Below, in pieces: positions 1-64,000 of a DNA stretch of 64,000 nucleotides. This DNA comes from Nitrospirota bacterium. GTDB taxonomy: Bacteria > Nitrospirota > UBA9217. The notes under the pieces are model-generated. The model did not search any database. It was not told where the DNA came from and was given only the letters and a program-made list of their open reading frames with translations. Each line of letters begins with the position of its first letter. Position 1 is the first letter of the stretch. Location of the stretch: NCBI GenBank assembly GCA_963818475.1, contig CAWFSF010000002.1, forward strand, positions 384,001 through 448,000. Reading direction: 5' to 3'. The translations under genes were made by a program, and so were the position numbers.

Positions 1-839
1 TCGTGGTGCCGAGCATCTGTTCGGCAAGGGCCACGGTTTCGTCGCTCATGCCCTCGCGCACCGTCCGCGCGATCGTCAGCCGCGTCGCCTGACCGCTCTT
101 CCGGTAAATCGCCAAAAGCGCGGCCATGGACACCTCGCGCACGATGCGGAGCGGATCGGAAAGGCCGGCGACCAGCGGCGCCAGCGTATTTTCGTTGCCG
201 ATCTTGCCGAGCGCTTCCAGCACCGGCTCCCGGAGCGTGATGCGGCCCAGGGCGGCCATCAGCGGACCCAGCGCCCGTTCGTCCCCGATCTCGCCGAGCG
301 CCTCGGCTGCGGCATAGTCGAGCCAGCCCTGATCGGCACGCTGCAGACATGCCAGCAGTGCGTCCACGGCCCGGGGGTCCCGGATCTTGCCCAGCGCCTC
401 TGCCGATGCCACCCGGATATTTTCGTCGGGATCACTCAGCGCATTGATCAGAACGGGCACGGCCCGCTGGTCCCGGATGTCGCCGAGGATATCGACAATG
501 AACTTCCGCACATCGGCATCAGTGGTGCCCAGTCATCGGCAGGAGGTCGTCGACCGCACCGGCGCCGATCTGCACCAGCGCTTCGATGGCCGCGTTTCGC
601 GCGCCGGCATTATCATGGAGCGACAGGGTCTTGATCAGCTGCGCAATGACGCCGGCGCCGCCGATCTGCACCAGCGCCTCCACCGCCGTCTTGCGCACCC
701 GCCAGTCCATGTCACCCAGGGCACGAAAGAGCAGCGGCACGGCCCCGGCCCCCGAGCGACCGAGATCGATGACCGCTTCACGGCGCTCTTCTGCGTCGGC
801 ACTCTGCAGTTTTTTCCCGAGGAACTCCTGATCAGGCAT
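1..839 (-). CDS. HEAT-repeat (PBS lyase-like) protein of the chemosensory cluster; frameshifted near 520 and truncated by the window edge
   Basis: ORF 519-839 has HEAT-like repeats (DWRVRKTAVEALVQIG, NAGARNAAIEALVQIG). Another frame continues with VRKFIVDILGDIRD and similar repeats. It overlaps the cheW stop. Confidence 0.8.
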
Positions 840-1359
840 CGCCCGCCTCCGCCAATGCTTCCCGCTCCTGCCGGCTCAGGATCTTCGTAATATCAAGCAG
901 GATCACCAGCCGATCACCTACCTTGCCCACGCCGTCGATAAAGTCCGCCTGCAGCCCCCGTGCTGCAGCCGGCGCCGGATCGATCTGCTGCCGCGGGATG
1001 TGCAGTACTTCGCGCACCCCATCGACCACCAGGCCGAGCAGGTCGGTGCCCGCGCTGCCGGGGCCGCGCACCGCTCCCCGGGTGATCAGCATGCGCACCT
1101 TCTTCGCCGGACCCGGCGCGAGCTCCAGTCCGAAGCGCTTTCGCAGGTCCACGACGGGAATGATCGCGCCGCGCAGGTTGACGACCCCCTCGATGAATTC
1201 CGGCATCCGGGGAAGCGTGGTGATGCGCAGCGGACGGACCACCTCGGCGATCGACCGGATGTCGAGGCCGAACTCCTCAGCGCCGACCTGGAAGGTAACG
1301 AGCTGCACGCTCTCTTCTGCGACGACGGCCTTTTTTTCTCTCGTGTCTCTCACGTTCAT
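832..1359 (-). CDS. cheW: Chemotaxis coupling protein CheW
   Basis: QLVTFQVGAEEFGLDI, LPRMPEFIEGVVNLRGAIIPVVDLRKRFG, GLVVDGV motifs. Confidence 0.95.
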   Translation of the reverse strand: MNVRDTREKKAVVAEESVQLVTFQVGAEEFGLDIRSIAEVVRPLRITTLPRMPEFIEGVVNLRGAIIPVVDLRKRFGLELAPGPAKKVRMLITRGAVRGPGSAGTDLLGLVVDGVREVLHIPRQQIDPAPAAARGLQADFIDGVGKVGDRLVILLDITKILSRQEREALAEAGDA

Positions 1360-1413
1360 TGACCTGTATTAGCAACTCAGGAATTAGATTCCGACCAAAA
1401 TGGCAAGGCTATT

Positions 1414-1527
1414 TCTCGCAAAGGCGCAAAGGACGCGAAGGAAACCATACGTCGATAATTAATTGGTTTAAAACAAAAAGCAATCCTTGTCCCGGATTTT
1501 CTTGGCGACCTTTGCGCCTTTGCGAGA
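1414..1527. repeat. Short inverted-repeat element with 9-bp-periodic arms (CGCAAAGG type) around an AT-rich core
   Basis: TCTCGCAAAGGCGCAAAGG ... CCTTTGCGCCTTTGCGAGA. About 37 bp of the right arm is identical to 38361-38398. Confidence 0.8.
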
Positions 1528-1554
1528 GACGCCGTTAACGTTGCATTATTGTTA

Positions 1555-3673
1555 CTACGTTTTGAACTTCTCGATCTCTTTGTTCAGCGCGCCGGCCTGT
1601 CCGGCGATCACGTCCATGGCGACATGCAGCCCTGAAGCCAGGTCCGCGTTCGCCCGGGCGATCTCCTTGATCCGGTCGATGGCCTGCACGATGAGGTCGC
1701 TCCCTGTTTGGACCTCGCCGGCCGCCCGGTTCACCAGGCTGATCTTGGCGCTCATATTTTCAACAGCGCCGGTGATGTCTTTGCTCCCCTTCACCTGTTC
1801 ATCGGTGGAGCGCTTGACCACCCGCGTCAGTTCCCGCATCTTCTCCGCGGCGCGCATGATCTGCTCGCTGCCGGTCCGCTGCTCGGTCGTGGCCCGGGCG
1901 ATCTGGTGCGCCATGTCGTTGATCTTGTCCACGGCAGCGCCCACCTGCCGGATGCCCTGGGACTGTTCGCTCGCAGCCCGATTGATGCTCTTGCTCATGC
2001 TCCGGGACTGCCCGGCGCGCTCAAGGATCTTGGTGAGCGCTGCTCCGGCATCCTGGGAAAGCCGCACACCCTCTTCGACCATGACGGACTCTTCCCGCAT
2101 GACCTCCACCGCTTCCCGCGCTTCTTCCTGGACCGAGGTGATCAGCGCACTGATCTCCTGCGTGGAGGACGCCGTACGGTTCGCCAGCTCCCGGATCTCC
2201 GCGGCCACCACGGCAAATCCTCTGCCGTGCTCGCCGGCCTGTGCGGCAAGGATGGCCGCATTAAGGGCAAGAAGGCCCGTCTGGTCCGTGATGTCCTCGA
2301 TCACGGTCAGAATGCTGCCGATGTTCTCGGCACGCTCACCCAGGCGGTTCACCACACCGGACGTCTTGCCCGTCGACTCCGCGATCCTGTTCATGCCGTC
2401 GATCGTCTTTTCTATGGACCGCATGCCAAGCTGTTCGGCATCGGCGGCAACGGCCTCGGCGATGACCGCCGATTCCCTGGCAATGGCCTCCACTTCCCGT
2501 ACGGAAGCGCTGATCTCCGTGGTTGACGCAGCGGTTTCCTCGGCCGCCGAGGACAGGACCGCCACATTCTCGGCGATCTGCCGGACCGCGGCGGACATCT
2601 GGGTGATGGCGGTTGACGGTCTCCTCGATGGAGGAGGAGAGCTCGGACATCGTCAGGGCCACTTCCTGGATCGAGGCCGCCATCTCGATGACCGACGAGG
2701 ATGTCTGCTCGGAGGTCTCATAGATGTCTTCGACGTTCCCGGCGATCTCCTTGAGCGAATAGTGCATCTCATTCACCGACGAAGCCGCCTCTTCAACCGA
2801 CTCGGCCTGAACCCTGCTGCCGTCGGCTATTGCCGAGGATTTCTCCTGCACTTCCTTCCAGACCAGGGCGCTGTTGCCGGCGGCCTTCCGCACGTTCTCG
2901 ATCATGCCTTTCAGGCCGATGATCATGCGGTTCAGGCCGCGGCCGAGCATCCCGAGCTCATCAACGGACTTCACATGCACGCTCACCCTGAGGTCGCCGG
3001 CGGCAATGTTCGAAGCCACGGCAACGGCCTCCTTCGTGGGCGCCACGATCATTTTCCGCGACATGACGTAGAGAAGGAACGACAGCAGCAGCACGATCCC
3101 GACGCTCGTCCCGAGGAGCAAAAAAACGACATGCCGGATGTCCTGTTCAACAGCTGACGTTGCAAAACCCATGGTGACGGTGCCAAGCTTCGTCCCGCGG
3201 GGATTGATCTCGACCGCCACTTCCAGCACGTCGAACTGCCGGCGGACCTTGGCAATAAGGGCGAAAACATCGCCGGCCCCCTCCCCGGTCATGAGCGCCT
3301 TCACGTCAGGGTTGTCGCGGTTGAAGCTGACGGAGGAGGTGCTGAGCGCTGCGCCGTTGGCGTCGGTGACCACGGCGTACAGCACATCCTTTGATTTCGC
3401 CACCTCGTCGACCAGCGAGTCCAGTGCCACGAGGTTCCAGTCCAGAATGAAGTCGCTGCCCGCCTTGCCCAGGAACTGGCCGAGCTCCCGCCCCCGCGTT
3501 TCGAGGGACCGGTACTCCCCTTTCCTCAGGGTCTGCGCGACAAAGGAGGTCCCGACGACCATCAGGAGAGAAACAAAACAGGTCATGACCACCACGAGTT
3601 TCAGCCCCATGCTGGCATCGACCTTCTTCTTCAATTTGCTGGCGGCTATTTTTTCCTTGATCCTTCGTAACAT
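1555..3673 (-). CDS. Methyl-accepting chemotaxis protein (2 TM, HAMP, long coiled coil); one frameshift near 2615
   Basis: ORF 2336-3673 gives TM-sensor-TM-HAMP. ORF 1555-2598 gives the signalling hairpin [27 protein letters not shown]. Confidence 0.9.
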
Positions 3674-3724
3674 GGTTCCTTTCCCTTCACCGGGGAGCCC
3701 GGGTTCCCGGCGGCGATGGCGCTG

Positions 3725-6506
3725 TCAGGCGATCAGGTGCATGAGCCTTCGTACGCCGTCGTAGTCGCTGTCCTCGGCAGGAAACGAAGCCTGTGTAATC
3801 CCGGTCGATCATGGACAGCACCTGCGCGTGGCCGGCATTGCTGCGGTCGAGTGCAATGAGCGCTTGTTTAATGGATTCAAGCGTGCCGGCGTCAAGGTTC
3901 TTCGACGCGCAGATGTTGAACTCGGGGACCTCGACAGAGGTCTTCAGCACCTTCAGTCCCTGTTCGAGAAATTTCCCTGCCGTGGACTCCATGAGCCCGC
4001 CGGCGTCATACTCGCCGGCAAGGACCGCCCGGGCAACATCATCGTGATGTCCCAGGAACGCATGGTCCTTCAGATCTTCCAGGAGGACACCTGCTTCGGC
4101 CAGCATGGAGCGGGGGATCAGATAGCTCGACGTGGACATCCGGTCACCGAAGGCGAACCGCTTCCCCCGAAGGTCCTCAAGCCGCTCGATCCCGTCCGCG
4201 GACCTTGCAACGATCGCCGCATGCGTATAGGGCAGCCCCTTGCGGAGCGCTTTTACCAGCAGCACGGCGCCGTATTTTTGGTGCGCTTCGATATAGGTTG
4301 TCGGCGTCAGAAAGGCCAGGTCCGTCACACCGTCCTCGAGGTCCCTGATCGTCTGCATGAAATCGAGGCCCACGACCAGGTCGACCTTTCGGCCAAGCGA
4401 CTGCGTCAGATATTCCGTAAGCGGCTGGAACCGCCGGTGCATCGCTGCGGGCACTTCCAGCGGGATGACCCCGAACTTCAGCCCGGTATGGAGCGCCGTG
4501 CGGGGGCCGCGGGCGCTGACGGTCATGGTAACAAGCTCCTGGTTCAATAGCGCTGCCTGTTCGTTCAGTATCTTCAATGCGCCGGCCATGCCTTCCATCC
4601 GCTTCATGGTCTGGCGCGGCAGATCCTGGATCTGCTCCATGGCATGCAGGATCTGGCTGGCGCCCTGCCGTTGTTCGCTGGTCCCGGCGGCGATCTTGCC
4701 GGCGCGCGCGGTCACGTTCTCCGCCGCCTCGGCGATCTGTCTGCCGCCGCGGCCCTGCTCCGTCAGGGTGAGGTTCACGCGGCGGGCGATGTCCCGCATG
4801 CCCTCCGAGGCCTTGAGGATGATCTCCGAACCGCTGCTCTGCGCCTGGGTGGCCGATGCGATCTGGCCCATCATCTGCTTGACGTGCGCCACCGCCTCGC
4901 TCACCTGCTTGATCCCGCGGGTCTGCTCCGTCATGGCGCGCTCGATCATGGTGGCCATCTCCGCGGACCGGCTGGCGCTTCCCACGATCTTCTCCAGCGC
5001 CGCACCGGCGTCCTGTGACCGCTGTACGCCGCGGTCAACGGCCGTCAGACTTTCGGTCATGGCGGTCACGGCCTCCTTGGCCTCCTTCTGAACCGCCGTA
5101 ATGAGCTTTGCAATGTCCTGGGCGGAACCGGCCGTCCGGTCCGCAAGGGCCTTGATCTCTCCCGCCACGACGGCAAAACCCTTGCCGTGCTCGCCCGCCT
5201 GCGCCGCCAGGATCGAAGCGTTCAGCGCCAGCAGGTTCGTCCGCTCCGTTACTTCAACGATGACGCCAAGGATCTTGCCGATCTCGCCGGAGCGCTTGTC
5301 GAGACGGGTGATAAGGCCGGAATAGCGTTCCACGGCCTCCTTGATGGTGTCCATGGCGCGCATGGTCTCCTGAATGGACCGGCTGCCGCTGTCCCGCGCC
5401 TCGAACGAGACCTGCTCCGACAGGCGCGCAGACTCCTGTGCCAGCCGCTCCACCTCGCGGATGGTCGCCTCGATCTGGATCGCCGATGACGACGTCTCCT
5501 CTGCGGCCGACGAGAGGGTCTCGGCATGGCCGGCGACCTCGCGGATGGACCCGATCATCTCGAGCACCGAGGTGGTGACGTTCTCCACCGACGAGGTCAG
5601 TTCTCCCGTGTGGCGCGCCACCTCCTGGTTCGACGCGTTCATCTCGAGGATGGCCGACGATGTTTCTTCGGCGGAGGTCGACAGGCTTCCGGCGCTCTCC
5701 GCGATCGACTGGATGGACGAGGACATCTCTCCCACGGACGTGGAGACGCTCATGATGGCATCCGCCTCGGCCTCCGAGTTCTTCCGGATGGCGCGCGAGT
5801 CTTCCGCGATCGTCGGACCCAGGTCGTTGATGCGCACCGCAATGGCGCTCATCTCGACGATGAACTGCTCGAGCCGCTCGACCAGGTAGTTCACGCCGTC
5901 GGCGAGCATGCCGATCTCGTCGTTTCTTCCGGCCTCGACGCGCTGGGTGAAATCCTTCCGGTCGATCATGCCCGTCAGCGCGTCACCCAGCGCCCTGACG
6001 CGGTCGGTCACCGTGCGGGAAAGGGAAAAGTAGAGGATGGCCGCCAGAATGAGAAAAATGAAGGCGTGTTCGAAGAGCGCGCTTATGGCATAGGCCCGGA
6101 GCCTGCTGTCGAGGTCCGCAGGATAGACGGAAAGACGGACCTCGCCCAGCCGGGTCTGTTCGGCCATGATCGGCAGCGGCCCTACCGTCAGGCGCTTCGC
6201 TGCCAGGTCCGCCCGGCCGTCACGGATGATCTCCCTGCCCGATCCGTCGGTGATCATTACCTCCTGCGCATCGGGCAGGTGCATGAAGTTCTTCGCCATG
6301 GCGTTGAGACCGCCGAAGTCCGACACCAGCAGGTACGGCGTTGCCAGTTCGGCCATGAGGCTGCAGGACTGCTCGCCCCGAATGCGGGCTTCGCTCATCA
6401 GGGCGCGTTTTTCCATGACGTAGCGGTACGCCCCGATCAGCGCCATGGTCACGAACAACCCTGCGAAGATCATGAAGATCAGTTTCTGTCGTATGCCTAT
6501 GCGCAT
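3725..6506 (-). CDS. MCP fused at its C-terminus to a phosphate/phosphite/phosphonate-binding (PhnD-like) domain
   Basis: [27 protein letters not shown] is followed in frame by LKFGVIP and [21 protein letters not shown]. Removing one T near 3782 gives the PhnD-like end [18 protein letters not shown] (stop 3725-3727). Confidence 0.88.
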
Positions 6507-6575
6507 GATTCCCCCAACCTGCTGAACGCTGCCGTAGGCGAGGAAACGCCTGCGACGAGATCTCCGGTCGAACCC

Positions 6576-6604
6576 GTAGGGGCGGGTTTAAAACCCGCCC
6601 CTAC
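6576..6604. repeat. REP-like perfect palindrome GTAGGGGCGGGTTT-A-AAACCCGCCCCTAC
   Basis: 14-bp perfect arms with a GTAG end, lying between two co-oriented MCP genes. Confidence 0.75.
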
Positions 6605-6665
6605 CCTTGAAGAACATCCGGTGTGTACCTGAAATCAAAAAGTCGGATGACTGCCGAAAGGATTC

Positions 6666-8760
6666 CTAGAACTTGAACCGTGCAAGCTCCGCCTGGAGCG
6701 CATCGGCGCGGGACTTGAGCGTCTGGACCGCCATGTCCATTTCGATCGATACGTCAACATTGTCCTGCGTGATCTTCTGGATGCTGTCCACGGCCTGGCT
6801 GATCTGCTGCGCTCCGAGGCTCTGCTCCGACGTGGAGCGCGCGACCTGCGCCGCCTGCATGGTCACCGATTCGACCGCGTTCGCGATCTGCCGGCTGCCC
6901 GTCGTCTGCTCCTGCGACGCCGTCGTCACCAGCCGGGTGATGTCGCGCATCTGCTCCGCAGCCTGGGCGATCCGCTCGCTGCCGCGCCGCTGCTCCTGCA
7001 TGGCTGCGGCGATCTGCTCGATCTGGTTGGCAATATCGATGGAGGCGTCCGTGATCTGCGCCAGGCCGCGCGCCTGTTCCGCCGTGGTCTTCTCGATGGC
7101 CCGCGCCATGCCCGAGGACTGCCGCGAACTGTCGGCGACCTGCTCGAGCACGTCGCTCGTCACGTTCACCAGGGCCGCGCCGGCCTCGACGGCCTTCAGT
7201 CCGCGCGCCATGGCCTGCACGCTCTGCGCGGTCTCCTCCTGCACGGAGGCGATGAGGCTCACGATCTCCTGCGTGGACGCCGCCGTGCGCTCCGCCAGCT
7301 CCTTGATCTCCTCGGCAACAACGGCAAAGCCCTTGCCGTGCTCGCCGGCCTGTGCCGCAAGAATGGCGGCGTTCAGCGCCAGCAGGCCCGTCTGGTCCGT
7401 CACTTCGTCGATCACCTTCAGGATCTGGCCGATCTCCTGGGAACGCTTGCCCAGGCGGTTGACCACCTCGGCCGTTGCCTCGACCGCTTCCTTGATGTGG
7501 TCCATGCCCTTGATCGCCTCTGCCGCCGCGGCCATGCCGCGCTCCGAGGCCTCGGCCGCGACCTTTTCCGCCAGCCGCGCCGACTCGACGGCGCGCTGCT
7601 CCACCTCTTTCACCGACACGCTCATCTCGGTGATGGACGACGAGGTCTGCTCGGCCGAGGCCGAGAGCGCCTCGGTGTTTTCCGACACCTGCCTGATGGA
7701 GGCCAGCATCTGATCGATGGAGGAGGCCGTGTCTTCGACAGCCGGGGAAAGGGTCCCGGCGTTCCGGGCGACCTCCTCGATCGACGAGGCCATCTCGGTG
7801 GCCGACGAGGAGGCGTTCGCCGCCGACTGGGACATGTCTCCGGCGTTCTCCGCCACGCCGCGGATCGAAGCGACCATCTCGTTCACGGTCATGGCCGTCT
7901 GCTCCGTCGCCTCCTGCTGGCCCCGCGCGCCCAGGGTCATTTTCTGGGCCGCGCCGGTCAGCATCTTGAGCGCATCGCCCAGGCTGGTGCCGGTCTGCAT
8001 GATCCTGCCGAGGATCTCCCGGAGGTTCAGAGACATGGTATTGATGGCCGCGCCGAGCGTGGCGATCTCCGTTTTGCCTTCGATGACGATCTCCTGCGAC
8101 AGGTCGCCGGCGGCCATCCTGCCCGCGGACCTCGACAGCTCGATGATCGGATCGGTGATCACCTTGCCGACCAGGAAAGTAGACGAGGACCGTGGCGGCA
8201 AGAAAACTGATCAGCCCCACCGTGAGCGAGGTCAGGAGCAGGCCCCGGACCTGGCGGTTCACGGCTTCGGCCTTGAGCGCGATGCGGAACACGCCGACCT
8301 TCTTGCCGTCGGCTGCCATAAGAGGAATGACCTTTTCATAATGGCTGCCGCCCTCATCGGTGTACGACTGGGTCATCTCCCCGCTCGCACCAAGTGCCCG
8401 TTTGCTCGCCTTGTCATCCTTTATGGTATTTTCGGCTCCGGCCATGCTGGCATAGAGCACTTTGCCGCTCATGTCCATGATCATGGCCTGGGACAGGTCT
8501 TTATCTTCCTGGACCAGCATGCCCAGCTTCTCGCCCATCCCTTCGAGCGCGTTGAGCGGAATGCCGAACCCCAGGGCCTTGTTGATGTCCTTCCGGGTCC
8601 CCTCAGCCATTGCCGTGACCTTCTCGATCAACGCGTCCTTATACCGGCTCGTCGCCGTGTAGACGTTGATGAGCGTCGTCAGTGCCAGGATCAGCAGAAT
8701 GATGCCCGCGGTCGCAACGACCGCCCGCGTCTTGAGGTTCATGCCGGCGAAGATGTTCAT
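6666..8760 (-). CDS. Methyl-accepting chemotaxis protein; one frameshift near 8176
   Basis: ORF starting at 8760 gives TM-sensor-TM. ORF 6666-8201 gives HAMP plus [27 protein letters not shown]. Confidence 0.9.
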
Positions 8761-9683
8761 TTTATCACCTTGGTAGCGTCCGAGATCAGGTCGATGGGCA
8801 CCTTGATCCCGAGGGCGCCGGCCTCCTTCAGGTTGACGACCAGCTCGACCATCCGCGGGACCTCCACGGGAATGCTTGCCGGCTTTTCCCCTTTGAGCAG
8901 CCGTGCCACCATTCTGCCGGCGGCCGCGCCCTGCTCGGACGCGCTCGGAGCCAGGCTCAGGATCACCCCGTGCTCTGCCGTGCCCCCGATCTGGCTGATC
9001 GTCGGGATCTTCGCCTCCCGCGCCTGCTGCACGATCGCATCAATGGCCTCGTTCGCCGCAGCGCTCACGGATATGAGCACGGCGTCCGCCTTGCCGGCGA
9101 AGACAAGTTTTTTGGCCTCATCAGGCCGCTTGATGGCCATCTTGACCGTCTGGAACCCGTACTGGGACTCAAGTTCACCCAGCTCCTCGGCCTGCTTGAC
9201 CGAATCGGGCTCAAATTCGTTGTAGACCACCGCGATCCTGGTAAAGGGTGTCATCTTTTTCAGGTACTTCAGCAGGCTGGTCATCGGCACCTTGGCGCTG
9301 ATGCCCGTCATGTTCCGTGCCGACACGCCGGCAGCCCCGGGATCGTACACGCCGGCGTACACCATCGGAATGCTCTTGGTCTCCCGGATCATGGCCAGCG
9401 CCGCAGGCGCGCCGTAGGACACGAGCACGTTCACTTCCGCCACCACGAGCTTCCGGGCCGCGTTCGCCCAGGAAAGGGAGTCGGGCGACGGCATCTGGAG
9501 CAGCGTGTCGACCGTGCGAAAATCGAAGCCCTCTTTCCCGAGCGATGCGGCAAAGGCCTTATGCACCTCCTGATAATAGCCCAGGTTGCCGGACATGATC
9601 ACTCCCACGGTCTTGTCCGCGGCGCCGGCAGGCAGAGCGCTCAGAAGAAGCACGACTGCTAGGATCCATCGTATTGCTCTCAT
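8757..9683 (-). CDS. ABC-type substrate-binding protein (ABC_sub_bind family) with no permease or ATPase nearby
   Basis: Signal peptide MRAIRWILAVVLLLSALPAGA. Motifs IPMVYAGVYDP and LLKGEKPASIPVE..LVVNLKEAGALGIKVP. Its stop overlaps the MCP start. Confidence 0.85.
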   Translation of the reverse strand: MRAIRWILAVVLLLSALPAGAADKTVGVIMSGNLGYYQEVHKAFAASLGKEGFDFRTVDTLLQMPSPDSLSWANAARKLVVAEVNVLVSYGAPAALAMIRETKSIPMVYAGVYDPGAAGVSARNMTGISAKVPMTSLLKYLKKMTPFTRIAVVYNEFEPDSVKQAEELGELESQYGFQTVKMAIKRPDEAKKLVFAGKADAVLISVSAAANEAIDAIVQQAREAKIPTISQIGGTAEHGVILSLAPSASEQGAAAGRMVARLLKGEKPASIPVEVPRMVELVVNLKEAGALGIKVPIDLISDATKVIK

Positions 9684-9694
9684 TCTTCCTCCCC

Positions 9695-11628
9695 CTACCA
9701 TTTCAGGGACAGGGTTGCCATCACCGTTTTCACCCGCCCGTCCTGCGTATTGTCTATCTGGTCGTCGTAACTCCGGTACTGGTACCGGACGTCGCTGCTG
9801 AGGTTCCGGGTGAACTGCATCTCGATGCCGCCCGTGTACACGCTGTCGATGACCTTGAGGTCCGAAAGCTCCGCAATGCCGGCAGTGTTGGCGCCGGCGA
9901 GCCGGAAGTTCCCGCGCGAGTAGCTCTTGCTTCCCGATGCAGTGAGGTTCACGCCGTTCACGGGAGCAATGGTCGCGCTCAGCGTTCCGACGTTGGCAAT
10001 ATCATCATAGGGAACGCCGCCGTCGAGCGCAAAAGCGCCGGATCGCGTCCTGCTCGGTCACGGTCTGATCGACCTTGTTCTGGTAATGAGAGAAGCTGGC
10101 CGTGAGCGACGACCGTTTTCCGACCAGGAACGTCATGCTGGCCAGCGCCTGGTCATGCTCGGCGTCGCGGCTCCCGCCCCCAGGGGCGATCCGACTGGTC
10201 CCGCTTCTCATTCACGACGCTGTAGCTGAGCATCGTATTGAACCAGGTCAACGGCATCCAGGTGAGCGATGCACGCGACGTAGCGGACTTGTCCGGATCC
10301 GTGGCGTAGGCCGGATTGTCGACCGAGACCGCGGTGTAGTCGGCCCGGAAGATCATTTTTTTCATGATGCGATAGGTGACGCCGAGCTTGGCCGTGCTCT
10401 TGGTCGTGCTCTCCGGCACCAGCCAGTATGCCGGTGCGCCGGCCGGGGAGGCAGCAGGGTGGAGCCCAGGAGGCCCCGCGTGCGGTCGGTCGTGTCCGTG
10501 CCGTATTCGCCCTTCAAGCGTCAGGCGGTCCGTTGCCCGGTACCGGAGCGACCCGCTCACCACATCGCGTGTGGACGAAATGGAATCGCGGACCTGAACA
10601 GCGCGGCGCCCGCTGCGGTGATGTTGTTTCCGTGGCCGGGTTGGTCACGTCATGGTCATAGTGACGGTACTTGAGCGCGAACAGCACGCTCGTGACGGGC
10701 ATGAAGATGAGATCGCCTGCGGTGTTCGTGAACTTCTCCTTGACGCGCTGTCCTCGTTCTTCTTGTCGCCGTTCGTGTAGGTCCCGGAGAGGACCACCTG
10801 CCCGAATAGGTCGTATGGACCTTCAGCGTGTCCCAGGAGGACTCCAGGTCCGGAACGAGATTGTGCGGGACCGTGAACGTGGTCAGTCCCGAAGTATAAG
10901 TGTCGTTCAGCACCTTTTCCCCGATCGCCTCGAACTTCTTTTCCGTGTGGCTGTAATCGACCTCGATCGGGCCCAGGTGGCTGTTGACGCCGACCCGGAA
11001 CTCCTCGGTGTTCCAGTCGATGTCGCGCGACTTCGAGACCTTGGTCAAGGCCGCCGCTCAGTTCGCGCAGGAACCGCTGCTGGATGCTGCCTTCCCGGTC
11101 GATGGTCCGCACTTCGGCGTAGAGATGGAAGGGGAAATCCGGGGTCTTGAACCGGAGGAACGCCCTGCCAACTGGTTGCTCGATGCCCGTAGAGGTCGAT
11201 CGGGGTTCAGGTCGGTAAAGCTCGGCGACGGCGTGGCCGGATCGTCGAACGCCGAACTGGAAATGGTTCAGATTGTGGAACAGGCTCGCGCGTGTACCCG
11301 TTGAACACCACCACGTCCTTGTAGGCGTAATCAACCTCGCCGAAATAATCCTTGGTGTTCAGAAAGGTCGGATTCGAGCACGAAGCGGTGCGGGAGCGGG
11401 TCCCACTCCAGGTCCAGCGATCCCAATGGGGCCGGACTTGAGATACTCGTACTCTCCTGCTATCGGTGTTGCCGTGTCTCGTTATGCTGCGGTAGCCCAG
11501 GCCGAATCTTGCCCTCAAAGGGCTCGCCGAGCGCGGTCGCTTCTGGCCTGTTCCTCGCTGCCTGCTGCGCAACAGCCGGGGAGGCCCAGAACATCAGGAC
11601 GCTCAATGATCAGGATCAACTTTTTCAT
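9695..11628 (-). CDS. Outer-membrane beta-barrel of a porin-cytochrome complex (MtrB/PioB-like); several frameshifts
   Basis: Start MKKLILII follows an RBS. Fragments are rich in alternating beta-strand patterns. The C-terminus ends in an aromatic residue (ATLSLKW*). It lies directly downstream of a decaheme gene. Confidence 0.7.
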
Positions 11629-11641
11629 GTACGAGCCTCCT

Positions 11642-12653
11642 CTATCGTATGAAGTCTGCCTTTGCCGCTCGGCGAAGGCAGGTCGGAACCATGGATCTGG
11701 GAATGACAGTCGGAGCACCGCGTGTAGAATGCCTGCTTCTGCTCGGTCGTCGTGCTGCCGTCGATCGGGTGCGTCGGATGGCACTGGAGGCAGAGGAACG
11801 GCTCGCGCGCGTTCAGCAGGTTGTTGTTCACCGATCCGTGCGGGGTGTGGCAGGCGCGGCAGTCATCGGTCAGGTCGGCATGCTCATACACAAAGGGCCC
11901 TTCCTTCTCCGCGTGGCACTGCGTGCAGGTCGCCTTCACCGTATCGCGCCGCAGGCTCTTTTCCGCTGCGCTGCCGTGCGGGATCGTGGCAGTCGGTGCA
12001 GAAGACCTTCTTTTCCGGCACCGGGTGATGGTTCGGCAGGATGAAGGCCGCCTTCACTTCCTGGTGGCAGCGTTCGCACATCTCGGCCGTGTCCCGGATG
12101 CTTCACCTTCAGGTTGTGGCCGCCGTGGATCTTGTGGCAGTCGGAGCAGGAAACGTCGGCGATGTTGTGCGATGCCCGCGTTCCAGTTGTGCAGGTTGAA
12201 GGTTGCGTTGGCCGTGTGGCACTTGAGGCAGATGAGCGACTGGGCCTGCGCCGGAAGGTTCTTGATGTCGATGAAGGTCTTGTAGTTGCAGGCCGTCATC
12301 TTGCCCGCCTTGGCGTCGGCCTGCACTCTCTCCGGCGTGATCCCGTCGACGGCAAGGCTGCCCGGCCCGTGGCAGCTTTCGCAGTTCACGATCGGCATGC
12401 CCGATTCGCGCGAGAGCTGGGCGCCCATGGTCGAGAGGTCGAAATCCTTGCGCCGCTGGTCGTGCACATGACAGGCCGCGAGACAGGTGTCCGTGCCGAT
12501 ATAGTCGGCGTCGAGCCGGCCGACGATCAGCTTCTCGTACTCCTTGATCGGCAGGATCGGCCTCGCTTCCTTGAGCGCTGCGCATCCGGCGGCGAAGAAG
12601 ACGCCGATGATCCCGGCTGCCAGCCATTTCCTCCATTTCAGAAATTGTTCCAT
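11642..12653 (-). CDS. DmsE/MtrA-family periplasmic decaheme cytochrome c; frameshifted
   Basis: Across frames: CLAACH, CESCH, CLKCH, CSDCH, CERCH, CTDCH, CTQCH, CRACH, CLQCH, CSDCH. Hallmarks EKEGPFVYEH, CHTPHGS, CHSQIHGSD. RBS AAAGGAGG. Confidence 0.85.
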
Positions 12654-12684
12654 AAAAGAAAACCTCCTTTGTCCTGAGTGTGGG

Positions 12685-14869
12685 TTAGGGCCGTTCTGCT
12701 TCGATGCCGAGCGACACCGTTCGGCAGTAGATACGTTGTTGCCTCGGCACAATAAACAGGCGGCGTACCGCCGGCGCAGAGCGTGTCCAGCGTTGCGCCC
12801 ACCGAATAGTTCATGACATTGTCATCGAGCCAGTCGATGGAGTCATAAATGAGCCGCTTTGTGTACATCCGGTTGTGCACATAAGCCCCGGGATCATGCT
12901 CCAGCAGGTTGAAGTTGAAAGCCGCGCCCATGTTGTTCTGACCGGTGTCGGGAGTGCCTAGAACTGCAACAGCGACATTGGCCGTACAACTGTAAGCCCC
13001 TGCGACCCCTGACAGCGTAAAGGTTGAGCTGCCGCCGGTCTGCCAGTTCCTGACAGGTAGGTTTAATGTCGTCGTACAGTCCGAGGTTATCGCTTGGTTA
13101 TACGTAGTATCGAAACCCGGTGCAATGAAGAAGTAAGGGCTGTAGGGAGCAAAGAAGATCCCGCGAATTGCAAGTTGGTCCTTTAACGCTTCGATGGACT
13201 CGGTAAACTGAGCCTTCTGTTCTCTCACGAGGTCGAGGATAAGCGTCGTGGATGGGCCGTGGCAATTGAAGCAAACCTCGCTTGCGATGCCGGTGATCTG
13301 TCCGATCGAGGTTGTGCTCCGGGAGACCGGCAGGAACAGATGGTTCCCGTTCTTGTTCGGACGGGACATGTGGCAGCCGATGCAGGGACCGTTGGAGCCC
13401 GTATTCACAAAAGGCGGAAGCTTCTGCGTGGCTGCGGTGCCGATCTTATCATGGAGATATTCCGGAATGTTGTTGTAGGGCCGTCCGGGAAATTCGTAGC
13501 CCGTGACCGTGAAGACCTGTCCGCCGGCGGTCAGATAGTGGGAATTGATGAACCCGCTGTTTGCAAAGTTAAACGTGGTGATGGTTCCCACGGACAGCAG
13601 CGCCGGATCGTTCAAGCCTCTTACCGTGTCGCCACTTTCCCTGCCCGTGTGGCAGGCCATGCAGACGTTCGATCCTGCAAGGTCCGGGTAGGCGTGCGAG
13701 GCCTTGGCATAGATCTTGGGGGACGTGCCGTAATCATACTTCGCCGTGATCGCCCCGGGGTTCCTAAGAGCCCCCTTGTTGTCCGTGTGGCAACCGTTGC
13801 ATTTGAGCATCTCGGGTTTCCAGTTGAAAGAAGTAGTAGCACTGGAAAACTGCGAATTGAGGCCGCTGTTGATGTCGCTTGCGAGCTTGGCGTCCCCGGA
13901 CCTAAGCGCATCCGCGTAAGCAGTGTAGCCGGTGGTCGTGTGACAGCGCTGGCAAGCGTTGTATGAGCTTGCGCCCCAGGCATAGTGAGCCCAGGCGCCG
14001 CTGAAATAGCCGGTTCCGGTCGAGTTTAAGTTAAAAGGATTCTTGTCGGCATGCGCCGATTGCGCCCATTCTCTGTTCTGCGTGGGCGGTTTGTGAGGAT
14101 TGTGGCAGTTCACACAGACCTTCTTGTCGCTGTAGTCCGTTCTGTAAATACCCTGCGCATCCCGATAACTCATGGAATAGCCGGTAATGGCCTTGGTGCC
14201 GGAGTTTCCGATGCCAGTCCAGTCACCTGGAGTTGCAAAGTGCGTGTCCGTAATGCTGAACTGGTTGCCGCTTGCACTCAGCTCATCTGTTCCGCCGGGG
14301 TCATGCGCTGCTGGCGCGGTTCCTGTGCCCGTCGTGTCCAGCAACCCATGGCAGGAGGTGCACATGACGAACTGGGCTGAGGCCTGGACCGTGCCGGTGC
14401 CCCAGGTAACGGGAGGCGTGTCGGGAATAACAGAGATGGGCCCCATCCCGCCCGCACCCGCGTGCAGGCTTCCCCCGCCATGGCAGGTTTCGCAGCCGAT
14501 AACCGGTCGCAGGATGCCGGCAGCACCGAGATAGCCCGGGGTGAGCTTGCCGCTGTCCCCGTTCGGGTCATGGCAGGCCACACATTCGACTCCTCCTGCC
14601 TGTACCTGAGCAAACGTCGGACTCCCCACGCTGTACAGGTCACCCGGCGTACTCAGGTTCGCATGCTTGCTCGTCAGCCAGTCGGCGACCATCGCCGTAT
14701 GGCACGTGGCGCACGTGGCCAGTCCGACAGTCGGCGTTGATGCCGTTAGCACGTTTTCTGTTGCCGTGGGGGTATTCTCCTCTGTTGAGGAGCCGCACCC
14801 GGCGAGCAGGGCGGCCGCAGACATCACGGCCAGAAGCAGAAATACCATTCTTCGTTTATGCATATGCAA
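12685..14869 (-). CDS. Outer-surface multiheme lipoprotein cytochrome c (OmcB/OmcC-like, 10 CXXCH)
   Basis: Lipobox LAGC and ten CXXCH motifs. C-terminal GAAFNFNLLEHDPGAYVHN..KRLIYDSIDWLD. Removing one base near 12713 gives the end LGIEAERP*. Confidence 0.88.
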
Positions 14870-14948
14870 TACCCTCCTTCACAAATTGGCAATGTATTTT
14901 TTATCGGGCAGGAAAACGGCACGTACACCGCCCTCCCTGCGTCCGCTC

Positions 14949-15665
14949 TTAGCTGCCTGCAACCTTGTCAATATCGAGCAGGATGAACAACCGGCCGTCC
15001 TTGCGAGCAATGCCGCGAAGAAACTCGATGCCATGCTCGACCGTTTCCGGCACTGCCCGCACCAGGTCGGGCGAAAGCTTCACCACACCCGTCACCCGGT
15101 CCACAATGAATCCTATCTTTTCATCGTCCACCGAGACCACCACCACCCGGGACTTTTCGTTCATGGCTGCCGGGCCGAGGCCCAGGCGCTTGCCGAGGTC
15201 GATGATGGTCAGCATCGTGCCGCGCAGCGAGCTCACGCCGAGGATATACTCCGGCGCGTTCGGCACCGGCGTCAGGCTCCACATCTTGAGCACTTCGTTC
15301 ACTTGTTCGACGGCAACCACATACTCTTCCCCGCTCAGCAGAAAGGCGACCATCTCGGTCTCGGCCGCTGGTTCCGCGGGCAATGCTGCTTCAGCAACTG
15401 GCGGTCCCGGTGCCGGCCCATCACTTCGCAGGATTTCGGCAGCCTCAGGCGCAGGTAAAGCAGCCTCGGCTGCAACCATCGGAGCAACCTGCACTGCAGG
15501 TTCAGGCTCAACCGGCACAGGGGGCGACGGGACAACTGCTTCCGCTGGGGCGCTTTCCGGCGCTGCGGGGACTGGCTGCTGTTCGACGGAAGCGGACAGT
15601 TCTTCCTTCTTTTTTTCCGCCTGCGCCCGCTCAGCCGCCTTTTTTCGTGCTGCCAGAATGTCCAT
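14949..15665 (-). CDS. cheW: CheW with a Pro/Ala-rich N-terminal extension
   Basis: TPVPNAPEYILGVSSLRGTMLTIIDLGKRLG, IGFIVDRV. Confidence 0.9.
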   Translation of the reverse strand: MDILAARKKAAERAQAEKKKEELSASVEQQPVPAAPESAPAEAVVPSPPVPVEPEPAVQVAPMVAAEAALPAPEAAEILRSDGPAPGPPVAEAALPAEPAAETEMVAFLLSGEEYVVAVEQVNEVLKMWSLTPVPNAPEYILGVSSLRGTMLTIIDLGKRLGLGPAAMNEKSRVVVVSVDDEKIGFIVDRVTGVVKLSPDLVRAVPETVEHGIEFLRGIARKDGRLFILLDIDKVAGS

Positions 15666-15716
15666 GGTAACCTTTAATACAAGATTCAATAGTGGTAATT
15701 ACTCAGGTCAAAACAT

Positions 15717-15845
15717 TATCCGCAGATTTCACAGATTAAAACAAACTTGAATTATGTTTTATAAAATCTGCGTCGCTTAGAAGCGCCTACTTTTGGCCAT
15801 CTGCGTAATCTGCGGCCAAAAGGTTTTCTCTGGTGTAACGCCCTT
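15717..15845. repeat. 9-bp-periodic inverted-repeat element (CGCAGATTA type), copy 1
   Basis: ATCCGCAGATTTCACAGATT ... ATCTGCGTAATCTGCGG. Core and tail (TTTTCTCTGGTGTAACGCCCTT) are shared with 16740-16858. Confidence 0.8.
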
Positions 15846-15875
15846 GCGGCCGATAGAGCGTAAGTGCGTTCTGTT

Positions 15876-16673
15876 CTACCCTAACTCCTTCACCACATCT
15901 TCAAGGATCTCCGCATTGATCATGGCAGCGCCCCGGCCGAAGCCCTCGAACAGGGCATTGCCGGCGATGATGTTGATGCGGCGCGGCACGCCGCCTGAAT
16001 GCTGATACAGGACTGCGATGGCTTCTTCGTCAAAGAGCGGTTCTGCCCTGCCTGCCACGCGGAGCCGGTGCTGGACGAACTCGCGGGTCTCGTCAAGGTC
16101 GAGCGGCCCCAGGTGATACTGCATCCCGATCCGCTGGCGAAGCGCCCGGTAGGGCTTTTTGTTCAGCCGCTCCCGGAGCTCGGTCTGGCCGATCAGCACC
16201 AGCGCCATGAGGTTGCGGTCGTCGAGCTGAAAGTTCGTGAGCAGCCGCAGCTCTTCGAAGGTCGCCTTGCCCGGAATAAGCTGCGCCTCGTCGATGATCA
16301 CGACGGTGCGCCGGCCTGCCTCAAAAAGCTCAAACAGCTTCGCATTGATCGCCTCGAGCACCTCATGCCGGTGCCTGCTTGCTTCTCCGATGCCCAGGCG
16401 GAGCGTAATGGTCCGCAGCAGCTGGGACGGCGAAAGCAGCGGATTGATGATCAGCACCGGATAATATCCGCTGTCCAGGGAATCGATGAGCGCCCGGGAC
16501 AGGGTCGTCTTGCCCGACCCGATATCGCCGGTCAACAGAACGATGTCCTGCTCTTCCACTGCAAGCTGGAGCCGCGCCAGCGCCTCGGCGTGCTTCCGCC
16601 CATGGAACAGGAAACGCGGGTCCGGCGTCTTGCTGAACGGCTTTTCCCTCAGTCCGTAAAAGTCTTCGTACAT
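15876..16673 (-). CDS. ExeA/GspA-family AAA ATPase
   Basis: MYEDFYGLREKPFSKTPDPRF, Walker A GDIGSGKT, Walker B VVIIDEAQ, LIGQTEL, SGGVPRRIN. Confidence 0.92.
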   Translation of the reverse strand: MYEDFYGLREKPFSKTPDPRFLFHGRKHAEALARLQLAVEEQDIVLLTGDIGSGKTTLSRALIDSLDSGYYPVLIINPLLSPSQLLRTITLRLGIGEASRHRHEVLEAINAKLFELFEAGRRTVVIIDEAQLIPGKATFEELRLLTNFQLDDRNLMALVLIGQTELRERLNKKPYRALRQRIGMQYHLGPLDLDETREFVQHRLRVAGRAEPLFDEEAIAVLYQHSGGVPRRINIIAGNALFEGFGRGAAMINAEILEDVVKELG

Positions 16674-16739
16674 AGCGCGTTAACCATGGAATCTGGGTGA
16701 GAAACATGAAACCCTTTACACCTGCTCAGGTCCATATAC

Positions 16740-16858
16740 TATCCGCAGATTACGCAGATTACGCAGATTAAAAAACAAACCCGAATTATGTTATTTAAAA
16801 TCTGCGTCCATCTGCGAAATCTGCGAACAAAAGGGTTTTTCTCTGGTGTAACGCCCTT
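16740..16858. repeat. 9-bp-periodic inverted-repeat element (CGCAGATTA type), copy 2; followed by a 7-mer tract at 16860-16890
   Basis: CGCAGATTA x3 ... ATCTGCGTCCATCTGCGAAATCTGCG, then TTCCGCAATCCGAAATCCGCATTCCGCAAT. Confidence 0.8.
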
Positions 16859-16894
16859 CATTCCGCAATCCGAAATCCGCATTCCGCAATTTCG

Positions 16895-18904
16895 TTACGA
16901 GTATTGTCTCGTAACTCCTGCTTTTCTGAACGCTCCTTCGATGAGCGACTCCACGTCCAGAACGAGCACAACGCCCCGCTTGTCGCCGAGCTCGGTGGCG
17001 CCGGCGATGCCGGGGATCTCCGCCAGCCGCTTCCCGAGCGGTTTGATCACGATCTCCTGCTGGTCTTTGAGCCCTTCCACCACGATCCCGAGACGGCGCT
17101 CCGCAAGGCCGACAAGAATGACATAGAACGATCCGAACCGCTGCTCCCCGGCCAAATTGAAGGCCCGCGTAAGCCGAAGCAGCGGAACGGTGTCTTCCCG
17201 GATGGCGATGACCTCGCGCGTTTCCACGGTCCGCACCTGGTCCGGTGTGGCCTGCAGGATCTCGAGCACGGCGTTGAGCGGGATGGCGAACACCTGGCCG
17301 GCCGCCTCGACGATCAGCGCCTTGATGATGGCGAGCGTGATCGGGAGCGTCAGCGTGAACCGTGTTCCCACGCCGAGCTCGGTCTCGATGTCGATCATAC
17401 CGGAGAGCCGCGAGACGTTCTTTTTCACGACGTCCATGCCCACGCCGCGGCCGGAGATCTCGGTCACCGTATCGCGGGTGGTGAAGCCCGGCAGGAAGAT
17501 AAGATCGAGAATGTCCTTGCGGTCGATCACCGGATCGAGCCCGTGGTCGCTCTCAAGGATGCCCTTTTCGCACGGCCTTGGCCAGGATCGCTTCGGCCGA
17601 TATGCCGGCGCCGTCGTCCTCGACCGTGATCACCACGTGGTTGCCGCGCGGGAACGCCGTGAGCCTGACGCTGCCCTGCTCCGGCTTCCCGACCTGCCGC
17701 CGCACCTCGGGCGGTTCGATGCCGTGATCGATGGCGTTCCTGATGAGGTGCATCAGCGGGTCCGCAAGGTCTTCGATCATGAGCTTGTCGAGCTCCGTCT
17801 CTTCGCCCTGAAGCTGCAGATCGATCTCCTTGCCCGCATCCTTGGCGTATTTGCGGACCACCGACGACAGGCGCGTAAAGATCTGGCCGATGGGCACCAT
17901 CCGGACCTCGAGGATGCCCTCCTGCAGTTCGTTCAGCTTCCGCTCGAGGCTCTTGTGCGCCTTGTGCAGCTCCACGGAGATGCCGGTATAGCCCTGGAGC
18001 TGCCGCAGTTCCTTCACGATCCTGCCGATGATGTTCTTGGTCAGATGCATCTCGCCGACGGTGTTCATGAGGCTGTCGAGGCGGAAGATGTCGACGCGCA
18101 CGGTATTGCTCACGGATTTGAGCATCGTTGCTTCGGGTTTCGCTTCTTCGGCCTTCGCGCCCTGGCGGTACGCCACCGGCTCGATCGAGACGTTCGGCAG
18201 GGCCAGGGCCGCGGTCAGCGCGGCGCGGTCCTTTGGCGTGCCGAGGACCATGGTAAAACCGATGCCGCTGCCCTGTGCGCCTGCGGTCGGCAGGGTGCAG
18301 ATGATCTCGCCGTTCTTCTTGAGCGGTCTCGTTCAGGGCCTTGATCCCGGCTTCGAAATCAGTGAGCTCGTACGACAACCTTGACCATGAACAGGTTCGT
18401 TCGCTCTCGGATGTTCTCCTTCAGCCGGTATTCCTCGTACTCCGTCAGGACCTGCAGGATCCCCCGGTCGAGATCGATCTGCTCCAGCAGCGACCGGCCC
18501 TCTGCTGCCGAGGGTTTTGCCTTCAGGACCGCGTCAATGCGTTCCATGGCCGGGGTGATGTCATCGCTCGGCTGGCGGGCAGCCACCTGCTGCACCAGCC
18601 GCCCGATGAGCGAAAGCGTCTCGAGCACCACATCCAGGGCCTGCCGGCCCAGAGCGACCTTGCCGAGCCTGAGTTCGTCCAGCAGGAACTCCAGCTTATG
18701 CGTGATGTCCGACGGGGCCTTGAGCCCGTACATCCCGGCCAGGCCCTTGAACGAATGAACGGCGCGGAACAGCGAGTTCAGGACGTCCGGGTCGGTGCGG
18801 CCCGCGGCCAGGGCGTTCTCGAGCGACAGCAGCGCCTGGTTGGCCGTCTCCAGGATGTCCTCCGCCTCTGCCAGAAAATCTTTTATGGGCCGGTCTGAAG
18901 TCAC
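16895..18904 (-). CDS. cheA: Chemotaxis histidine kinase CheA; several frameshifts
   Basis: Hpt FRAVHSFKGLAG, dimerisation TVRVDIFRLDSLMNTVGE, HLIRNAIDHGIE, EDDGAGI, ISGRGVGMDVV, and a C-terminal CheW domain. Confidence 0.92.
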
Positions 18905-18998
18905 GCTATCGCTCCCGATCAAATGCGGATCAAATGTGGAATGCACGCATATGTCCTACAGGCTTTCTCGCTCCGAACTCCGAACTCCAGGCTCCGCA

Positions 18999-19373
18999 CT
19001 ACGTACCACTCCCCAGCACCTTCCCTACCGCAGCCATGAGGTCGGCCCTGGTAAACGGCTTCACCACATAGCCGGCCGCGCCGAGCGCCAGGCCGCGCTT
19101 CACGTCCTCCTCGGTCTTTTCCGTGCTGACGATGATCAGCGGGATGTCCCGGTAGGCGGGGTTGGACTTCACAAAGCCGATCAGTTCAAGTCCGTTGATG
19201 TCGGGCATGTTGATGTCGGTGATGATGAGGTCGAAGCGGCGCGTCGGGAGCGTTTTCAGGGCCTCGAATCCGTTCGCCGCCTCGACAACGTAGAATCCGC
19301 CGGCCTCCTCGAGCGACACGCGGATCATCGAGCGGATGGCCTTGGAATCCTCCACGATGAGAATGTTCTTCAT
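18999..19373 (-). CDS. cheY: CheY-like single-domain response regulator
   Basis: MKNILIVEDS, IITDINMPDINGLE, VSTE, YVVKPF. Confidence 0.9.
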   Translation of the reverse strand: MKNILIVEDSKAIRSMIRVSLEEAGGFYVVEAANGFEALKTLPTRRFDLIITDINMPDINGLELIGFVKSNPAYRDIPLIIVSTEKTEEDVKRGLALGAAGYVVKPFTRADLMAAVGKVLGSGT

Positions 19374-20582
19374 CTTCTCTCCTTCTGCAGTTCCGCGATC
19401 CGCTTTTCGAGCAGCGCCTTTTCGAGCGCCATTCCCGCCTGGTTCATGAAGATCTCGAGCGTGTCGACGCCCCTGATCGGACTGCCGTTCGGGCAGGTTG
19501 TCGCCGTAGACGACCAGGACCACCTTGCTGTCGACGACCAGGGGAATGGCAAGCACCGGATCGGGCTGCGCGCCGCCGAGCTCGTTGGCAAGATAATTAT
19601 TGCATTCGTTCGATTCGAGCGGCCCCAGATAGCTGCGCCGGTTCTCGATGACGGTCAGGAACAGGGACGGTTTGTTGAGCGGGATCTTGATGTTGCGCAC
19701 GACCTGGTCGGCCGAGCGCCCCTTCAGCTCGATGCCGAACTGGCCGAGCCCCCGCACCTCGTCCTTCTTGACCATGAACAGAACAGCGCGGTTCACGACC
19801 TCGCTGGCATAGCGCAGGATCAGCAGCGTGACTTCGGAAGTCGCCGTGGGAAACCGAAGCTCATCGAACATGGACCTGAGCGTCGAGATCTCTCGCTGCG
19901 GCGCTTCGGTCTCGATGCGGGTGCGGAATTCTTCTTTGGCGGGTTCGTAGCTGACATGCGCCGGAGCAGCAGGCGGCGGCAGGGGCCGCAGCCGGCGGCT
20001 GGCGGCGTTGGCGGCGCTGCAGGGGCCGGGGCTGCTTTGGACGCCGGGGAAGGCGCCGATTTCCGGCTTTCGTGGCGCCGCTCGTCGAGGATCCGGGTGC
20101 CCTCCATCAGCAGATACTCGGCGCTGATGCCGCGACTTGAGGAGGAACTCCTGGGTGTCGATCTCGATCTTGTCCTTCGGCGCGATCTCGCCGAGCTCAA
20201 AATTGAAAAATCCTTCTTCCCAGGCCAGCAGGTCGTAAATGATCTCCTCGATCTGCTTGCGCACCACGGTCTGGAGGGTCTCCGGCGGGACCAGCCCCAT
20301 CTCGACAAGGATCATGCCGAGCGGGGTATCGGTCTCCTTTTTCTGGCGCGCCAGCGCCTGCGCAAGGCCCGGTGCGGTCAGCATGCCCTGCGACACCAGG
20401 ATGTTGCCCAGCGAGTCGCGGATGCCGTCACTGGCGGCCTGGATGACCTGGCCGTTCTTGAACACAACCATCCCCATTCCCTTGCGGCTTCGCACAACAA
20501 GGGTGCCGGTCTTTTTACTTAGACTGATGATCTGGAAAATATCCGGTAAGGCAAGATCTTCCAGCCTGCCGACAAGGCTCAT
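19370..20582 (-). CDS. DUF4388 (PATAN-like) protein with a C-terminal GAF-like domain; frameshifted
   Basis: MSLVGRLEDLALPDIFQIISLSKKTGTL, LLAWEEGFFNF. The true C-terminus (EIFMNQAGMALEKALLEKRI) is in ORF 19370-19591. Confidence 0.8.
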
Positions 20583-20610
20583 GCATTCTCCGTAGTACGC
20601 AGTTCGCCAA

Positions 20611-20638
20611 ATTATAGCAGTTTAGACAATAAATGCAA
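20611..20638 (-). promoter_or_regulatory. sigma70-type promoter for the chemosensory gene string
   Basis: TTGCAT-16-TATAAT with an extended -10 TG, about 30 bp upstream of the first gene. Confidence 0.6.
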
Positions 20639-20881
20639 GATTAATTCATCAGTTAGGGGGGGTGCGCGGAAGGAGGATAAGCAGGGCTAACGCTGATGCA
20701 GGGCCGGTCAGAGCACCGGTGTTTTCTCTCATGATGGCAGGCAAAGAAGCCATGACAGAGATATTAAAACAGAAAATCTCAAATCACAAAAGCAGGTGTA
20801 TTGCGGCGTCCAGGGAATGCACAGAATTGCACCCCCGTGTGATTTTTCTGCAGCCGGGGCTATGAAGCGTGGCTCCCCGGA

Positions 20882-21379
20882 TCAGGTGTTCCTGAAGTTC
20901 TCGAACTGAAGCTCGATGCCGAAGTCCTTTCCTTTCAGGAGTTGGATGACCGTCTGGAGGTCATCCCTGCTTTTGCCGGTGACGCGGACCTGGTCCGACT
21001 GGATCGAGGCCTGCACCTTGATCTTGGAGTCCTTGATCGCCTTCACGACCTCTTTGGCCTTGTCGACGGGGATGCCCTGCTGAAGGGTCAGCCGCTGCCG
21101 TACCGTGCCCGAGAGGGCCGGCTCCAGCTTGCCGTAGGAGATGTTCCGGGTCGGCACGCCGCGCTTCACGAGCTTTCCCTGGAGGATATCGATGACGCTC
21201 TTGAGCTTATATTCATCGTCGGACGCGACCACGAGGTCGTCCTTTTCCTGCGTGATGTTCGACTTGCTTCCTTTAAAATCGAAGCGCTGGCCGATCTCCT
21301 TCAGGGCCTGGGTCACGGCGTTCGTGACCTCGGCCATGTCGATCTTTGATACCACGTCAAAAGAATTTTCTGCAGCCAT
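20882..21379 (-). CDS. yajQ: YajQ family cyclic-di-GMP/nucleotide-binding protein
   Basis: [45 protein letters not shown]. Confidence 0.95.
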
Positions 21380-21525
21380 GGTTGCCTCCTTAGTGAAATT
21401 CAGATCACGAAGGCAGGAAGATCCAAGAAGTTTCAAGAATCAAATTCAAACTTCGTTTCGGTTATTTGCACTGCCATTTGGCTTCTTACTTCTGTAATTC
21501 GTTACTTTTGCCTGATTTTTATCTT

Positions 21526-22222
21526 TCACTGTTCAATAACTTCCGTTCCCTTGGGCGCTTTGAACACGAAGCGCTTGTCGTCGATGCCTGCGCCTTCCCG
21601 CATGTCGGAAAAAATAATTTCCGTCCTGTTCCCCGTTTTGTCCAAAATATCAAGCGAAGCAATGCGGCCGGCGTCATCGGACCCGAGGATCAGTTTTTTC
21701 ATGGCAGCGCCGGTCTTTTTCGGGACCAGTTCGAGCCGCCGCGGAGCTGTTGGATCGGGCTGGCGCACCTCGAAATCGTCGCGGATATGCGCTGCGCCCA
21801 GCAGGAACGCAACGGGAATGTTCATCTGCTCGATATCGGAAAAGGTCTTCTTGACGACCTGCTCGCTCTTCAGGGAATAGAACAGCGCTGCCTTGCCATC
21901 GACCAGGATGACCTGGCCGTTCGTGTAGTCAAGGCGCAGCCTGCCCGGCTTTTTGATCCAGAGCACAGCCTCAAAGGTCTGCGTCTTATCGAGCGACTTG
22001 AGGTGGTTCTTCTGGACCACTTTTGCCGTAAGGTCAATGAGTTCCCGGTAATGGTTCTCGACGGCCAGAACCGCCTCCTCAACGGACTGAGCTGCTGCCG
22101 GCGGCACGAACGCGGCTGCGACTAGAGCGAGGAAGAAGGCTGCCGCTGCAAGAATTCGTTCTTTCCCTGCAGGAGCACCGGAGGATACCTTTGAGTTCGT
22201 TTGTTCGATTAGTAGTTGCCAT
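21526..22222 (-). CDS. lolA: Outer-membrane lipoprotein carrier LolA (start uncertain)
   Basis: WIKKPGRLRLDY, ILDKTGNRTEIIFS, FVFKAPKGTEVI. A hydrophobic signal segment is present, but the ATG at 22222 is out of frame (probable indel). Confidence 0.8.
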
Positions 22223-22442
22223 GTTCTTCTCCAATGTGTAGCATCATACCATAAATAATTTTCCCTGAGAAGATAGAAAAGAACAGGTCTTGATGACTCG
22301 TGGCAGACTGTTTCACTCAGGGGCACTGAGGGAACAGAGAGAGCGGCGGCGTTTTCAGATCGATTATCGACCTGCAGGTTTTTACTGTTAACGAATGCAT
22401 CAACCTTGACAATACCCTGTCTCACGATTATCATGCAGCCTT

Positions 22443-23327
22443 ATGAACCCTCGCACTGCTGTTGACGACTCCATCCTGCAATGCCCGGTCTGCCGGGAAG
22501 CCCTGCTCCGTGCCGCAAGCGGCTACCAATGCGCGAATAAACACAGCTTTGATGCCGCCCGCCAGGGATACGTCAATTTTCTCCTTGCCCACAAGAAGCA
22601 TTCCAAAGAACCTGGCGATAGCCGGGAAATGATTGAGAGCCGGAGAAGATTTCTGGACCGGGGGGTTTACAACAGGGTATCTGACGGCATCAACGGGGCC
22701 GTTGCCGACGATCTCGGCCGGCCGGAGCGCGGACGGCCTTTCACCATTCTTGACGCCGGCTGCGGAGAGGGCTTTTATCTGAAGCGGCTCAAAGAATCTC
22801 TGGCACAGAGGCCGGGGACGCCATGCCCCGTTGATTATTACGGCGTCGACATCTCCAAGGTTGCAGTCCGCCAGGCAACACAGCGCGACAAGACGATGAA
22901 CTGGTTCGTTGCCAGCATCGTTGACCTGCCTTTTGCGCCCGGCGCCCTCGATATTGTTCTGAATGTTTTTTCGCTGGCGGATTTTGCCGAGTTCTCCCGC
23001 ATCCTGCGAGCCTCGGGAAAACTCGTGATCGCGAGCCCCGGCCCGCGGCACCTCAACGGCTTGCGGGAGATCATTTATCCGGTAGCCCGGGAGCATGCCG
23101 GGTCAACAAGGGCTGAACAAGCGAGAGGCCTTTTTTCTCTTGCTGATGAAAAGAGAATTAATTATCAGCTGGAGCTGCAGAGCAGCCAGGAGATCATGGA
23201 CCTTCTGGCAATGACTCCCTATTTCTGGAACATCGACCTGAACACGAAATCCAAGGTGGAGGCTCTTGACCGGCTGGCGCTGGATGTCGACGTGCTGATA
23301 AGCGTCTTCAAAAAGACCGCGCGATGA
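22443..23327 (+). CDS. rlmA: 23S rRNA m1G745 methyltransferase RlmA-like
   Basis: Zn finger CPVC..CANKHSFD.ARQGYVN, GDSREM...RRRFL, ILDAGCGEGFY, MTPY. Confidence 0.88.
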   Translation: MNPRTAVDDSILQCPVCREALLRAASGYQCANKHSFDAARQGYVNFLLAHKKHSKEPGDSREMIESRRRFLDRGVYNRVSDGINGAVADDLGRPERGRPFTILDAGCGEGFYLKRLKESLAQRPGTPCPVDYYGVDISKVAVRQATQRDKTMNWFVASIVDLPFAPGALDIVLNVFSLADFAEFSRILRASGKLVIASPGPRHLNGLREIIYPVAREHAGSTRAEQARGLFSLADEKRINYQLELQSSQEIMDLLAMTPYFWNIDLNTKSKVEALDRLALDVDVLISVFKKTAR

Positions 23328-23457
23328 AGCCGACGGAGAGGCCGCACGCCATGGAATGAAAAGCGACACGCAAAGCAGAAGGCCGTCAGACTATTGCGTT
23401 CGGGCAGGGGCGGGACAAGAGATACTGAGTGAGAAAAGACCTGGTGAGGAAAAGAAC

Positions 23458-23489
23458 GAGGCCCGCTTCTTGGAAGATGAGCGGGCCTC
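23458..23489. terminator. Hairpin between the convergent rlmA and HU genes
   Basis: GAGGCCCGCT ... AGCGGGCCTC. Confidence 0.6.
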
Positions 23490-23507
23490 ATTCCTGAAAA
23501 GAAATGA

Positions 23508-23795
23508 TTACTTTGCGCCGAGGATCGCGTCTTTGGCTGCTTTGGCAACGCGGAACTTGACGACTTTCTTCGCCTTGATCTTGATGGCTTCACCGGTCGC
23601 AGGGTTTCTGCCCATACGGGCTTTGCGCTGTACGAGCACGAGCTTGCCGATGCCGGGCAGCGTGAAGGTGTTCTTCGCTTCCTTATAGGCAACTTCTGCG
23701 ATGAACTCCAGGATGTCGCTGGCAGCCTTCTTGGTAAGTGATGCCTTCTCTGCGAGCTTTGCTACCAACTGCGATTTCGTCATTGCTTTTGCCAT
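23508..23795 (-). CDS. hup: HU family DNA-binding protein
   Basis: MTKSQLV, LPGIGKL, RKARMGRNPATGEAIKI. Confidence 0.93.
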   Translation of the reverse strand: MAKAMTKSQLVAKLAEKASLTKKAASDILEFIAEVAYKEAKNTFTLPGIGKLVLVQRKARMGRNPATGEAIKIKAKKVVKFRVAKAAKDAILGAK

Positions 23796-23836
23796 GTAAC
23801 CCCTCCTGTAAAGTAGAATGTGCGTACAATGCTGTA

Positions 23837-23865
23837 ACTATAAGCTATTGAGCGCTTGTTGGCAA
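23837..23865 (-). promoter_or_regulatory. sigma70-type promoter of HU
   Basis: TTGCCA-17-TATAGT upstream of RBS GGAGG. Confidence 0.6.
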
Positions 23866-23889
23866 GCACTCTCTTCATTTTATTTTTGA

Positions 23890-25101
23890 TCAGAAATTTG
23901 CACCTTCCCCTGCCCTCCGTTCCAGGAGCATGGCTTTCAGCACCTTGCCGAGCCTGCTTATCCCCGTCCTGATCGTCTCCTCATCAACGCTCGAAAAATT
24001 GAGCCGCAGGGTGTTGACGTTCTTTCTGTTGACGTAAAAGGGATCACCCGGTACAAATGCCACTTTCTGCTGAATGGCCCGCTCGAACACCGTAAGCGCT
24101 GCCAGTCCTACGGGCAGGGTGATCCAGAGGAACATTCCGCCTTCCGGCAGGGTGTACCGCGTCTCCGCGGGAAAGTGTTCCTGGATAGCCGCGACCATTG
24201 CCTCCCGCTGGCTCCCATATGCCTTTCTGATCAGGGCGATATGTTTGTCGAGATCGTTATCCTTCAGGTACTGGAGAATGATCCTTTGTCCAAGATAGTT
24301 CGTGTGCAGATCAGCTGCCTGCTTTGCGGTGATCAGCTTGTCCATGATCGCATCAGTGGCAACGATCCATCCTATCCTGAGCGACGGGGCGATGATCTTT
24401 GAAAACGAGCCGAGCAGCACGCTCGTATCGGGCATGAACTGACGGAAGGACGGTTTCTGCTGCCCGAGGAAGCGCAATTCACCGTAGGGATCATCTTCAA
24501 CAAGGATCGTTTTCCTTCCCTTCAGCGCCTGCGCCACAGCTTCCCGATTCTCTTTTGAATAGCTGATGCCTGAAGGATTCTGAAAATTCGGCACACAATA
24601 GAACAGCTTTGGCGCGTGCTGCGACAACACGTTTTGCAGCACATCAAGAGCAGCGCCTTCCTCGCTGACGGGTACCGGATGGAAAACCGGCCTGTAGAGC
24701 GAGAACGCCTGGATCGCACCCAGATATCCCGGCTCCTCGACGATAACGCCATCCCCTTCGTTGATGATCGTTTTCCCGAGAAGGTCGAGACCCTGCTGCG
24801 AACCGGTGGTGATGAGGATATGGCTGGGATCGATTCTTATGCCCTGCTTCAAATAATACCGGTTCGCGATCCATCTGCGCAGCTCCGGGTCGCCCTCGGT
24901 GGAGCTGTATTGCAGCGCATCTTTACCGGACTCCTCCAACACTTTGTTGGCAGCCGCTTGTATCTCCCGGACCGGGAACAGATCGCGGTTCGGCAGCCCG
25001 CCGGCAAAGGAGATGATGGATTCATCGATCGCAACTTTCAGGATCTCCCGGATGAATGACCGGGGAACATCGCTTATCCGGTCGGAAAAAATGCTGTTCA
25101 T
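23890..25101 (-). CDS. PLP-dependent aminotransferase class I/II (LysN/MocR-like, stand-alone)
   Basis: ISFAGGLP, ITTGSQQGLD, PNFQNPSG, EDDPY, GSFSKIIAPSLRIGW, PEGGMF. Confidence 0.92.
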   Translation of the reverse strand: MNSIFSDRISDVPRSFIREILKVAIDESIISFAGGLPNRDLFPVREIQAAANKVLEESGKDALQYSSTEGDPELRRWIANRYYLKQGIRIDPSHILITTGSQQGLDLLGKTIINEGDGVIVEEPGYLGAIQAFSLYRPVFHPVPVSEEGAALDVLQNVLSQHAPKLFYCVPNFQNPSGISYSKENREAVAQALKGRKTILVEDDPYGELRFLGQQKPSFRQFMPDTSVLLGSFSKIIAPSLRIGWIVATDAIMDKLITAKQAADLHTNYLGQRIILQYLKDNDLDKHIALIRKAYGSQREAMVAAIQEHFPAETRYTLPEGGMFLWITLPVGLAALTVFERAIQQKVAFVPGDPFYVNRKNVNTLRLNFSSVDEETIRTGISRLGKVLKAMLLERRAGEGANF

Positions 25102-25318
25102 AACCCGCCCCCCGCTCTCTTGTCCTGGTGAATTTTTATATCATACTCCAAGTGAGCCGTCCAATCAAGTGGGGGAGCAAAAAGGAACACGGGGGGACAT
25201 CCTTGTGTTCGCCGCTTACGGTTGTCAAACGTTCTGCGGTAAATGAAAGAGAAATAGAACGTAGAGAAAACGATCAGCGTAACGGAGAGCATATTTTTCT
25301 ATACGCTGCCAAAAATAA

Positions 25319-25354
25319 AAACCTCCTGCTAAGAATTAGTTTATGACGGAACTA
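25319..25354 (-). terminator. Probable terminator downstream of the 2009-aa ORF
   Basis: Long imperfect inverted repeat beginning AAACCTCCTGCT..GAATTAGTT and pairing with AACTAATTC..GCAGGAGGTTT (to about 25374), followed by a T-rich tract on the minus strand. Confidence 0.5.
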
Positions 25355-25449
25355 ATTCAAGAGGCAGGAGGTTTATATGAACTGTATTGACATCAGACCT
25401 GAGCAGTTTCTTCACTGCAGAAACCGCCATTATTACCACCGCCTACGCC

Positions 25450-28400
25450 TTAGTTGCAGGACGAAAGCAGCGCCAGAATGAAGATAGATGCCAGCAATTT
25501 TAGCGCGAATGACCGGCGTCCTGCCTGAACAGGCCGTGGAAGTTCTATAAATCCCGAGGACATCTTTCGCTTCATGATGAGCGCCAGCAACACCAATTCG
25601 ATCACCATAAGGAATGTCCACGGATATTCTATTGCATAAATAAGTGGTGTCAGAATTAATCTCGTCATCATTCTCAAGATATCATGCTGCCTGATAAAAG
25701 CTGCGACCGGCGGTGAGTGCCGGTAATAGGTACTTACGAAGAGCCTTCCGGGACCATTCGTCAGGAGGTATTTATCCCTGAAATCGCGAAGCACTTTGAC
25801 ATGAGGATCGAGATACGAGCCGTATGCCGCAGTCGCAATGAAGCAACCGCCGCCCCCGCCTCCGCCGCCGGCACCACTGTTCCCGGTCCCGCCTCCGTCT
25901 CCAGATGCCAAGCCTGTGCCGGTCAGCGCGACCGAGATGGCGTTTTTGTCCGGATCGGTCGATGCGATGTTCAGAGTTGCCGACCTTGTTCCTTCAGCAG
26001 AGGGGGTGAATCTCAGAAAGATGCTGCAGCTGCTGCCGGCACTTTTGCTGCTGGTGCAGTAATTGGAGGAAATCGAAAATTCCGAGGAATTGTCTCCTGC
26101 TATAGTGAAATTGTTCAGCAGTAATGAATCATTTCCATTATTCGTTATTGTGAGCGTCCGGGCACCGGGCACCAAGCCGATATACGCAGTTCCAAAATCG
26201 AGCGAGGATGCGCTTAAATCGGCCACCGGCTGCTGCCCGGTGCCGCTCAGCGCAATATTCATCGTCGGCCTGTTGGGGTCATTCGTGGTCAACGCGATGG
26301 TTGCTCCCCTCGCAAATGCGCCTTGCGGTTCGAAGGTCACCGTAAACGTGCAGTTCTGGTCGGGATTGATCGTGGCCGAAGACCCGCAGGTGCCTCCTAT
26401 GTTGAAATCTCCCGGGTTCGTTCCTGTTACTGCGCTGGAAATGTTCAAAGGAGCTGTCCAGACATTCTTTACTGTTACCGTTTGCAAAGACGAAAGGCTT
26501 CCCCGCTTAACAGTGCCGAAATTCAGGAACGCGGGACTGAGCGAAATCTCGGGCTCCGGTGCCGGTGCGCTGACTGGCGTCAGTGTCGGGGTCTGCAGAA
26601 TAAAGCCGGCAGATCCATAATTCCCGCCTACGATAACAAACGTATTATTGCCGAATGCTCCACTGTTAATCGAGCCGGTCCCGCCTGATATCCTCAGGGT
26701 CCAGGTCCGGGCGTCATTCGAGGACAACAGGGTGCTACCGCCGAAGACAAGATAGGTATTGTTTCCGAAAGCAGCTCCGTAGAGAGAGCTCGAAGTTCCC
26801 GATGACCGGCTGGTCCAGAATTCCGTGCCGCTCGATGTATACAATGTTCCCAAATAGCTGGTAGCAACCGTTACCCCGTTCCCGAAGGCAAGCGCATCGA
26901 GGCTGTAGCTGCTGTTCGTGGGCCTGGAGTTCCAGGTCGCGCCGTCCGGGGAGGTCCAGGCAGTGCTTTGAGAGCCGGAACCGATAAAGACACTGTTGAC
27001 GAAAGTGACATCGTACAATGTTGGAGTTGCTGCATGGAGACTCCAGGATGTGCCGTCTGGGGACGTAGCGGTCAGGTCGTAACCAGTGGCGACAAATGTT
27101 CCGTTCCCGTAAGCAACATGGTCCAAGTCCGAGGCAGTGCCGGAGTTCTGGGCAGTCCACGTCGAACCGTTGAGTGAGGTTATTATTGCGCCGGAGTCAC
27201 CGACAGCAACATATGTTCCGTTTCCATATGCCACCGAACTAAGCAGCCGGGTTGTCCCAGTCATCCGGGAAGTCCAGTTCACTCCGTCAGAAGAAGTCAC
27301 AATGGTGCCGTTGTTTCCTACAGCAACAAATCCATTATTCCCGTAGGTCACGCCGTACAGTTGATGCTCGTAGGAATCGGGGACCCATGACGTCCAGGTG
27401 ATGCCGTTCGGAGAAGTAAGGATTGCACCGTAATTGCTGATCACGGCGAATTCGTTATTGATAAACCGTACAGCCTTGGGGGTGATCGGCCCGCCGAAAG
27501 ACCGCGCAGTCCAGACAGCGCCGTCCGTGGAGGTGAGAAGCGTGTTGTTCGTTCCGACAGCGACGAACACGTTGTTCCCGAAGGCCACGCCGATCAGGTT
27601 TTCCGCAGTGTTGGAAGTCTGCAACGTCCAGTCCGTTCCTTCATTATTAGTGTTTTGATTCGGCGAGGTGTTTACGGACCTGTAGATCGTGCCGCGAGTG
27701 CCGACGGCCACGAAGGCATTGTTCCCATAGGCAACTCCGGAAAACTGATCCGGGTCAATAAACAACCGCTGTATTACGCCCGCGGCACTGTACGTCCATA
27801 TTTTCCCCCCATAACCCACATAGTAAGCTCCGGCAACCACATATGTGTTGCTGTTCGGGCTGTACGCTACTCCAGTCAGTTTATAATCGATAGTCGAGTT
27901 GACCGTTGTCCAGTTTTCACCGTCCGTTGATTTCGCGATGCCATAGCCGACTGCTACGATAGCGGGGACTCCACCGCTGCCAATGGTGACATCCGACCCG
28001 GTGGCCAGGCTGTAAAGACTGATCGCCACCTGAGTGCCCGCAGTCCAGTTCGTTCCAGTCGTTGAAGTATAAGTTTCTCCGTTCTCGTTGACGCCGACGA
28101 ATTTCCCATTGAAATACATCACACTATTGAAACCATATTGAGGGCTGGCAAAAGTATCTTCAATCCACTCGTGCTTGTCAGCTGATGTCAGGACGGCATT
28201 GACCTGCGTTGTGAATGGCACATTCGTCCGACCGAATGCCGCATACATCCCATTGCCGTAGGCAATGTCGGCAGTAGACACGGGAAACATTCTTGGTTTC
28301 CACGTGTACAGGGGGTCCGTCAGAGACGGCGCGGACCTCACGGCCTGCAACTGCTTGCTCTCCTTTTGATCTGCCGGACCTGCTGTCGTACTGGTGCCAG

Positions 28401-31400
28401 GCGAGCTGCAGCCGCTGACGAAGACGGATATGAAACAAAGAATCGAGATAAGACGCATTGCCGGAACCTGTTCCATCTGGCAATTGAAGCTGCCTCCGGC
28501 GACAACGCCTGACCACCGGCTTTCGGATACTCTTCTCAAATTCGCAGCAGTCATCATAACGGCCATACCAAAACAAAGCATCAGGAACAGATTCGGATAT
28601 GCCAAAGCAAGAACTACCGGTGTGAGCAGCATCCGTGTTATTGCCCGAAGTACCTCGCTCTGCCTGATGAAGTCGGCTATCGGCGGCGAGTGCCGGTAAT
28701 AGGTACTTACGAAGAGCCTTCCGGGACCATTCGTCAGGAGGTATTTATCCCTGAAATCGCGAAGCACTTTAACATGAGGATCGAGATAAGAGCCGTATGC
28801 AGCCGTGGCGATGAAGCAACCGCCGCCCCCGCCTCCGCCCCCGCCGCCTGCACCGGAATTGCCTGTGTCGCCGGTGCCCGAACCGACGCCAGTGCCCGTA
28901 ACAGTAACCGCAACGGTTGAATTGTCAGGATCATCTGATGATACTGAAATCGTGGCGGACTTCGCGCCTGATGATGCCGGAGCAAAGGTGATCGTCTTCA
29001 TGCAGCTCCCCGTCGTAATGGGGCTCGAGCAGCTCGTACTGCTCAGACCGAACTCCGAAGCGTTCGGCCCGCTGATGCTGATCCCGGTGACCGTCAAGGG
29101 GGCCGGCGTGCCGCCGGTGTTGTTGATTACAAGATAGCCCGCGGAAGAAGACCCGACATTTACGCTCCCTAGATTGCTCGGGCTGGCTGTAACCACGATA
29201 TGGGGCTGAACGCTGTTGCCGTTGAGCGGGATGTTTATGGTCGGGTGATTGGGATCATTAGTCGTGAGCACGAGGCTGGCAACGCGACTGCCCGCTCCCG
29301 CCGGAATAAAGGTCACCTCCAGGCCGCAGCTCCCGTCGGGTGCGACCGTGAAGGAGCCTGAGCTGCTGCACGTGCCCGCCGCGACGCTGAAGTCCCCGGT
29401 ATTCGTCCCCGTGACAGAGGTGGCAACGTTGAGATCTCCGGTCCAGGTATTCGTGATGGTCAGGGTCTGAGCGGTTGAAGAGCTCCCGCGGTTCACGCTG
29501 CCGAAACTGAAGTAGGTTTTGTCATAGGTTATCTCCGGTTCGACGGGAGGCGCAGCAACCGTCGCAAGGGGTGCGGACTGAAATATCTGACCAAGATCTC
29601 CGACAGCGACGAAGCTGTTGTTGCCGAAGGCAATACCCTGCAGCAGCGTGATTGATTCGACCGGGTTCGTGTTCCACGTGCGGCCGTCATGAGAACTGAA
29701 CACCTGATCGCTTCCGCCGATGGCGGCGAACGTATTGTTGCCGAAGGCCACGCTGAACAAATCGGAGCTTTGGTAAACTGCCATTCGCTGTGTCCAGTGC
29801 ACGGAACCGCTCGAGGTGTAAACATTTTTGTCGTCCCCGACCGTCACCATTGCGCCGTTACCGAAGGCCGCTGAGTACAGATAGGGGACATTGGCCGTGA
29901 TTTCGTTTCGCTTTGTCCAGACTGCACCGTCGGCAGAGGTGTAAATGCCGGAGTATTCACCCACGGCCGTGAAAATACCATTGTTGAAAGCAACACCCTT
30001 CAGATCCTGGATCAGCCCGACAGTCTGCGGAATCCAGCTGGAACCATCAGCAGACGTATAGACCACGCCATTTGTCCCGTTCGTACCCACTGCCACGAAC
30101 ATGTTATTCCCGAAGGCCACGCTTTCAAGGACATTGGGTGCAGAGGCCTCCGCCACTGACCAGGTAATTCCGTCCGAGGAGGTTGTGATAGCTCGCCCAA
30201 CTGCTACATATTTTCCGTTGCCATAGGTCAGCGCATACAGGTCCTGGGTAGTGTTCGAAACGCGTCCGCCCCAGGTTGCTCCGTCGGTCGACGTAAGAAT
30301 CGTGCCGTACGTCCCGACGGCAACGAACAGATTGTTCAGGTAAGCGACATCTTTGATATTGCGATACTGAGAACCCAGGCTGACCGTGGCATTGTAGCCG
30401 GCAAAGACAGGATTCCAGGCTGTGCCCGTGGAGCTTGACATCATGCCGGCCCCCAAGGCGTACAGCGTGTTGTTCATTATGGCCAGACGCGTCGGCTGCT
30501 CATCGAGGCTATAGTTCCTTGCGGTCCAGGTGGTGCCGTTCGGCGAGGTATAATAGCGCCCCGGTCCGTTCGGCGCCGCATTGCTGTATTCGCTTACCAC
30601 GAAGAGACCATTGATATACTCTATGTCCCAGAGGATGCCGGCCCCATTGATAACCGTTGTAGATTGGACTTTAGTCCAGGTGAGTCCGTCCGTCGAAGTT
30701 GAGTAAACGCCGCCATCACCGACAGCAACGAACTTGTTGCTGCCGTTGTATGCGATACTGTAGAAATTCGGCGACATTCCTACATCCGATGGGACCTCAC
30801 GGGCTGTCCAGACGGACCCTGTCGGCGAGGTCACAATGTTGTCGTCGGATACCCCCATAAACTGGCCGTTCACGAAGATGACTTTTTTTATCGGAAGCGG
30901 ATAGAAACCCGCGTCTATGGCTGTCCAGTTGATCCCGTCTGTTGATCGAATAACGTATCCGTCCAGGGTTGTCGCAACAAAAACTCCATTGCCATACTCG
31001 ACATCCAGCAGCATATCCAGGGGATAATTGTAGGGAGGACTTAACGGGAGCGTCGGCGTTGTCCAGGTAATAAGATCGGTCGATGTCATTATCCGGGCGC
31101 CGCCGCTCCCGCCGGCAGCTACCGCAATTCCATTCCCGATCGCGACTCCGCTCAGGGCATAACCGCCCTGGGGCCGATGGGTCCAGGCAATCCCGTCGGT
31201 TGAGGTAAGGATCGCGTCCGCTCCGCTCTTGCTGCCGACGGCAACATAACGATAAACTCCGTTTACGGTGCCGCTCGCCGCAGACTGAAGGCTCGTCAAG
31301 GGAAAGCTTCGCGGGTACCAGGTGTTCAAAGGACCGGTGCCCGTGGTGTAGGTCATGATCGGGGAGGCAAGCGCCTTCTCCCTGCGGTCCCCTGCTGGCG

Positions 31401-31479
31401 TCTGGTTTTCCAATTTGCTGCAGCCGGAAATAATAAACAGCAAGGATGCGAGGAAGCAAAATAAAACTTTTCTTATCAT
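25450..31479 (-). CDS. Large surface lipoprotein of two tandem modules (beta-propeller-like repeats, Ig-like choice-of-anchor D domains, CFI-box-CTERM)
   Basis: N-terminal lipobox ISGC. Many (Y/F)GNN.FVAVG..G.I.TS.DG..W repeats. FGSV/TNDP Ig-like domains. [29 protein letters not shown] occurs twice. An internal signal peptide with lipobox VSGC sits at about aa 1008-1024. Confidence 0.85.
25708..28839. repeat. 159-bp near-identical direct repeat (25708-25866 and 28681-28839) encoding the CFI-box core
   Basis: Both copies contain GAGTGCCGGTAATAGGTACTTACGAAGAGCCTTCCGGGACCATTCGTCAGGAGGTATTTATCCCTGAAATCGCGAAGCACTTT, with only a few substitutions elsewhere. Confidence 0.9.
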
Positions 31480-31530
31480 GATATTCGTCCCCCTGATATG
31501 TAATACTTTTTTATTATTTTATTTTATTTG

Positions 31531-31587
31531 ATTATACGAAAACTCGCAAGCAGAAATACTGGGAAAACGGGGTATTTTTAGGGTATT
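31531..31587 (-). promoter_or_regulatory. Promoter with TATAAT and an upstream AATACCC-TAAA-AATACCC direct repeat
   Basis: -10 at 31531-31536, motif at 31570-31587, weak -35. The same motif occurs at 61350-61367 and 63154-63171. Confidence 0.6.
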
Positions 31588-32009
31588 TTTTTATGAAAAG
31601 TTGAACTTTGTGCAACAAATTGTGAACCAGCCCCTGGGATTAGAGTTGCCTTTTTAATACGTTGTTTTTTAACGCTACGCTTATCGGACTTGGCAATACT
31701 GCTGCTCGGTGAATTTTCCGCCATGTTTTTTGGGAAACCAGAAAGGATTATACGGTGATTTTAACCTTTATGAGCTCTATGATTGTTCACAGCAGCCCCG
31801 GAGAAACGTAGTTGTTGACGTTACGCGGTGAAATCAATGATGCCCGGCCATACGCTCTGCCGATGAACCCAGCATGCTTATATTGAATCGTTGTCTGAAT
31901 TTCGCGAAATTGTCTTGGGGGAAAGAAACAACTGGTGAGGCTGGTCATGAGAACTCAGCTGCAGCAATTTCCGAAGCCTGGCCCCGGTATGCCCGGGCTC
32001 TGCATGGCG

Positions 32010-34219
<2,210 letters not shown>

Positions 34220-34292
34220 AGGCTCCTATCTTCTTATTCTGTACTTCTCACTTCTTGTTTCTTGCTTCTTGTTCATACTCTTGCTCCCCGCC

Positions 34293-35099
34293 TTACCGCG
34301 CCAGCCACAGCAGCACCACTGCCGCGGCCAGAACAAGACGGTACCAGACGAATATTTTCATGGAATGATGCTCAAGATAGCGGATCAGAAATCTGATGGC
34401 AAGGTACCCGACGATCGCCGAGCTGAGCGTGCCCAGAACGAAACCAGCGGCCGCCTCTTGGCTATGGAGCGTAATGTGGTTGAGCTTCAATACCGCTGCG
34501 CCGGCGATCACCGGCGTGGACAGAAGAAAGGAGAACCGCGCCGCGTCCTCCCGCTTGTACCCCCCGGCAAGGCCGGCGGAGATCGTGATGCCTGAACGCG
34601 ATATGCCGGGCACCAGGGCAAGCGCCTGGGCGATCCCGACGAAAAAAGCGTGGTGGAAGGTCATGGACGCAAGCCGGCGCTCCTGCTTCGAATACCGGTC
34701 GGCAAGCCACATGGCGAGCGATCCCGCAACGAGCGCGGCAGCGACCAGGAGCGGATTGCGGAACAGGGTCTCGACAACGTGCTCGTACTGCATGCCGATG
34801 ACGGCGGCGGGGATCGTCGCCAGCACGATATACCAGACGAGCCGCGCCTCATAGTCCGGCGCGCTGCCGCGCAGCACGTTGAGGCACGCCTTGCCGAAGC
34901 GCAGCCAGTCGCGCCAGAAATACCAGAGCACGGCGACCAGGGTCCCGACATGGAGCGCGACATCGAAGGTGAGATTGTTCATGAGCTCGCCGGTCCAGCC
35001 CGTGGCCCACTGGGCGAGGATGAGATGTCCGGAACTGCTGATCGGAAGGAACTCCGTAAGCCCTTGGAGGATGCCGAGAATGATCGCTTCGAATATCAT
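34293..35099 (-). CDS. uppP: Undecaprenyl-diphosphatase UppP/BacA
   Basis: GILQGLTEFLPISSSGH, PGISRSG, AARFSFLLS. Confidence 0.96.
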   Translation of the reverse strand: MIFEAIILGILQGLTEFLPISSSGHLILAQWATGWTGELMNNLTFDVALHVGTLVAVLWYFWRDWLRFGKACLNVLRGSAPDYEARLVWYIVLATIPAAVIGMQYEHVVETLFRNPLLVAAALVAGSLAMWLADRYSKQERRLASMTFHHAFFVGIAQALALVPGISRSGITISAGLAGGYKREDAARFSFLLSTPVIAGAAVLKLNHITLHSQEAAAGFVLGTLSSAIVGYLAIRFLIRYLEHHSMKIFVWYRLVLAAAVVLLWLAR

Positions 35100-35278
35100 G
35101 ATCCCTCTTGCTTAAGACGCCGCATGATGCAATGTTTCGGAACATGCTGGAATAGACGGCACATGCTGGAATGCATTATTTCATAAAGCCGGCAGGATTT
35201 CAAGATGATTCGGGGCAGGCGTGGCCCCAAACCGGGCGAGGAGAGCGGTAAAGTCGCCTTATGACACTGTGCTGTTAC

Positions 35279-35307
35279 TTGACCTGTCCGACTCCCCCCC
35301 GTATAAT
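35279..35307 (+). promoter_or_regulatory. sigma70 promoter, probably giving a leaderless mRNA
   Basis: TTGACC-17-TATAAT with the ATG 8 nt downstream and no RBS. Confidence 0.6.
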
Positions 35308-35315
35308 CAGGCACG

Positions 35316-36209
35316 ATGAAAAAATATAAGCTCATTGCAAACCCTATGACACGCAGGGGGAACACGCACCTCATCATCTCCCGAACCCTGGAACTCCTTG
35401 CGCGACGCGGGGTATCGTACAACCTGGAATTTACGACCGGACCGAAGGAAGCAGGCAGGATCGCCCGTGCGGCCTGCCGCAACCATGATGTCATTGTCGC
35501 CATCGGCGGCGACGGGACCGTGAACGAAGTGGTCCAGGGCATGGTATTCTCCGATACGCCGCTGGGCATCATCCCCGGAGGCACGGGGAACGACTTCGTC
35601 AGATCGCTGCAGATCCCCAACCGGCTGGAGCAGGCCGTGGACATCATCCTGGCCGGACAGACCCGTCGTATCGATGTCGGGAAGATCAACGGCACCTATT
35701 TTGCCAACAACATCGGTTTTGGCTTCGATGCAGCAGTCAACATCACGGCCAGCACCATGAGCAGCCGTTCGGGGGGGCTTTCGCTCTATTTACGCGCCCT
35801 TATCAGAACGCTCGGCAAATACCAGCCCGTGCAGTTGACGATCACCATGAATGACCGGTCCGTAGAGCAGGAGATCTTTCTCCTGTCGATCGGGAACGGC
35901 ACCACCTGCGGCGGGGGATTCAGGCTCACACCCCAGGCGAAGCTCGATGACCAGCTGCTTGACGTTACGCTGCTGAAGCCCCTGCCCCTGGCATCTCTGC
36001 TCTGGCATTTTCCCAAAGTCTTTCTCGGCACCATTGGCCGGGTCTCCTACGCATCACAGGAAAGAACAACGGAACTGACAGTAATGAGCAGCGCCCCCCT
36101 TCCCATCCATGTTGACGGCGAGATCTTTTCCGGCAATGACGGCAACTACAAGGTAAGCATTGTTCCCCGCGCCCTGACCGTGATCGCGAGCCCGACAGCA
36201 TTCCAATAA
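35316..36209 (+). CDS. Diacylglycerol/lipid kinase family (YegS/DAGK)
   Basis: IANP, GGDGTVNEV, GTGNDF, GFGFDA, GGGF, HVDGE. Confidence 0.92.
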   Translation: MKKYKLIANPMTRRGNTHLIISRTLELLARRGVSYNLEFTTGPKEAGRIARAACRNHDVIVAIGGDGTVNEVVQGMVFSDTPLGIIPGGTGNDFVRSLQIPNRLEQAVDIILAGQTRRIDVGKINGTYFANNIGFGFDAAVNITASTMSSRSGGLSLYLRALIRTLGKYQPVQLTITMNDRSVEQEIFLLSIGNGTTCGGGFRLTPQAKLDDQLLDVTLLKPLPLASLLWHFPKVFLGTIGRVSYASQERTTELTVMSSAPLPIHVDGEIFSGNDGNYKVSIVPRALTVIASPTAFQ

Positions 36210-36277
36210 AGTTCGCGTTGGTCCTCCAAAGAACCTGACAATCCGTATAATCGATTTTTTTGCGGTAAAATAGGAAT

Positions 36278-37513
36278 ATGTCATCAGACCGCGATAGGAG
36301 AACGAGCATCGTCATCATCGGCGGGGGCTTTGCCGGGCTTGAGGCCGCCTTCACCCTCAAAGGCCTTCTGGGATCCGCTGCCGGCATCACGCTTATCGAT
36401 CGGAACGCCTGTCATACTTTCATCCCGTCCATTCATGAGATCATCTCAGGAAAGGTGGAGCCGCAGCAGCTCCGCATCCCGCTTCGCGTCATGCTCGCTC
36501 CGGCAGGCATCGATTTTATCCAGGAGGAGGTCCTGGGACTGGACCGCGAACGACGTCAGATCAGTACGAACAGCACGATCCTGGACTACGACTACCTGGT
36601 CCTGGGCGTCGGCGCGGAGAACAATTTTTTCAACATCCCCGGCGCTGCAGAGCTGGCATACCGGTTCCGGTCATCCGAGGATGCTGAGCGGATCAGACAA
36701 GAGTTCTCACGCATCATGGCAGACGAGTCGTACACCTACACCGTCATGATCGCCGGCGGCGGCACCGAAGGCGTCGAGGTCGCCGGTGAGGTAGTCGACG
36801 CGATTGAAAACGGCTGCGGACGCGATGCGCTCCTGTCAGGAAGGATCACGGTCGAACTGATCGAGGGACAGGACCGGCTGCTGCCGGGCTTCCCTGGCCG
36901 GGTCCGGGACTTTTCCGGAGATTATCTGAGGAAACGGGGTGTCAAGCTCACGACAGGCAGCCGCATCATCGGGGTGCAGAAGGACAGCGTGATACTCGAT
37001 GACGGCGCAAACCGCCCGATGTCCCTGCTGATATGGACCGGCGGCATCCAGCCCCCGAAACTGATCAGTACGCTTTCACTGCCCAAAGACCCCTCAGGCT
37101 GGCTCAAAGTGAACGACCACCTCCAGGTGTTCGATGATGACCAGGCCTACGGCATCGGCGATGCCGTCAGCATCTACCATGGCGAGGAGCCCCTGCGTGT
37201 TGCCCGCCTTGCCTACCATGCGCAGGACCAGGCCCATATTGCTGCGCTCAACATCGCGAACCATCTGGCAGGACGCGGCCTGGACTCCTATGTTCCGAAG
37301 AAGAAGCCGCAGCTCATTTCCATGGGCAAAAACATGGGCCTCTATGTTGAAGGCGATGAGTTCCATAGCGGTGCCTGGGTCGTGTCTTTAAAGAAGGGCA
37401 TTGAAAAACAGCATCTGCTGGCCTATCTCTCGAAACCTGTTTCCTCAGCTCTGTGGTCGAAGGTTCCGGGTTCTGAGATCCTGAACAGACTGTGGCTGCG
37501 CCGGACACGGTGA
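36278..37513 (+). CDS. NAD(P)/FAD-dependent oxidoreductase (type II NADH dehydrogenase-like)
   Basis: IIGGGFAG, YDYLVLGVG, IAGGGTEGVEVAGE, IWTGG, GIGD. Confidence 0.88.
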   Translation: MSSDRDRRTSIVIIGGGFAGLEAAFTLKGLLGSAAGITLIDRNACHTFIPSIHEIISGKVEPQQLRIPLRVMLAPAGIDFIQEEVLGLDRERRQISTNSTILDYDYLVLGVGAENNFFNIPGAAELAYRFRSSEDAERIRQEFSRIMADESYTYTVMIAGGGTEGVEVAGEVVDAIENGCGRDALLSGRITVELIEGQDRLLPGFPGRVRDFSGDYLRKRGVKLTTGSRIIGVQKDSVILDDGANRPMSLLIWTGGIQPPKLISTLSLPKDPSGWLKVNDHLQVFDDDQAYGIGDAVSIYHGEEPLRVARLAYHAQDQAHIAALNIANHLAGRGLDSYVPKKKPQLISMGKNMGLYVEGDEFHSGAWVVSLKKGIEKQHLLAYLSKPVSSALWSKVPGSEILNRLWLRRTR

Positions 37514-37714
37514 GCAGCATAGACAAATCGACAACCCTGTTGATCCGGAACTTCGGAAGAAGTCCCGGCTTTTTATTTCATACGATATCATTCCAGGATC
37601 GAACAAACATATATTGATTGATCAGCACCGTATGAGTATAATTGCATCATGAGCCGGACATACTGATCTTTGATGCCTTCCCCTCATGCTGCTCAAAATA
37701 TTCAGGAGGTAGTT

Positions 37715-38260
37715 ATGCCAAAAGTTGCAGTCATTCTAGCCGATGGATTTGAGGAAGTGGAAGCCATAGCCATCATCGATGTGCTGCGACGGGCCGGGAT
37801 CGATGTCGTCGCCGCAGGCTTGCACGACGGCCACATAACGAGCTCGCACAAGGTCAAGGTCATCCCGGATACGGTGATCGACACCGTGAAAGTTGATGAC
37901 TTCGACATGCTCGTGCTGCCGGGCGGACAACCCGGGTCTGACAACTTGAACGCCGATGCGCGCGTCATCGCGCTGATCAAAAGCTTTTCGCAAAAAGGCA
38001 AGCTCACCGGAGCCATCTGCGCAGCGCCCTTCGTGCTCGGCAACGCAGGCGTGCTTGCCGGCAAACGCGCGACTTCCTACCCTTCCTACAAGGACAAGCT
38101 CTGCGGAGCGACCTATGAGGAAAAGACCGTGGTGGAAGATGGAAATGTACTGACCAGCAGGGGCGCCGGCACGGCGCTCGCCTTCGGCCTTGCCATTGTG
38201 GCGCGGCTGGTGGGCGCGGAGAAAGCGCAGAAGATCAAGGAAGCGATGCTGATCGCATGA
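37715..38260 (+). CDS. DJ-1/ThiJ/YajL family glyoxalase III
   Basis: LADGFEEVEA, LVLPGG, GAICAAP, TSRGAGTA. RBS GGAGG. Upstream TTGATT-17-TATAAT at 37614-37642. Confidence 0.93.
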   Translation: MPKVAVILADGFEEVEAIAIIDVLRRAGIDVVAAGLHDGHITSSHKVKVIPDTVIDTVKVDDFDMLVLPGGQPGSDNLNADARVIALIKSFSQKGKLTGAICAAPFVLGNAGVLAGKRATSYPSYKDKLCGATYEEKTVVEDGNVLTSRGAGTALAFGLAIVARLVGAEKAQKIKEAMLIA

Positions 38261-38290
38261 AAAACGAAAAGCTAAAGAAAACTTTAGATT

Positions 38291-38393
38291 CGTCTCTCGC
38301 AAAGCCCGCAGAACGCAAAGGAAATCTTTAACCCTGGCTTTTAAACCTGATAATTCGCCGTTCTTGGCGACCTTTGCGCCTTTGCGAGAGACG
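38291..38393. repeat. 9-bp-periodic inverted-repeat element (CGCAAAGG type), copy 2
   Basis: CGTCTCTCGCAAAG ... CTTTGCGCCTTTGCGAGAGACG. Confidence 0.8.
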
Positions 38394-38465
38394 CCGTTGC
38401 TTTCGGTTCCTGCCTTCCCGGTTTAAGGTATTTTATAGAAGCAATTACAAAACGAGGTGCCACCC

Positions 38466-39062
38466 ATGGACGACAAACCCCTTCCCAAGCCAGCCGCAAC
38501 ACCCTTCACCCGCAAGAAGGCCGGCGAGCACCGCGAAGACCAGGAACCGCTCACCGCCGACCGGATGGCGGAGGCCATGGCACAAGGCACGCTCGATGAA
38601 TTCCTCAAGCAGAAAATGCCTGATAACGAAGCTGCCAGAAAACTGGCCAGCATGATGATGGGAATGACGGGGATGATGCCGATGGGTGGCTCACCCGCGT
38701 CGCCTCCGCCTTCTGCGCCTGAGCAACAGCCCCTTTCTTCCGAAATGAATGCAGCAGAACAAATATCTCCACCGGGAGATGTACCCGAGGATGTGAGAAA
38801 GGCCATCGAAAGCGGAGATGTCCAGGGTCTCAAGGACCTGCTTCGACGGGAATATCTCAAGCGGACGCCCGGAGCCAATATTGATAACAGCGAAGAAGCT
38901 GCTGCACCGCCGCCGCAGGCGTCCGGCATGCCCGCGATCGACAAGGAATTGATCGATGCAATGTTCCAGATAGCGAAAGACAATTACGTTACCATGGACT
39001 GGATGATCCTGAGGGCTATCAAGTTTTATGTTGAAGAGTACCGGAAGACCGGGAAGTTGTAG
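38466..39062 (+). CDS. Hypothetical protein (helical segments with Pro-rich linkers)
   Basis: RBS GAGG and an open frame with plausible composition; no recognised family. Confidence 0.65.
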   Translation: MDDKPLPKPAATPFTRKKAGEHREDQEPLTADRMAEAMAQGTLDEFLKQKMPDNEAARKLASMMMGMTGMMPMGGSPASPPPSAPEQQPLSSEMNAAEQISPPGDVPEDVRKAIESGDVQGLKDLLRREYLKRTPGANIDNSEEAAAPPPQASGMPAIDKELIDAMFQIAKDNYVTMDWMILRAIKFYVEEYRKTGKL

Positions 39063-39135
39063 GCTGGGTAGAGCCAACGCGAAACCCGACAAATGATCCC
39101 AACACCTTCGTAGATAGAGCCAACGGGAACCCACT

Positions 39136-40269
39136 CTACTTTCTCAAAAACTCCTGCACCTGTTTCTTGATCTCCAGATGATGCACCGGAATATTCGGCA
39201 CATCCTTGTTCCCCGGAACCGTGAGAACATGGATAAAAGTTAATCCCTCACGCTGTCTTTTCATCACGTCGACCAACTCCTGCTCACCCGCAACTTTGAT
39301 CGTATTTCTGAAACCAAATCCCCGCGCAACCTGTTCAAGGTCCACGCAGGACGCAGCGAGCGTGGGTTGGTTTCCTGTTGACCCGTAGGCGCCGTTGTCG
39401 ATGGCGACGATCGTGAGGTTACGGGGATAAACGGAGGCTGCTGTCGCGAGCGTGCCGGGGTTCATGAGCAGGCTGCCGTCGCCGTCGATGACGACCACTT
39501 CTTTCTTTGATGAGAGAGCGATGCCGAGGCCGATGGGCGTTGCCATGCCCATGCTGCCGAGCATGTAGAAGTTCGACGGCTGGTGCTTGATCGCGTACAA
39601 CTCCTTGGACGGCCAGCCGAGATTACTGACAACGACTTTACCGTCAAGGTATGGTGAAATTATTTTGATGATATCATAACGCGTATAGGTTGGTTTCAGT
39701 GCGTCCTGCCGTTTCATGACAGCACTTCCGCATTCCGCATTCCGTATTCCGAATTCGGTTTTCACTGTTCCGCAATCAGAACCTTCCCACACTGCCGGGC
39801 TCATCAGGAATGCATGGACCATGTTCTCATCATACACATCCTTGAGCTTCCGGTCCACCTTGCTGATATCATCGATGCTGTGTATCTCTGTATAGGTGAT
39901 CCCGGCGCTTATGAGCATAGCAGGAAGCCGCCTGCCCATGGGGAACTGGGCTTCGATCTTTTCCTTGTAGATCCCGCGCTGGCTCACGAAGATGGCAAGG
40001 GGCAGTTCAAAGAATTGGGTAAGCGAGAGCAAGGCATTGATCATGTTCCCGATGCCCGAGCTCTGGACGAACATGGCAGGTCTTCTCCCTGCCAGCGCGG
40101 CGCCGGCGCAGATTCCCACGCCCTCTTCCTCCCTCGTCAGCGGAAGATGATGAAAGGACCCGGCAACCAGCTCGAGCAGGGTCTTGATCTTCTCGCAGGG
40201 AAGCGATGCGGTGAGATCCACCCCGTGCTTTTTCAGTATGGCTATGAGCTCTTCTTCAGGTCGTGGCAC
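39136..40269 (-). CDS. comDE: Sulfopyruvate decarboxylase, fused ComD+ComE
   Basis: Alpha part: SLPCEKIK, TREEEGVGICAG, QSSGIGNMINALLSL, SQRG. Beta part: VSNLGWPSKELY, NFYMLGSMG, TPP motif DGDGSLLMN...DNGAYGSTGNQ. Overlaps the cysteate synthase stop. Confidence 0.88.
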   Translation of the reverse strand: MPRPEEELIAILKKHGVDLTASLPCEKIKTLLELVAGSFHHLPLTREEEGVGICAGAALAGRRPAMFVQSSGIGNMINALLSLTQFFELPLAIFVSQRGIYKEKIEAQFPMGRRLPAMLISAGITYTEIHSIDDISKVDRKLKDVYDENMVHAFLMSPAVWEGSDCGTVKTEFGIRNAECGSAVMKRQDALKPTYTRYDIIKIISPYLDGKVVVSNLGWPSKELYAIKHQPSNFYMLGSMGMATPIGLGIALSSKKEVVVIDGDGSLLMNPGTLATAASVYPRNLTIVAIDNGAYGSTGNQPTLAASCVDLEQVARGFGFRNTIKVAGEQELVDVMKRQREGLTFIHVLTVPGNKDVPNIPVHHLEIKKQVQEFLRK

Positions 40270-41501
40270 AGCAGTTCCTCGATATCTTTCTCCGTCGCGC
40301 TCTTCGAGATGAACTTCGGCAGGACCATGTGGGTTCGCTTGACCTCCCGCAGCTTTGCCTCGCCGCCGCCGGTGATGTTCAGGAGAACGGTGTCGCTCTT
40401 CTTGATAGCGCCTTTCCGCACGGCATCTTTGAGCACGGCCACGGCGACACCCGATGCAGGGACAAGGTCGATGCCCTCGGCCGCGAGAAACTCGTCCATT
40501 CCTGCGTATACCGCCTCGTTCTCAACGCCGTACATCCCTCCTCCGGCAGAGGTGAGGAGATCGAATACGCCGCCTTGCACCGAGTAGGCAGGGTAACGGG
40601 TAGAAAGTACGCGCGTGGTGATCTGGCTGATGAGCTCCGGATCCAGGTCTTCGGTGAACAGCGAGCGGCTGCCCTTCTCCCAGGCATGCAGCATCGGCGC
40701 AAAGGGCAGGTTCTGGCCCAGGTGGAACTGCGGCAAGCGCGTGCCGAACCTGCCGTCCCTGATGAACCGCTCGGCCATCTCCCAGCCTCCGATAGCGCCG
40801 GTGCCGCTTCCGACCGCCTGGACATAATGGTCCGGCAGTTTTCCGATCTTCGAGACCGCCTCGAGCATGACGATGCCGAGCCCGTCCCGCTTCGCGATAT
40901 TCTTCACCCCTCCTTCGAAGGGGTAGCCCGTTGCCGAAGCGACGCGCCTCGCGACATCGATGGAATCCGAGTAGTCTCCGTCTCCCACGGCCAGCGTGGG
41001 CACCAAGGACGAGCTTTCCAGGTACCACATCTCCGCCAGACACATCCGCGGCACGACGATGACCACGGGAAAACCCGTTCTTGTCGAAAGGTGTGCGAAG
41101 GCCCGCGCCGTGTTCCCTGCCGAGGCGACGATCAGCCCGTTCACACCGTTCTCCCGGGCGTTCTGAATCACGACAGCAGCTTCGAACTCCTTGAAGGTGC
41201 AGGTTTCGAGCAGCGCCCCCTTCTCGGGCCAGTAACCGTTGAACGCGATGAAGAGCTGCTCGAGACCGAGATGCCTGGCAAGACCCTGGGACCGGTACAC
41301 CAGCGGCCCCGGCTGGACCGACGCGGGCTGATGGACCGGAAGCCAGTTGAACCTCCAGATGCCGTCGGCGCCGCTCTCCCTGAACTGGCGGTCATGATAC
41401 TCTGTCACCAGGAGAGCGTCCTTGCAGTGCTCGCAGAAGGCGCAGTAGGAGTTCTCCAGCGTCTTTCCGCATTTCCTGCATCGTATGGAATAATGGCTCA
41501 T
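40242..41501 (-). CDS. Cysteate synthase (threonine-synthase-like PLP enzyme, MA3297 type)
   Basis: N-terminal Zn ribbon, FNGYWPEKGA..TCTFKEFEA (PLP Lys), ASAGNTARAF, EGGVKNIAKRDG, HYVQAVGSGTG, QNLPFAPM, LNITGGG. Confidence 0.88.
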   Translation of the reverse strand: MSHYSIRCRKCGKTLENSYCAFCEHCKDALLVTEYHDRQFRESGADGIWRFNWLPVHQPASVQPGPLVYRSQGLARHLGLEQLFIAFNGYWPEKGALLETCTFKEFEAAVVIQNARENGVNGLIVASAGNTARAFAHLSTRTGFPVVIVVPRMCLAEMWYLESSSLVPTLAVGDGDYSDSIDVARRVASATGYPFEGGVKNIAKRDGLGIVMLEAVSKIGKLPDHYVQAVGSGTGAIGGWEMAERFIRDGRFGTRLPQFHLGQNLPFAPMLHAWEKGSRSLFTEDLDPELISQITTRVLSTRYPAYSVQGGVFDLLTSAGGGMYGVENEAVYAGMDEFLAAEGIDLVPASGVAVAVLKDAVRKGAIKKSDTVLLNITGGGEAKLREVKRTHMVLPKFISKSATEKDIEELLCHDLKKSS

Positions 41502-41530
41502 GATTTTACCCTCTAAAAATAAAACTATCT

Positions 41531-41795
41531 CACCACGGAGTCACGGAGACACGGAGAAAGAGATTGGTTTTAAAAATCTGGTACAGAATGATTCCACGGA
41601 ATTCAAGTTTTATGGTCTCGTAAAAAGTCCTTAGTGCTTTCATCGCGAGGAGCGGAGCGACGCAGCAATCTCGTTTACCAGACACATACGAACTGCGAGA
41701 TTGCTTCGCTACACTCGCAAAGACGGCTGAGCAGACTTATTAAGCAAGCCTCGAACTTGAAGCGTCCTCCTCCGTGTCTCCGTGCCTCCGTGGTA
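41531..41795. repeat. 9-bp-periodic inverted-repeat element (CACGGAG type) with a nested stem-loop repeat at 41640-41724
   Basis: CACCACGGAGTCACGGAGACACGGAG ... CTCCGTGTCTCCGTGCCTCCGTGGT. Inner TCATCGCGAGGAGCGGAGCGACGCAGCAATCTC ... GAGATTGCTTCGCTACACTCGCAAAGAC. Confidence 0.85.
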
Positions 41796-43017
41796 AATTC
41801 GTTTTTTTGCTTTCCTCTACCAACCCGCTCACCAGCTCCATGATGTCGGTGATCTTGATCTGTTTGTCGTGCCCCTGCATGGCCTCGTTCACCTTGGCAT
41901 AACACGCAGGACAGCTCAAGATCAGCCGGTCGGCCTTCTTTGCCACTGCCTCATCGATCGTTTGTCTGCCCATCTTGATGGCATTCTCGTGGTACACCTT
42001 GCGCGCCGCGCCGCCCGAGCCGCAGCAGCGCGAGTTCAGGCCGTGGCGCTCAAACTCGATGACCTTAACGCCCGGAATGCTCCGGAGAACGTCACGCGGT
42101 TCTTCGATGACGCCGACTCCCCGGGAAAGATAACAGGGGTCGTGATAGATCACCGTCTCGCGAAGTTCTTTCGTGATGCGCAGCGTTCCCGCCTTGACCG
42201 CGCCCGCAACGAACTGGGTGATATGCCGGATCGCAAAAGGAAGCTCTTTCCCATAGAACGCGGGCCAGTCCCTGCTCATGATGTTCACGCAGCAGGGACA
42301 GGAGCAGACCAGCGTTTTTACGCCCCTCGCCTCGTATCCCGCCACCAGCCTCTTGACCAGGTCTTCGAGCAGATCGTGCTGGCCGGTGATGAAGAGCGGG
42401 AAACCGCAGCACACCTCTTCCTCCGGCGGCAGCATGGTGAAGGGCGCTCCGATCGCATTCAGGACGAGCACGTCGCCGCGCACCATCGTCTGCGCTTCGT
42501 ACGCGCCCGTGCATCCTGCATAGTAGGCAACATCGGCGCGCTCGGCGACCCTCACGTTCCCGGGGAACCAGGGTTTGTATCGTTCTGCCGCCGGCTTTTC
42601 GTAGGGGTTGCCGCTTTTCGTAATGGCCTGCGGCAGGTTCGCCTGGACGCCGATCGGGCCGAGGCCGCGTTTTACCATTTCCTTCCGGAGCATGGGCCAG
42701 AGCCGCTGCGTGAAGATGCCGACAGGGCAGTTCTTCCCGCAGGCGCCGCAGGTAGTGCACTCGTACACGGCCTTGGTAAAGTCCTCGAGAAGCCTGGGGT
42801 CAACCGCTCCCGCGCCGAAAAGCTTCGCCTTGAGGCCGTCCGTGGACCGGATGAACTCCCGGAACATGCGGATCTTCTCGGGCGGAGAGACCGCTGCGTT
42901 TCCCGTCACGTCCTGGACCGGGCAGTGCTTGAGGCACTCGCCGCATTGGGTGCAGGCATCGATCTCCAGGACCTGCTTCGGTGAAAGCTCTTCCGTGAAT
43001 GAACGTTTATTTTTCAT
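41740..43017 (-). CDS. HdrD-like Fe-S oxidoreductase (2x[4Fe-4S] plus two CCG domains)
   Basis: CTQCGECLKHCP, CTTCGACGKNCP; YAGC..CCGFP..SCPCC; YHDPC..CCGSGG..SCPAC. Confidence 0.88.
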   Translation of the reverse strand: MKNKRSFTEELSPKQVLEIDACTQCGECLKHCPVQDVTGNAAVSPPEKIRMFREFIRSTDGLKAKLFGAGAVDPRLLEDFTKAVYECTTCGACGKNCPVGIFTQRLWPMLRKEMVKRGLGPIGVQANLPQAITKSGNPYEKPAAERYKPWFPGNVRVAERADVAYYAGCTGAYEAQTMVRGDVLVLNAIGAPFTMLPPEEEVCCGFPLFITGQHDLLEDLVKRLVAGYEARGVKTLVCSCPCCVNIMSRDWPAFYGKELPFAIRHITQFVAGAVKAGTLRITKELRETVIYHDPCYLSRGVGVIEEPRDVLRSIPGVKVIEFERHGLNSRCCGSGGAARKVYHENAIKMGRQTIDEAVAKKADRLILSCPACYAKVNEAMQGHDKQIKITDIMELVSGLVEESKKTNLPRRHGDTEEDASSSRLA

Positions 43018-43693
43018 GCATCACCAAGGGAAGCGCCAGTTCCCGTTTCTCCGCTTCAAGCATCACCAGCGGAGCGGTCAGAATATGGGTTGGAAGAAAA
43101 GGGATCAGGACCAGAACCAGGGAAAAATGCAGCAGGAACAGGATGCTGCCCGGTACTGCAGCCGGCGAGAAGCACAGTATCCCTTGGATGAACAATTTCA
43201 CCATCACGATATCGGCCCTGAAAACGGTGTTCATCAGAAGGCCGAGTGAACTGATCACGAGCAAAAGGACCAGAAGGAACATATTGGCAGGCGAGGAATA
43301 TTTTTCCTGGACGGAGAACCGCCGGATGACAAGGATATAGACCAGTGACAGAGGAAGGACGTAGCCGGCGATCAGTCCGGGGACCTGGACCCACCATACC
43401 CACTCCGGGACGGTGTGGAGAAAATACTTCAGATGCCGCAGGACAACGAGCAGGAACGAAACATGGAAGACCCACTCGCCGAACCACAGCGCGGGGTTGA
43501 CCATTAAAAGCCTCCAGAAGAAGACCACGTCCCGTACCGATAACGCACATGCCTTCGCCGACAACGGCGGCGCCGTCCCCGCGATCGCAGCGGGACGCGC
43601 CACCGCCTTCCACCAGAGCAGTGCATGCAGAAAGAACCGTATGCAGAACGCCGCATACACGCCGTACGCGGCAACGATCAACAACGTACCCAT
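43007..43693 (-). CDS. NarI/HdrE/DsrM-like membrane b-type cytochrome subunit
   Basis: About 5 hydrophobic helices with His at WVFHVSF, LRHL, LLHF and PTHIL; overlaps the start of the HdrD-like gene. Confidence 0.75.
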   Translation of the reverse strand: MGTLLIVAAYGVYAAFCIRFFLHALLWWKAVARPAAIAGTAPPLSAKACALSVRDVVFFWRLLMVNPALWFGEWVFHVSFLLVVLRHLKYFLHTVPEWVWWVQVPGLIAGYVLPLSLVYILVIRRFSVQEKYSSPANMFLLVLLLVISSLGLLMNTVFRADIVMVKLFIQGILCFSPAAVPGSILFLLHFSLVLVLIPFLPTHILTAPLVMLEAEKRELALPLVMHEK

Positions 43694-43771
43694 AGGCGTC
43701 CTTTCACAAGGAGATAGTATGAGTATAACTCACCGTCCTCGTGTGAGATAGGGGGACAGCAGCCGGCGACC

Positions 43772-44089
43772 TCATTTCTCCCGGACGAATTCGATCCGCA
43801 CGTCCTTCGGCACGTTCATGCCCGCTTCCGTCTCGATGGCCTTCAGGATGGCGGAAGGCACCGGGCAGGCGACGTGCTTGAGATGCTTCGCCGCGGACAG
43901 GTAGATCGGGTTGTCGCGGAAACCTGTGAGCGTCACCCGCTGGTCCACGGTCGCGATATCCGCAAGCATCTTCTGCACCATCTCGCAGGCCGTGTCCAGG
44001 GAGATTGCGATCTTCTTATCCTTCCCTTTCTCCGCCGTGATGGTGACGGTGAACCCGCATGCGCCTGAATTGACGATGACTTTGGTCAT
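43772..44089 (-). CDS. Small conserved Cys-containing protein (DUF6951-like)
   Basis: VNSGACGF, TACE, KHVACPVPSAILKAIE.EAG motifs. Confidence 0.7.
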   Translation of the reverse strand: MTKVIVNSGACGFTVTITAEKGKDKKIAISLDTACEMVQKMLADIATVDQRVTLTGFRDNPIYLSAAKHLKHVACPVPSAILKAIETEAGMNVPKDVRIEFVREK

Positions 44090-44128
44090 TGTTGCTCCGT
44101 CCGAAAAAAACAACATCAAGGATCCTTT

Positions 44129-44217
44129 GACACTGATCAAGGCCGATTAACCTATGATAGGGGCAGATATCAGTGAATCATGCCTTTTTTCATAAATAAT
44201 CCGCCTTTATCAGTGTC
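44129..44217. repeat. Degenerate 9-bp-periodic inverted-repeat element
   Basis: GACACTGATCAAGGCCGATT ... AATCCGCCTTTATCAGTGTC. Confidence 0.55.
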
Positions 44218-44254
44218 AAATATTTTTACCTTGTTGTTTCAATTCGCAATCGAC

Positions 44255-46231
44255 TCATCCTTTGATCTCCACCGTAGCCCCTTGCTTTACGAGCAGCTCC
44301 TTCAGGTTCGGGAACTTGTCCTTCATGTGCGGGATGTGCATGGCCTGCATGAACTCCTTCTCGAAGGCCGGGTCCGTGGCGATCTCGACGAATTCGACCC
44401 AGCGGGCCCGTTCGTTCGCTTCCCGCCGCTTGTCCCGGTTCAGGAGCGCTATGCGCGAACCGTCGCCGGCAGCGTTGCCCACGGCGTAGACCATGTCGAT
44501 GGGGCAGTCCGGGAACATGCCGAGCGTGAGCGAAGCCACTTTGTCGATGTGGCTCCCGAAGGCGCCTGCCAGTATCACGCGGTCGAGCTTGGTGATGCCG
44601 AGCCGCTTCATCATCAGTTTTGCGCCTGCATAGAGCGCTCCTTTGGCTAGCTGGAGCGCGCGCACGTCGCCCTGGGTGATGGTGATGTCGTGGCCGATGG
44701 ATGTCTCCGCAGCCCAGGCAAGCACGTACTCCGGTTTACCGTCCACGTCCTTCCGTACTCGATTGGTGCCGAGGTCCAGGACGAACCTGCCGCTTTTATC
44801 AATGATGCCGGCCTTGAACATTTCGGCCACCACGCCGATGATGCCGGAGCCGCAGAGGCCCTTGGCATTCACCTTTTCGATATGCGTGTGCCAGTCCGCC
44901 TTGCCGATGACCTTGTACCGGGGCTCCTTCGTGGCGGGGTCGATCTCGACGGTCTCGATGGCGCCCGGTGCTGCGCGCATGCCGAACTTGATCTGGGCGC
45001 CTTCGAAGGCCGGGCCGGTTGCGCAGGACGTGGAGCAGACCTTGTTCCGGTTGCCCATGAGCAGCTCGCCGTTCGTGCCGATGTCGATGATCAGGACCAT
45101 CTCGTCCTGGTTGTAGGGTTCTTCCGCGATCAGCACGCCCACGTTGTCGGCGCCCACGAAGCCCGCTTCGATCGGCAGCACGTGAATGTAGGAACCTGGA
45201 TTGATCCGGAGGCCCAGGTCGCGCGCCTTGATATCGAGCGAGTTCTGGACCGCAGGGATGAAGGGCGACCGGCCGATGTATTCGGGGTTCAGGCCCAGGA
45301 AGATGTGGTGCATGGCCGTATTGAATACGATCGTCAGGTCGTCGATCATGAACCCGGGGTTCAAGTCGTCCTTTTTTATGTCCACGGAAACGCGCTCGAT
45401 GATCTCGTTCAGGCCCTGGATGATCGCCTTCTGCATGGTGTCCAGGCCGCCCGGATTGCTCATGGCAAAGGTGATGCGCGACATCACGTCCTCGCCGTAG
45501 GGCACCTGGGGGTTCATCATGGATTCGGTGTTCACGACCTTGCCCGTGCTCAGGTCCGTCAAATAGCCCACGCAGGTCGTCGTGCCGACGTCCACGGCAA
45601 GGCCGTAGCTCGCCTCGACAAAGCCCGGCTCCACCTTGATGATCTCCCTGTCCATCCAGACCGTGACCGTTGCCTTCCACGCGTCCTTTCTGAGAACGTC
45701 CTGGAGGTCTTTGAGCACCAGGTAATCGAACGTAAGCCCTGTAAGCTTGTAGTTGTCCTCAAGGTATTTCAGCACCCGTTCCCAGTCGCCCGTGGTCATA
45801 TCGTGGAGTGACGGTTGTGCGAGTTCGACATTGTACTTCTTTACCGCCGGGTCGAGCTTGATCGTGAGCTCTTTCGCTGCCTTCCTGACGACCTGTTTGC
45901 CCGCGCGCGAACGTTCGGGTACGAAGACCTTGACGTCGCCGTGGATCTCGGCCGTACACGACAGCCTGATGCCCGGCCCGTCCTCGGGCTTGATGTGCTT
46001 TTTCTCCGCTTCGGAGAGCGGGGAGAGATGGGCCATGCCCGATTCGATATTGTCCTTTTCGAAATAGCCTTCTTCGATCCTGACCTTGCACTTGCCGCAG
46101 ACCTTTTTGTTTCCGCAGAGCGCTTCGATGTCAACACCCAGGGACTGGGCCGCTTCAAGGATGGTCTTGCCGTCCTCTACTTCGCCGCGGCTGCCCGAGG
46201 GCTGGAATATCACTTTGTGTTTCTTGAGCAT
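44255..46231 (-). CDS. ATP-dependent reductive activator of corrinoid proteins (RACo/RamA, ASKHA domain with N-terminal 2Fe-2S)
   Basis: LCGNKKVCGKC..RLSC, GLAVDVGTTT, NPQ..YGEDVMSRI, GFVGAD, IDIGTNGE, ATGPAFEG, LAGAFG, VGNAAG. Confidence 0.93.
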   Translation of the reverse strand: MLKKHKVIFQPSGSRGEVEDGKTILEAAQSLGVDIEALCGNKKVCGKCKVRIEEGYFEKDNIESGMAHLSPLSEAEKKHIKPEDGPGIRLSCTAEIHGDVKVFVPERSRAGKQVVRKAAKELTIKLDPAVKKYNVELAQPSLHDMTTGDWERVLKYLEDNYKLTGLTFDYLVLKDLQDVLRKDAWKATVTVWMDREIIKVEPGFVEASYGLAVDVGTTTCVGYLTDLSTGKVVNTESMMNPQVPYGEDVMSRITFAMSNPGGLDTMQKAIIQGLNEIIERVSVDIKKDDLNPGFMIDDLTIVFNTAMHHIFLGLNPEYIGRSPFIPAVQNSLDIKARDLGLRINPGSYIHVLPIEAGFVGADNVGVLIAEEPYNQDEMVLIIDIGTNGELLMGNRNKVCSTSCATGPAFEGAQIKFGMRAAPGAIETVEIDPATKEPRYKVIGKADWHTHIEKVNAKGLCGSGIIGVVAEMFKAGIIDKSGRFVLDLGTNRVRKDVDGKPEYVLAWAAETSIGHDITITQGDVRALQLAKGALYAGAKLMMKRLGITKLDRVILAGAFGSHIDKVASLTLGMFPDCPIDMVYAVGNAAGDGSRIALLNRDKRREANERARWVEFVEIATDPAFEKEFMQAMHIPHMKDKFPNLKELLVKQGATVEIKG

Positions 46232-46267
46232 GATTCCTCCTGAACTACTCGAATCTAAGAGCTATAT

Positions 46268-46396
46268 CCACCACGGAGACACGGAGGCACGGAGGAAAAC
46301 AGATTACTAGTGCTTCATTAAGTTCGTTAGTTGCTTAATCCAAAGACACGCCTGATCTCAGTATCGATTTCTCCGTGTCTCCGTGACTCCGTGGTT
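46268..46396. repeat. 9-bp-periodic inverted-repeat element (CACGGAG type)
   Basis: ACCACGGAGACACGGAGGCACGGAG ... CTCCGTGTCTCCGTGACTCCGTGGT. Confidence 0.85.
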
Positions 46397-46401
46397 AAAA
46401 A

Positions 46402-47040
46402 TTATCCTGCAATCGTTTCTTTCCTCCCATACGGACAAATATTGATACACAGCCCGCAGTTGGGCTTGCCGTCAGTTGCCCGCTTGGTCGATTTGTGGCT
46501 TCTGCAGTCGCTGAGCTTCACCAGTTCAACAAAAGGCGAGGACCGGGACCATTCCCGACCCGTGATCGCATGCGAAGGACAGTAGGTCATGCAGAGCGTG
46601 CAATCGCCGCACAAGCTGTGTTCCATGGGCGCATCCGGCCGGAAACGGGCATCGGTCAGGACCGTGACAAGCGACAGGCGCGGACCGTGGTCGATGTTGA
46701 TAAGAAGCCCGTTCTTCCCGATCCAGCCCAACCCGGCGGACGTGGCCGCCATCTTGTGATTGAACAGGGAGTAGAGCTTCGAGATGCACGTGCCCTTCCT
46801 GCGGTCCGAGTCCGGCGGGATGGCAAGGGTGCGATGCCCCCGGGCCTTCAGGAACCGGACCGCCCGCTTCTCAAGCTTCGCGAGCAGGCTGAGGGTGTCT
46901 TCATTCAGCCTCCGGTCCACACCGATGGACACCGCCCGGGCCAGATGGGCGATCTCGCCGCTCAGGTACCCGTCGAGGCCTGCGAACCCCACGACCGTTG
47001 CGCCGTGGTCCAGCAGTTCTTTCCTGAGCGAGGTCTTCAT
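46402..47040 (-). CDS. QueG/reductive-dehalogenase-like 4Fe-4S protein
   Basis: NHKMAATSAGLGWIGKNGLLI..HGPRL, CGDCTLCMTYCP, CGLCINICPYG. Confidence 0.85.
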   Translation of the reverse strand: MKTSLRKELLDHGATVVGFAGLDGYLSGEIAHLARAVSIGVDRRLNEDTLSLLAKLEKRAVRFLKARGHRTLAIPPDSDRRKGTCISKLYSLFNHKMAATSAGLGWIGKNGLLINIDHGPRLSLVTVLTDARFRPDAPMEHSLCGDCTLCMTYCPSHAITGREWSRSSPFVELVKLSDCRSHKSTKRATDGKPNCGLCINICPYGRKETIAG

Positions 47041-47729
47041 TTCGCTTTCTTGGCTTCCACCTCATCCTTCATCTTTTTGAGCGACTCGATCATGTTGATG
47101 GCGTCCTTCAACGCGTTGGTCGCGTCCTTGGCGTAGCCGTCGGCGCCGTACTTGTCAGCCACGTCCTGGGACACCGGGGCGCCGCCGATCATGATCTTGA
47201 CATGCGGGTTCTTGGCCCGGAGATCGTCGATGACCTTCTTCATGCCGGTCATGGTCGTGGTCATCATGGCCGAAAGGCAGACGAGGTCGGAATCGGTCCG
47301 GAGCTGCTCGGCGACGAATTTGTCCAGCGGCACATCCCGGCCCAGATCGTAGACCGTGAAGCCGGCCACGTCGAACATCATCTTCACGATGTTCTTGCCG
47401 ATATCGTGCACGTCGCCTTCCACGGTCCCGATAACGACCGATCCCTTCACGCCCAGGTCCAGCTGCTTCACGTGGGGCTTCAGGATGTCCAGGCCCGCGT
47501 AGAGCGCGTCTGCGCACATGAGCAGCTCGGGCACGAAGTACTCCTGCGCCTCGAACATCTTTCCCACTTCCACCATGCCGGAGACGAGTCCGTTGAAGAT
47601 GGCGTCGTTCGCTTCCATGCCCACGTCCAGCGCCTCCTGCGACGCTTCCTTGGACGTGTCTTCGTCGTACTGGATCACCGCGTTCCGCAGTTTTGCCAGG
47701 AGCTCTTTCTTTTTTTCTTCCGTAACCAT
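47037..47729 (-). CDS. Methyltransferase cognate corrinoid protein (MtaC/MtbC-like)
   Basis: B12 motif GDVHDIGKNIV, DLGRDVP, LSAMMTTT, GGAPV; N-terminal cap EYFVPELLM. Confidence 0.95.
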   Translation of the reverse strand: MVTEEKKKELLAKLRNAVIQYDEDTSKEASQEALDVGMEANDAIFNGLVSGMVEVGKMFEAQEYFVPELLMCADALYAGLDILKPHVKQLDLGVKGSVVIGTVEGDVHDIGKNIVKMMFDVAGFTVYDLGRDVPLDKFVAEQLRTDSDLVCLSAMMTTTMTGMKKVIDDLRAKNPHVKIMIGGAPVSQDVADKYGADGYAKDATNALKDAINMIESLKKMKDEVEAKKAK

Positions 47730-47733
47730 AGGG

Positions 47734-48753
47734 TCACCTCCGGTAATTTTTAACTTCGTCCATCATGGCCTTCATGTTCTCCGGCGGCACCGTGGGCCAG
47801 ATATCGCAGCCGGGCCAGACCGCGCTCACGCCGTCGTCCATGCACTTCCTGATGGTCTGACGCACCAGGTCCGGCGTACCGGCCACCAGCACGTTGTAGG
47901 GATCGTAGTTCCCGAAGACCAGCGCTTTGGGGCCGAGCTTCTTGCGCGTTTCGGCAACATCGTTCTTCTGGTCCACGCTGATCGCCTTGGCGCCGCTTTC
48001 GGCCATGAACGGAACGATATCGTTCGTCTTGCCGCAGATATGGATCACGCTCGGCACGGAGAGGTTCTCGAAGATCTTCTTGAGGTACGGCAGGATGAGG
48101 CTCTTGAAAACCCGCGGGGAAAGCACGTCCGACGTCGCCCCCATCTCGCGCACCGTGATGAAGTCCACGCCTGCCTTCTCGTACTCCTTCGCCACCTGGA
48201 TGATCACGTCCGCCATCTGGTCGAGCAGTTTCCCGATCTTGTCCGGCTTTTTAAAGGACAGCTTCAGCAGGTCGTTCAGCTCCATGATCTGGCCGGCCAG
48301 CGTGAACGGCCCGAGCACGTAGGAACCGACGGCTGCTTCAGCGCCGATGTCCTTTTTGAGCAGTTTGATGACCTCGACCATGAGCGGCACCCTGCCGCGC
48401 CCGGTAAGGCCCGTGGGGAGCGCAATGTCGAGCTCCGCCTCGTTGTGGATCAGCTTTTTCTTGATCGTGGGGTACAGCAGGTCCTCGGAATGGGCATACA
48501 CGTTGATCTCGCAGCCCATTGCCTCGGCCTCGATGCAGAGGTCGAAGGGCGCCACGCCGCATTCGAAACCGAAGAGCTTGTAGGTCGACGCAGCTGCCGC
48601 TGCCATCATCTTCGCGTCAAGATGAGTAGCCGCGAAATTCTGGCCGAGCGCTTTGAGGCCCTCGGTCGTTACATTGCCCATGCCGCTGAAGCAGGGAGGT
48701 CGGTCGACCTCCTCGCCTGCAAACAGCTTCAGTACTCGTTCTCGTGAATTCAT
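47734..48753 (-). CDS. MtaA/CmuA-family methylcobamide:thiol methyltransferase (UroD fold)
   Basis: PFDLCIEAEAMG, GPFTLA, Zn ligands HICG and PGCD, FGNYDP. Confidence 0.88.
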   Translation of the reverse strand: MNSRERVLKLFAGEEVDRPPCFSGMGNVTTEGLKALGQNFAATHLDAKMMAAAAASTYKLFGFECGVAPFDLCIEAEAMGCEINVYAHSEDLLYPTIKKKLIHNEAELDIALPTGLTGRGRVPLMVEVIKLLKKDIGAEAAVGSYVLGPFTLAGQIMELNDLLKLSFKKPDKIGKLLDQMADVIIQVAKEYEKAGVDFITVREMGATSDVLSPRVFKSLILPYLKKIFENLSVPSVIHICGKTNDIVPFMAESGAKAISVDQKNDVAETRKKLGPKALVFGNYDPYNVLVAGTPDLVRQTIRKCMDDGVSAVWPGCDIWPTVPPENMKAMMDEVKNYRR

Positions 48754-48808
48754 TATTATGGAACCTCCTTGAAATACAGTATCGGAATCAAATGGACCTA
48801 AAGCTATT

Positions 48809-48940
48809 ACCACGGAGACACGGAGGCACGGAGAAAGGCAATTAACTTTATGCAAGAACAGAAAATAATTTTCTGAGATTCTTAAAGCAAAATACGTGTT
48901 GGCCTTAACGTCTTCTCCGTGTCTCCGTGCCTCCGTGGTG
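48809..48940. repeat. 9-bp-periodic inverted-repeat element (CACGGAG type)
   Basis: ACCACGGAGACACGGAGGCACGGAGAA ... TTCTCCGTGTCTCCGTGCCTCCGTGGT. Confidence 0.85.
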
Positions 48941-48948
48941 AAAAGGCT

Positions 48949-49896
48949 CTATTTTCTCGCTGCTCCTGCCGTTAACTTTCCTAAAAATTCGTTAAAGTAC
49001 TTCTTAATAGGAATATTCTCGTTGGCCGAGATCGTTTGTGTTTCATCGTAGACCAGGGTCGAGAGCAGGATCTGCGCTGCAGCCACGGCCGGGAAGATGC
49101 GCGGCGCCGTAACGATGGGGCCATAAAAATTAAAGTCGCTCCAGATCGCAGAGGACATTCCCTGCACCACGGCGTCCATGGCCTTGAACCCGTCCAGGCT
49201 CCAGATGGTCTTCGCTTCTTTCCACATGTGCGTGCCGTTCGAGTAGGCGCCGCCGCAGGGAAGGCCAAGCTTCTCCTTGATGAGCCTGTTGGCGACGAGC
49301 GAGAACGACGTCGCGGGCAGGTTCATGACCGAGGTGTCGACGATGACGGTCTCGAAATCCCCGGCGCCCTGGTCGAGCAGCTTTTCGAGCGATTTCAGCC
49401 GCCCCGCCGGCGTCTGGTCCTGGTCGTCGAAGGCCTGGACCACCACGTGTTTGATCCCCAGGTCCTTGAGCTTCTGTACCTGCCCCTTGATGTCCTTGTC
49501 CCAGGGCGTGATGCTGTTGTACAGGAACTTGTCCTGCAGACCCAGCTTGGCCACGTACTCGGTTGCCTCTGCCCGCTTCTCGGCGACCCACATGTCGATG
49601 CCGAAGGGCATCGTGGTAGTCTCGCGATAGAAATCGACATAGATCTTCGCTTCTTCCGCAGAGTTCGCCACCATGGCCACCATGGACGGAATGCCGGTGG
49701 AGAGCGAGAGCTGTTCCTGCGTTTTGATCAGCTCCGTCGCCTTCACACGGTCGAAGTTGCCTTTCCGGTCAGTCACGATCCGGTCCTTGTTATGGAACAT
49801 GGACGCGATCAAGAGAGGCGGGTTCTCCCCTGCCTGGCCGCCGACCTTGATCCCGTTGATGTTGAAAATCTTCTGTTCGCGGCTGAATCGAAACAT
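48949..49896 (-). CDS. mtrH: MtrH/MtxH/MtgA-family methyl-pterin:corrinoid methyltransferase
   Basis: MFRFSREQKIF.I.GIKVGGQAGENP..LIASMF, LYNSI, GLPCGGAYSN..W, YGPI..A..IFPAVA. Confidence 0.85.
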   Translation of the reverse strand: MFRFSREQKIFNINGIKVGGQAGENPPLLIASMFHNKDRIVTDRKGNFDRVKATELIKTQEQLSLSTGIPSMVAMVANSAEEAKIYVDFYRETTTMPFGIDMWVAEKRAEATEYVAKLGLQDKFLYNSITPWDKDIKGQVQKLKDLGIKHVVVQAFDDQDQTPAGRLKSLEKLLDQGAGDFETVIVDTSVMNLPATSFSLVANRLIKEKLGLPCGGAYSNGTHMWKEAKTIWSLDGFKAMDAVVQGMSSAIWSDFNFYGPIVTAPRIFPAVAAAQILLSTLVYDETQTISANENIPIKKYFNEFLGKLTAGAARK

Positions 49897-49955
49897 CGTT
49901 GTCCTCTTTTCTTGTCTCTATCTGGTGGAACCGCTGGAATGTCTAAATCTATATC

Positions 49956-50170
49956 CACCACGGAGGCACGGAGTCACGGAGAAATGCTGGCTTTAAACTT
50001 TCACGGCTGTCATTGCGAGGAGCGTTTTATGCGACGCGGCAATCTCGAACTTGTTGTTTTGTTGAACTACGAGATTGCTTCGCTTCGCTCGCAAAGACGG
50101 CTAAAGGGCTTTTCAACAACCTGCTGGATCTGCAGTCCGTGATTTTGCTCTCCTCCGTGTCTCCGTGGTT
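49956..50170. repeat. 9-bp-periodic inverted-repeat element (CACGGAG type) with a nested stem-loop repeat at 50009-50098
   Basis: CACGGAGGCACGGAGTCACGGAG ... CTCCGTGTCTCCGTGG. Inner GTCATTGCGAGGAGCG..GCGACGCGGCAATCTC ... GAGATTGCTTCGCTTCGCTCGCAAAGAC. Confidence 0.85.
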
Positions 50171-50249
50171 AATAAGGTTTTTATGTACTGTATAAAAGTA
50201 TGATTTCAAAAGGCGGGGGAGCCTTCGAAACGCTCCCCCATGATGATCG

Positions 50250-50696
50250 TTAAAACACGCCGTGGTCGAACTTCGGCGCCGGGAGATACTCCCACTTCTC
50301 GCCTTTCCTGAACTTGGTTTCTATGTCGAGGCACTTTAAGGCGTACTCGAAAGCATAGGGAATGCCGGGACCGCCCGGCACAAAGCCGCCGAGGATCATG
50401 CCTACCGACGCCGCCTCGAAGATCTCCATCGTGGTCGCGCCGGCATTGATCGCCGGGATCACGTGGATGATGCACCGGGGCGAGCAGTAGGCAACGCCGC
50501 CCGACATGAACATCAACTCCTTCACCTTGCGGGAAAGCGCCCCGTCTGCGAAAATGCTCGCATAGAAATCTGCGAAAGTCCTTCCCGGTTCGGGTGTCAC
50601 GGTGTTGATGACCTGGAACATGCGCGGTACGAACCCGCACTGCTGCTTCATGTAATCGTTACATTCTTCCGTCGTCATCTTTTTCTTGTCAGCCAT
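50250..50696 (-). CDS. Carboxymuconolactone decarboxylase/AhpD-like protein
   Basis: DGALSRKVKELM, CSPRCIIH (CxxC..H), AINAGAT..EI.EA. Confidence 0.85.
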   Translation of the reverse strand: MADKKKMTTEECNDYMKQQCGFVPRMFQVINTVTPEPGRTFADFYASIFADGALSRKVKELMFMSGGVAYCSPRCIIHVIPAINAGATTMEIFEAASVGMILGGFVPGGPGIPYAFEYALKCLDIETKFRKGEKWEYLPAPKFDHGVF

Positions 50697-50827
50697 TTGT
50701 GTTTCCCTCCTCTTGCCCTGGCGCTGTCTGCGCCCGGGAAACTTGGTTTTTCAACGCCTCACGTACCTTCGTGCAACATACTTCAAATTCAGTCTGAAAC
50801 GCCTTCACCTCTCTCTCATCTGAAAGT

Positions 50828-50876
50828 CCCCCTCACCTTTATCCTCTCCCCCGAGGGGAGAGGGTAGGGTGAGGGG
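50828..50876. repeat. REP-like palindrome CCCCTCACC..CCTCTCCCC-GAGGGGAGAGGG..GGTGAGGGG
   Basis: Imperfect hairpin in an intergenic space between co-oriented genes. Confidence 0.7.
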
Positions 50877-50922
50877 TTTCGTTCTACTCCTAGTTGTACA
50901 GATTTTCAGCATGCATGTTTCT

Positions 50923-51954
50923 CTAATATTTCCATTCATGCGCCACCTGGATGAACTTCTGGATGTTCTCGTACGGAACGGTCGGGGGTATGTCGCAGCC
51001 CGGCATCAGCACGAACCCGCCGTCGATGCCGGCGGCCTTGATGATGTCCGTACAAGCGTTCTCCACGTCCTGGACCGTGCCGTTCAGCATGATCTTAACG
51101 GGGTCCACGTTCCCGCCGAAGCACATCTTGCCGTGAAGCGCCTCTTTGGCCTTCGCAATGTCCGTCTTGTGGTCCAGGCTGATGCAGCTGGCGCCGGTCA
51201 GCGGGAACAGGTCCAGCCGGTCCGTGGTGTTCCCGCAGATATGGACCAGCGTATGGACGCCCTTTGACTTTGCCCAGTCCGTGAACTTTTTGAGTGCGGG
51301 CACGGCGAACTTCTCGAACTGTTTCTTGGAAATGAGGTCGCCCGAAGCAGTAGGGTCTGCGAGGCTGATGACCTCGAGGGTCTTGTCCGCAACGATCGGC
51401 TCGTAGAGATGGATCAGAATATCGGTTGCGAAGTCGACCACCTTCTCGACAAAGGCCGGTTTCTTGAACGTGGCCTTCATCATCGCCTCTTCGCCCACGA
51501 GCCGCGCGCCGAGGGTGAAGGGTCCCCAGGCCGTCATGGTCACCACGTAATTATTGCCGATCTTCGCCTTGGTCTGGCGCAGGGCCTTAATGACGGTCGT
51601 GATCACCTCGTCCTTGTCGAGGTCGCTCAGCTTGAGCCTCGCAAGGTCCTCCTCGGATGAGACGAAATGGTTCTCCAGGTCCGGCGCACCCACCTCCCGC
51701 CACTTGATCTTTCCGCCCAAGGCCGTCGCATGAAAGTTGTTGTAGCCCGAGCCCGGGTAAACAATATCGCACTTCAGCGTCTCGCTCATGGCGACCAGCA
51801 TGTCGGTCATCTTGTTCGCGTCCTTTGACAGGGCCTCGAACGACGTCCCGTGCCGCTTGATGCTCCACATGCCCGCGCCGAACAGGGTCACCGGGAGCCG
51901 GTCGGGTTTTCCTCCTTCGTAAGCTTTCAGGATCACTTCCTTCGGTGTCATCAT
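50923..51954 (-). CDS. Second MtaA-like UroD-family methyltransferase
   Basis: WGPFTL, DPTASGDLIS, HICG, ISLDHK, GGNVDPV, MPGCDIP. Confidence 0.88.
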   Translation of the reverse strand: MMTPKEVILKAYEGGKPDRLPVTLFGAGMWSIKRHGTSFEALSKDANKMTDMLVAMSETLKCDIVYPGSGYNNFHATALGGKIKWREVGAPDLENHFVSSEEDLARLKLSDLDKDEVITTVIKALRQTKAKIGNNYVVTMTAWGPFTLGARLVGEEAMMKATFKKPAFVEKVVDFATDILIHLYEPIVADKTLEVISLADPTASGDLISKKQFEKFAVPALKKFTDWAKSKGVHTLVHICGNTTDRLDLFPLTGASCISLDHKTDIAKAKEALHGKMCFGGNVDPVKIMLNGTVQDVENACTDIIKAAGIDGGFVLMPGCDIPPTVPYENIQKFIQVAHEWKY

Positions 51955-51989
51955 GAACATCTCCCTTCGTACCAAGTGGAATCACACCA

Positions 51990-52319
51990 TCAAGACGCGA
52001 TGCTGTGGATCGTTCTTTTGAACTCTTCAAGGTCCAGCGGCGCCCCCATGCCGCCGGCACGGTCCTGCTCCCATTCGCCTCCCATGATCAAGATGGGCAT
52101 GCCGGGCGAGACAGACCTGATGACCTGCGCTGCCTCCTCGGCAGACATGCCGAAAGGCTCGGAATCCACGATGACGAAACCGTAAAGCGCTTGGAGGACC
52201 TTCTTCACCGCAAGCGCCGGATGCTCCACGGTTTCGACAGTGTACCCCTCGTCCCGCAGGACCCCATAGAGGTTCTTGATCAGCAGGGGATTGGAAGAGC
52301 AGAGAAGAATGTTCTTCAT
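51990..52319 (-). CDS. Degenerate receiver-domain protein
   Basis: Receiver-like layout (ILLC..GYTVETV..VIVDSE..PILIMGG) lacking the N-terminal acidic pair and the conserved Lys. Confidence 0.65.
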   Translation of the reverse strand: MKNILLCSSNPLLIKNLYGVLRDEGYTVETVEHPALAVKKVLQALYGFVIVDSEPFGMSAEEAAQVIRSVSPGMPILIMGGEWEQDRAGGMGAPLDLEEFKRTIHSIAS

Positions 52320-52333
52320 AACAAGGGATAGTT

Positions 52334-52349
52334 TGCAATAGCTGTGCCA
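52334..52349 (-). promoter_or_regulatory. sigma54 (-24/-12) promoter heading the methyltransferase/CoM cluster
   Basis: TGGCAC-AGCTA-TTGCA on the minus strand, matching the consensus with correct spacing. Confidence 0.8.
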
Positions 52350-52554
52350 GTGATTCCAGCCGGATCAGACACAGTACTTTCGTCGCAGCGTGTTAAGCGG
52401 CAGTGATGCCCTCTCTGACAATCGCAGCATGGCTGTACTGAAATACTCCGGGAAATACGATATACGTCATTAGAAGATCAGTTCAACAGGGAGCGATAGA
52501 AACAACGCGGACTAAAATTGGAGGTTGAGGTAATCACTAGCGGGAAAATAGCAG

Positions 52555-52583
52555 AATAATGCCCCACCCTGCGGGGCATTATT
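52555..52583. terminator. Hairpin downstream of metF
   Basis: AATAATGCCCC-ACCCTGC-GGGGCATTATT. Confidence 0.6.
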
Positions 52584-52603
52584 CCCCAAACTGTGGAGGC
52601 GGA

Positions 52604-53494
52604 TCACGCGGCATTCGGTGTCTTCGTTATTTCCTTGCCGAGGGTTGCCAGGATATCTATCATCGAGTCAGCGCGATTCATGGTGTAAAAGTGAAAGTAG
52701 TTCACGCCGTGCCTCATCAGATCCTCGACCTGTTTCACGGCGAACTCCACGCCGAGTTTCCTCATGTCCTCGGGCAGATCGCTCACGGGCTCCATTCGGT
52801 CCAGGATCTCCTTCGGGATGGTGGCGCTGCAGACCCCGGCAAACTCCTTGATCCGTTTGCAGTCCACGATCGGCATGATGCCGGGTATGATGGGGATGGT
52901 GATGCCGGCACTGGCGGCCCGGTCCCGGAACCGGTAGAAATAGCGATTATCGAAGAACATCTGGGTGATCGCGAAGTCCGCGCCCTGGTCGATCTTCTGC
53001 TTCGTATATTCCAGGTCCTTCTCGACGTTCGGCGACTGCGGATGCCCTTCGGGATAGACCGCCACGGCAAGAGAAAAACGGCCGGTTTTCGCTAGAAAAT
53101 CGACGAGGTCCCGGGCGAACAGGAAGTCGCCCTTCGATGCATCGAACCCGGACAGGGCCTTCGGCGGGTCGCCGCGCAGGGCGAGGATGTTGTCGATCCC
53201 GCTTGCTTTGAACTCCTCCACGATGGCGCCGATGGATTCCTTCGTCGCGCCGATGCAGGTGAGGTGGGACATGAGGGTGAGTCCGCTGTCCTCACGAAGC
53301 CACCGCAGGGCATTCAGGGTCCTTTCCTGTGTTGTTCCACCCGCCCCATAGGTCACGGACACATAGAGCGGATCGAAGACCTTTAAGTCCGCCACGACCG
53401 TGAGGAATGCGGGCTTCCCCTCGGCATTCTTCGGCGGAAAGACTTCAAAAGCGATCCCCCGCTTTTGCGTTTTAAGGACATCCTTTATCTTCAT
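52604..53494 (-). CDS. metF: Methylenetetrahydrofolate reductase
   Basis: FEVFPPK, SVTYGAGG, HLTC, LALRGD, VYPEGHP, ITQMFFD, PGIMP, HFYTMN. Confidence 0.96.
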   Translation of the reverse strand: MKIKDVLKTQKRGIAFEVFPPKNAEGKPAFLTVVADLKVFDPLYVSVTYGAGGTTQERTLNALRWLREDSGLTLMSHLTCIGATKESIGAIVEEFKASGIDNILALRGDPPKALSGFDASKGDFLFARDLVDFLAKTGRFSLAVAVYPEGHPQSPNVEKDLEYTKQKIDQGADFAITQMFFDNRYFYRFRDRAASAGITIPIIPGIMPIVDCKRIKEFAGVCSATIPKEILDRMEPVSDLPEDMRKLGVEFAVKQVEDLMRHGVNYFHFYTMNRADSMIDILATLGKEITKTPNAA

Positions 53495-53758
53495 GGCTGC
53501 TTCCTTCCTGGAGTATTATCCCTCTTTCGGAGGAAAATATCGCTACCCTGAAATGTCGATTTCTGCTCATGGCATCAGCATTGCAGACTGCGGTTTACTG
53601 AGTTCAGGAAAAACGACCTTCAGGACGGGCTTAACAAAGAGTTTCTCTTGCAGACGATATCCCTTGGTGCCTCTGGTTTGGCGCCCTGACCGCTATTATT
53701 GAAGAGAAAAAAGAGTTATGATGACTACACGAAATCTAACATTACGGGAGGATCCATC

Positions 53759-54289
53759 ATGCCAGTAGTGAATGGATTAGACACAGACGATCTCATGAAG
53801 GTAGTTGGAGCGGTGAAAGAGAACTGGGAAAAAGGCAAGACGATCTGGAAAGCATCGACAACGTGGAAGGGCGGCTTCAAGGTCGAGACCTGCTCGCGTG
53901 AGTTTACGCTCCTGGCTGACGAGCCTGAAATGCTCTGCGGCACCAATACCGCATCCAATCCCGTGGAGATGATCCTTCAGGCATACGGTGCGTGCCTGAC
54001 CATCGGGTATGCCATGAACGCAGCGGTCCGGGGCATCAAGCTCGACGATATCAAGATCGACCTTGAAGGCGAGATCGACCTGCCCGGGTTCCTGGGCCTT
54101 GAGGCGCCGGAAAAGCTGAATATGGCGAAGCTGCCGGGGTTCAAGAATATCACGGTTAAAGTGAAGATAAAATCCCTGACCGACAAAAAAGCGCTCGAAG
54201 AGCTGCATCGGCACGTGATCGGCACGTCGCCGGTAGGGGTAACGCTCGCCCGGCCCGTTACCATTCAGACCTCGCTGGAGGTGGGTTGA
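53759..54289 (+). CDS. OsmC/Ohr family protein
   Basis: VNGLD, ADEPEMLCGTN..NPVE...AYGACL, LEGEIDL.GFLG, SPV. Confidence 0.88.
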   Translation: MPVVNGLDTDDLMKVVGAVKENWEKGKTIWKASTTWKGGFKVETCSREFTLLADEPEMLCGTNTASNPVEMILQAYGACLTIGYAMNAAVRGIKLDDIKIDLEGEIDLPGFLGLEAPEKLNMAKLPGFKNITVKVKIKSLTDKKALEELHRHVIGTSPVGVTLARPVTIQTSLEVG

Positions 54290-54319
54290 ACGCTAAACTG
54301 ACTGACAGACTCTGGAAAA

Positions 54320-54347
54320 AAGAGGCCCGAATCGTTCCGGGCCTCTT
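54320..54347. terminator. Terminator-like hairpin after the OsmC gene
   Basis: AAGAGGCCCG-AATCGTT-CCGGGCCTCTT. Confidence 0.6.
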
Positions 54348-54374
54348 CTGTAGGAATGGTGAAATTCAATTATG

Positions 54375-55733
54375 TGTCAAATGTCAGGACATCGGTTACC
54401 CGAGTCTGATAGTTTGCTCAACTGGTAGTAAATCGTCCGGCATTAGGTACTCAAAAGTATCGACGATGTCATTTCCTAGATAGAGCTGCACAGCATGTAG
54501 ATTCGTTACAATCTGTGCCCTGACATAAGAGTATATGAGGTCTCTTGATACCTCGAAACGTTCTCCAAAGATATCAAGCTGCCGATTGCTCCGGATGAAC
54601 CGTACGAGAGATACATTTCCATCCGGGATGAAGCTAAGATCCGGCATCTTGCTATTCGACCTCACGGTTATTGGCGCAAAGCCGTGGGCCAGTTTCATTT
54701 CATGAGCCGTTTTCCCTTTGAGGCAGCTGTATCGGTGATGCTTGTTGTGAAACCGTTGAAAATTCTTGTTCTGCTGTTTCAGCACAGCATAGCTTGAGAA
54801 CCATTGCCGACGAAAGAACCGTTTGTCGTAGGTGTCATTGAAACGTTCCACAACGCCGTTACGCCATGGTTCTCCGATCGGGATGAATACCGGATGGACA
54901 CCGTAACTCAGACAAAGCCGTATGACCATCCCCATGGACCTGGGATGCCGGTTGCTGCCCCGGAAGTTCAGCGCGTTGTCCATCTGCAGGTAATCAGGGA
55001 TGCCCATGGTCTTCCAACAGCGCAAAAGGCCTTGGCAGACGTGGGAATCCTGTTTCGTTCTTTGAGCCTCGGTGTAGACTTCATGGCTGAACAGATCAAT
55101 GACATTCAGCGCATAGAATCTGCCGTCATCTTTAATGTAGCGCGGCCCCACCAGGTCCATCTGGTGGATGTTGTTGCATCCCAAGGCTTCGGTGAAGTAC
55201 GGGTATTCGACCCCTTTGGGCGCATAAGCTGTTTTTTTTAACGAGCCCTTCGCGTTTCAACACCCGGTTTATCGTGCTGTCCGAGGGAAACGGCAACCCT
55301 TGCTTCTTAAGCTCCCATTTTATGGAGGAAACTCCAATTTGGGCATAAGGGGCATCCACCAAGTTTTGTCTGGTCGAAAGAATACGCTCTTTCGACTTCT
55401 CGTCGATTTCTGAGGGCTTTGTTTTGGGAGCGCGAGATTGCTCTTTGTACCAGTCGGGTCCGCCGGTTCGATATCGTATCAGCCATTTGAAGAACCACTT
55501 TTTGGATCGGTTCAGGCTGGTATAAACATCCTTTGGCGATTCGCCTCCCTGGATGTGTCGGCTAATAGCTGCCTGTCTGAGTTCTTCTTCCATAGAGGCT
55601 CTCCTTCTTGATTCAGATTAGGAGAGCATGATAGCATCAAACAGCATTAAGGAAACTGACATCCTAATTTAAATGGATTTCGGGTAACCGATGTCTTGAC
55701 ATATCCGGGTAACCGATGTCCTGAAACTTGTCA
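54375..55733 (-). mobile_element. IS481-like insertion sequence; transposase split at an A8 run (ORFs 55132-55593 and 54396-55184)
   Basis: 28-bp terminal IRs matching at 25/28 (TGTCAAATGTCAGGACATCGGTTACCCG vs TGACAAGTTTCAGGACATCGGTTACCCG) plus an extra internal copy at 55681. HTH plus DDE core (QMDL, QMDN, NGVVERFN). Confidence 0.85.
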
Positions 55734-55865
55734 ATGATGCCTTACGCAGCTTTCTTCAATGCATATGCAACCATGCCTGGCCAAAAGTTGCAGAAAAAGT
55801 GACACATCATAAAAAAGCAACAGTGATGCTAATCAAGCTGTACTATTTCACCGGGAGCTCCGAGC

Positions 55866-56642
55866 CTACTTCTTATCGATCCATTCGATCAGCTTGTCTT
55901 CCGGGAGAAATCCGGAAAGCACCGTTCCGTCGTCACGCACCAATGTCGGCGTGCTGTTGAAATTGAGCGACCGGGCCAGCGCGGCGTTCCGGTTCATCGC
56001 ATCTGCGGTGCAGTTCGCGGGCGGCTCGGGCACGGTCTTTCCCGAGAAAGCGTCATCGAGCATCTCGGTTGATTTCGAGCACAGGACGGACTGGATCTTT
56101 TTGGGAGCATCCTTGTGCATCGGCAAGGGATAAAGGATATCGACAAATGCGATATCGGGCCGCTTGGCGATGATCTGCTTTATGCTGTCGTGAAGCTTCC
56201 GGCAATAAGGACAGTCAGGATCGCTGAAGACGATCACTTTTTTTGCGGCCGCTTTTGCACCCACGGTAATGGCGTCACCCAGGGGGATCTTCGAGACATC
56301 GACCTTCTGCGGAGTCTGCTGCGCCTGCATCTGCTTGAGATAGGCATCGACCGGCATAAGCTGGAGCAGGTATTTTCCCGAGCAATCGAGATATATCGGT
56401 CCGCGCTGGCCGTTTTTTTCTACGTCGACCTCCCAAACACCCTTGACCGGCGACTCTTTGATATCCAGCGTGGTGCCGCCAGGGACGACTTTTTTGACGA
56501 TGGCGTCCACCTTTTTCTTTTCAAGCTCGGGACATTTTTCGGCAACGTTTACTTCGCTTTTGTCAGCAGCCTGCGATGCGGGCGTGAAAACAAACATGAA
56601 CAGCACTGCGGAGACAACTGCAACACCCTGAAATCTTTTCAT
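55866..56642 (-). CDS. dsbC: DsbC family thiol:disulfide isomerase
   Basis: Signal peptide, ESPVKGVWEV, FSDPDCPYC, PLPMH, STPTLV. Confidence 0.9.
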   Translation of the reverse strand: MKRFQGVAVVSAVLFMFVFTPASQAADKSEVNVAEKCPELEKKKVDAIVKKVVPGGTTLDIKESPVKGVWEVDVEKNGQRGPIYLDCSGKYLLQLMPVDAYLKQMQAQQTPQKVDVSKIPLGDAITVGAKAAAKKVIVFSDPDCPYCRKLHDSIKQIIAKRPDIAFVDILYPLPMHKDAPKKIQSVLCSKSTEMLDDAFSGKTVPEPPANCTADAMNRNAALARSLNFNSTPTLVRDDGTVLSGFLPEDKLIEWIDKK

Positions 56643-56859
56643 TGAGAGCTCCCTTCAGATTAGTATCGTTCGTTACAACTTATGCGATTACGGTTCCCAT
56701 GCCGGGTCAGTGACTATAACGATTAATATAACGCATTTTTAAGCTGCATACTTCAATCGATACTTTCAAAACACTAAGATTTTGGAACTCTGCAGAACAC
56801 CTGATAGTCTGTAATTTCGATTAGACGAAGCAATCGTCGAATACAGGACGAAAAGTGGA

Positions 56860-56919
56860 CATGAACACGGCGGTCACTCGCCGCTTCTTGGCGAGTCGCA
56901 GCGGACCCGCTGGTTGTAG
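56860..56919 (-). mobile_element. Integron attC site (distal cassette)
   Basis: Minus strand CTACAAC...GACTCGCCAAGAAGCGGCGAGTG...GTTCATG; 60-bp imperfect palindrome just downstream of a small ORF. Confidence 0.65.
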
Positions 56920-56955
56920 CGCGTTTTCTTCGCTGTAACTGTAAATACATACCCT

Positions 56956-57414
56956 TTACTTTGACGTTGCACCCAAATTCGTTTTATACAGTTGAACTGC
57001 CTCAGCAATAGTTTTGACACTTATTACATCTAGCGTTTTATAACCATCAGCCTTATGGAAGTACACCATCATGATCTGCGGCTTAGCGACCTTTTGACCC
57101 GCTGTATCACCGACGACGGTACTTATGTGAAGGTTATATCCATTTTGTTGTGGAATTATCATTTCAACGCAGACAGGGGCTGACCTGCCATCACCGCCTT
57201 CACCGCAATCGTTTACTTCCCAGGTCGCTTTCCCCCCGTACTGAAACGTGTTTTCTAACCATACAGGAATTGCTATGGCTGGCAATCCTTTCTCCAAGAT
57301 AGCTGCGTTTGATTTTTTTATCATATCTATGAAGTCTGAGTCTTGAAGGCCGGCAAATGAACTTGTTGGGAGCAAAAAGAGAAGAGATAAAATTATTGAG
57401 TATAATAACCGCAT
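56956..57414 (-). CDS. Cassette-borne secreted hypothetical protein
   Basis: Signal peptide MRLLYSIILSLLFLLPTSSFA, WEVNDCGEG motif, RBS GGAGG, low GC, between attC sites. Confidence 0.75.
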   Translation of the reverse strand: MRLLYSIILSLLFLLPTSSFAGLQDSDFIDMIKKSNAAILEKGLPAIAIPVWLENTFQYGGKATWEVNDCGEGGDGRSAPVCVEMIIPQQNGYNLHISTVVGDTAGQKVAKPQIMMVYFHKADGYKTLDVISVKTIAEAVQLYKTNLGATSK

Positions 57415-57433
57415 TAATACCTCCCTTGACAGT

Positions 57434-57494
57434 GTACAACACGCGCCTGACGCGCCGCTTTCTGGCGCGTCGCTGTCGAGGCGCTGCGTTAGGT
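57434..57494 (-). mobile_element. Integron attC site (middle cassette)
   Basis: Minus strand ACCTAAC..GACGCGCCAGAAAGCGGCGCGTC..GTTGTAC, 61 bp. R'' ACCTAAC is the exact complement of GTTAGGT at the start of the same cassette. Confidence 0.8.
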
Positions 57495-57496
57495 GT

Positions 57497-57823
57497 TTAG
57501 GGGATAAGCGATATGCGAGAACCTCTAGCATGAGCCCACGCTAATAATGTGCTCTTCACTTTATCCTTAGCTTTGAGATCTAACGGTTTACCGTCAACCC
57601 GTTCTAAGCTTGATTCGAAAAGAATGAAGTCGACTTCTGAGCCAAGATCGTAATAATATTTCGCAGTCACCCCATCGATTTCAATTAATATGTGACCGTC
57701 GCGTCCGCCAGAAACCTTACACTTGAATAGACGGTCAATCTTATTCTTTTTGTATATACGAAAAGAAAACCAAGCAAAAATAGAAACAATAAATATAGAT
57801 ATTGCTATCTGTATGTCGCTCAT
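57497..57823 (-). CDS. Cassette-borne hypothetical protein with an N-terminal TM helix
   Basis: AT-rich ORF that fills the space between two attC sites. Confidence 0.72.
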   Translation of the reverse strand: MSDIQIAISIFIVSIFAWFSFRIYKKNKIDRLFKCKVSGGRDGHILIEIDGVTAKYYYDLGSEVDFILFESSLERVDGKPLDLKAKDKVKSTLLAWAHARGSRISLIP

Positions 57824-57833
57824 TGTTTAAGAC

Positions 57834-57897
57834 ACCTAACGAGTCTGTAGGCTGAGGGGCGCGGTGTTCGCGACCCTCTCGAGCCGAATGGTTATAA
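57834..57897 (-). mobile_element. Integron attC site (first cassette)
   Basis: Minus strand TTATAAC..GGCTCGAGAGGGTCGCG..CGCGCCCCTCAGCC..GTTAGGT, 64 bp. Confidence 0.8.
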
Positions 57898-57915
57898 ATA
57901 CGCAATTCTTTGGCG

Positions 57916-58317
57916 TCACAACTGAGTTGTTTCCGGTGACACAGAGGACTTCTCAAAGTACGCACGCACTGATGTGTCTGACCGAAAGCGCATGAACAGC
58001 CATATGAAGATTATAAAAAAAATAGTGGATTCCGCGGTGGCAATAACTTCCGACCGCCGAGCAAAACTGCCCAGGAAACCCAAGCCTGATGTTACCATGT
58101 AGAAACCGAACACCGATTTGCTTAGGGTGTATCCCCACTTCGATCGTTTCGCAATACCGAATATGCCCGCAGCATGCAGAGAAAACGCGAAGAGCGTAGT
58201 CGAGATGCCCCAGATTGTAAAGCCAGACCAACGGGGGATAGCGACAACAGGAACGATGACGAAAGCGAAAACAGTATGAACAAATAGAGCTGTAACAATA
58301 GGGATAGATCTAAACAT
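57916..58317 (-). CDS. Cassette-borne 4-TM membrane protein
   Basis: Four hydrophobic segments, C-terminal VRAYF, RBS AGGAGG. Confidence 0.75.
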   Translation of the reverse strand: MFRSIPIVTALFVHTVFAFVIVPVVAIPRWSGFTIWGISTTLFAFSLHAAGIFGIAKRSKWGYTLSKSVFGFYMVTSGLGFLGSFARRSEVIATAESTIFFIIFIWLFMRFRSDTSVRAYFEKSSVSPETTQL

Positions 58318-58338
58318 GGCCGCCTCCTGGGGGTGGAA

Positions 58339-58355
58339 CTATAACAAGTTATTGA
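58339..58355 (-). mobile_element. Putative attI recombination site
   Basis: Minus strand CAATAACTT-GTTATAG. The core matches the complement of the first cassette's R'' (TTATAAC) at 6/7. No attC-type long hairpin. Confidence 0.5.
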
Positions 58356-58436
58356 GTAGCCCCCTCTATAATTACGGATTTCCGGAATTATGGAGTTTAG
58401 CAATGAACATGCCAAAGCACTTGCAGGATCCAGACA

Positions 58437-58465
58437 AATATATGCCTTAGCTGAGAATATGTCAA
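58437..58465 (-). promoter_or_regulatory. Strong sigma70 promoter facing the cassettes (Pc-like)
   Basis: TTGACA-17-TATATT; a near-duplicate lies at 63114-63142. Confidence 0.75.
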
Positions 58466-58481
58466 CGACAGTGGCGGTTAG

Positions 58482-59891
58482 TGTCAACCCAAAGTAGAAA
58501 TGTCCTACTCTTACCAAGATAGAAATGTCCGCTTTTAGGAAGCAATTGGAAATTGTACATTTGCTCTGCGGAGTCTCTTCCATGGATGATCTGATGGTTG
58601 ATACCGACTTGTCGGTTTCTTATTGACTGCCGGTGTTTTAGGGTTTTCTTTCGCTGGCCGTGTTTTGATCTCCCGATATGTTAATTCCAAGCCCCTGTGA
58701 GTGATATGCAGAGATCCATCGAGTCGTTCTTCCACTGCGACCTTTTGAGTCTTTATAGCGTCTTTGATCTGGTACAGTTTGCCATTATAAGCTATGGTGA
58801 AATCGTTCCGTAGCGTACGCTCCTCTCGAATGCAGAAGATCTTGTCGAGTTCCCTTATGGATAGCGCGCGTTGGTGTACATCGGCTGCAGAAACGGGTTT
58901 TACCTTGAATTTCGCATTGTATATTGGATGATACTTTATCAGGAATTCGTTTGCCTGCACAACACTGTTTACCCTGGCAAGCCTCATCTCTTTAACCAAT
59001 CGATCCTGGAGCGTTCGAAAACTTCTTTCTATCCTGCCTTTTGCCTGGGGTGAATTCGCATGGATGACCGTTACCCCGAGTTCGGTTAGACTCCTTTCGA
59101 ACTGGCTCATGGGTTTTCTATCTTCCAACTCATCCTCGATGCTCTGCTTGGCATTGGATTTATACGTTGAGTGCTTGTCCAAATAGACACTCTGTGGAAT
59201 GCCGTAGCGCTTGATATACCGCTTGAAGCTATCCATGGCTGGCATGGTCCCCTCATAATCATAAAAGCGCCCATACACCGTTCCTGTGGCATCATCGATA
59301 TATCCCATTAATACGCTCTCAGGACCCCGGCCTTCGAACCAGGCATGATGGGAGCCATCCATCTGGAGCATTTCACCAAAATGATGCTTCCTCTCGCGCC
59401 ATTGCCGGTGCTTTCTACCCTTGCGCTTCTCGTAAGGGATGCTTTCCTGATTAAGCCATAGACGGAGGGTTTCGTCGCTTAGCTTGATTTCATGAACATC
59501 AAGAAGCTTCTCGCAGGCAAAGGTGGGGCCAAAATCACTGTATTTCTCCCGATACAGCTTGAGTGCCTTGTCTTTTGCCTTCTGAGGGAATCGACGATTC
59601 GAGGTTTTGCCGCGGGATCGGTGACTGATGCCGTCGTCTCCCTCCTTCCGTACTCGTTTGAGTATCCGTCGAATCTGCCTGCTGCTCAAGCCTACAAGTT
59701 CAGCAGCTGTCTTCTGCGTGATCCTTTTATCCAATGCTTGGTGGATAATGTGCAGTCTTTTTGTTTCTCTCCTGCTCATAGTGATCATGTCCATTTCTGT
59801 CACAGTACCCTCCAATTACATCAGGGTATTGTAACTTAGAATAGGACATTTCTACTTTGGGAGAATAGGACATTATCATTTTGGGAGTACA
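58482..59891 (-). mobile_element. IS1202-like (ISNCY) insertion sequence, copy 1; transposase 58535-59815
   Basis: TGT...ACA ends with repeated CCCAAAGTAGAAATGTCCTA subterminal motifs. DDE motifs QMDGSHH.W, IDDATG, YLDKHS, SPQAKGRIER. Flanked by the 16-bp DR CGACAGTGGCGGTTAG. Confidence 0.92.
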
Positions 59892-59907
59892 CGACAGTGG
59901 CGGTTAG

Positions 59908-61318
59908 TGTCAACCCAAAGTAGAAATGTCCTACTCTTACCAAGATAGAAATGTCCGCTTTTAGGAAGCAATTGGAAATTGTACATTTGCTCTGCGGAGT
60001 CTCTTCCATGGATGATCTGATGGTTGATACCGACTTGTCGGTTTCTTATTGACTGCCGGTGTTTTAGGGTTTTCTTTCGCTGGCCGTGTTTTGATCTCCC
60101 GATATGTTAATTCCAAGCCCCTGTGAGTGATATGCAGAGATCCATCGAGTCGTTCTTCCACTGCGACCTTTTGAGTCTTTATAGCGTCTTTGATCTGGTA
60201 CAGTTTGCCATTATACGCAATGGTGAAATCGTTCCGTAGCGTACGCTCCTCTCGAATGCAGAAGATCTTGTCGAGTTCCCTTATGGATAGCGCGCGTTGG
60301 TGTACATCGGCTGCAGAAACGGGTTTTACCTTGAATTTCGCATTGTATATTGGATGATACTTTATCAGGAATTCGTTTGCCTGCACAACACTGTTTACCC
60401 TGGCAAGCCTCATCTCTTTAACCAATCGATCCTGGAGCGTTCGAAAACTTCTTTCTATCCTGCCTTTTGCCTGGGGTGAATTCGCATGGATGACCGTTAC
60501 TCCGAGTTCGGTTAGACTCCTTTCGAACTGGCTCATGGGTTTTCTATCTTCCAACTCATCCTCGATGCTCTGCTTGGCATTGGATTTATACGTTGAGTGC
60601 TTGTCCAAATAGACACTCTGTGGAATGCCGTAGCGCTTGATATACCGCTTGAAGCTATCCATGGCTGGCATGGTCCCCTCATAATCATAAAAGCGCCCAT
60701 ACACCGTTCCTGTGGCATCATCGATATATCCCATTAATACGCTCTCAGGACCCCGGCCTTCGAACCAGGCATGATGGGAGCCATCCATCTGGAGCATTTC
60801 ACCAAAATGATGCTTCCTCTCGCGCCATTGCCGGTGCTTTCTACCCTTGCGCTTCTCATAAGGGATGCTTTCCTGATTAAGCCATAGACGGAGGGTTTCG
60901 TCGCTTAGCTTGATTTCATGAACATCAAGAAGCTTTTCGCAGGCAAAGGTGGGGCCAAAATCACTGTATTTCTCCCGATACAGCTTGAGTGCCTTGTCTT
61001 TTACCTTCTGAGGGAATCGACGATTCGAGGTTTTGCCGCGGGATCGGTGACTGATGCCGTCGTCTCCCTCCTTCCGTACTCGTTTGAGTATCCGTCGAAT
61101 CTGCCTGCTGCTCAAGCCTACAAGTTCAGCAGCTGTCTTCTGCGTGATCCTTTTATCCAATGCTTGGTGGATAATGTGCAGTCTTTTTGTTTCTCTCCTG
61201 CTCATAGTGATCATGTCCATTTCTGTCACAGTACCCTCCAATTACATCAGGGTATTGTAACTTAGAATAGGACATTTCTACTTTGGGAGAATAGGACATT
61301 ATCAATTTTGGGAGTACA
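59908..61318 (-). mobile_element. IS1202-like (ISNCY) insertion sequence, copy 2; transposase 59961-61241
   Basis: Near-identical tandem copy. The same 16-bp DR occurs at 58466-58481, 59892-59907 and 61319-61334. Confidence 0.92.
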
Positions 61319-61349
61319 CGACAGTGGCGGTTAGTGGCGGTTAGCGATG

Positions 61350-61367
61350 GGGTATTTTCAGGGTATT
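61350..61367 (-). promoter_or_regulatory. AATACCC-TGAA-AATACCC direct-repeat motif, separated from the 58437-58465 promoter by the IS pair
   Basis: Same motif and flanks (CGATGGGGTATTTT.AGGGTATTCCA) as the intact copy at 63149-63174. Confidence 0.65.
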
Positions 61368-61398
61368 CCAGCAATTGCAGAATGTAGCATGAAGGGCT

Positions 61399-62016
61399 TT
61401 AAAAAAAGGCAACTTCATATCTAGACGTCAGTGTCCCGGCAATTTCCCGTGCCCGATAGGTTGCAAAGGTGATCCGGTCTACGGTAAGTTTGCAGGGGTC
61501 CCTGGGGAAGGAGGACATCCTATCGACTACCACGCTGCCCGGAAAAGCCCCCGAATAGAGCCCGACGGTTATATGGGGAGTGTATGCGCTCCTGCCGATC
61601 TCTTTTCCTGTCGTCGCCAACAGCGCCCTCACGCGGCCGAGGCCGCCTTCCAGATCAGCGACTTCCAGAAAGGGAGCGGAGGCAAAACTGCTCAATCCAC
61701 CGATCTCAACGGTAAAGGGCTCAACAGCCGCCTCTCTCAGCAAATGCAAATGTTGTCCGAACTGCAGAGCACTGTAATCGTCGTCATACCGCGGGGTGGC
61801 GGCCAAGAAACCGCACACAAAGATCGTAATATGCGGCTGTCGCTGATAGGGTTTTATCAGAAAATCCGAAAGGTGTTCTCTCGCGGCGTCGACTTTTCGA
61901 GAAACCTCCATCCTGCCGAGCTCAATGAGCCAGACGGAGTAGTCCTGACGCCCGTGATGCCATTCGGGGTGATCATGAACAGGTGAGGGGGTGGTTTCCT
62001 GGTTCTGGTGGAGCAT
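61399..62016 (-). CDS. 2H phosphoesterase / 2'-5' RNA ligase family protein
   Basis: Two HxT motifs (QPHITIF, TPHITVG). Confidence 0.82.
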   Translation of the reverse strand: MLHQNQETTPSPVHDHPEWHHGRQDYSVWLIELGRMEVSRKVDAAREHLSDFLIKPYQRQPHITIFVCGFLAATPRYDDDYSALQFGQHLHLLREAAVEPFTVEIGGLSSFASAPFLEVADLEGGLGRVRALLATTGKEIGRSAYTPHITVGLYSGAFPGSVVVDRMSSFPRDPCKLTVDRITFATYRAREIAGTLTSRYEVAFF

Positions 62017-62039
62017 CGCCGTCGACCCTCTTGCTGTCT

Positions 62040-62906
62040 CTATCTATTCCTGATATCGGGGTATAGTTTCTTTGCGCATTCCGGACAGATCCCATGACTG
62101 AATTCGGCTTCGGAATGGTCTCGTATATATGCTTCGATCTGCTTCCAATACCCTTTGTCATCTCTGATGTTCTTGCAGGAAGCACAAATAGGAAGCAAGC
62201 CGGTTAGCATTTTAACTTTGGACAACGCCTCCCGCATTTTAACATAAGCCGCATTCAGCGTTTCATTTATGCTCTGCCAGTATTTTTCCTTTTTCGCAGT
62301 CTGGTTTTGAAGATGTTTCATTTCCCACTCGGCTTCTTCCAGGATATCTCCGTGATTCCAGGTGAGCGTGGCCCGGTTTTGTCTGGTGACAAAGTAGATA
62401 TCGAAACGGTCCGCATGCGATGCGTTGCTGACATCATAATAGAGCAGTTCGCCCGCGAGTCCTATGCCTCCAAGGAGTACGCCGCGTTCTATCTCACGAG
62501 GGAAAACAGTTGAGCTGTAAATGCTCGCGGTACCCCCTGCTTCATCTAAATCCGTGAGATCGAAGTTGCCGGTGCGTTCCGGCGGCCCCTTTATAACGCT
62601 TTGAAAACCCTTTGAACTGGTCTGGAACTTCAAGAAATCAACACCGGAAGAAATAAGGCTTTTGCCCGGTCCGTGATGATACCATCCTTTCATCATTTCA
62701 ATGCCGATCTGTTCCAGAATGCTGCCGTGATTTTTATACTGGGATGCCCGCCGCAGTAATTTCTGGAGTTCCTCGAGCGGATACCATTTGTCAGGCTCAA
62801 ATGGTCCAATCTCCTCCGCGTCTCCCTGCAAAAGCAGCTGTAAACTTTCACCTGCGTCCAGGAAGGAGCGAAGTAAAGCACCGTATATTTCAACTTGATC
62901 GTTCAT
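62040..62906 (-). CDS. Signalling protein: V4R/HNOB-like N-terminus, coiled coil, and a C-terminal Cys/His motif domain
   Basis: PDKWYPL..IGIEMM N-terminal domain; C-terminal LLPICASCKNIRDDKGYW..FSHGICPEC. Confidence 0.7.
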   Translation of the reverse strand: MNDQVEIYGALLRSFLDAGESLQLLLQGDAEEIGPFEPDKWYPLEELQKLLRRASQYKNHGSILEQIGIEMMKGWYHHGPGKSLISSGVDFLKFQTSSKGFQSVIKGPPERTGNFDLTDLDEAGGTASIYSSTVFPREIERGVLLGGIGLAGELLYYDVSNASHADRFDIYFVTRQNRATLTWNHGDILEEAEWEMKHLQNQTAKKEKYWQSINETLNAAYVKMREALSKVKMLTGLLPICASCKNIRDDKGYWKQIEAYIRDHSEAEFSHGICPECAKKLYPDIRNR

Positions 62907-62948
62907 GATATTATTATGCGGCGAATCATTTACCCTCAAAGCGGCATT

Positions 62949-63080
62949 TGGACACGGAAGAATTGGAAACATCTGATTAACGCGGATAAATTCAAAGCAA
63001 AGCATTCACCTATTGGGTGAACCTCTTATAAAAGAAATAATCCGCCGTTATCCGGCTCTTATCCGTGTTTATCCGTGTCC
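62949..63080. repeat. Degenerate 9-bp-periodic inverted-repeat element (ACACGGATA type)
   Basis: TTGGACACGGA..ACGCGGATAA ... TTATCCGTGTTTATCCGTGTCCAA. Confidence 0.65.
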
Positions 63081-63113
63081 AAATGTTTTTTTAAGGTTTA
63101 CCGGCTCTAGAAG

Positions 63114-63171
63114 AATATAGGCTTGATCTGAGAATATGTCAACGATGGCGATGGGGTATTTTAAGGGTATT
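63114..63171 (-). promoter_or_regulatory. sigma70 promoter with an upstream AATACCC-TTAA-AATACCC repeat
   Basis: Motif at 63154-63171, then 11 bp, then TTGACA-17-TATATT. Confidence 0.75.
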
Positions 63172-63310
63172 CCAACGGACAGGGAATAGAACAGGACAGG
63201 TTTCAAAAAGTGCATTTTCAACGCTCAGGAAGGTATTTTTTCTTGCCATGATCCGGCTTCCTTTCGGTGATAATTGGAAAACCAAATTCTACTGAAAAGG
63301 AAAACAACGT

Positions 63311-63438
63311 TCTCGCGGAGGCGCGGAGAAGGCATAATCACGGGGAAGTATTGAGCGCTACACTAATTACACATAGGGGAGATTTTATCAAACTAAAAAA
63401 GATTTAGCCTTCTCCGCGGCCTCCGCGCCTCCGCGAGA
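63311..63438. repeat. 9-bp-periodic inverted-repeat element (CGCGGAGG type)
   Basis: TCTCGCGGAGGCGCGGAGAAGG ... CCTTCTCCGCGGCCTCCGCGCCTCCGCGAGA. Confidence 0.78.
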
Positions 63439-63470
63439 GACGCCCTTTTGATCCTCGCTTTTCGCCCGGC

Positions 63471-64000
63471 TCAGGTGCTGATCCCATACTTCTTCAGCTT
63501 GAGATAGAGCGTCTTGCGGTCGATGCCTAAGAGCTGGCTCGCCTTTGACTGGTTGTTGTTCGCTTCCTTGAGCACCCGGAGGATATAGTTCTTCTCCATC
63601 TCTTCGAGCGACGGGTTCGTGCCGAGCTCCGAGACGGTCGCCGCAGACGGGATCGAGAGGTCCTCTGCGCCGATCCTGTCCGATTCGCAGAGGATCACGG
63701 CCCGTTCGATCACGTTCTCCAGCTCCCGCACATTTCCCGGCCAGTGATATCCCGCGAGCAGTTCCAATGCCTCGGCAGTGAAATCCGTCACGACCTTGGA
63801 CAGTTTTCGGGAATACTTATTCAGAAAATAGCGCGCCAATTCGGAAATGTCCTCTTTGCGTTCCCGGAGGGGCGGGATGGTAACGGTGATCACGTTGAGG
63901 CGGTAAAAAAGGTCTTCGCGGAAGGTCCCGGCCTTGATCATCTCCGGGAGGTCCTTGTTGGTTGCGGTGATCAGGCGGACATCGACGCGCATGGCCTTGT
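63471..64000 (-). CDS. sigma54-dependent enhancer-binding protein (NtrC family), C-terminal part only
   Basis: VDVRLITATN, FREDLFYRLNV, WPGNVRELEN, Fis-type HTH LGIDRKTLY. Confidence 0.95.
   Translation of the reverse strand, partial: KAMRVDVRLITATNKDLPEMIKAGTFREDLFYRLNVITVTIPPLRERKEDISELARYFLNKYSRKLSKVVTDFTAEALELLAGYHWPGNVRELENVIERAVILCESDRIGAEDLSIPSAATVSELGTNPSLEEMEKNYILRVLKEANNNQSKASQLLGIDRKTLYLKLKKYGIST

Follow-up and report, generated by a model that had tools for sequence, protein, structure and literature searches.

A probable natural chain of two lipoprotein modules linked by a recurrent CFI-box joint

Results

The window (the whole 64,000-nucleotide stretch of DNA analyzed, which contains no N) carries on its minus strand an open reading frame of 2,009 amino acids, P0001, that runs from position 31479 to position 25450 (25450..31479) and encodes two lipoprotein modules in a single frame without an internal stop. 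All features described below lie on the minus strand. The frame opens with signal 1 (aa 1 to 20; 31420..31479), whose lipobox, ISGC, ends at Cys20. Module 1 begins with a region of DUF6242-like and BNR-like repeats in Pfam (aa 21 to 642; 29554..31419), followed by two choice-of-anchor D (ASH-like Ig) domains and a Gly-rich linker, matched in NCBIfam and Pfam (aa 643 to 887; 28819..29553). The internal CFI-box 1 (aa 888 to 956; 28612..28818) scores 107.9 bits against NF041770, whose curated cutoff is 40 bits, and leads into TM anchor 1 (aa 957 to 985; 28525..28611), which ends in a basic pair. A cytoplasmic loop (loop 1, aa 986 to 1007; 28459..28524), predicted from hydropathy and charge, holds the codon of Trp989 (28515-28513) and Met1002, which is, together with Met1008, a candidate internal start. 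Signal 2 (aa 1008 to 1024; 28408..28458) is internal; stand-alone orthologs carry their N-terminal lipobox at the position that matches its lipobox, VSGC (Cys1024).

Module 2 (aa 1025 to 1878; 25846..28407) again consists of repeats, two choice-of-anchor D domains, and a Gly-rich linker. It is followed by CFI-box 2 (aa 1879 to 1947; 25639..25845; 105.4 bits), TM anchor 2 with basic residues (aa 1948 to 1972; 25564..25638), and cytoplasmic loop 2 (aa 1973 to 1987; 25519..25563), which runs beyond the point at which the orthologs stop. The frame closes with signal 3 (aa 1988 to 2009; 25450..25518), made up of a basic pair, a hydrophobic helix, the lipobox LSSC (Cys2008), an Asn, and the stop codon. 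Past the stop, 18 further in-frame codons (25393..25449), Gly/Asn-rich in the manner of a lipoprotein tether, lead to a second stop and are a possible relic of a third module; their codon score is uninformative. A long hairpin followed by a U-rich run (25319..25374) resembles a terminator (-28.1 kcal/mol, z = -6.15, none of 200 shuffles as stable), and it was not flagged in a consensus terminator scan of the window. No third module was found 3' of the frame, where only the 18 codons and the hairpin precede an aminotransferase gene. The unnamed genes upstream are lineage-specific secreted proteins. A scan for promoter-like sites was uninformative (10 sites versus 5.5 in shuffles).

All three lipobox cysteines (aa 20, 1024, and 2008) are preceded by a basic stretch and a hydrophobic helix, although only signal 1 is N-terminal, signal 2 being internal and signal 3 C-terminal. 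The combination of basic stretch, hydrophobic helix, and canonical lipobox is rare in this DNA (2 of 3,198 forty-codon tiles when the window is read in all six frames), and each of the three P0001 signals shows it. The preliminary description of this DNA had read the locus in just this way, from the lipobox, first module, CFI-box at about aa 888, TM helix, and basic linker through a second lipobox signal at about aa 1008 to 1024 and a second module with its own CFI-box, TM helix, and basic residues to a lipobox-like signal without a passenger at the end. The translation and the NF041770 matches bear this layout out. Both boxes look like those of other CFI-box-CTERM proteins, in that they score far above the cutoff and have a Gly-rich linker ahead of the Cys and a TM helix with basic residues behind. 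They differ in not lying at the C terminus: box 1 has a tail of 1,122 aa, and box 2 has one of 131 aa with an extra helix that carries the lipobox. In total, NCBIfam places four choice-of-anchor D stretches in P0001, two per module, after glycine/tryptophan-rich repeats that may form beta-propellers. From this domain content, our guess is that the modules serve in surface binding or as a scaffold.

The two modules are 39 to 42% identical to each other, and they group with two different stand-alone subfamilies: module 1 is 48 to 50% identical to P0330, P0207, and P0278, and module 2 is 65 to 67% identical to P0360 and P0361. A recent tandem duplication of the modules was ruled out by this grouping. 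With the partial P0362, the five proteins just named make up the six nearest box-carrying relatives; each has a single module and terminates 101 to 121 aa past the box. Trp989 falls at tail position 102, that is, at the ortholog stop point, and Met1008 aligns with the start Met of the stand-alone orthologs. No fused ortholog of P0001 turned up in the searches made, one of which covered proteins of 553 to 1,763 aa with the best 8,000 candidates. Two old subfamilies with single-module relatives suggest that the chain is probably a lineage-specific fusion, and the position of Trp989 makes stop loss probably its simplest origin. The DNA of the two boxes is 92% identical over 184 nt, with 27 consecutive identical codons, and because it is so much more alike than the modules are, it suggests gene conversion between the boxes. 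The closest named relative, P0278, is labeled Nitrospirota.

We looked into how often other CFI-boxes are followed by a further protein. A tail of at least 150 aa past the box was present in 12 of 256 other CFI-box proteins from unselected searches and in none of the 17 new box proteins from the P0001-ortholog search (553 to 1,763 aa, best 8,000 candidates); in a search aimed at the barrel family described below, the count was 17 of 102. In GTDB, 2 of the 84 boxes in 78 loci run on (best 80 of at least 606 confirmed stretches). Most other boxes (345 of 378) end within 125 aa, and among 62 tails of 108 to 149 aa, a second helix past the anchor occurs once, in P0001 itself. Nearly all of the long tails (28 of 29 of at least 150 aa, 17 of the 29 coming from the barrel-family search) pass a heuristic for a basic stretch, a hydrophobic helix, and a cleavage motif. 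The exception is P0002, whose signal lies beyond the interval scanned and whose tail repeats its own N terminus. The passengers behind the joint fall into eight groups, assigned by eye and by Pfam, and all eight are signal led by this heuristic, versus 20 of 38 ordinary downstream genes (chance expectation, 0.53^8, or about 0.006). Two boxes in one protein are also found in P0002, P0122, and P0240. Furthermore, 4 of 80 stopped GTDB boxes, one of the four being doubtful, are a single stop codon away from the fused layout.

These counts lend partial support to the earlier proposal that CFI-box, TM helix, basic loop, and lipobox form a joint by which surface proteins are chained and then released by Lgt and signal peptidase II. 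The combination of CFI-box, TM helix, basic loop, and signal does recur in relatives; the P0001 gene pair itself, with six single-module relatives, is a local fusion and not a conserved polyprotein. A database check for an internal CFI-box with a lipobox downstream, suggested at the same time, recovered P0017, P0053, P0067, P0129, and P0302, so CFI-box homologs do carry downstream lipoboxes. The type of signal was too narrowly drawn, however: the other 24 long tails have signals of the signal peptidase I (SPase I) type. Judging from these motifs, the related joints are most likely processed by SPase I or by Lgt/LspA.

A search with P0223 identified a family whose anchor is separated by just a few basic residues from a signal of the SPase I type, with small residues at -3/-1. 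With L021 and L055 included, the family has 21 members that are 28 to 92% identical (median, 44%), and 15 of the 21 have no Met in the loop. The predicted model of the passenger is a 12-strand barrel like FapF and a COG4313 channel (E values of 1e-11 and 2e-8). Against the TraB model NF033763, the passenger gives a weak match (positions 6 to 292, E value = 6e-13, 48 bits), and 5 of 6 members scanned match it at 18 to 48 bits, with a cutoff of 700 and over the barrel half only. By these scores the passenger is TraB-like, not TraB. The divergence within the family indicates that such a joint can persist over long times. Split forms exist as well. L063 carries the barrel as an overlapping gene of its own, with 72% identity to the fused P0272, and in L058 a DsbC_N lipoprotein is separate that is fused in P0017, P0053, and P0302. 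Split and fused forms share a cleavage motif at the homologous position.

In a structure model of the P0001 junction, the box is helical (pLDDT of 87 to 96), a long helix runs through the anchor, the loop is disordered, and the signal forms a separate helix. Self-cleavage of a Hint or intein type at Gly-Cys-Phe was ruled out: the Hint fold is all beta, the box is all helical, and no Hint family appeared in the Pfam scan. A search for a solved relative of the box gave no sequence match, no Foldseek match at an E value of ≤0.001, and a best VIA-align Z of 5.1; such blanks are no proof of a new fold. Among the 133 nearest neighbors of boxes (the 103 second neighbors standing outside this count), the listed Pfam matches included one exosortase and no rhomboid or CPBP protein, and no recurrent neighboring protease was found in this set.

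Discussion

P0001 probably represents a natural, lineage-specific chain. The joint on which it is built is found repeatedly among CFI-box proteins and has become fixed in a TraB-like barrel family. We favor, with some reserve, the reading that neighboring lipoprotein genes have fused naturally and that their product works as a polyprotein processed at the membrane, with cleavage predicted from sequence and topology. Under this scheme, Sec would export module 1 via signal 1, and Cys20, to judge from its lipobox, would be lipidated. The CFI-box helix would act as a stop-transfer segment that keeps the basic loop in the cytoplasm, as hydropathy and charge suggest, and signal 2 would restart export for module 2. 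Lgt would then lipidate Cys1024, and LspA would cut before it, freeing module 2 as an ordinary lipoprotein and leaving the spent signal 2 on the anchor of module 1. The expected outcome is two lipoproteins of about 100 kDa. The second joint would repeat the scheme with its passenger lost. Of the two explanations first offered for the terminal lipobox, the relic of a lost third module fits better and is more likely; a lipid anchor fits less well because Lgt plus LspA at signal 3 would free only Cys-Asn.

Fusions of this kind would arise from stop loss or frameshift between tightly coupled genes and would survive only where an export signal heads the next gene, since the two original products are then regained through topology and cleavage. 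In one lineage, the joint would have shrunk to a few basic residues and become fixed, delivering a TraB-like outer-membrane barrel. A broader proposal, which we put forward tentatively as a possibility, is that CFI-box anchor, basic loop, and internal signal act in Nitrospirota, Desulfobacterota, and others as a portable joint for polyproteins, with predicted Lgt/LspA and SPase I cuts inside a polytopic precursor. Near-identical boxes would let recombination add, swap, or drop modules, and the conserved adhesin-barrel form would be a single-gene TraA/TraB-like cell-contact system outside myxobacteria.

The stop loss could instead be natural and near-neutral, with module 2 made mainly from its own start at Met1008 or Met1002, the read-through tail on module 1 trimmed or tolerated, and the locus functionally two genes. 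The alignment of Met1008 with ortholog starts, the place of Trp989 at the ortholog stop point, and the lack of a relative with the P0001 fusion in the searches made are all consistent with this, as is the Met that P0002, P0017, P0053, and P0129 also retain ahead of their second signals. However, the frame is open, and any ribosome that makes module 1 runs into module 2. The ribosome-binding signals are also weak or distant: a GGAGG lies 16 nt upstream of Met1002, and Met1008 on its own has a weak site. Moreover, a separate start cannot be general, because the 15 barrel-family members mentioned above have no Met in the loop. We regard two functionally separate genes as unlikely, though worth keeping in mind.

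If the frame is translated as one, the product could stay uncut in the inner membrane, as a polytopic protein whose two large periplasmic regions of repeats and Ig domains are held by helices 1 to 3 and a final hairpin. Lgt and LspA are known for N-terminal signals, we found no publication on an internal lipobox, and the terminal lipobox has no passenger. Yet fused and split forms retain their cleavage motifs at homologous positions. A barrel destined for the outer membrane cannot arrive there while tied to an inner-membrane helix and must be cut; delivery of the barrel is thus the strongest argument for processing at such joints, and we think it improbable that the real protein is left uncut.

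The processed-chain reading probably starts from a true sequence, and on a rough judgment we give little credence to an assembly error in which a miscalled base joined two (or three) tandem lipoprotein genes. Grounds for suspicion are that P0001 is a single copy on one contig (850 kb), that all orthologs stop at the joint 1 point, and that the window contains at least nine frameshifts (three in MCP genes, two in cheA, one in a DUF4388 gene, and three in ftsK). One of these, at 19002-20621, joins the DUF4388 gene and a response regulator into one frame, but in that case another frame still shows the true ending, unlike at joint 1, where no such alternative ending was found. We removed each base or inserted an A at each of 84 positions of joint 1, and just 10 of these 168 single indels, and 13 of 252 substitutions, would give a stop before module 2. 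Joint 2 is more fragile: 28 single-base removals in loop 2 would yield a normal module 2 stop. Explaining joint 2 away in this manner leaves the third signal reliant on one poorly placed Met, and two lipobox-ended joints would demand two separate errors. In addition, the genes across 20.9 to 31.5 kb are unbroken, and the CFI-box joint is present in many independent assemblies. A methylation-type miscall at the Trp989 site was ruled out, since the alternative hexamer TGATCA is not depleted relative to TGGTCA (42 versus 35) and no systematic miscall is therefore seen there. By a weak test of coding score, loop 1 (-0.05; ORF median, -0.02) looks like coding sequence, and loop 2 (-0.37) does not. 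The MCP-PhnD ORF (3690-6587), considered as a second artifactual fusion in the window, was rejected as such and reads as a natural fusion.

To our knowledge, polyproteins cut by signal peptidase are the rule in viruses but seldom met in bacteria. The envelope polyproteins of flaviviruses and hepaciviruses link successive exported proteins through a stop-transfer helix, a brief basic loop, and a signal helix, and host signal peptidase separates the proteins; these anchor-signal hairpins are viral and eukaryotic, and we claim no homology with P0001. In Bradyrhizobium japonicum, the cytochrome b-c1 precursor FbcH is said to yield two envelope proteins from one gene by signal peptidase cleavage at an internal signal. 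P0001 likewise has an internal signal sequence within a single ORF. FbcH concerns respiratory subunits, an SPase I-type signal, and a single family, whereas in P0001 the exported upstream part carries its anchor at the C-terminal end, and the internal signal is of the lipobox type. A Haloferax protein with an internal tripartite ArtA tag is reportedly processed although the tag is not C-terminal (Abdul Halim 2017); it is archaeal, has another tag, and does not imply a second exported module.

The closest precedent is MXAN_5598 of Myxococcus xanthus, described in the passages of PMC11980579 consulted here as an adhesin whose internal MYXO-CTERM precedes an outer-membrane barrel and an OmpA domain, a possible gene fusion for which processing of the N-terminal part is proposed (PMC11980579). 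It resembles P0001 in having an adhesin-like region, an internal C-terminal sorting tag, and a second exported protein, and, on the same passages, it resembles the barrel family in having a TraB-like barrel after the tag. P0001 differs from the protein described there in its CFI-box-CTERM tag and in its passengers, which are lipoproteins and not a barrel with OmpA. Eight or more types of passenger occur behind the CFI-box joint, which can also be used twice in one chain, whereas those passages on MXAN_5598 describe neither a second signal peptide nor its cleavage. NCBIfam scans gave no match to MYXO-CTERM in P0001 or 15 relatives, and NCBIfam and Pfam scans gave no outer-membrane barrel in P0001.

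No paper on the CFI-box or an internal lipobox was found, and a bacterial lipoprotein polyprotein did not appear in the literature searched, which was covered by listings and the openings of abstracts and included few subscription papers. The terms CFI, lipobox, and polyprotein are absent from the main text of 10.1101/2023.06.07.544157, and none of five terms sought is present in PMC3237569. Internal sorting tags and one-gene-two-protein precursors are already known, whereas the literature searched yielded no reusable anchor-loop-signal joint that includes internal lipoboxes.

If the cut occurs, Lgt and LspA would act on a lipobox 1,000 residues into a membrane-anchored precursor. The joint would also offer a simple path from coupled gene pairs to polyproteins of fixed 1:1 ratio, and predictors that consider only the N terminus would miss lipoproteins and outer-membrane barrels behind it. 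Because the barrel needs release to reach the outer membrane, the joint makes the still unstudied CFI-box-CTERM domain accessible to experimental test. That domain is described as a putative C-terminal sorting domain, a label that may not be valid for every member, since some CFI-box proteins bear the annotation of cold-shock domain proteins (7 of 17 plasmid CFI-box matches).

Partners and contexts of the CFI-box

We found a TraB-like 12-strand barrel, without an OmpA domain, either fused to a CFI-box protein or encoded by a gene overlapping that of the CFI-box protein at three GTDB loci (L021, L055, and L063) and in a further set of CFI-box proteins (P0201, P0223, P0256, P0258 to P0268, P0271 to P0274, and P0276). 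The CFI-box protein and the barrel possibly form a TraA/TraB-like pair outside the myxobacteria.

Genes directly 5′ of CFI-box genes also encode small secreted proteins or lipoproteins that belong to two unnamed families, one at loci L004, L005, L008, L015, L020, L025, L032, L064, and L078 and the other at L014, L017, L027, L033, L035, and L058; these loci are mostly from Geobacterales-type genomes. The plasmid hits (H5 to H9, H16, and others) also place the CFI-box within proteins that bear a cold-shock domain annotation and within a gene on an archaeal plasmid. In the CFI-box protein P0122, two near-identical CFI-boxes are preceded by unrelated passengers, which suggests a second case of conversion between boxes.

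Other features of the window

Past the end of P0001, the two-module lipoprotein ORF of the window, lies an unusually long and strong hairpin (25319 to 25374; z = −6.15), which may be a terminator or a scar left by the loss of the proposed third module.

Several minus-strand genes of the window are broken: ftsK (32010 to 34225) is read over four frames and cheA (16898 to 18955) over three, and two of the methyl-accepting chemotaxis protein (MCP) genes at 1558 to 10001 are split. These breaks concentrate in GC-rich stretches and are likely indel errors. A frameshift at 19002 to 20621 (minus strand) runs a DUF4388 gene, whose natural end was found in a different frame, on into a response regulator. 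At 3690 to 6587 (minus strand), a single frame encodes an MCP with a C-terminal phosphonate-binding-protein domain, apparently a natural fusion.

Also on the minus strand, clustered genes for RACo, a B12-binding protein, MtrH, two URO-D-family proteins, and MTHFR (44258 to 53515) constitute a corrinoid methyl-transfer locus, and multiheme cytochromes, one of them MtrC/MtrF-like, are encoded at 11628 to 14878. At 58465 to 61336, a sequence of about 1.45 kb is repeated in direct tandem; its copies are 99.5% identical, and each contains a 426-codon, HTH-bearing, transposase-like ORF.

Follow-up and report, generated by a model that had tools for sequence, protein, structure and literature searches.

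What might a bacterium do with the genes for a coenzyme M precursor when these share a locus with corrinoid methyltransferases and a membrane disulfide reductase? The question is raised by 14 co-oriented minus-strand genes (open reading frames within 39136-53494) in the window, by which we mean the whole 64,000-nucleotide stretch of DNA analyzed (C2:384001-448000). The source is a Nitrospirota bacterium with a genome of 4.66 Mb in 7 contigs (estimated completeness of the bin 91%, estimated contamination 6.2%), and the contig around the window is ∼850 kb long. The features are given below in the direction in which the minus strand is read.

52604..53494, minus strand: metF, methylenetetrahydrofolate reductase (TIGR00676, 323.7 against a cut-off of 293.7)
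52553..52585, minus strand: terminator-like hairpin 3' of metF (15-pair stem with 7 G-C pairs, then a T-rich tail)
52334..52349, minus strand: sigma-54-type -24/-12 promoter element (TGGCAC-N5-TTGCA, exact consensus match)
51990..52319, minus strand: small receiver-like protein, first operon gene (Pfam Response_reg 25.2 bits, under the cut-off of 30.2)
50923..51975, minus strand: MtaA-family methyltransferase 1, MtaA1 (URO-D fold, H-x-C ... C zinc motif; Pfam URO-D 1.3e-60)
50250..50696, minus strand: AhpD/carboxymuconolactone-decarboxylase-like protein with a C-S-P-R-C...H motif (Pfam CMD 4.3e-06)
48949..49896, minus strand: MtrH-family methylcorrinoid:pterin methyltransferase (NF002142, 325.6 against a cut-off of 287)
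47734..48855, minus strand: MtaA-family methyltransferase 2, MtaA2 (NF004889, 275.3 against 244; TIGR01463, 253.7 against 235.4)
47037..47729, minus strand: corrinoid (B12-binding) methyl carrier protein (Pfam B12-binding and B12-binding_2)
46402..47040, minus strand: QueG/RDH-like Fe-S protein, like the ferredoxin part of QueG and reductive dehalogenases (CxxCxxCxxxCP, CxxCxxxCP)
44255..46231, minus strand: RACo-type ATP-dependent reductive activase of corrinoid proteins (Pfam RACo_C_ter 1.4e-93, Raco_middle, RACo_linker, Fer2)
43772..44140, minus strand: DUF6951 small protein with three cysteines (PF22263, 104.9 bits)
43007..43693, minus strand: integral membrane HdrE/DsrM/NarI-like protein (weak NCBIfam DsrM match, 1.9e-14, 53.5 bits against a cut-off of 300)
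41740..43017, minus strand: HdrD-type iron-sulfur disulfide reductase subunit (two CCG domains and a 4Fe-4S dicluster, 2x[4Fe-4S])
40242..41501, minus strand: cysteate synthase, O-phosphoserine + sulfite to L-cysteate (TIGR03844, 459.9 against a cut-off of 324.9)
39136..40269, minus strand: fused sulfopyruvate decarboxylase ComDE (TIGR03846, 232.6 against 221.5; TIGR03845, 184.4 against 147.95)
38457..39062, plus strand: conserved 201-aa protein of no known family, convergent with comDE

Thirteen of these genes, from that of the receiver-like protein to comDE, form a predicted operon that begins at the sigma-54-type promoter and excludes metF. Neighboring reading frames overlap or abut, with comDE overlapping the 3' end of the cysteate synthase gene (cysS) by 28 nt, and the promoter element lies ∼15 nt upstream of the ATG of the receiver-like gene. 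Reading the window and 16 related loci by eye, we found GGCA[CT]-N5-[AT]TGC at the equivalent position in 16 of 17 sequences; the strict sigma-54 pattern matches in 8 of the 16 loci. The original prediction had identified these genes, their common orientation and their limits correctly, but its count of 13 was one short of its own list of 14, and it had taken metF as a cluster member. Instead, metF is a neighbor with its own transcription unit and is not conserved as part of the operon: the terminator-like hairpin intervenes, and among the 13 related loci that extend 2.7 kb or more upstream, metF adjoins the receiver-like gene in only three (L026, L027, and L034). In the receiver-like protein itself, the acidic pair that would follow strand 1 is absent; related loci keep its gene upstream of that for MtaA1, with 40-76% identity.

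The zinc motif expected of thiol-activating methyltransferases (His-Cys-Cys) is retained in both MtaA-like proteins, with HICG and PGC aligning in each case with the M. mazei MtaA structure 4ay7, which MtaA2 matches at 7e-46. Part of the account by Kountz and Balskus (PMC10418091) describes His-Cys-Cys as the mark of the S-methyltransferases of this superfamily, the cysteines being replaced in O-demethylases. Both proteins fall under the NCBIfam equivalog cut-offs for MtaA and MtbA (for MtaA2, 249 against 400 and 191 against 600, respectively), and MtaA1 is also below the TIGR01463 subfamily cut-off (192.9 bits against 235.4). The MtaA tree separates MtaA1 from the MtaA and MtbA proteins of Methanosarcina and puts it in a clade of its own with a homologue from Hydrothermarchaeota (support 98/98). 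Translation of MtaA2 probably begins close to residue 29 (position ∼48771), because homologues align only from residue 28-35. For the MtrH-like enzyme, matches to PDB entry 8z9u_B (1.1e-48) and to the methylcorrinoid:tetrahydrofolate methyltransferase of D. hafniense (6sj8, 2.5e-38) make tetrahydrofolate the likely acceptor. The corrinoid protein scores slightly below the TIGR02370 cut-off (208.2 against 215.3) and is 75-100% identical in related loci, and the AhpD-like protein is 80-96% identical among the Nitrospirota loci. Members of the DUF6951 family also adjoin corrinoid-protein genes in methylotrophic methanogens, and MtrH and RACo in Ca. Pyrohabitans.

The locus is not a peculiarity of one genome. 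Using cysteate synthase and the MtrH-like gene as markers in 401 Nitrospirota genomes, we found both in 66 and neither in 325. Cysteate synthase occurred without the MtrH-like gene in two genomes (65% and 68% complete), and the reverse was seen in eight, of which three are broken by contig ends inside the cluster and two carry a frameshifted cysS. Of 10 loci from relatives, 6 preserve the complete gene order and the remaining 4 run into contig edges. The methyltransferase genes stand directly upstream of cysS in 17 of 23 loci from named Nitrospirota MAGs; of the other six, two end after hdr/DUF6951, two are too short, and two have cysS-comDE alone. The expectation that the com genes would be conserved with the methyltransferases is thus upheld by synteny and co-occurrence, and the shared sigma-54-type promoter element predicts that they are also transcribed together. 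What is predicted is one conserved operon, present in many anaerobic Nitrospirota, that joins coenzyme M precursor genes, thiol-type B12 methyltransferases and a membrane disulfide reductase.

On balance, the operon probably serves an inducible transfer of methyl groups that connects thiols or thioethers with tetrahydrofolate and employs a sulfonate thiol of the cell's own making, probably coenzyme M. Cysteate synthase and ComDE, both recognizable members of their families, would act with a general aminotransferase encoded elsewhere to convert phosphoserine and sulfite into sulfoacetaldehyde. In the methyl-transfer module, where families and motifs are clear and the substrates are predicted, RACo and the Fe-S protein would keep the corrinoid protein active, the two MtaA-family enzymes would load or unload it, and the MtrH-family enzyme would exchange the methyl group with tetrahydrofolate, with methyl-Co(III) as the intermediate between the thioether/thiol pair and tetrahydrofolate. 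Zinc His-Cys-Cys enzymes of the MtaA family act on thiols, thioethers or selenols. Here, methylated sulfur compounds would serve as the thioether, or the self-made sulfonate thiol (most probably coenzyme M) would do so in methylated form, or both. The HdrD/HdrE-type membrane complex would couple thiol and disulfide to the quinone pool, keeping the thiol reduced or handing its electrons to the membrane, and methyl-tetrahydrofolate would pass to the Wood-Ljungdahl genes for oxidation or assimilation. The operon would be sigma-54-dependent and presumably substrate-induced, in anaerobic hosts of the sulfite/sulfate-reducing type; a dsrA-type gene, in pieces, is present in the genome.

Two checks suggested with the original prediction, for Wood-Ljungdahl genes and for mcr, agree with such a role. 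A folate-type gene set lies 25-33 kb from the operon (CdhC/acsB at C2:359 kb, FTHFS at C2:351-352 kb), and Mch, which would have marked a methanopterin route, was not found in the genome. Nor was mcrA, as expected for an organism predicted to carry out no methanogenesis, and without MCR no methane would be formed. Our searches of the literature turned up no account of this cluster. The operon points to a so far unreported way in which bacteria may use a coenzyme-M-like thiol, with no methane formed. Several points count against this reading. In methanogens, moving a methyl group from methyl-coenzyme M to a pterin is endergonic; a soluble system would tend to run the other way, and with MCR lacking nothing obvious would consume methyl-coenzyme M. 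Further points are the lack of a known coenzyme M synthase, a genus that keeps the module without com genes, a locus without hdrED (both below), and the MtaA1 and MtaA2 scores under the equivalog cut-offs.

Some of these same observations favor an alternative that we regard as rather unlikely, namely that the module is a methyl-sulfide/methyl-selenide demethylase (for methanethiol, dimethylsulfide, dimethylselenide or similar) feeding tetrahydrofolate and related to the type 1 mlp clusters, and that the cysS-comDE sulfonate is no methyl carrier; it might then be a compatible solute, perhaps taurine or isethionate, or merely a co-regulated redox thiol. His-Cys-Cys zinc sites suit S or Se substrates generally, as part of PMC10418091 has it, and the equivalog scores and separate MtaA1 lineage fit this view, as does our failure to find ComF and COG1900 genes. 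Genus g39 also supports it: in three genomes (81-97% complete) the genes from the receiver-like protein to DUF6951 are kept, with an HdrED pair (46% identical) near the module, and cysteate synthase and comDE were found nowhere in these three, so that the methyltransferases are not strictly dependent on a home-made sulfonate. However, in nearly all cluster-bearing genomes cysS-comDE stands in the same sigma-54 operon right after hdrED, and this combination of families also recurs in Hydrothermarchaeota. Plain demethylation would also leave the HdrD-type disulfide reductase without a role, and the described mlp clusters have no tetrahydrofolate methylase, whereas the Nitrospirota cluster has one, the MtrH-like enzyme.

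The disulfide reductase is the starting point of a second alternative, in which the self-made sulfonate thiol and HdrED would be a thiol/disulfide electron carrier or a protective thiol system, like a low-molecular-weight thiol buffer or the logic of DsrC/DsrMK, carrying electrons from methyl oxidation to menaquinone, and no methyl groups. The HdrD-like protein is indeed closest to archaeal HdrD: it is 39% identical to a 409-aa Methanosarcina protein, with which it shares an NCBIfam profile, and to two Methanoperedens proteins, and 44% to that of Ca. Pyrohabitans, compared with 32% for the best paralogue in its own genome. Its partner is a putative b-type cytochrome that would connect to the quinone pool; it has no Pfam match, even at E 1, and in genus g39 the homologous HdrE-like partners of HdrD are hit by Pfam Nitrate_red_gam. 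In addition, hdrED immediately precedes cysS-comDE in most loci, and the AhpD-like and cysteine-rich DUF6951 proteins are conserved within the operon. Part of PMC12713407 reports that comDE overexpression raises coenzyme M and protects a methanogen against oxidative stress. Despite this, we consider the electron-carrier function improbable, given that it leaves the two thiol-type MtaA enzymes of the operon unexplained, that metF, whose product would release electrons from methyl-tetrahydrofolate, lies outside the operon and seldom next to it, and that locus L055 keeps the module and cysS-comDE with no hdrED in between.

Both the preferred reading and these alternatives assume that the com genes are correctly named. 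Since the two proteins share superfamilies with threonine synthase and with the phosphonopyruvate decarboxylase of the phosphonate pathway, and the phosphonopyruvate decarboxylase model covers the full length of ComDE at 212.8 bits, we considered whether they could be those enzymes instead. This is very improbable. The PLP enzyme exceeds the cysteate synthase equivalog cut-off while its best threonine synthase model reaches 97.1 against 303 (NCBIfam), and the genome's separate ThrC-like genes reach just 28.7-32.4 bits with the cysteate synthase model. ComDE is over the cut-off of both sulfopyruvate decarboxylase models and below that for phosphonopyruvate decarboxylase (312.5), and the order cysS-then-comDE is that of methanogens and of most archaeal loci. 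F103-K104 of the cysteate synthase are conserved (alignment A1), and the cysS tree places the 17 Nitrospirota rows in a single group (support 100/100) that joins Hydrothermarchaeota against 23 other rows (98/95). The cut-offs for both proteins, and phylogeny for the cysteate synthase, agree with the enzyme assignments first proposed.

For the claim that the bacterium makes coenzyme M itself, the outcome is divided. In the phosphoserine ("type 2") route of methanogens, sulfoacetaldehyde is the committed coenzyme M precursor, and cysS and comDE are present here; no known gene for the last step was found in the genome as assembled. A profile search for MMP16 (ComF) gave a top score of 28 bits in the genome against a cut-off of 363.95, and COG1900/PF01837 was found neither in this genome nor in any of 25 genomes of its family, its only occurrences among 41 genomes searched being two that lack the cluster. 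As the genome is 91% complete, these absences are no proof, and sulfoacetaldehyde could undergo reductive thiolation by an unrecognized enzyme or partly non-enzymatically in sulfidic cells. Of the original interpretation, then, the com gene identities, co-conservation, lack of mcrA and thiol-type MtaA proteins stand, and metF membership does not.

The closest homologues of nearly all parts are found in MCR-less Hydrothermarchaeota. Identities to Ca. Pyrohabitans are 48% for cysS, 55% for comDE, 47% for MtaA1, 59% for AhpD, 44% for HdrD, 63% for RACo, 44% for MtrH, 37% for DUF6951, and 45% for the corrinoid protein, and part of Carr et al. (PMC6775978) reports this lineage to be without mcr. 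That archaeal DNA was fused to a bacterial contig during assembly or binning, for which the bin's estimated contamination might speak, has a negligible chance of being true, since the window lies inside a ∼850-kb contig of the Nitrospirota host, the cluster is accompanied by bacterial genes as predicted (LolA at 21526-22434, FtsK pieces at 32010-34219, UppP/BacA at 34293-35099), G+C content is even across cluster and flanks, the same cluster occurs in the 66 sampled genomes and 23 named MAG records, and the Nitrospirota cysteate synthases are a separate clade.

Just past comDE, the convergent gene for the 201-aa protein is also retained. It has tblastn matches at this place in 17 related-locus entries, which include three copies of one contig (E 6e-17 to 7e-91), and two further matches end at a contig edge. 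A Pfam search gave no family for it, and in the Atlas it falls with Nitrospirota "hypothetical protein" clusters at 0.96-0.97. Weak leads to NikA-like and RHH_3 proteins at 0.87-0.88 make it a candidate that may be a ribbon-helix-helix regulator.

The region at 39136-53494 holds 14 genes, all co-oriented on the minus strand and all intact and full length relative to their homologues. ORF listing, Pfam and NCBIfam bear out the gene set of the original prediction, although its count of 13 genes falls one short of its own list. The gene families and the elements around them are these (window coordinates).

39136-53494, minus strand: gene families in order, fused ComDE (comDE, 39136-40269); cysteate synthase (cysS, 40242-41501); HdrD-type CCG/Fe-S protein; small membrane protein (HdrE-like); DUF6951 protein; RACo; QueG/RDH-like Fe-S protein; corrinoid protein; MtaA-like 2; MtrH-family protein; AhpD/CMD-like protein; MtaA-like 1; degenerate receiver; MetF (metF, 52604-53494)
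52553-52585, minus strand: hairpin of 15 pairs with a T-rich tail, 3' of metF
52334-52349, minus strand: exact sigma-54 element TGGCAC-N5-TTGCA, ~15 nt upstream of the start codon (ATG) of the receiver-like gene
38457-39062, plus strand: conserved gene for a 201-aa protein of no family, convergent to comDE

Because a sigma-54 element and a hairpin follow metF, we set the limits of the transcription unit at the receiver-like gene and comDE; as predicted from the sequence, it is a 13-gene, sigma-54-dependent operon. The form GGCA[CT]-N5-[AT]TGC occurs at the same upstream position in 16 of 17 sequences (the window and 16 related loci), the one exception, L051, having TTGG, and the strict sigma-54 pattern is matched by 8 of the 16 related loci. 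In the Nitrospirota genus g39 (genomes G051, G060 and G103), the methyltransferase module, by which we mean the genes from the receiver-like gene to DUF6951, is immediately preceded by genes for a histidine kinase (GAF-PAS) and a sigma-54 activator of the NtrC type. The gene metF, originally placed inside the cluster, is instead a separate neighbor and was rejected as an operon member, because a terminator and a promoter intervene and adjacency is rare, being found only in L026, L027 and L034 among the 13 loci with enough upstream flank. Beyond the other end, the 201-aa gene is matched by tblastn in 17 entries for related loci, of which three are copies of a single contig, and in two more the match is cut by a contig end; its product has no Pfam match, a relaxed scan was likewise unusable, and the Atlas leads to ribbon-helix-helix families are weak. 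A pyridine-nucleotide-disulfide oxidoreductase gene (36278-37513) and a DJ-1/PfpI gene (37670-38260), which together lie at 36278-38260 near the end of the cluster on the opposite strand, were both rejected as cluster members, each being conserved in the loci of the closest relatives only.

The 'type 2' phosphoserine route to coenzyme M (CoM) in the Methanosarcinales and Methanomicrobiales comprises cysteate synthase, an aminotransferase, the sulfopyruvate decarboxylase ComDE and ComF/MMP16. The operon shares with it an equivalog-level cysteate synthase and a fused ComDE, in the same order and partly overlapping, as in most of the archaeal loci examined. The original prediction had allowed that the PLP enzyme might prove to be a threonine synthase and ComDE a phosphonopyruvate decarboxylase, and the profile scores argue for the predicted functions in both cases. 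The cysteate synthase scores 459.9 against TIGR03844 (equivalog cut-off 324.9) and 97.1 against the best threonine synthase model (cut-off 303), whereas the ThrC-like genes of the same genome match TIGR03844 at just 28.7-32.4 bits. Both halves of ComDE exceed their cut-offs (TIGR03845, alpha, 184.4 against 147.95; TIGR03846, beta, 232.6 against 221.5), and the phosphonopyruvate decarboxylase model TIGR03297, at 212.8, stays under its cut-off of 312.5. In quick and careful trees, whose root is unsure, the predicted cysteate synthase falls with the archaeal enzymes and apart from the ThrC paralogues of its own genome; since the branches to the ThrC outgroup are very long (length 10), we take these trees as unrooted splits.

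Among 1.84 billion cluster representatives there are 193 matches to cysS at E <=1e-30, and beyond the Nitrospirota cluster the identity of the full-length matches drops to 49% or less. A careful tree of 42 rows, drawn from the 79 loci with usable sequence and the window and built with no outgroup, places the 17 Nitrospirota rows in one split (100/100), and separates these together with two Hydrothermarchaeota rows from the 23 others (98/95), a division with which a larger quick tree agrees. The 23 are methanogens, ANME, Methanoperedens, Promethearchaeota, Spirochaetota, cyanobacteria and Aminicenantes. Unlike the enzymes of the type 2 route, those of the Nitrospirota thus form a separate deep clade that joins the Hydrothermarchaeota and not the methanogens, and their genes sit in a bacterial host within a methyltransferase/Hdr operon. 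The ComDE protein is likewise 53-55% identical to its Hydrothermarchaeota homologues and 40-51% to those of other archaea; in most archaeal loci comDE lies directly 3' of cysS. The xcb route of Xanthobacter, found in alkene-metabolizing aerobes, starts from phosphoenolpyruvate via ComA (PMC9457059, from the part of the article available); it offers a likeness as a possible bacterial source of CoM, but its chemistry and genes are entirely distinct and none of the latter is in this cluster. Genes of the cysS family with no adjoining comDE, at 42-45% identity, were seen in Spirochaetota (L077, L087, L088, L090, L099 and L100), in two cyanobacterial loci (L104, L109) and in one of Aminicenantes (L107). 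The homologues of these three groups form one clade (100/99 in the careful tree), and, because comDE is not beside cysS and the clade is separate, cysteate probably serves another purpose there.

The last step to CoM is where the operon departs from the type 2 route, as neither an MMP16 nor a COG1900 gene was found. In the Nitrospirota genome (91% complete), for which the original prediction had proposed a search for comF, the best match to the CoM synthase MMP16 (ComF) reaches 28 bits against a cut-off of 363.95, and PF01837/COG1900 is absent from it and from all 25 genomes of its family; the domain occurs in 2 of the 41 genomes searched, both of another family and lacking the cluster. The surroundings of cysS-comDE were examined for last-step candidates in L060 of Ca. 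Pyrohabitans and in the loci L047 and L048, and none fitted: the nearby genes encode just an NMT1-like binding protein, a histidine kinase and a permease, besides housekeeping functions. In L060 the gene for the NMT1/SsuA-like substrate-binding protein (L060:12368-13279) overlaps the end of comDE. A Methanosarcina MMP16 mutant is described as growing without added CoM at high sulfide (Chadwick et al. 2025, PMC12068725, in the text available). Because that mutant grows at high sulfide, the missing MMP16 is not fatal to CoM as the product in a bacterium that makes sulfide, yet it is still a gap.

The genome is an assembly of 4.66 Mb in 7 contigs with 6.2% contamination. Some of its genes are split between two to four reading frames or pieces, namely a dsrA-type gene at G000:C6:2058388-2060509 (three frames of 311.6, 58.2 and 163.4 bits, no single piece reaching the cut-off of 392.85), CdhC/acsB at G000:C2:359300-359769, FTHFS at G000:C2:350836-352516 and ftsK at 32010-34219 of the window. 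As all four are fragmented in a 7-contig assembly, the splits look like long-read indel errors and not decay or pseudogenes. The genome has Wood-Ljungdahl genes, which the original prediction had proposed to look for (CdhC/acsB and FTHFS, within a folate-type set), and neither mcrA nor Mch, the marker of the methanopterin route, was found in it. The flanks of the cluster are bacterial, with LolA, FtsK (in pieces) and UppP/BacA, all three as originally described, besides a chemoreceptor and the first of the following genes of the wider window.

12638-14869, minus strand: MtrC/MtrF-like multihaem cytochrome
25450-31479, minus strand: ORF of 2009 aa
23890-25101: class I/II aminotransferase, with nothing linking it to the CoM pathway

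The G+C content across the cluster (0.55-0.60) matches the left flank. The nearest named protein homologues are entries labeled 'cysteate synthase [Nitrospirota bacterium]', and the nearest named genome records are MAGs of Nitrospirae, Nitrospirota, Thermodesulfovibrionia and Thermodesulfovibrionales. A chimera with an archaeon, the artifact against which the original prediction had warned, is contradicted by the bacterial flanks, by the length of the contig bearing the cysteate synthase record (850,496 bases), by the continuous G+C on the left side and by the presence of the cluster in 66 of 401 genomes.

Conservation was followed at three depths, and the same cluster recurs across Nitrospirota genomes and MAGs, which answers the question of synteny in other bacteria that had been posed for it. 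Among the genome and 40 relatives, cysteate synthase exceeds its cut-off in 11 of 41, all of the same family, and homologues of MtaA2 and MtrH are found in 11 of 41; the complete order from the receiver-like gene to comDE is kept in six of ten fetched loci, the other four being cut by contig ends. Scanning a single genome for each species yielded 80 cysS loci, 23 of them in Nitrospirota MAGs at 60-88% identity. Corrinoid-methyltransferase genes lie immediately 5' of cysS in 17 of these 23; two more are cut after hdr/DUF6951, two are too short to tell, and two (L047 and L048) have cysS-comDE alone, which in L047 adjoins lepA, lepB and riboflavin genes. Within 401 evenly sampled Nitrospirota genomes, searched for cysS at E <=1e-80 and for the MtrH homologue at E <=1e-60, cysteate synthase is present in 68 (67 over the cut-off) and the MtrH homologue in 74. 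The expectation that the com genes would be conserved together with the methyltransferases is borne out, with both genes in 66 genomes, cysS only in 2, MtrH only in 8 and neither in 325; families without any cysS match include large ones (0/76, 0/40 and 0/28 genomes). The two genomes with cysS only (G001 and G242) are 65% and 68% complete. Among those with MtrH only, G006, G054 and G253 have a contig end inside the cluster (in G054 a comDE fragment lies at another contig end), and G219 and G245 carry the whole cluster, cysS included, frameshifted throughout. The remaining three are the g39 genomes, in which the module is preserved and cysS and comDE are truly absent. One further genome, G156, has two copies each of cysS and the MtrH homologue, on contigs C40 and C16, which could reflect either a duplication event or a bin of mixed strains.

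We next consider the methyltransferases. MtaA2 passes the subfamily models NF004889 (275.3 against 244) and TIGR01463 (253.7 against 235.4) and stays under the equivalog cut-offs for MtaA (249 against 400) and MtbA (191 against 600), and MtaA1 falls under both equivalogs (160 against 400 and 167 against 600) and likewise misses the subfamily models; six Methanosarcina paralogues pass the equivalogs, five as MtaA and one as MtbA. Both proteins have the URO-D fold with the His-Cys-Cys site, their HICG and PGC motifs matching in alignment those of 4ay7, the structure of M. mazei MtaA. According to the available portion of Kountz and Balskus (PMC10418091), His-Cys-Cys is the mark of S-methyltransferases in this superfamily, O-demethylases having the cysteines replaced; on that account and from background on the family, the HICG/PGC residues of MtaA1 and MtaA2 are predicted zinc ligands. 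In an MtaA-family tree of 22 rows, MtaA1 forms a clade with the Ca. Pyrohabitans protein (98/98), and MtaA2 forms one with a third copy from some relatives (100/100) that joins Methanosarcina MtaA/MtbA at 93/93. This third MtaA-family gene, 51-52% identical to MtaA2, lies outside the cluster at G023:C95:25148-26155, G007:C9:13439-14428 and G019:C61:88817-89812. In another relative (L030, G014:C9:219393-220428) the MtaA2 homologue is in two overlapping frames and the cluster is otherwise complete. Among solved structures, the MtrH-like protein is best matched by 8z9u_B and by 6sj8, the methylcorrinoid:tetrahydrofolate methyltransferase of Desulfitobacterium (D. hafniense); no paper was found for PDB entry 8Z9U. 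DUF6951 is encoded by M. acetivorans, which served as the control genome, and by Methanosarcina sp. DH2, Methanolobus, Methanococcoides and Ca. Pyrohabitans, and was not found in Methanoperedens BLZ2; genes for a corrinoid protein, a RamA-like protein or an AhpD-like protein are nearby in the three methanogen loci examined.

These parts resemble two kinds of known system without coinciding with either. With the soluble CoM systems of methanogens (MtaA, MtbA, MtsA and RamA) the module shares the URO-D fold, His-Cys-Cys, a cognate corrinoid protein and an activase that depends on ATP, as well as DUF6951 and AhpD-like genes, which are nearby in Methanosarcina, Methanolobus and Methanococcoides. 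It differs from them in that MtaA1 and MtaA2 are only 26-33% identical to the Methanosarcina paralogues and score under the equivalogs, that no MCR lies downstream, and that the cluster has an MtrH-type pterin methyltransferase instead of a substrate methyltransferase of the MtaB, MttB, MtbB or MtmB type. With the bacterial three-component O-demethylase/methyl-X:tetrahydrofolate systems it has in common the MtrH family (the 6sj8 match), a corrinoid protein and RACo, but its URO-D partners keep both zinc cysteines, which the O-demethylases are described as replacing (PMC10418091, partial text).

The HdrD-like protein carries Pfam CCG in two stretches and Fer4_8, and its identity is 39% with a Methanosarcina protein of 409 aa, likewise 39% with two proteins of Methanoperedens and 44% with that of Ca. 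Pyrohabitans, against just 32% for its best paralogue in the same genome. Its NCBIfam profile (TfrB, LdhH and GlpC, all under cut-off) is that of the 409-aa Methanosarcina protein, which we infer to be a functional HdrD. The HdrE-like protein, which may be a b-type cytochrome membrane anchor, has no Pfam match, even in a relaxed scan, and matches DsrM weakly (53.5 bits against a cut-off of 300), with histidines in predicted helices when inspected by eye; its g39 homologues match Nitrate_red_gam. With HdrDE of cytochrome-containing methanogens and with bacterial DsrMK/HmeCD-type complexes, the HdrD/HdrE-like pair shares a CCG Fe-S subunit and a small integral membrane subunit encoded by overlapping genes; the Fe-S subunit finds its best matches among HdrD-type proteins of archaea. 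The pair differs from both HdrDE and DsrMK in its membrane subunit, with no Pfam family and a weak DsrM match, and, whereas methanogen HdrDE uses methanophenazine, menaquinone would be the quinone here. In g39, a 46%-identical HdrD with a NarI-family partner is encoded ~3 kb upstream of the module on the other strand, and the module itself (L117:10682-13811 in G060, and L118 and L121) is followed by genes for a radical SAM protein, a SAM-dependent methyltransferase and a B12-binding radical SAM protein, not by hdrED-cysS-comDE. G051 has a further HdrE/HdrD pair (L124:4847-8590, on G051:C144), its HdrD 70% identical, adjoining a gene for a transporter of the TauE/SafE family, although this genome has no cysS or comDE; this pair may mark a putative route of sulfonate uptake.

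Nearly every part of the operon also has a homologue in the one genome of Hydrothermarchaeota examined for the methyltransferase parts, Ca. Pyrohabitans JdFR-17. Its cysS (48%) and comDE (55%) lie in L060; one contig carries an Fe-S fragment, an MtaA1-like (47%), an AhpD-like (59%) and an HdrD-like gene (44%), another carries RACo (63%), MtrH (44%) and DUF6951 (37%), and the corrinoid protein (45%) is encoded with a further MtaA-like gene. A second Hydrothermarchaeota genome with cysS-comDE is represented by L061. In the available text of Carr et al. 2019 (PMC6775978), no mcr genes are reported in these genomes, and methyl-S-CoM is suggested to have an alternate fate.

The mechanism that we propose builds on what is established, namely the gene families, the zinc motif, the operon linkage, the co-occurrence, the absence of MCR and the folate-type Wood-Ljungdahl gene set. 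The operon would make sulfoacetaldehyde, to be converted to a thiol sulfonate that is most probably CoM. One MtaA-type enzyme would act on this thiol and the other on a methylated sulfur substrate, or both would serve the two halves of a thioether, while MtrH would connect the methyl-corrinoid with tetrahydrofolate and HdrED would couple the thiol/disulfide state to the quinone pool; the net flow would run either from thioether to folate, which is catabolic, or from folate to thiol. Taken whole, a self-made thiol sulfonate with MtaA/MtrH methyl transfer and a link through HdrED to quinone is the reading towards which we lean, if slightly, and that CoM itself is the product we consider a nearly even question, tipping a little to the negative. 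More doubtful, and offered tentatively, is the fuller proposal that widespread anaerobic Nitrospirota make genuine CoM by the phosphoserine route with a new kind of synthase and run an MCR-independent methyl-CoM cycle that links methylated sulfur compounds, tetrahydrofolate and the quinone pool, shared by inter-domain transfer with the MCR-less Hydrothermarchaeota. Under this proposal ComF would be replaced by an operon protein, for example one of the HdrD-type complex or of the small proteins rich in cysteine.

The main rival, which we think unlikely, is that the operon encodes a methyl-sulfide or methyl-selenide demethylase akin to the mlp clusters and that the sulfonate has some other role. 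The mlp clusters, listed for 367 organisms and proposed to act in methyl-sulfur or methyl-selenium metabolism, occur in strict anaerobes and in their type 1 form encode several methyltransferases of the SCMT-like His-Cys-Cys kind, with members of the Mlp2 and Mlp3 clades, along with a corrinoid protein and an activase of the RACE/RACo type (PMC10418091, available text); the present cluster has two SCMT-like proteins, a corrinoid protein and RACo. However, mlp clusters lack a tetrahydrofolate methylase and, as described in the portion of that preprint at hand, have no Hdr or CoM biosynthesis genes, whereas this cluster adds an MtrH-type methylase; the main text of the preprint contains no 'Nitrospir*', 'cysteate' or 'coenzyme M biosynthesis'. 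Besides the missing last-step gene, two observations speak against CoM. Genus g39, with the module and no cysS/comDE, shows that the module can exist without a home-made sulfonate; L055, in which the module is kept without hdrED in cis, shows that it can exist without that pair.

Each component belongs to a known family, and the novelty lies in how they are combined, in the bacterial host and in the lack of ComF. CoM is regarded as a cofactor of methanogens, alkane-oxidizing archaea and, by an unrelated route, a few aerobic alkene-oxidizing bacteria. A regulated and conserved operon in about one sixth of the sampled Nitrospirota (66 of 401) would point to a bacterial, non-methanogenic use of CoM or a close analogue; under the fuller proposal above, CoM would be a cofactor of bacterial anaerobic methyl metabolism, beyond the methane and alkane archaea and the aerobic alkene oxidizers. 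The operon would also be a candidate for the anaerobic turnover of methylated sulfur compounds, whether consumed or produced, by non-methanogens living in sediments, wetlands and groundwater, and would imply a CoM synthase still to be sought. 2-Bromoethanesulfonate is used in practice as a methanogen-specific inhibitor, a use for which the operon would call for caution. It would also give a concrete fate for methyl-CoM in MCR-less lineages such as the Hydrothermarchaeota, the question raised by Carr et al. 2019 (PMC6775978, partial text). A literature search with supplementary files and most subscription journals outside its reach found no paper that joins cysteate synthase/ComDE, MtaA-type methyltransferases and HdrDE in Nitrospirota or any bacterium. 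The nearest accounts are the mlp preprint and two articles; in the portions of the latter available, MtaA is noted in passing in one Thermodesulfovibrionia MAG (PMC9326234) and cysS in one bacterial MAG, where it is taken as taurine synthesis (PMC12019592).

Just past metF and OsmC, the window holds an integrase-core (rve) gene at 54396-55184, and right of it (54000-64000) the G+C content falls from ~0.55-0.60 to 0.46-0.50. The rve gene and this drop may mark an insertion element or the border of an island.
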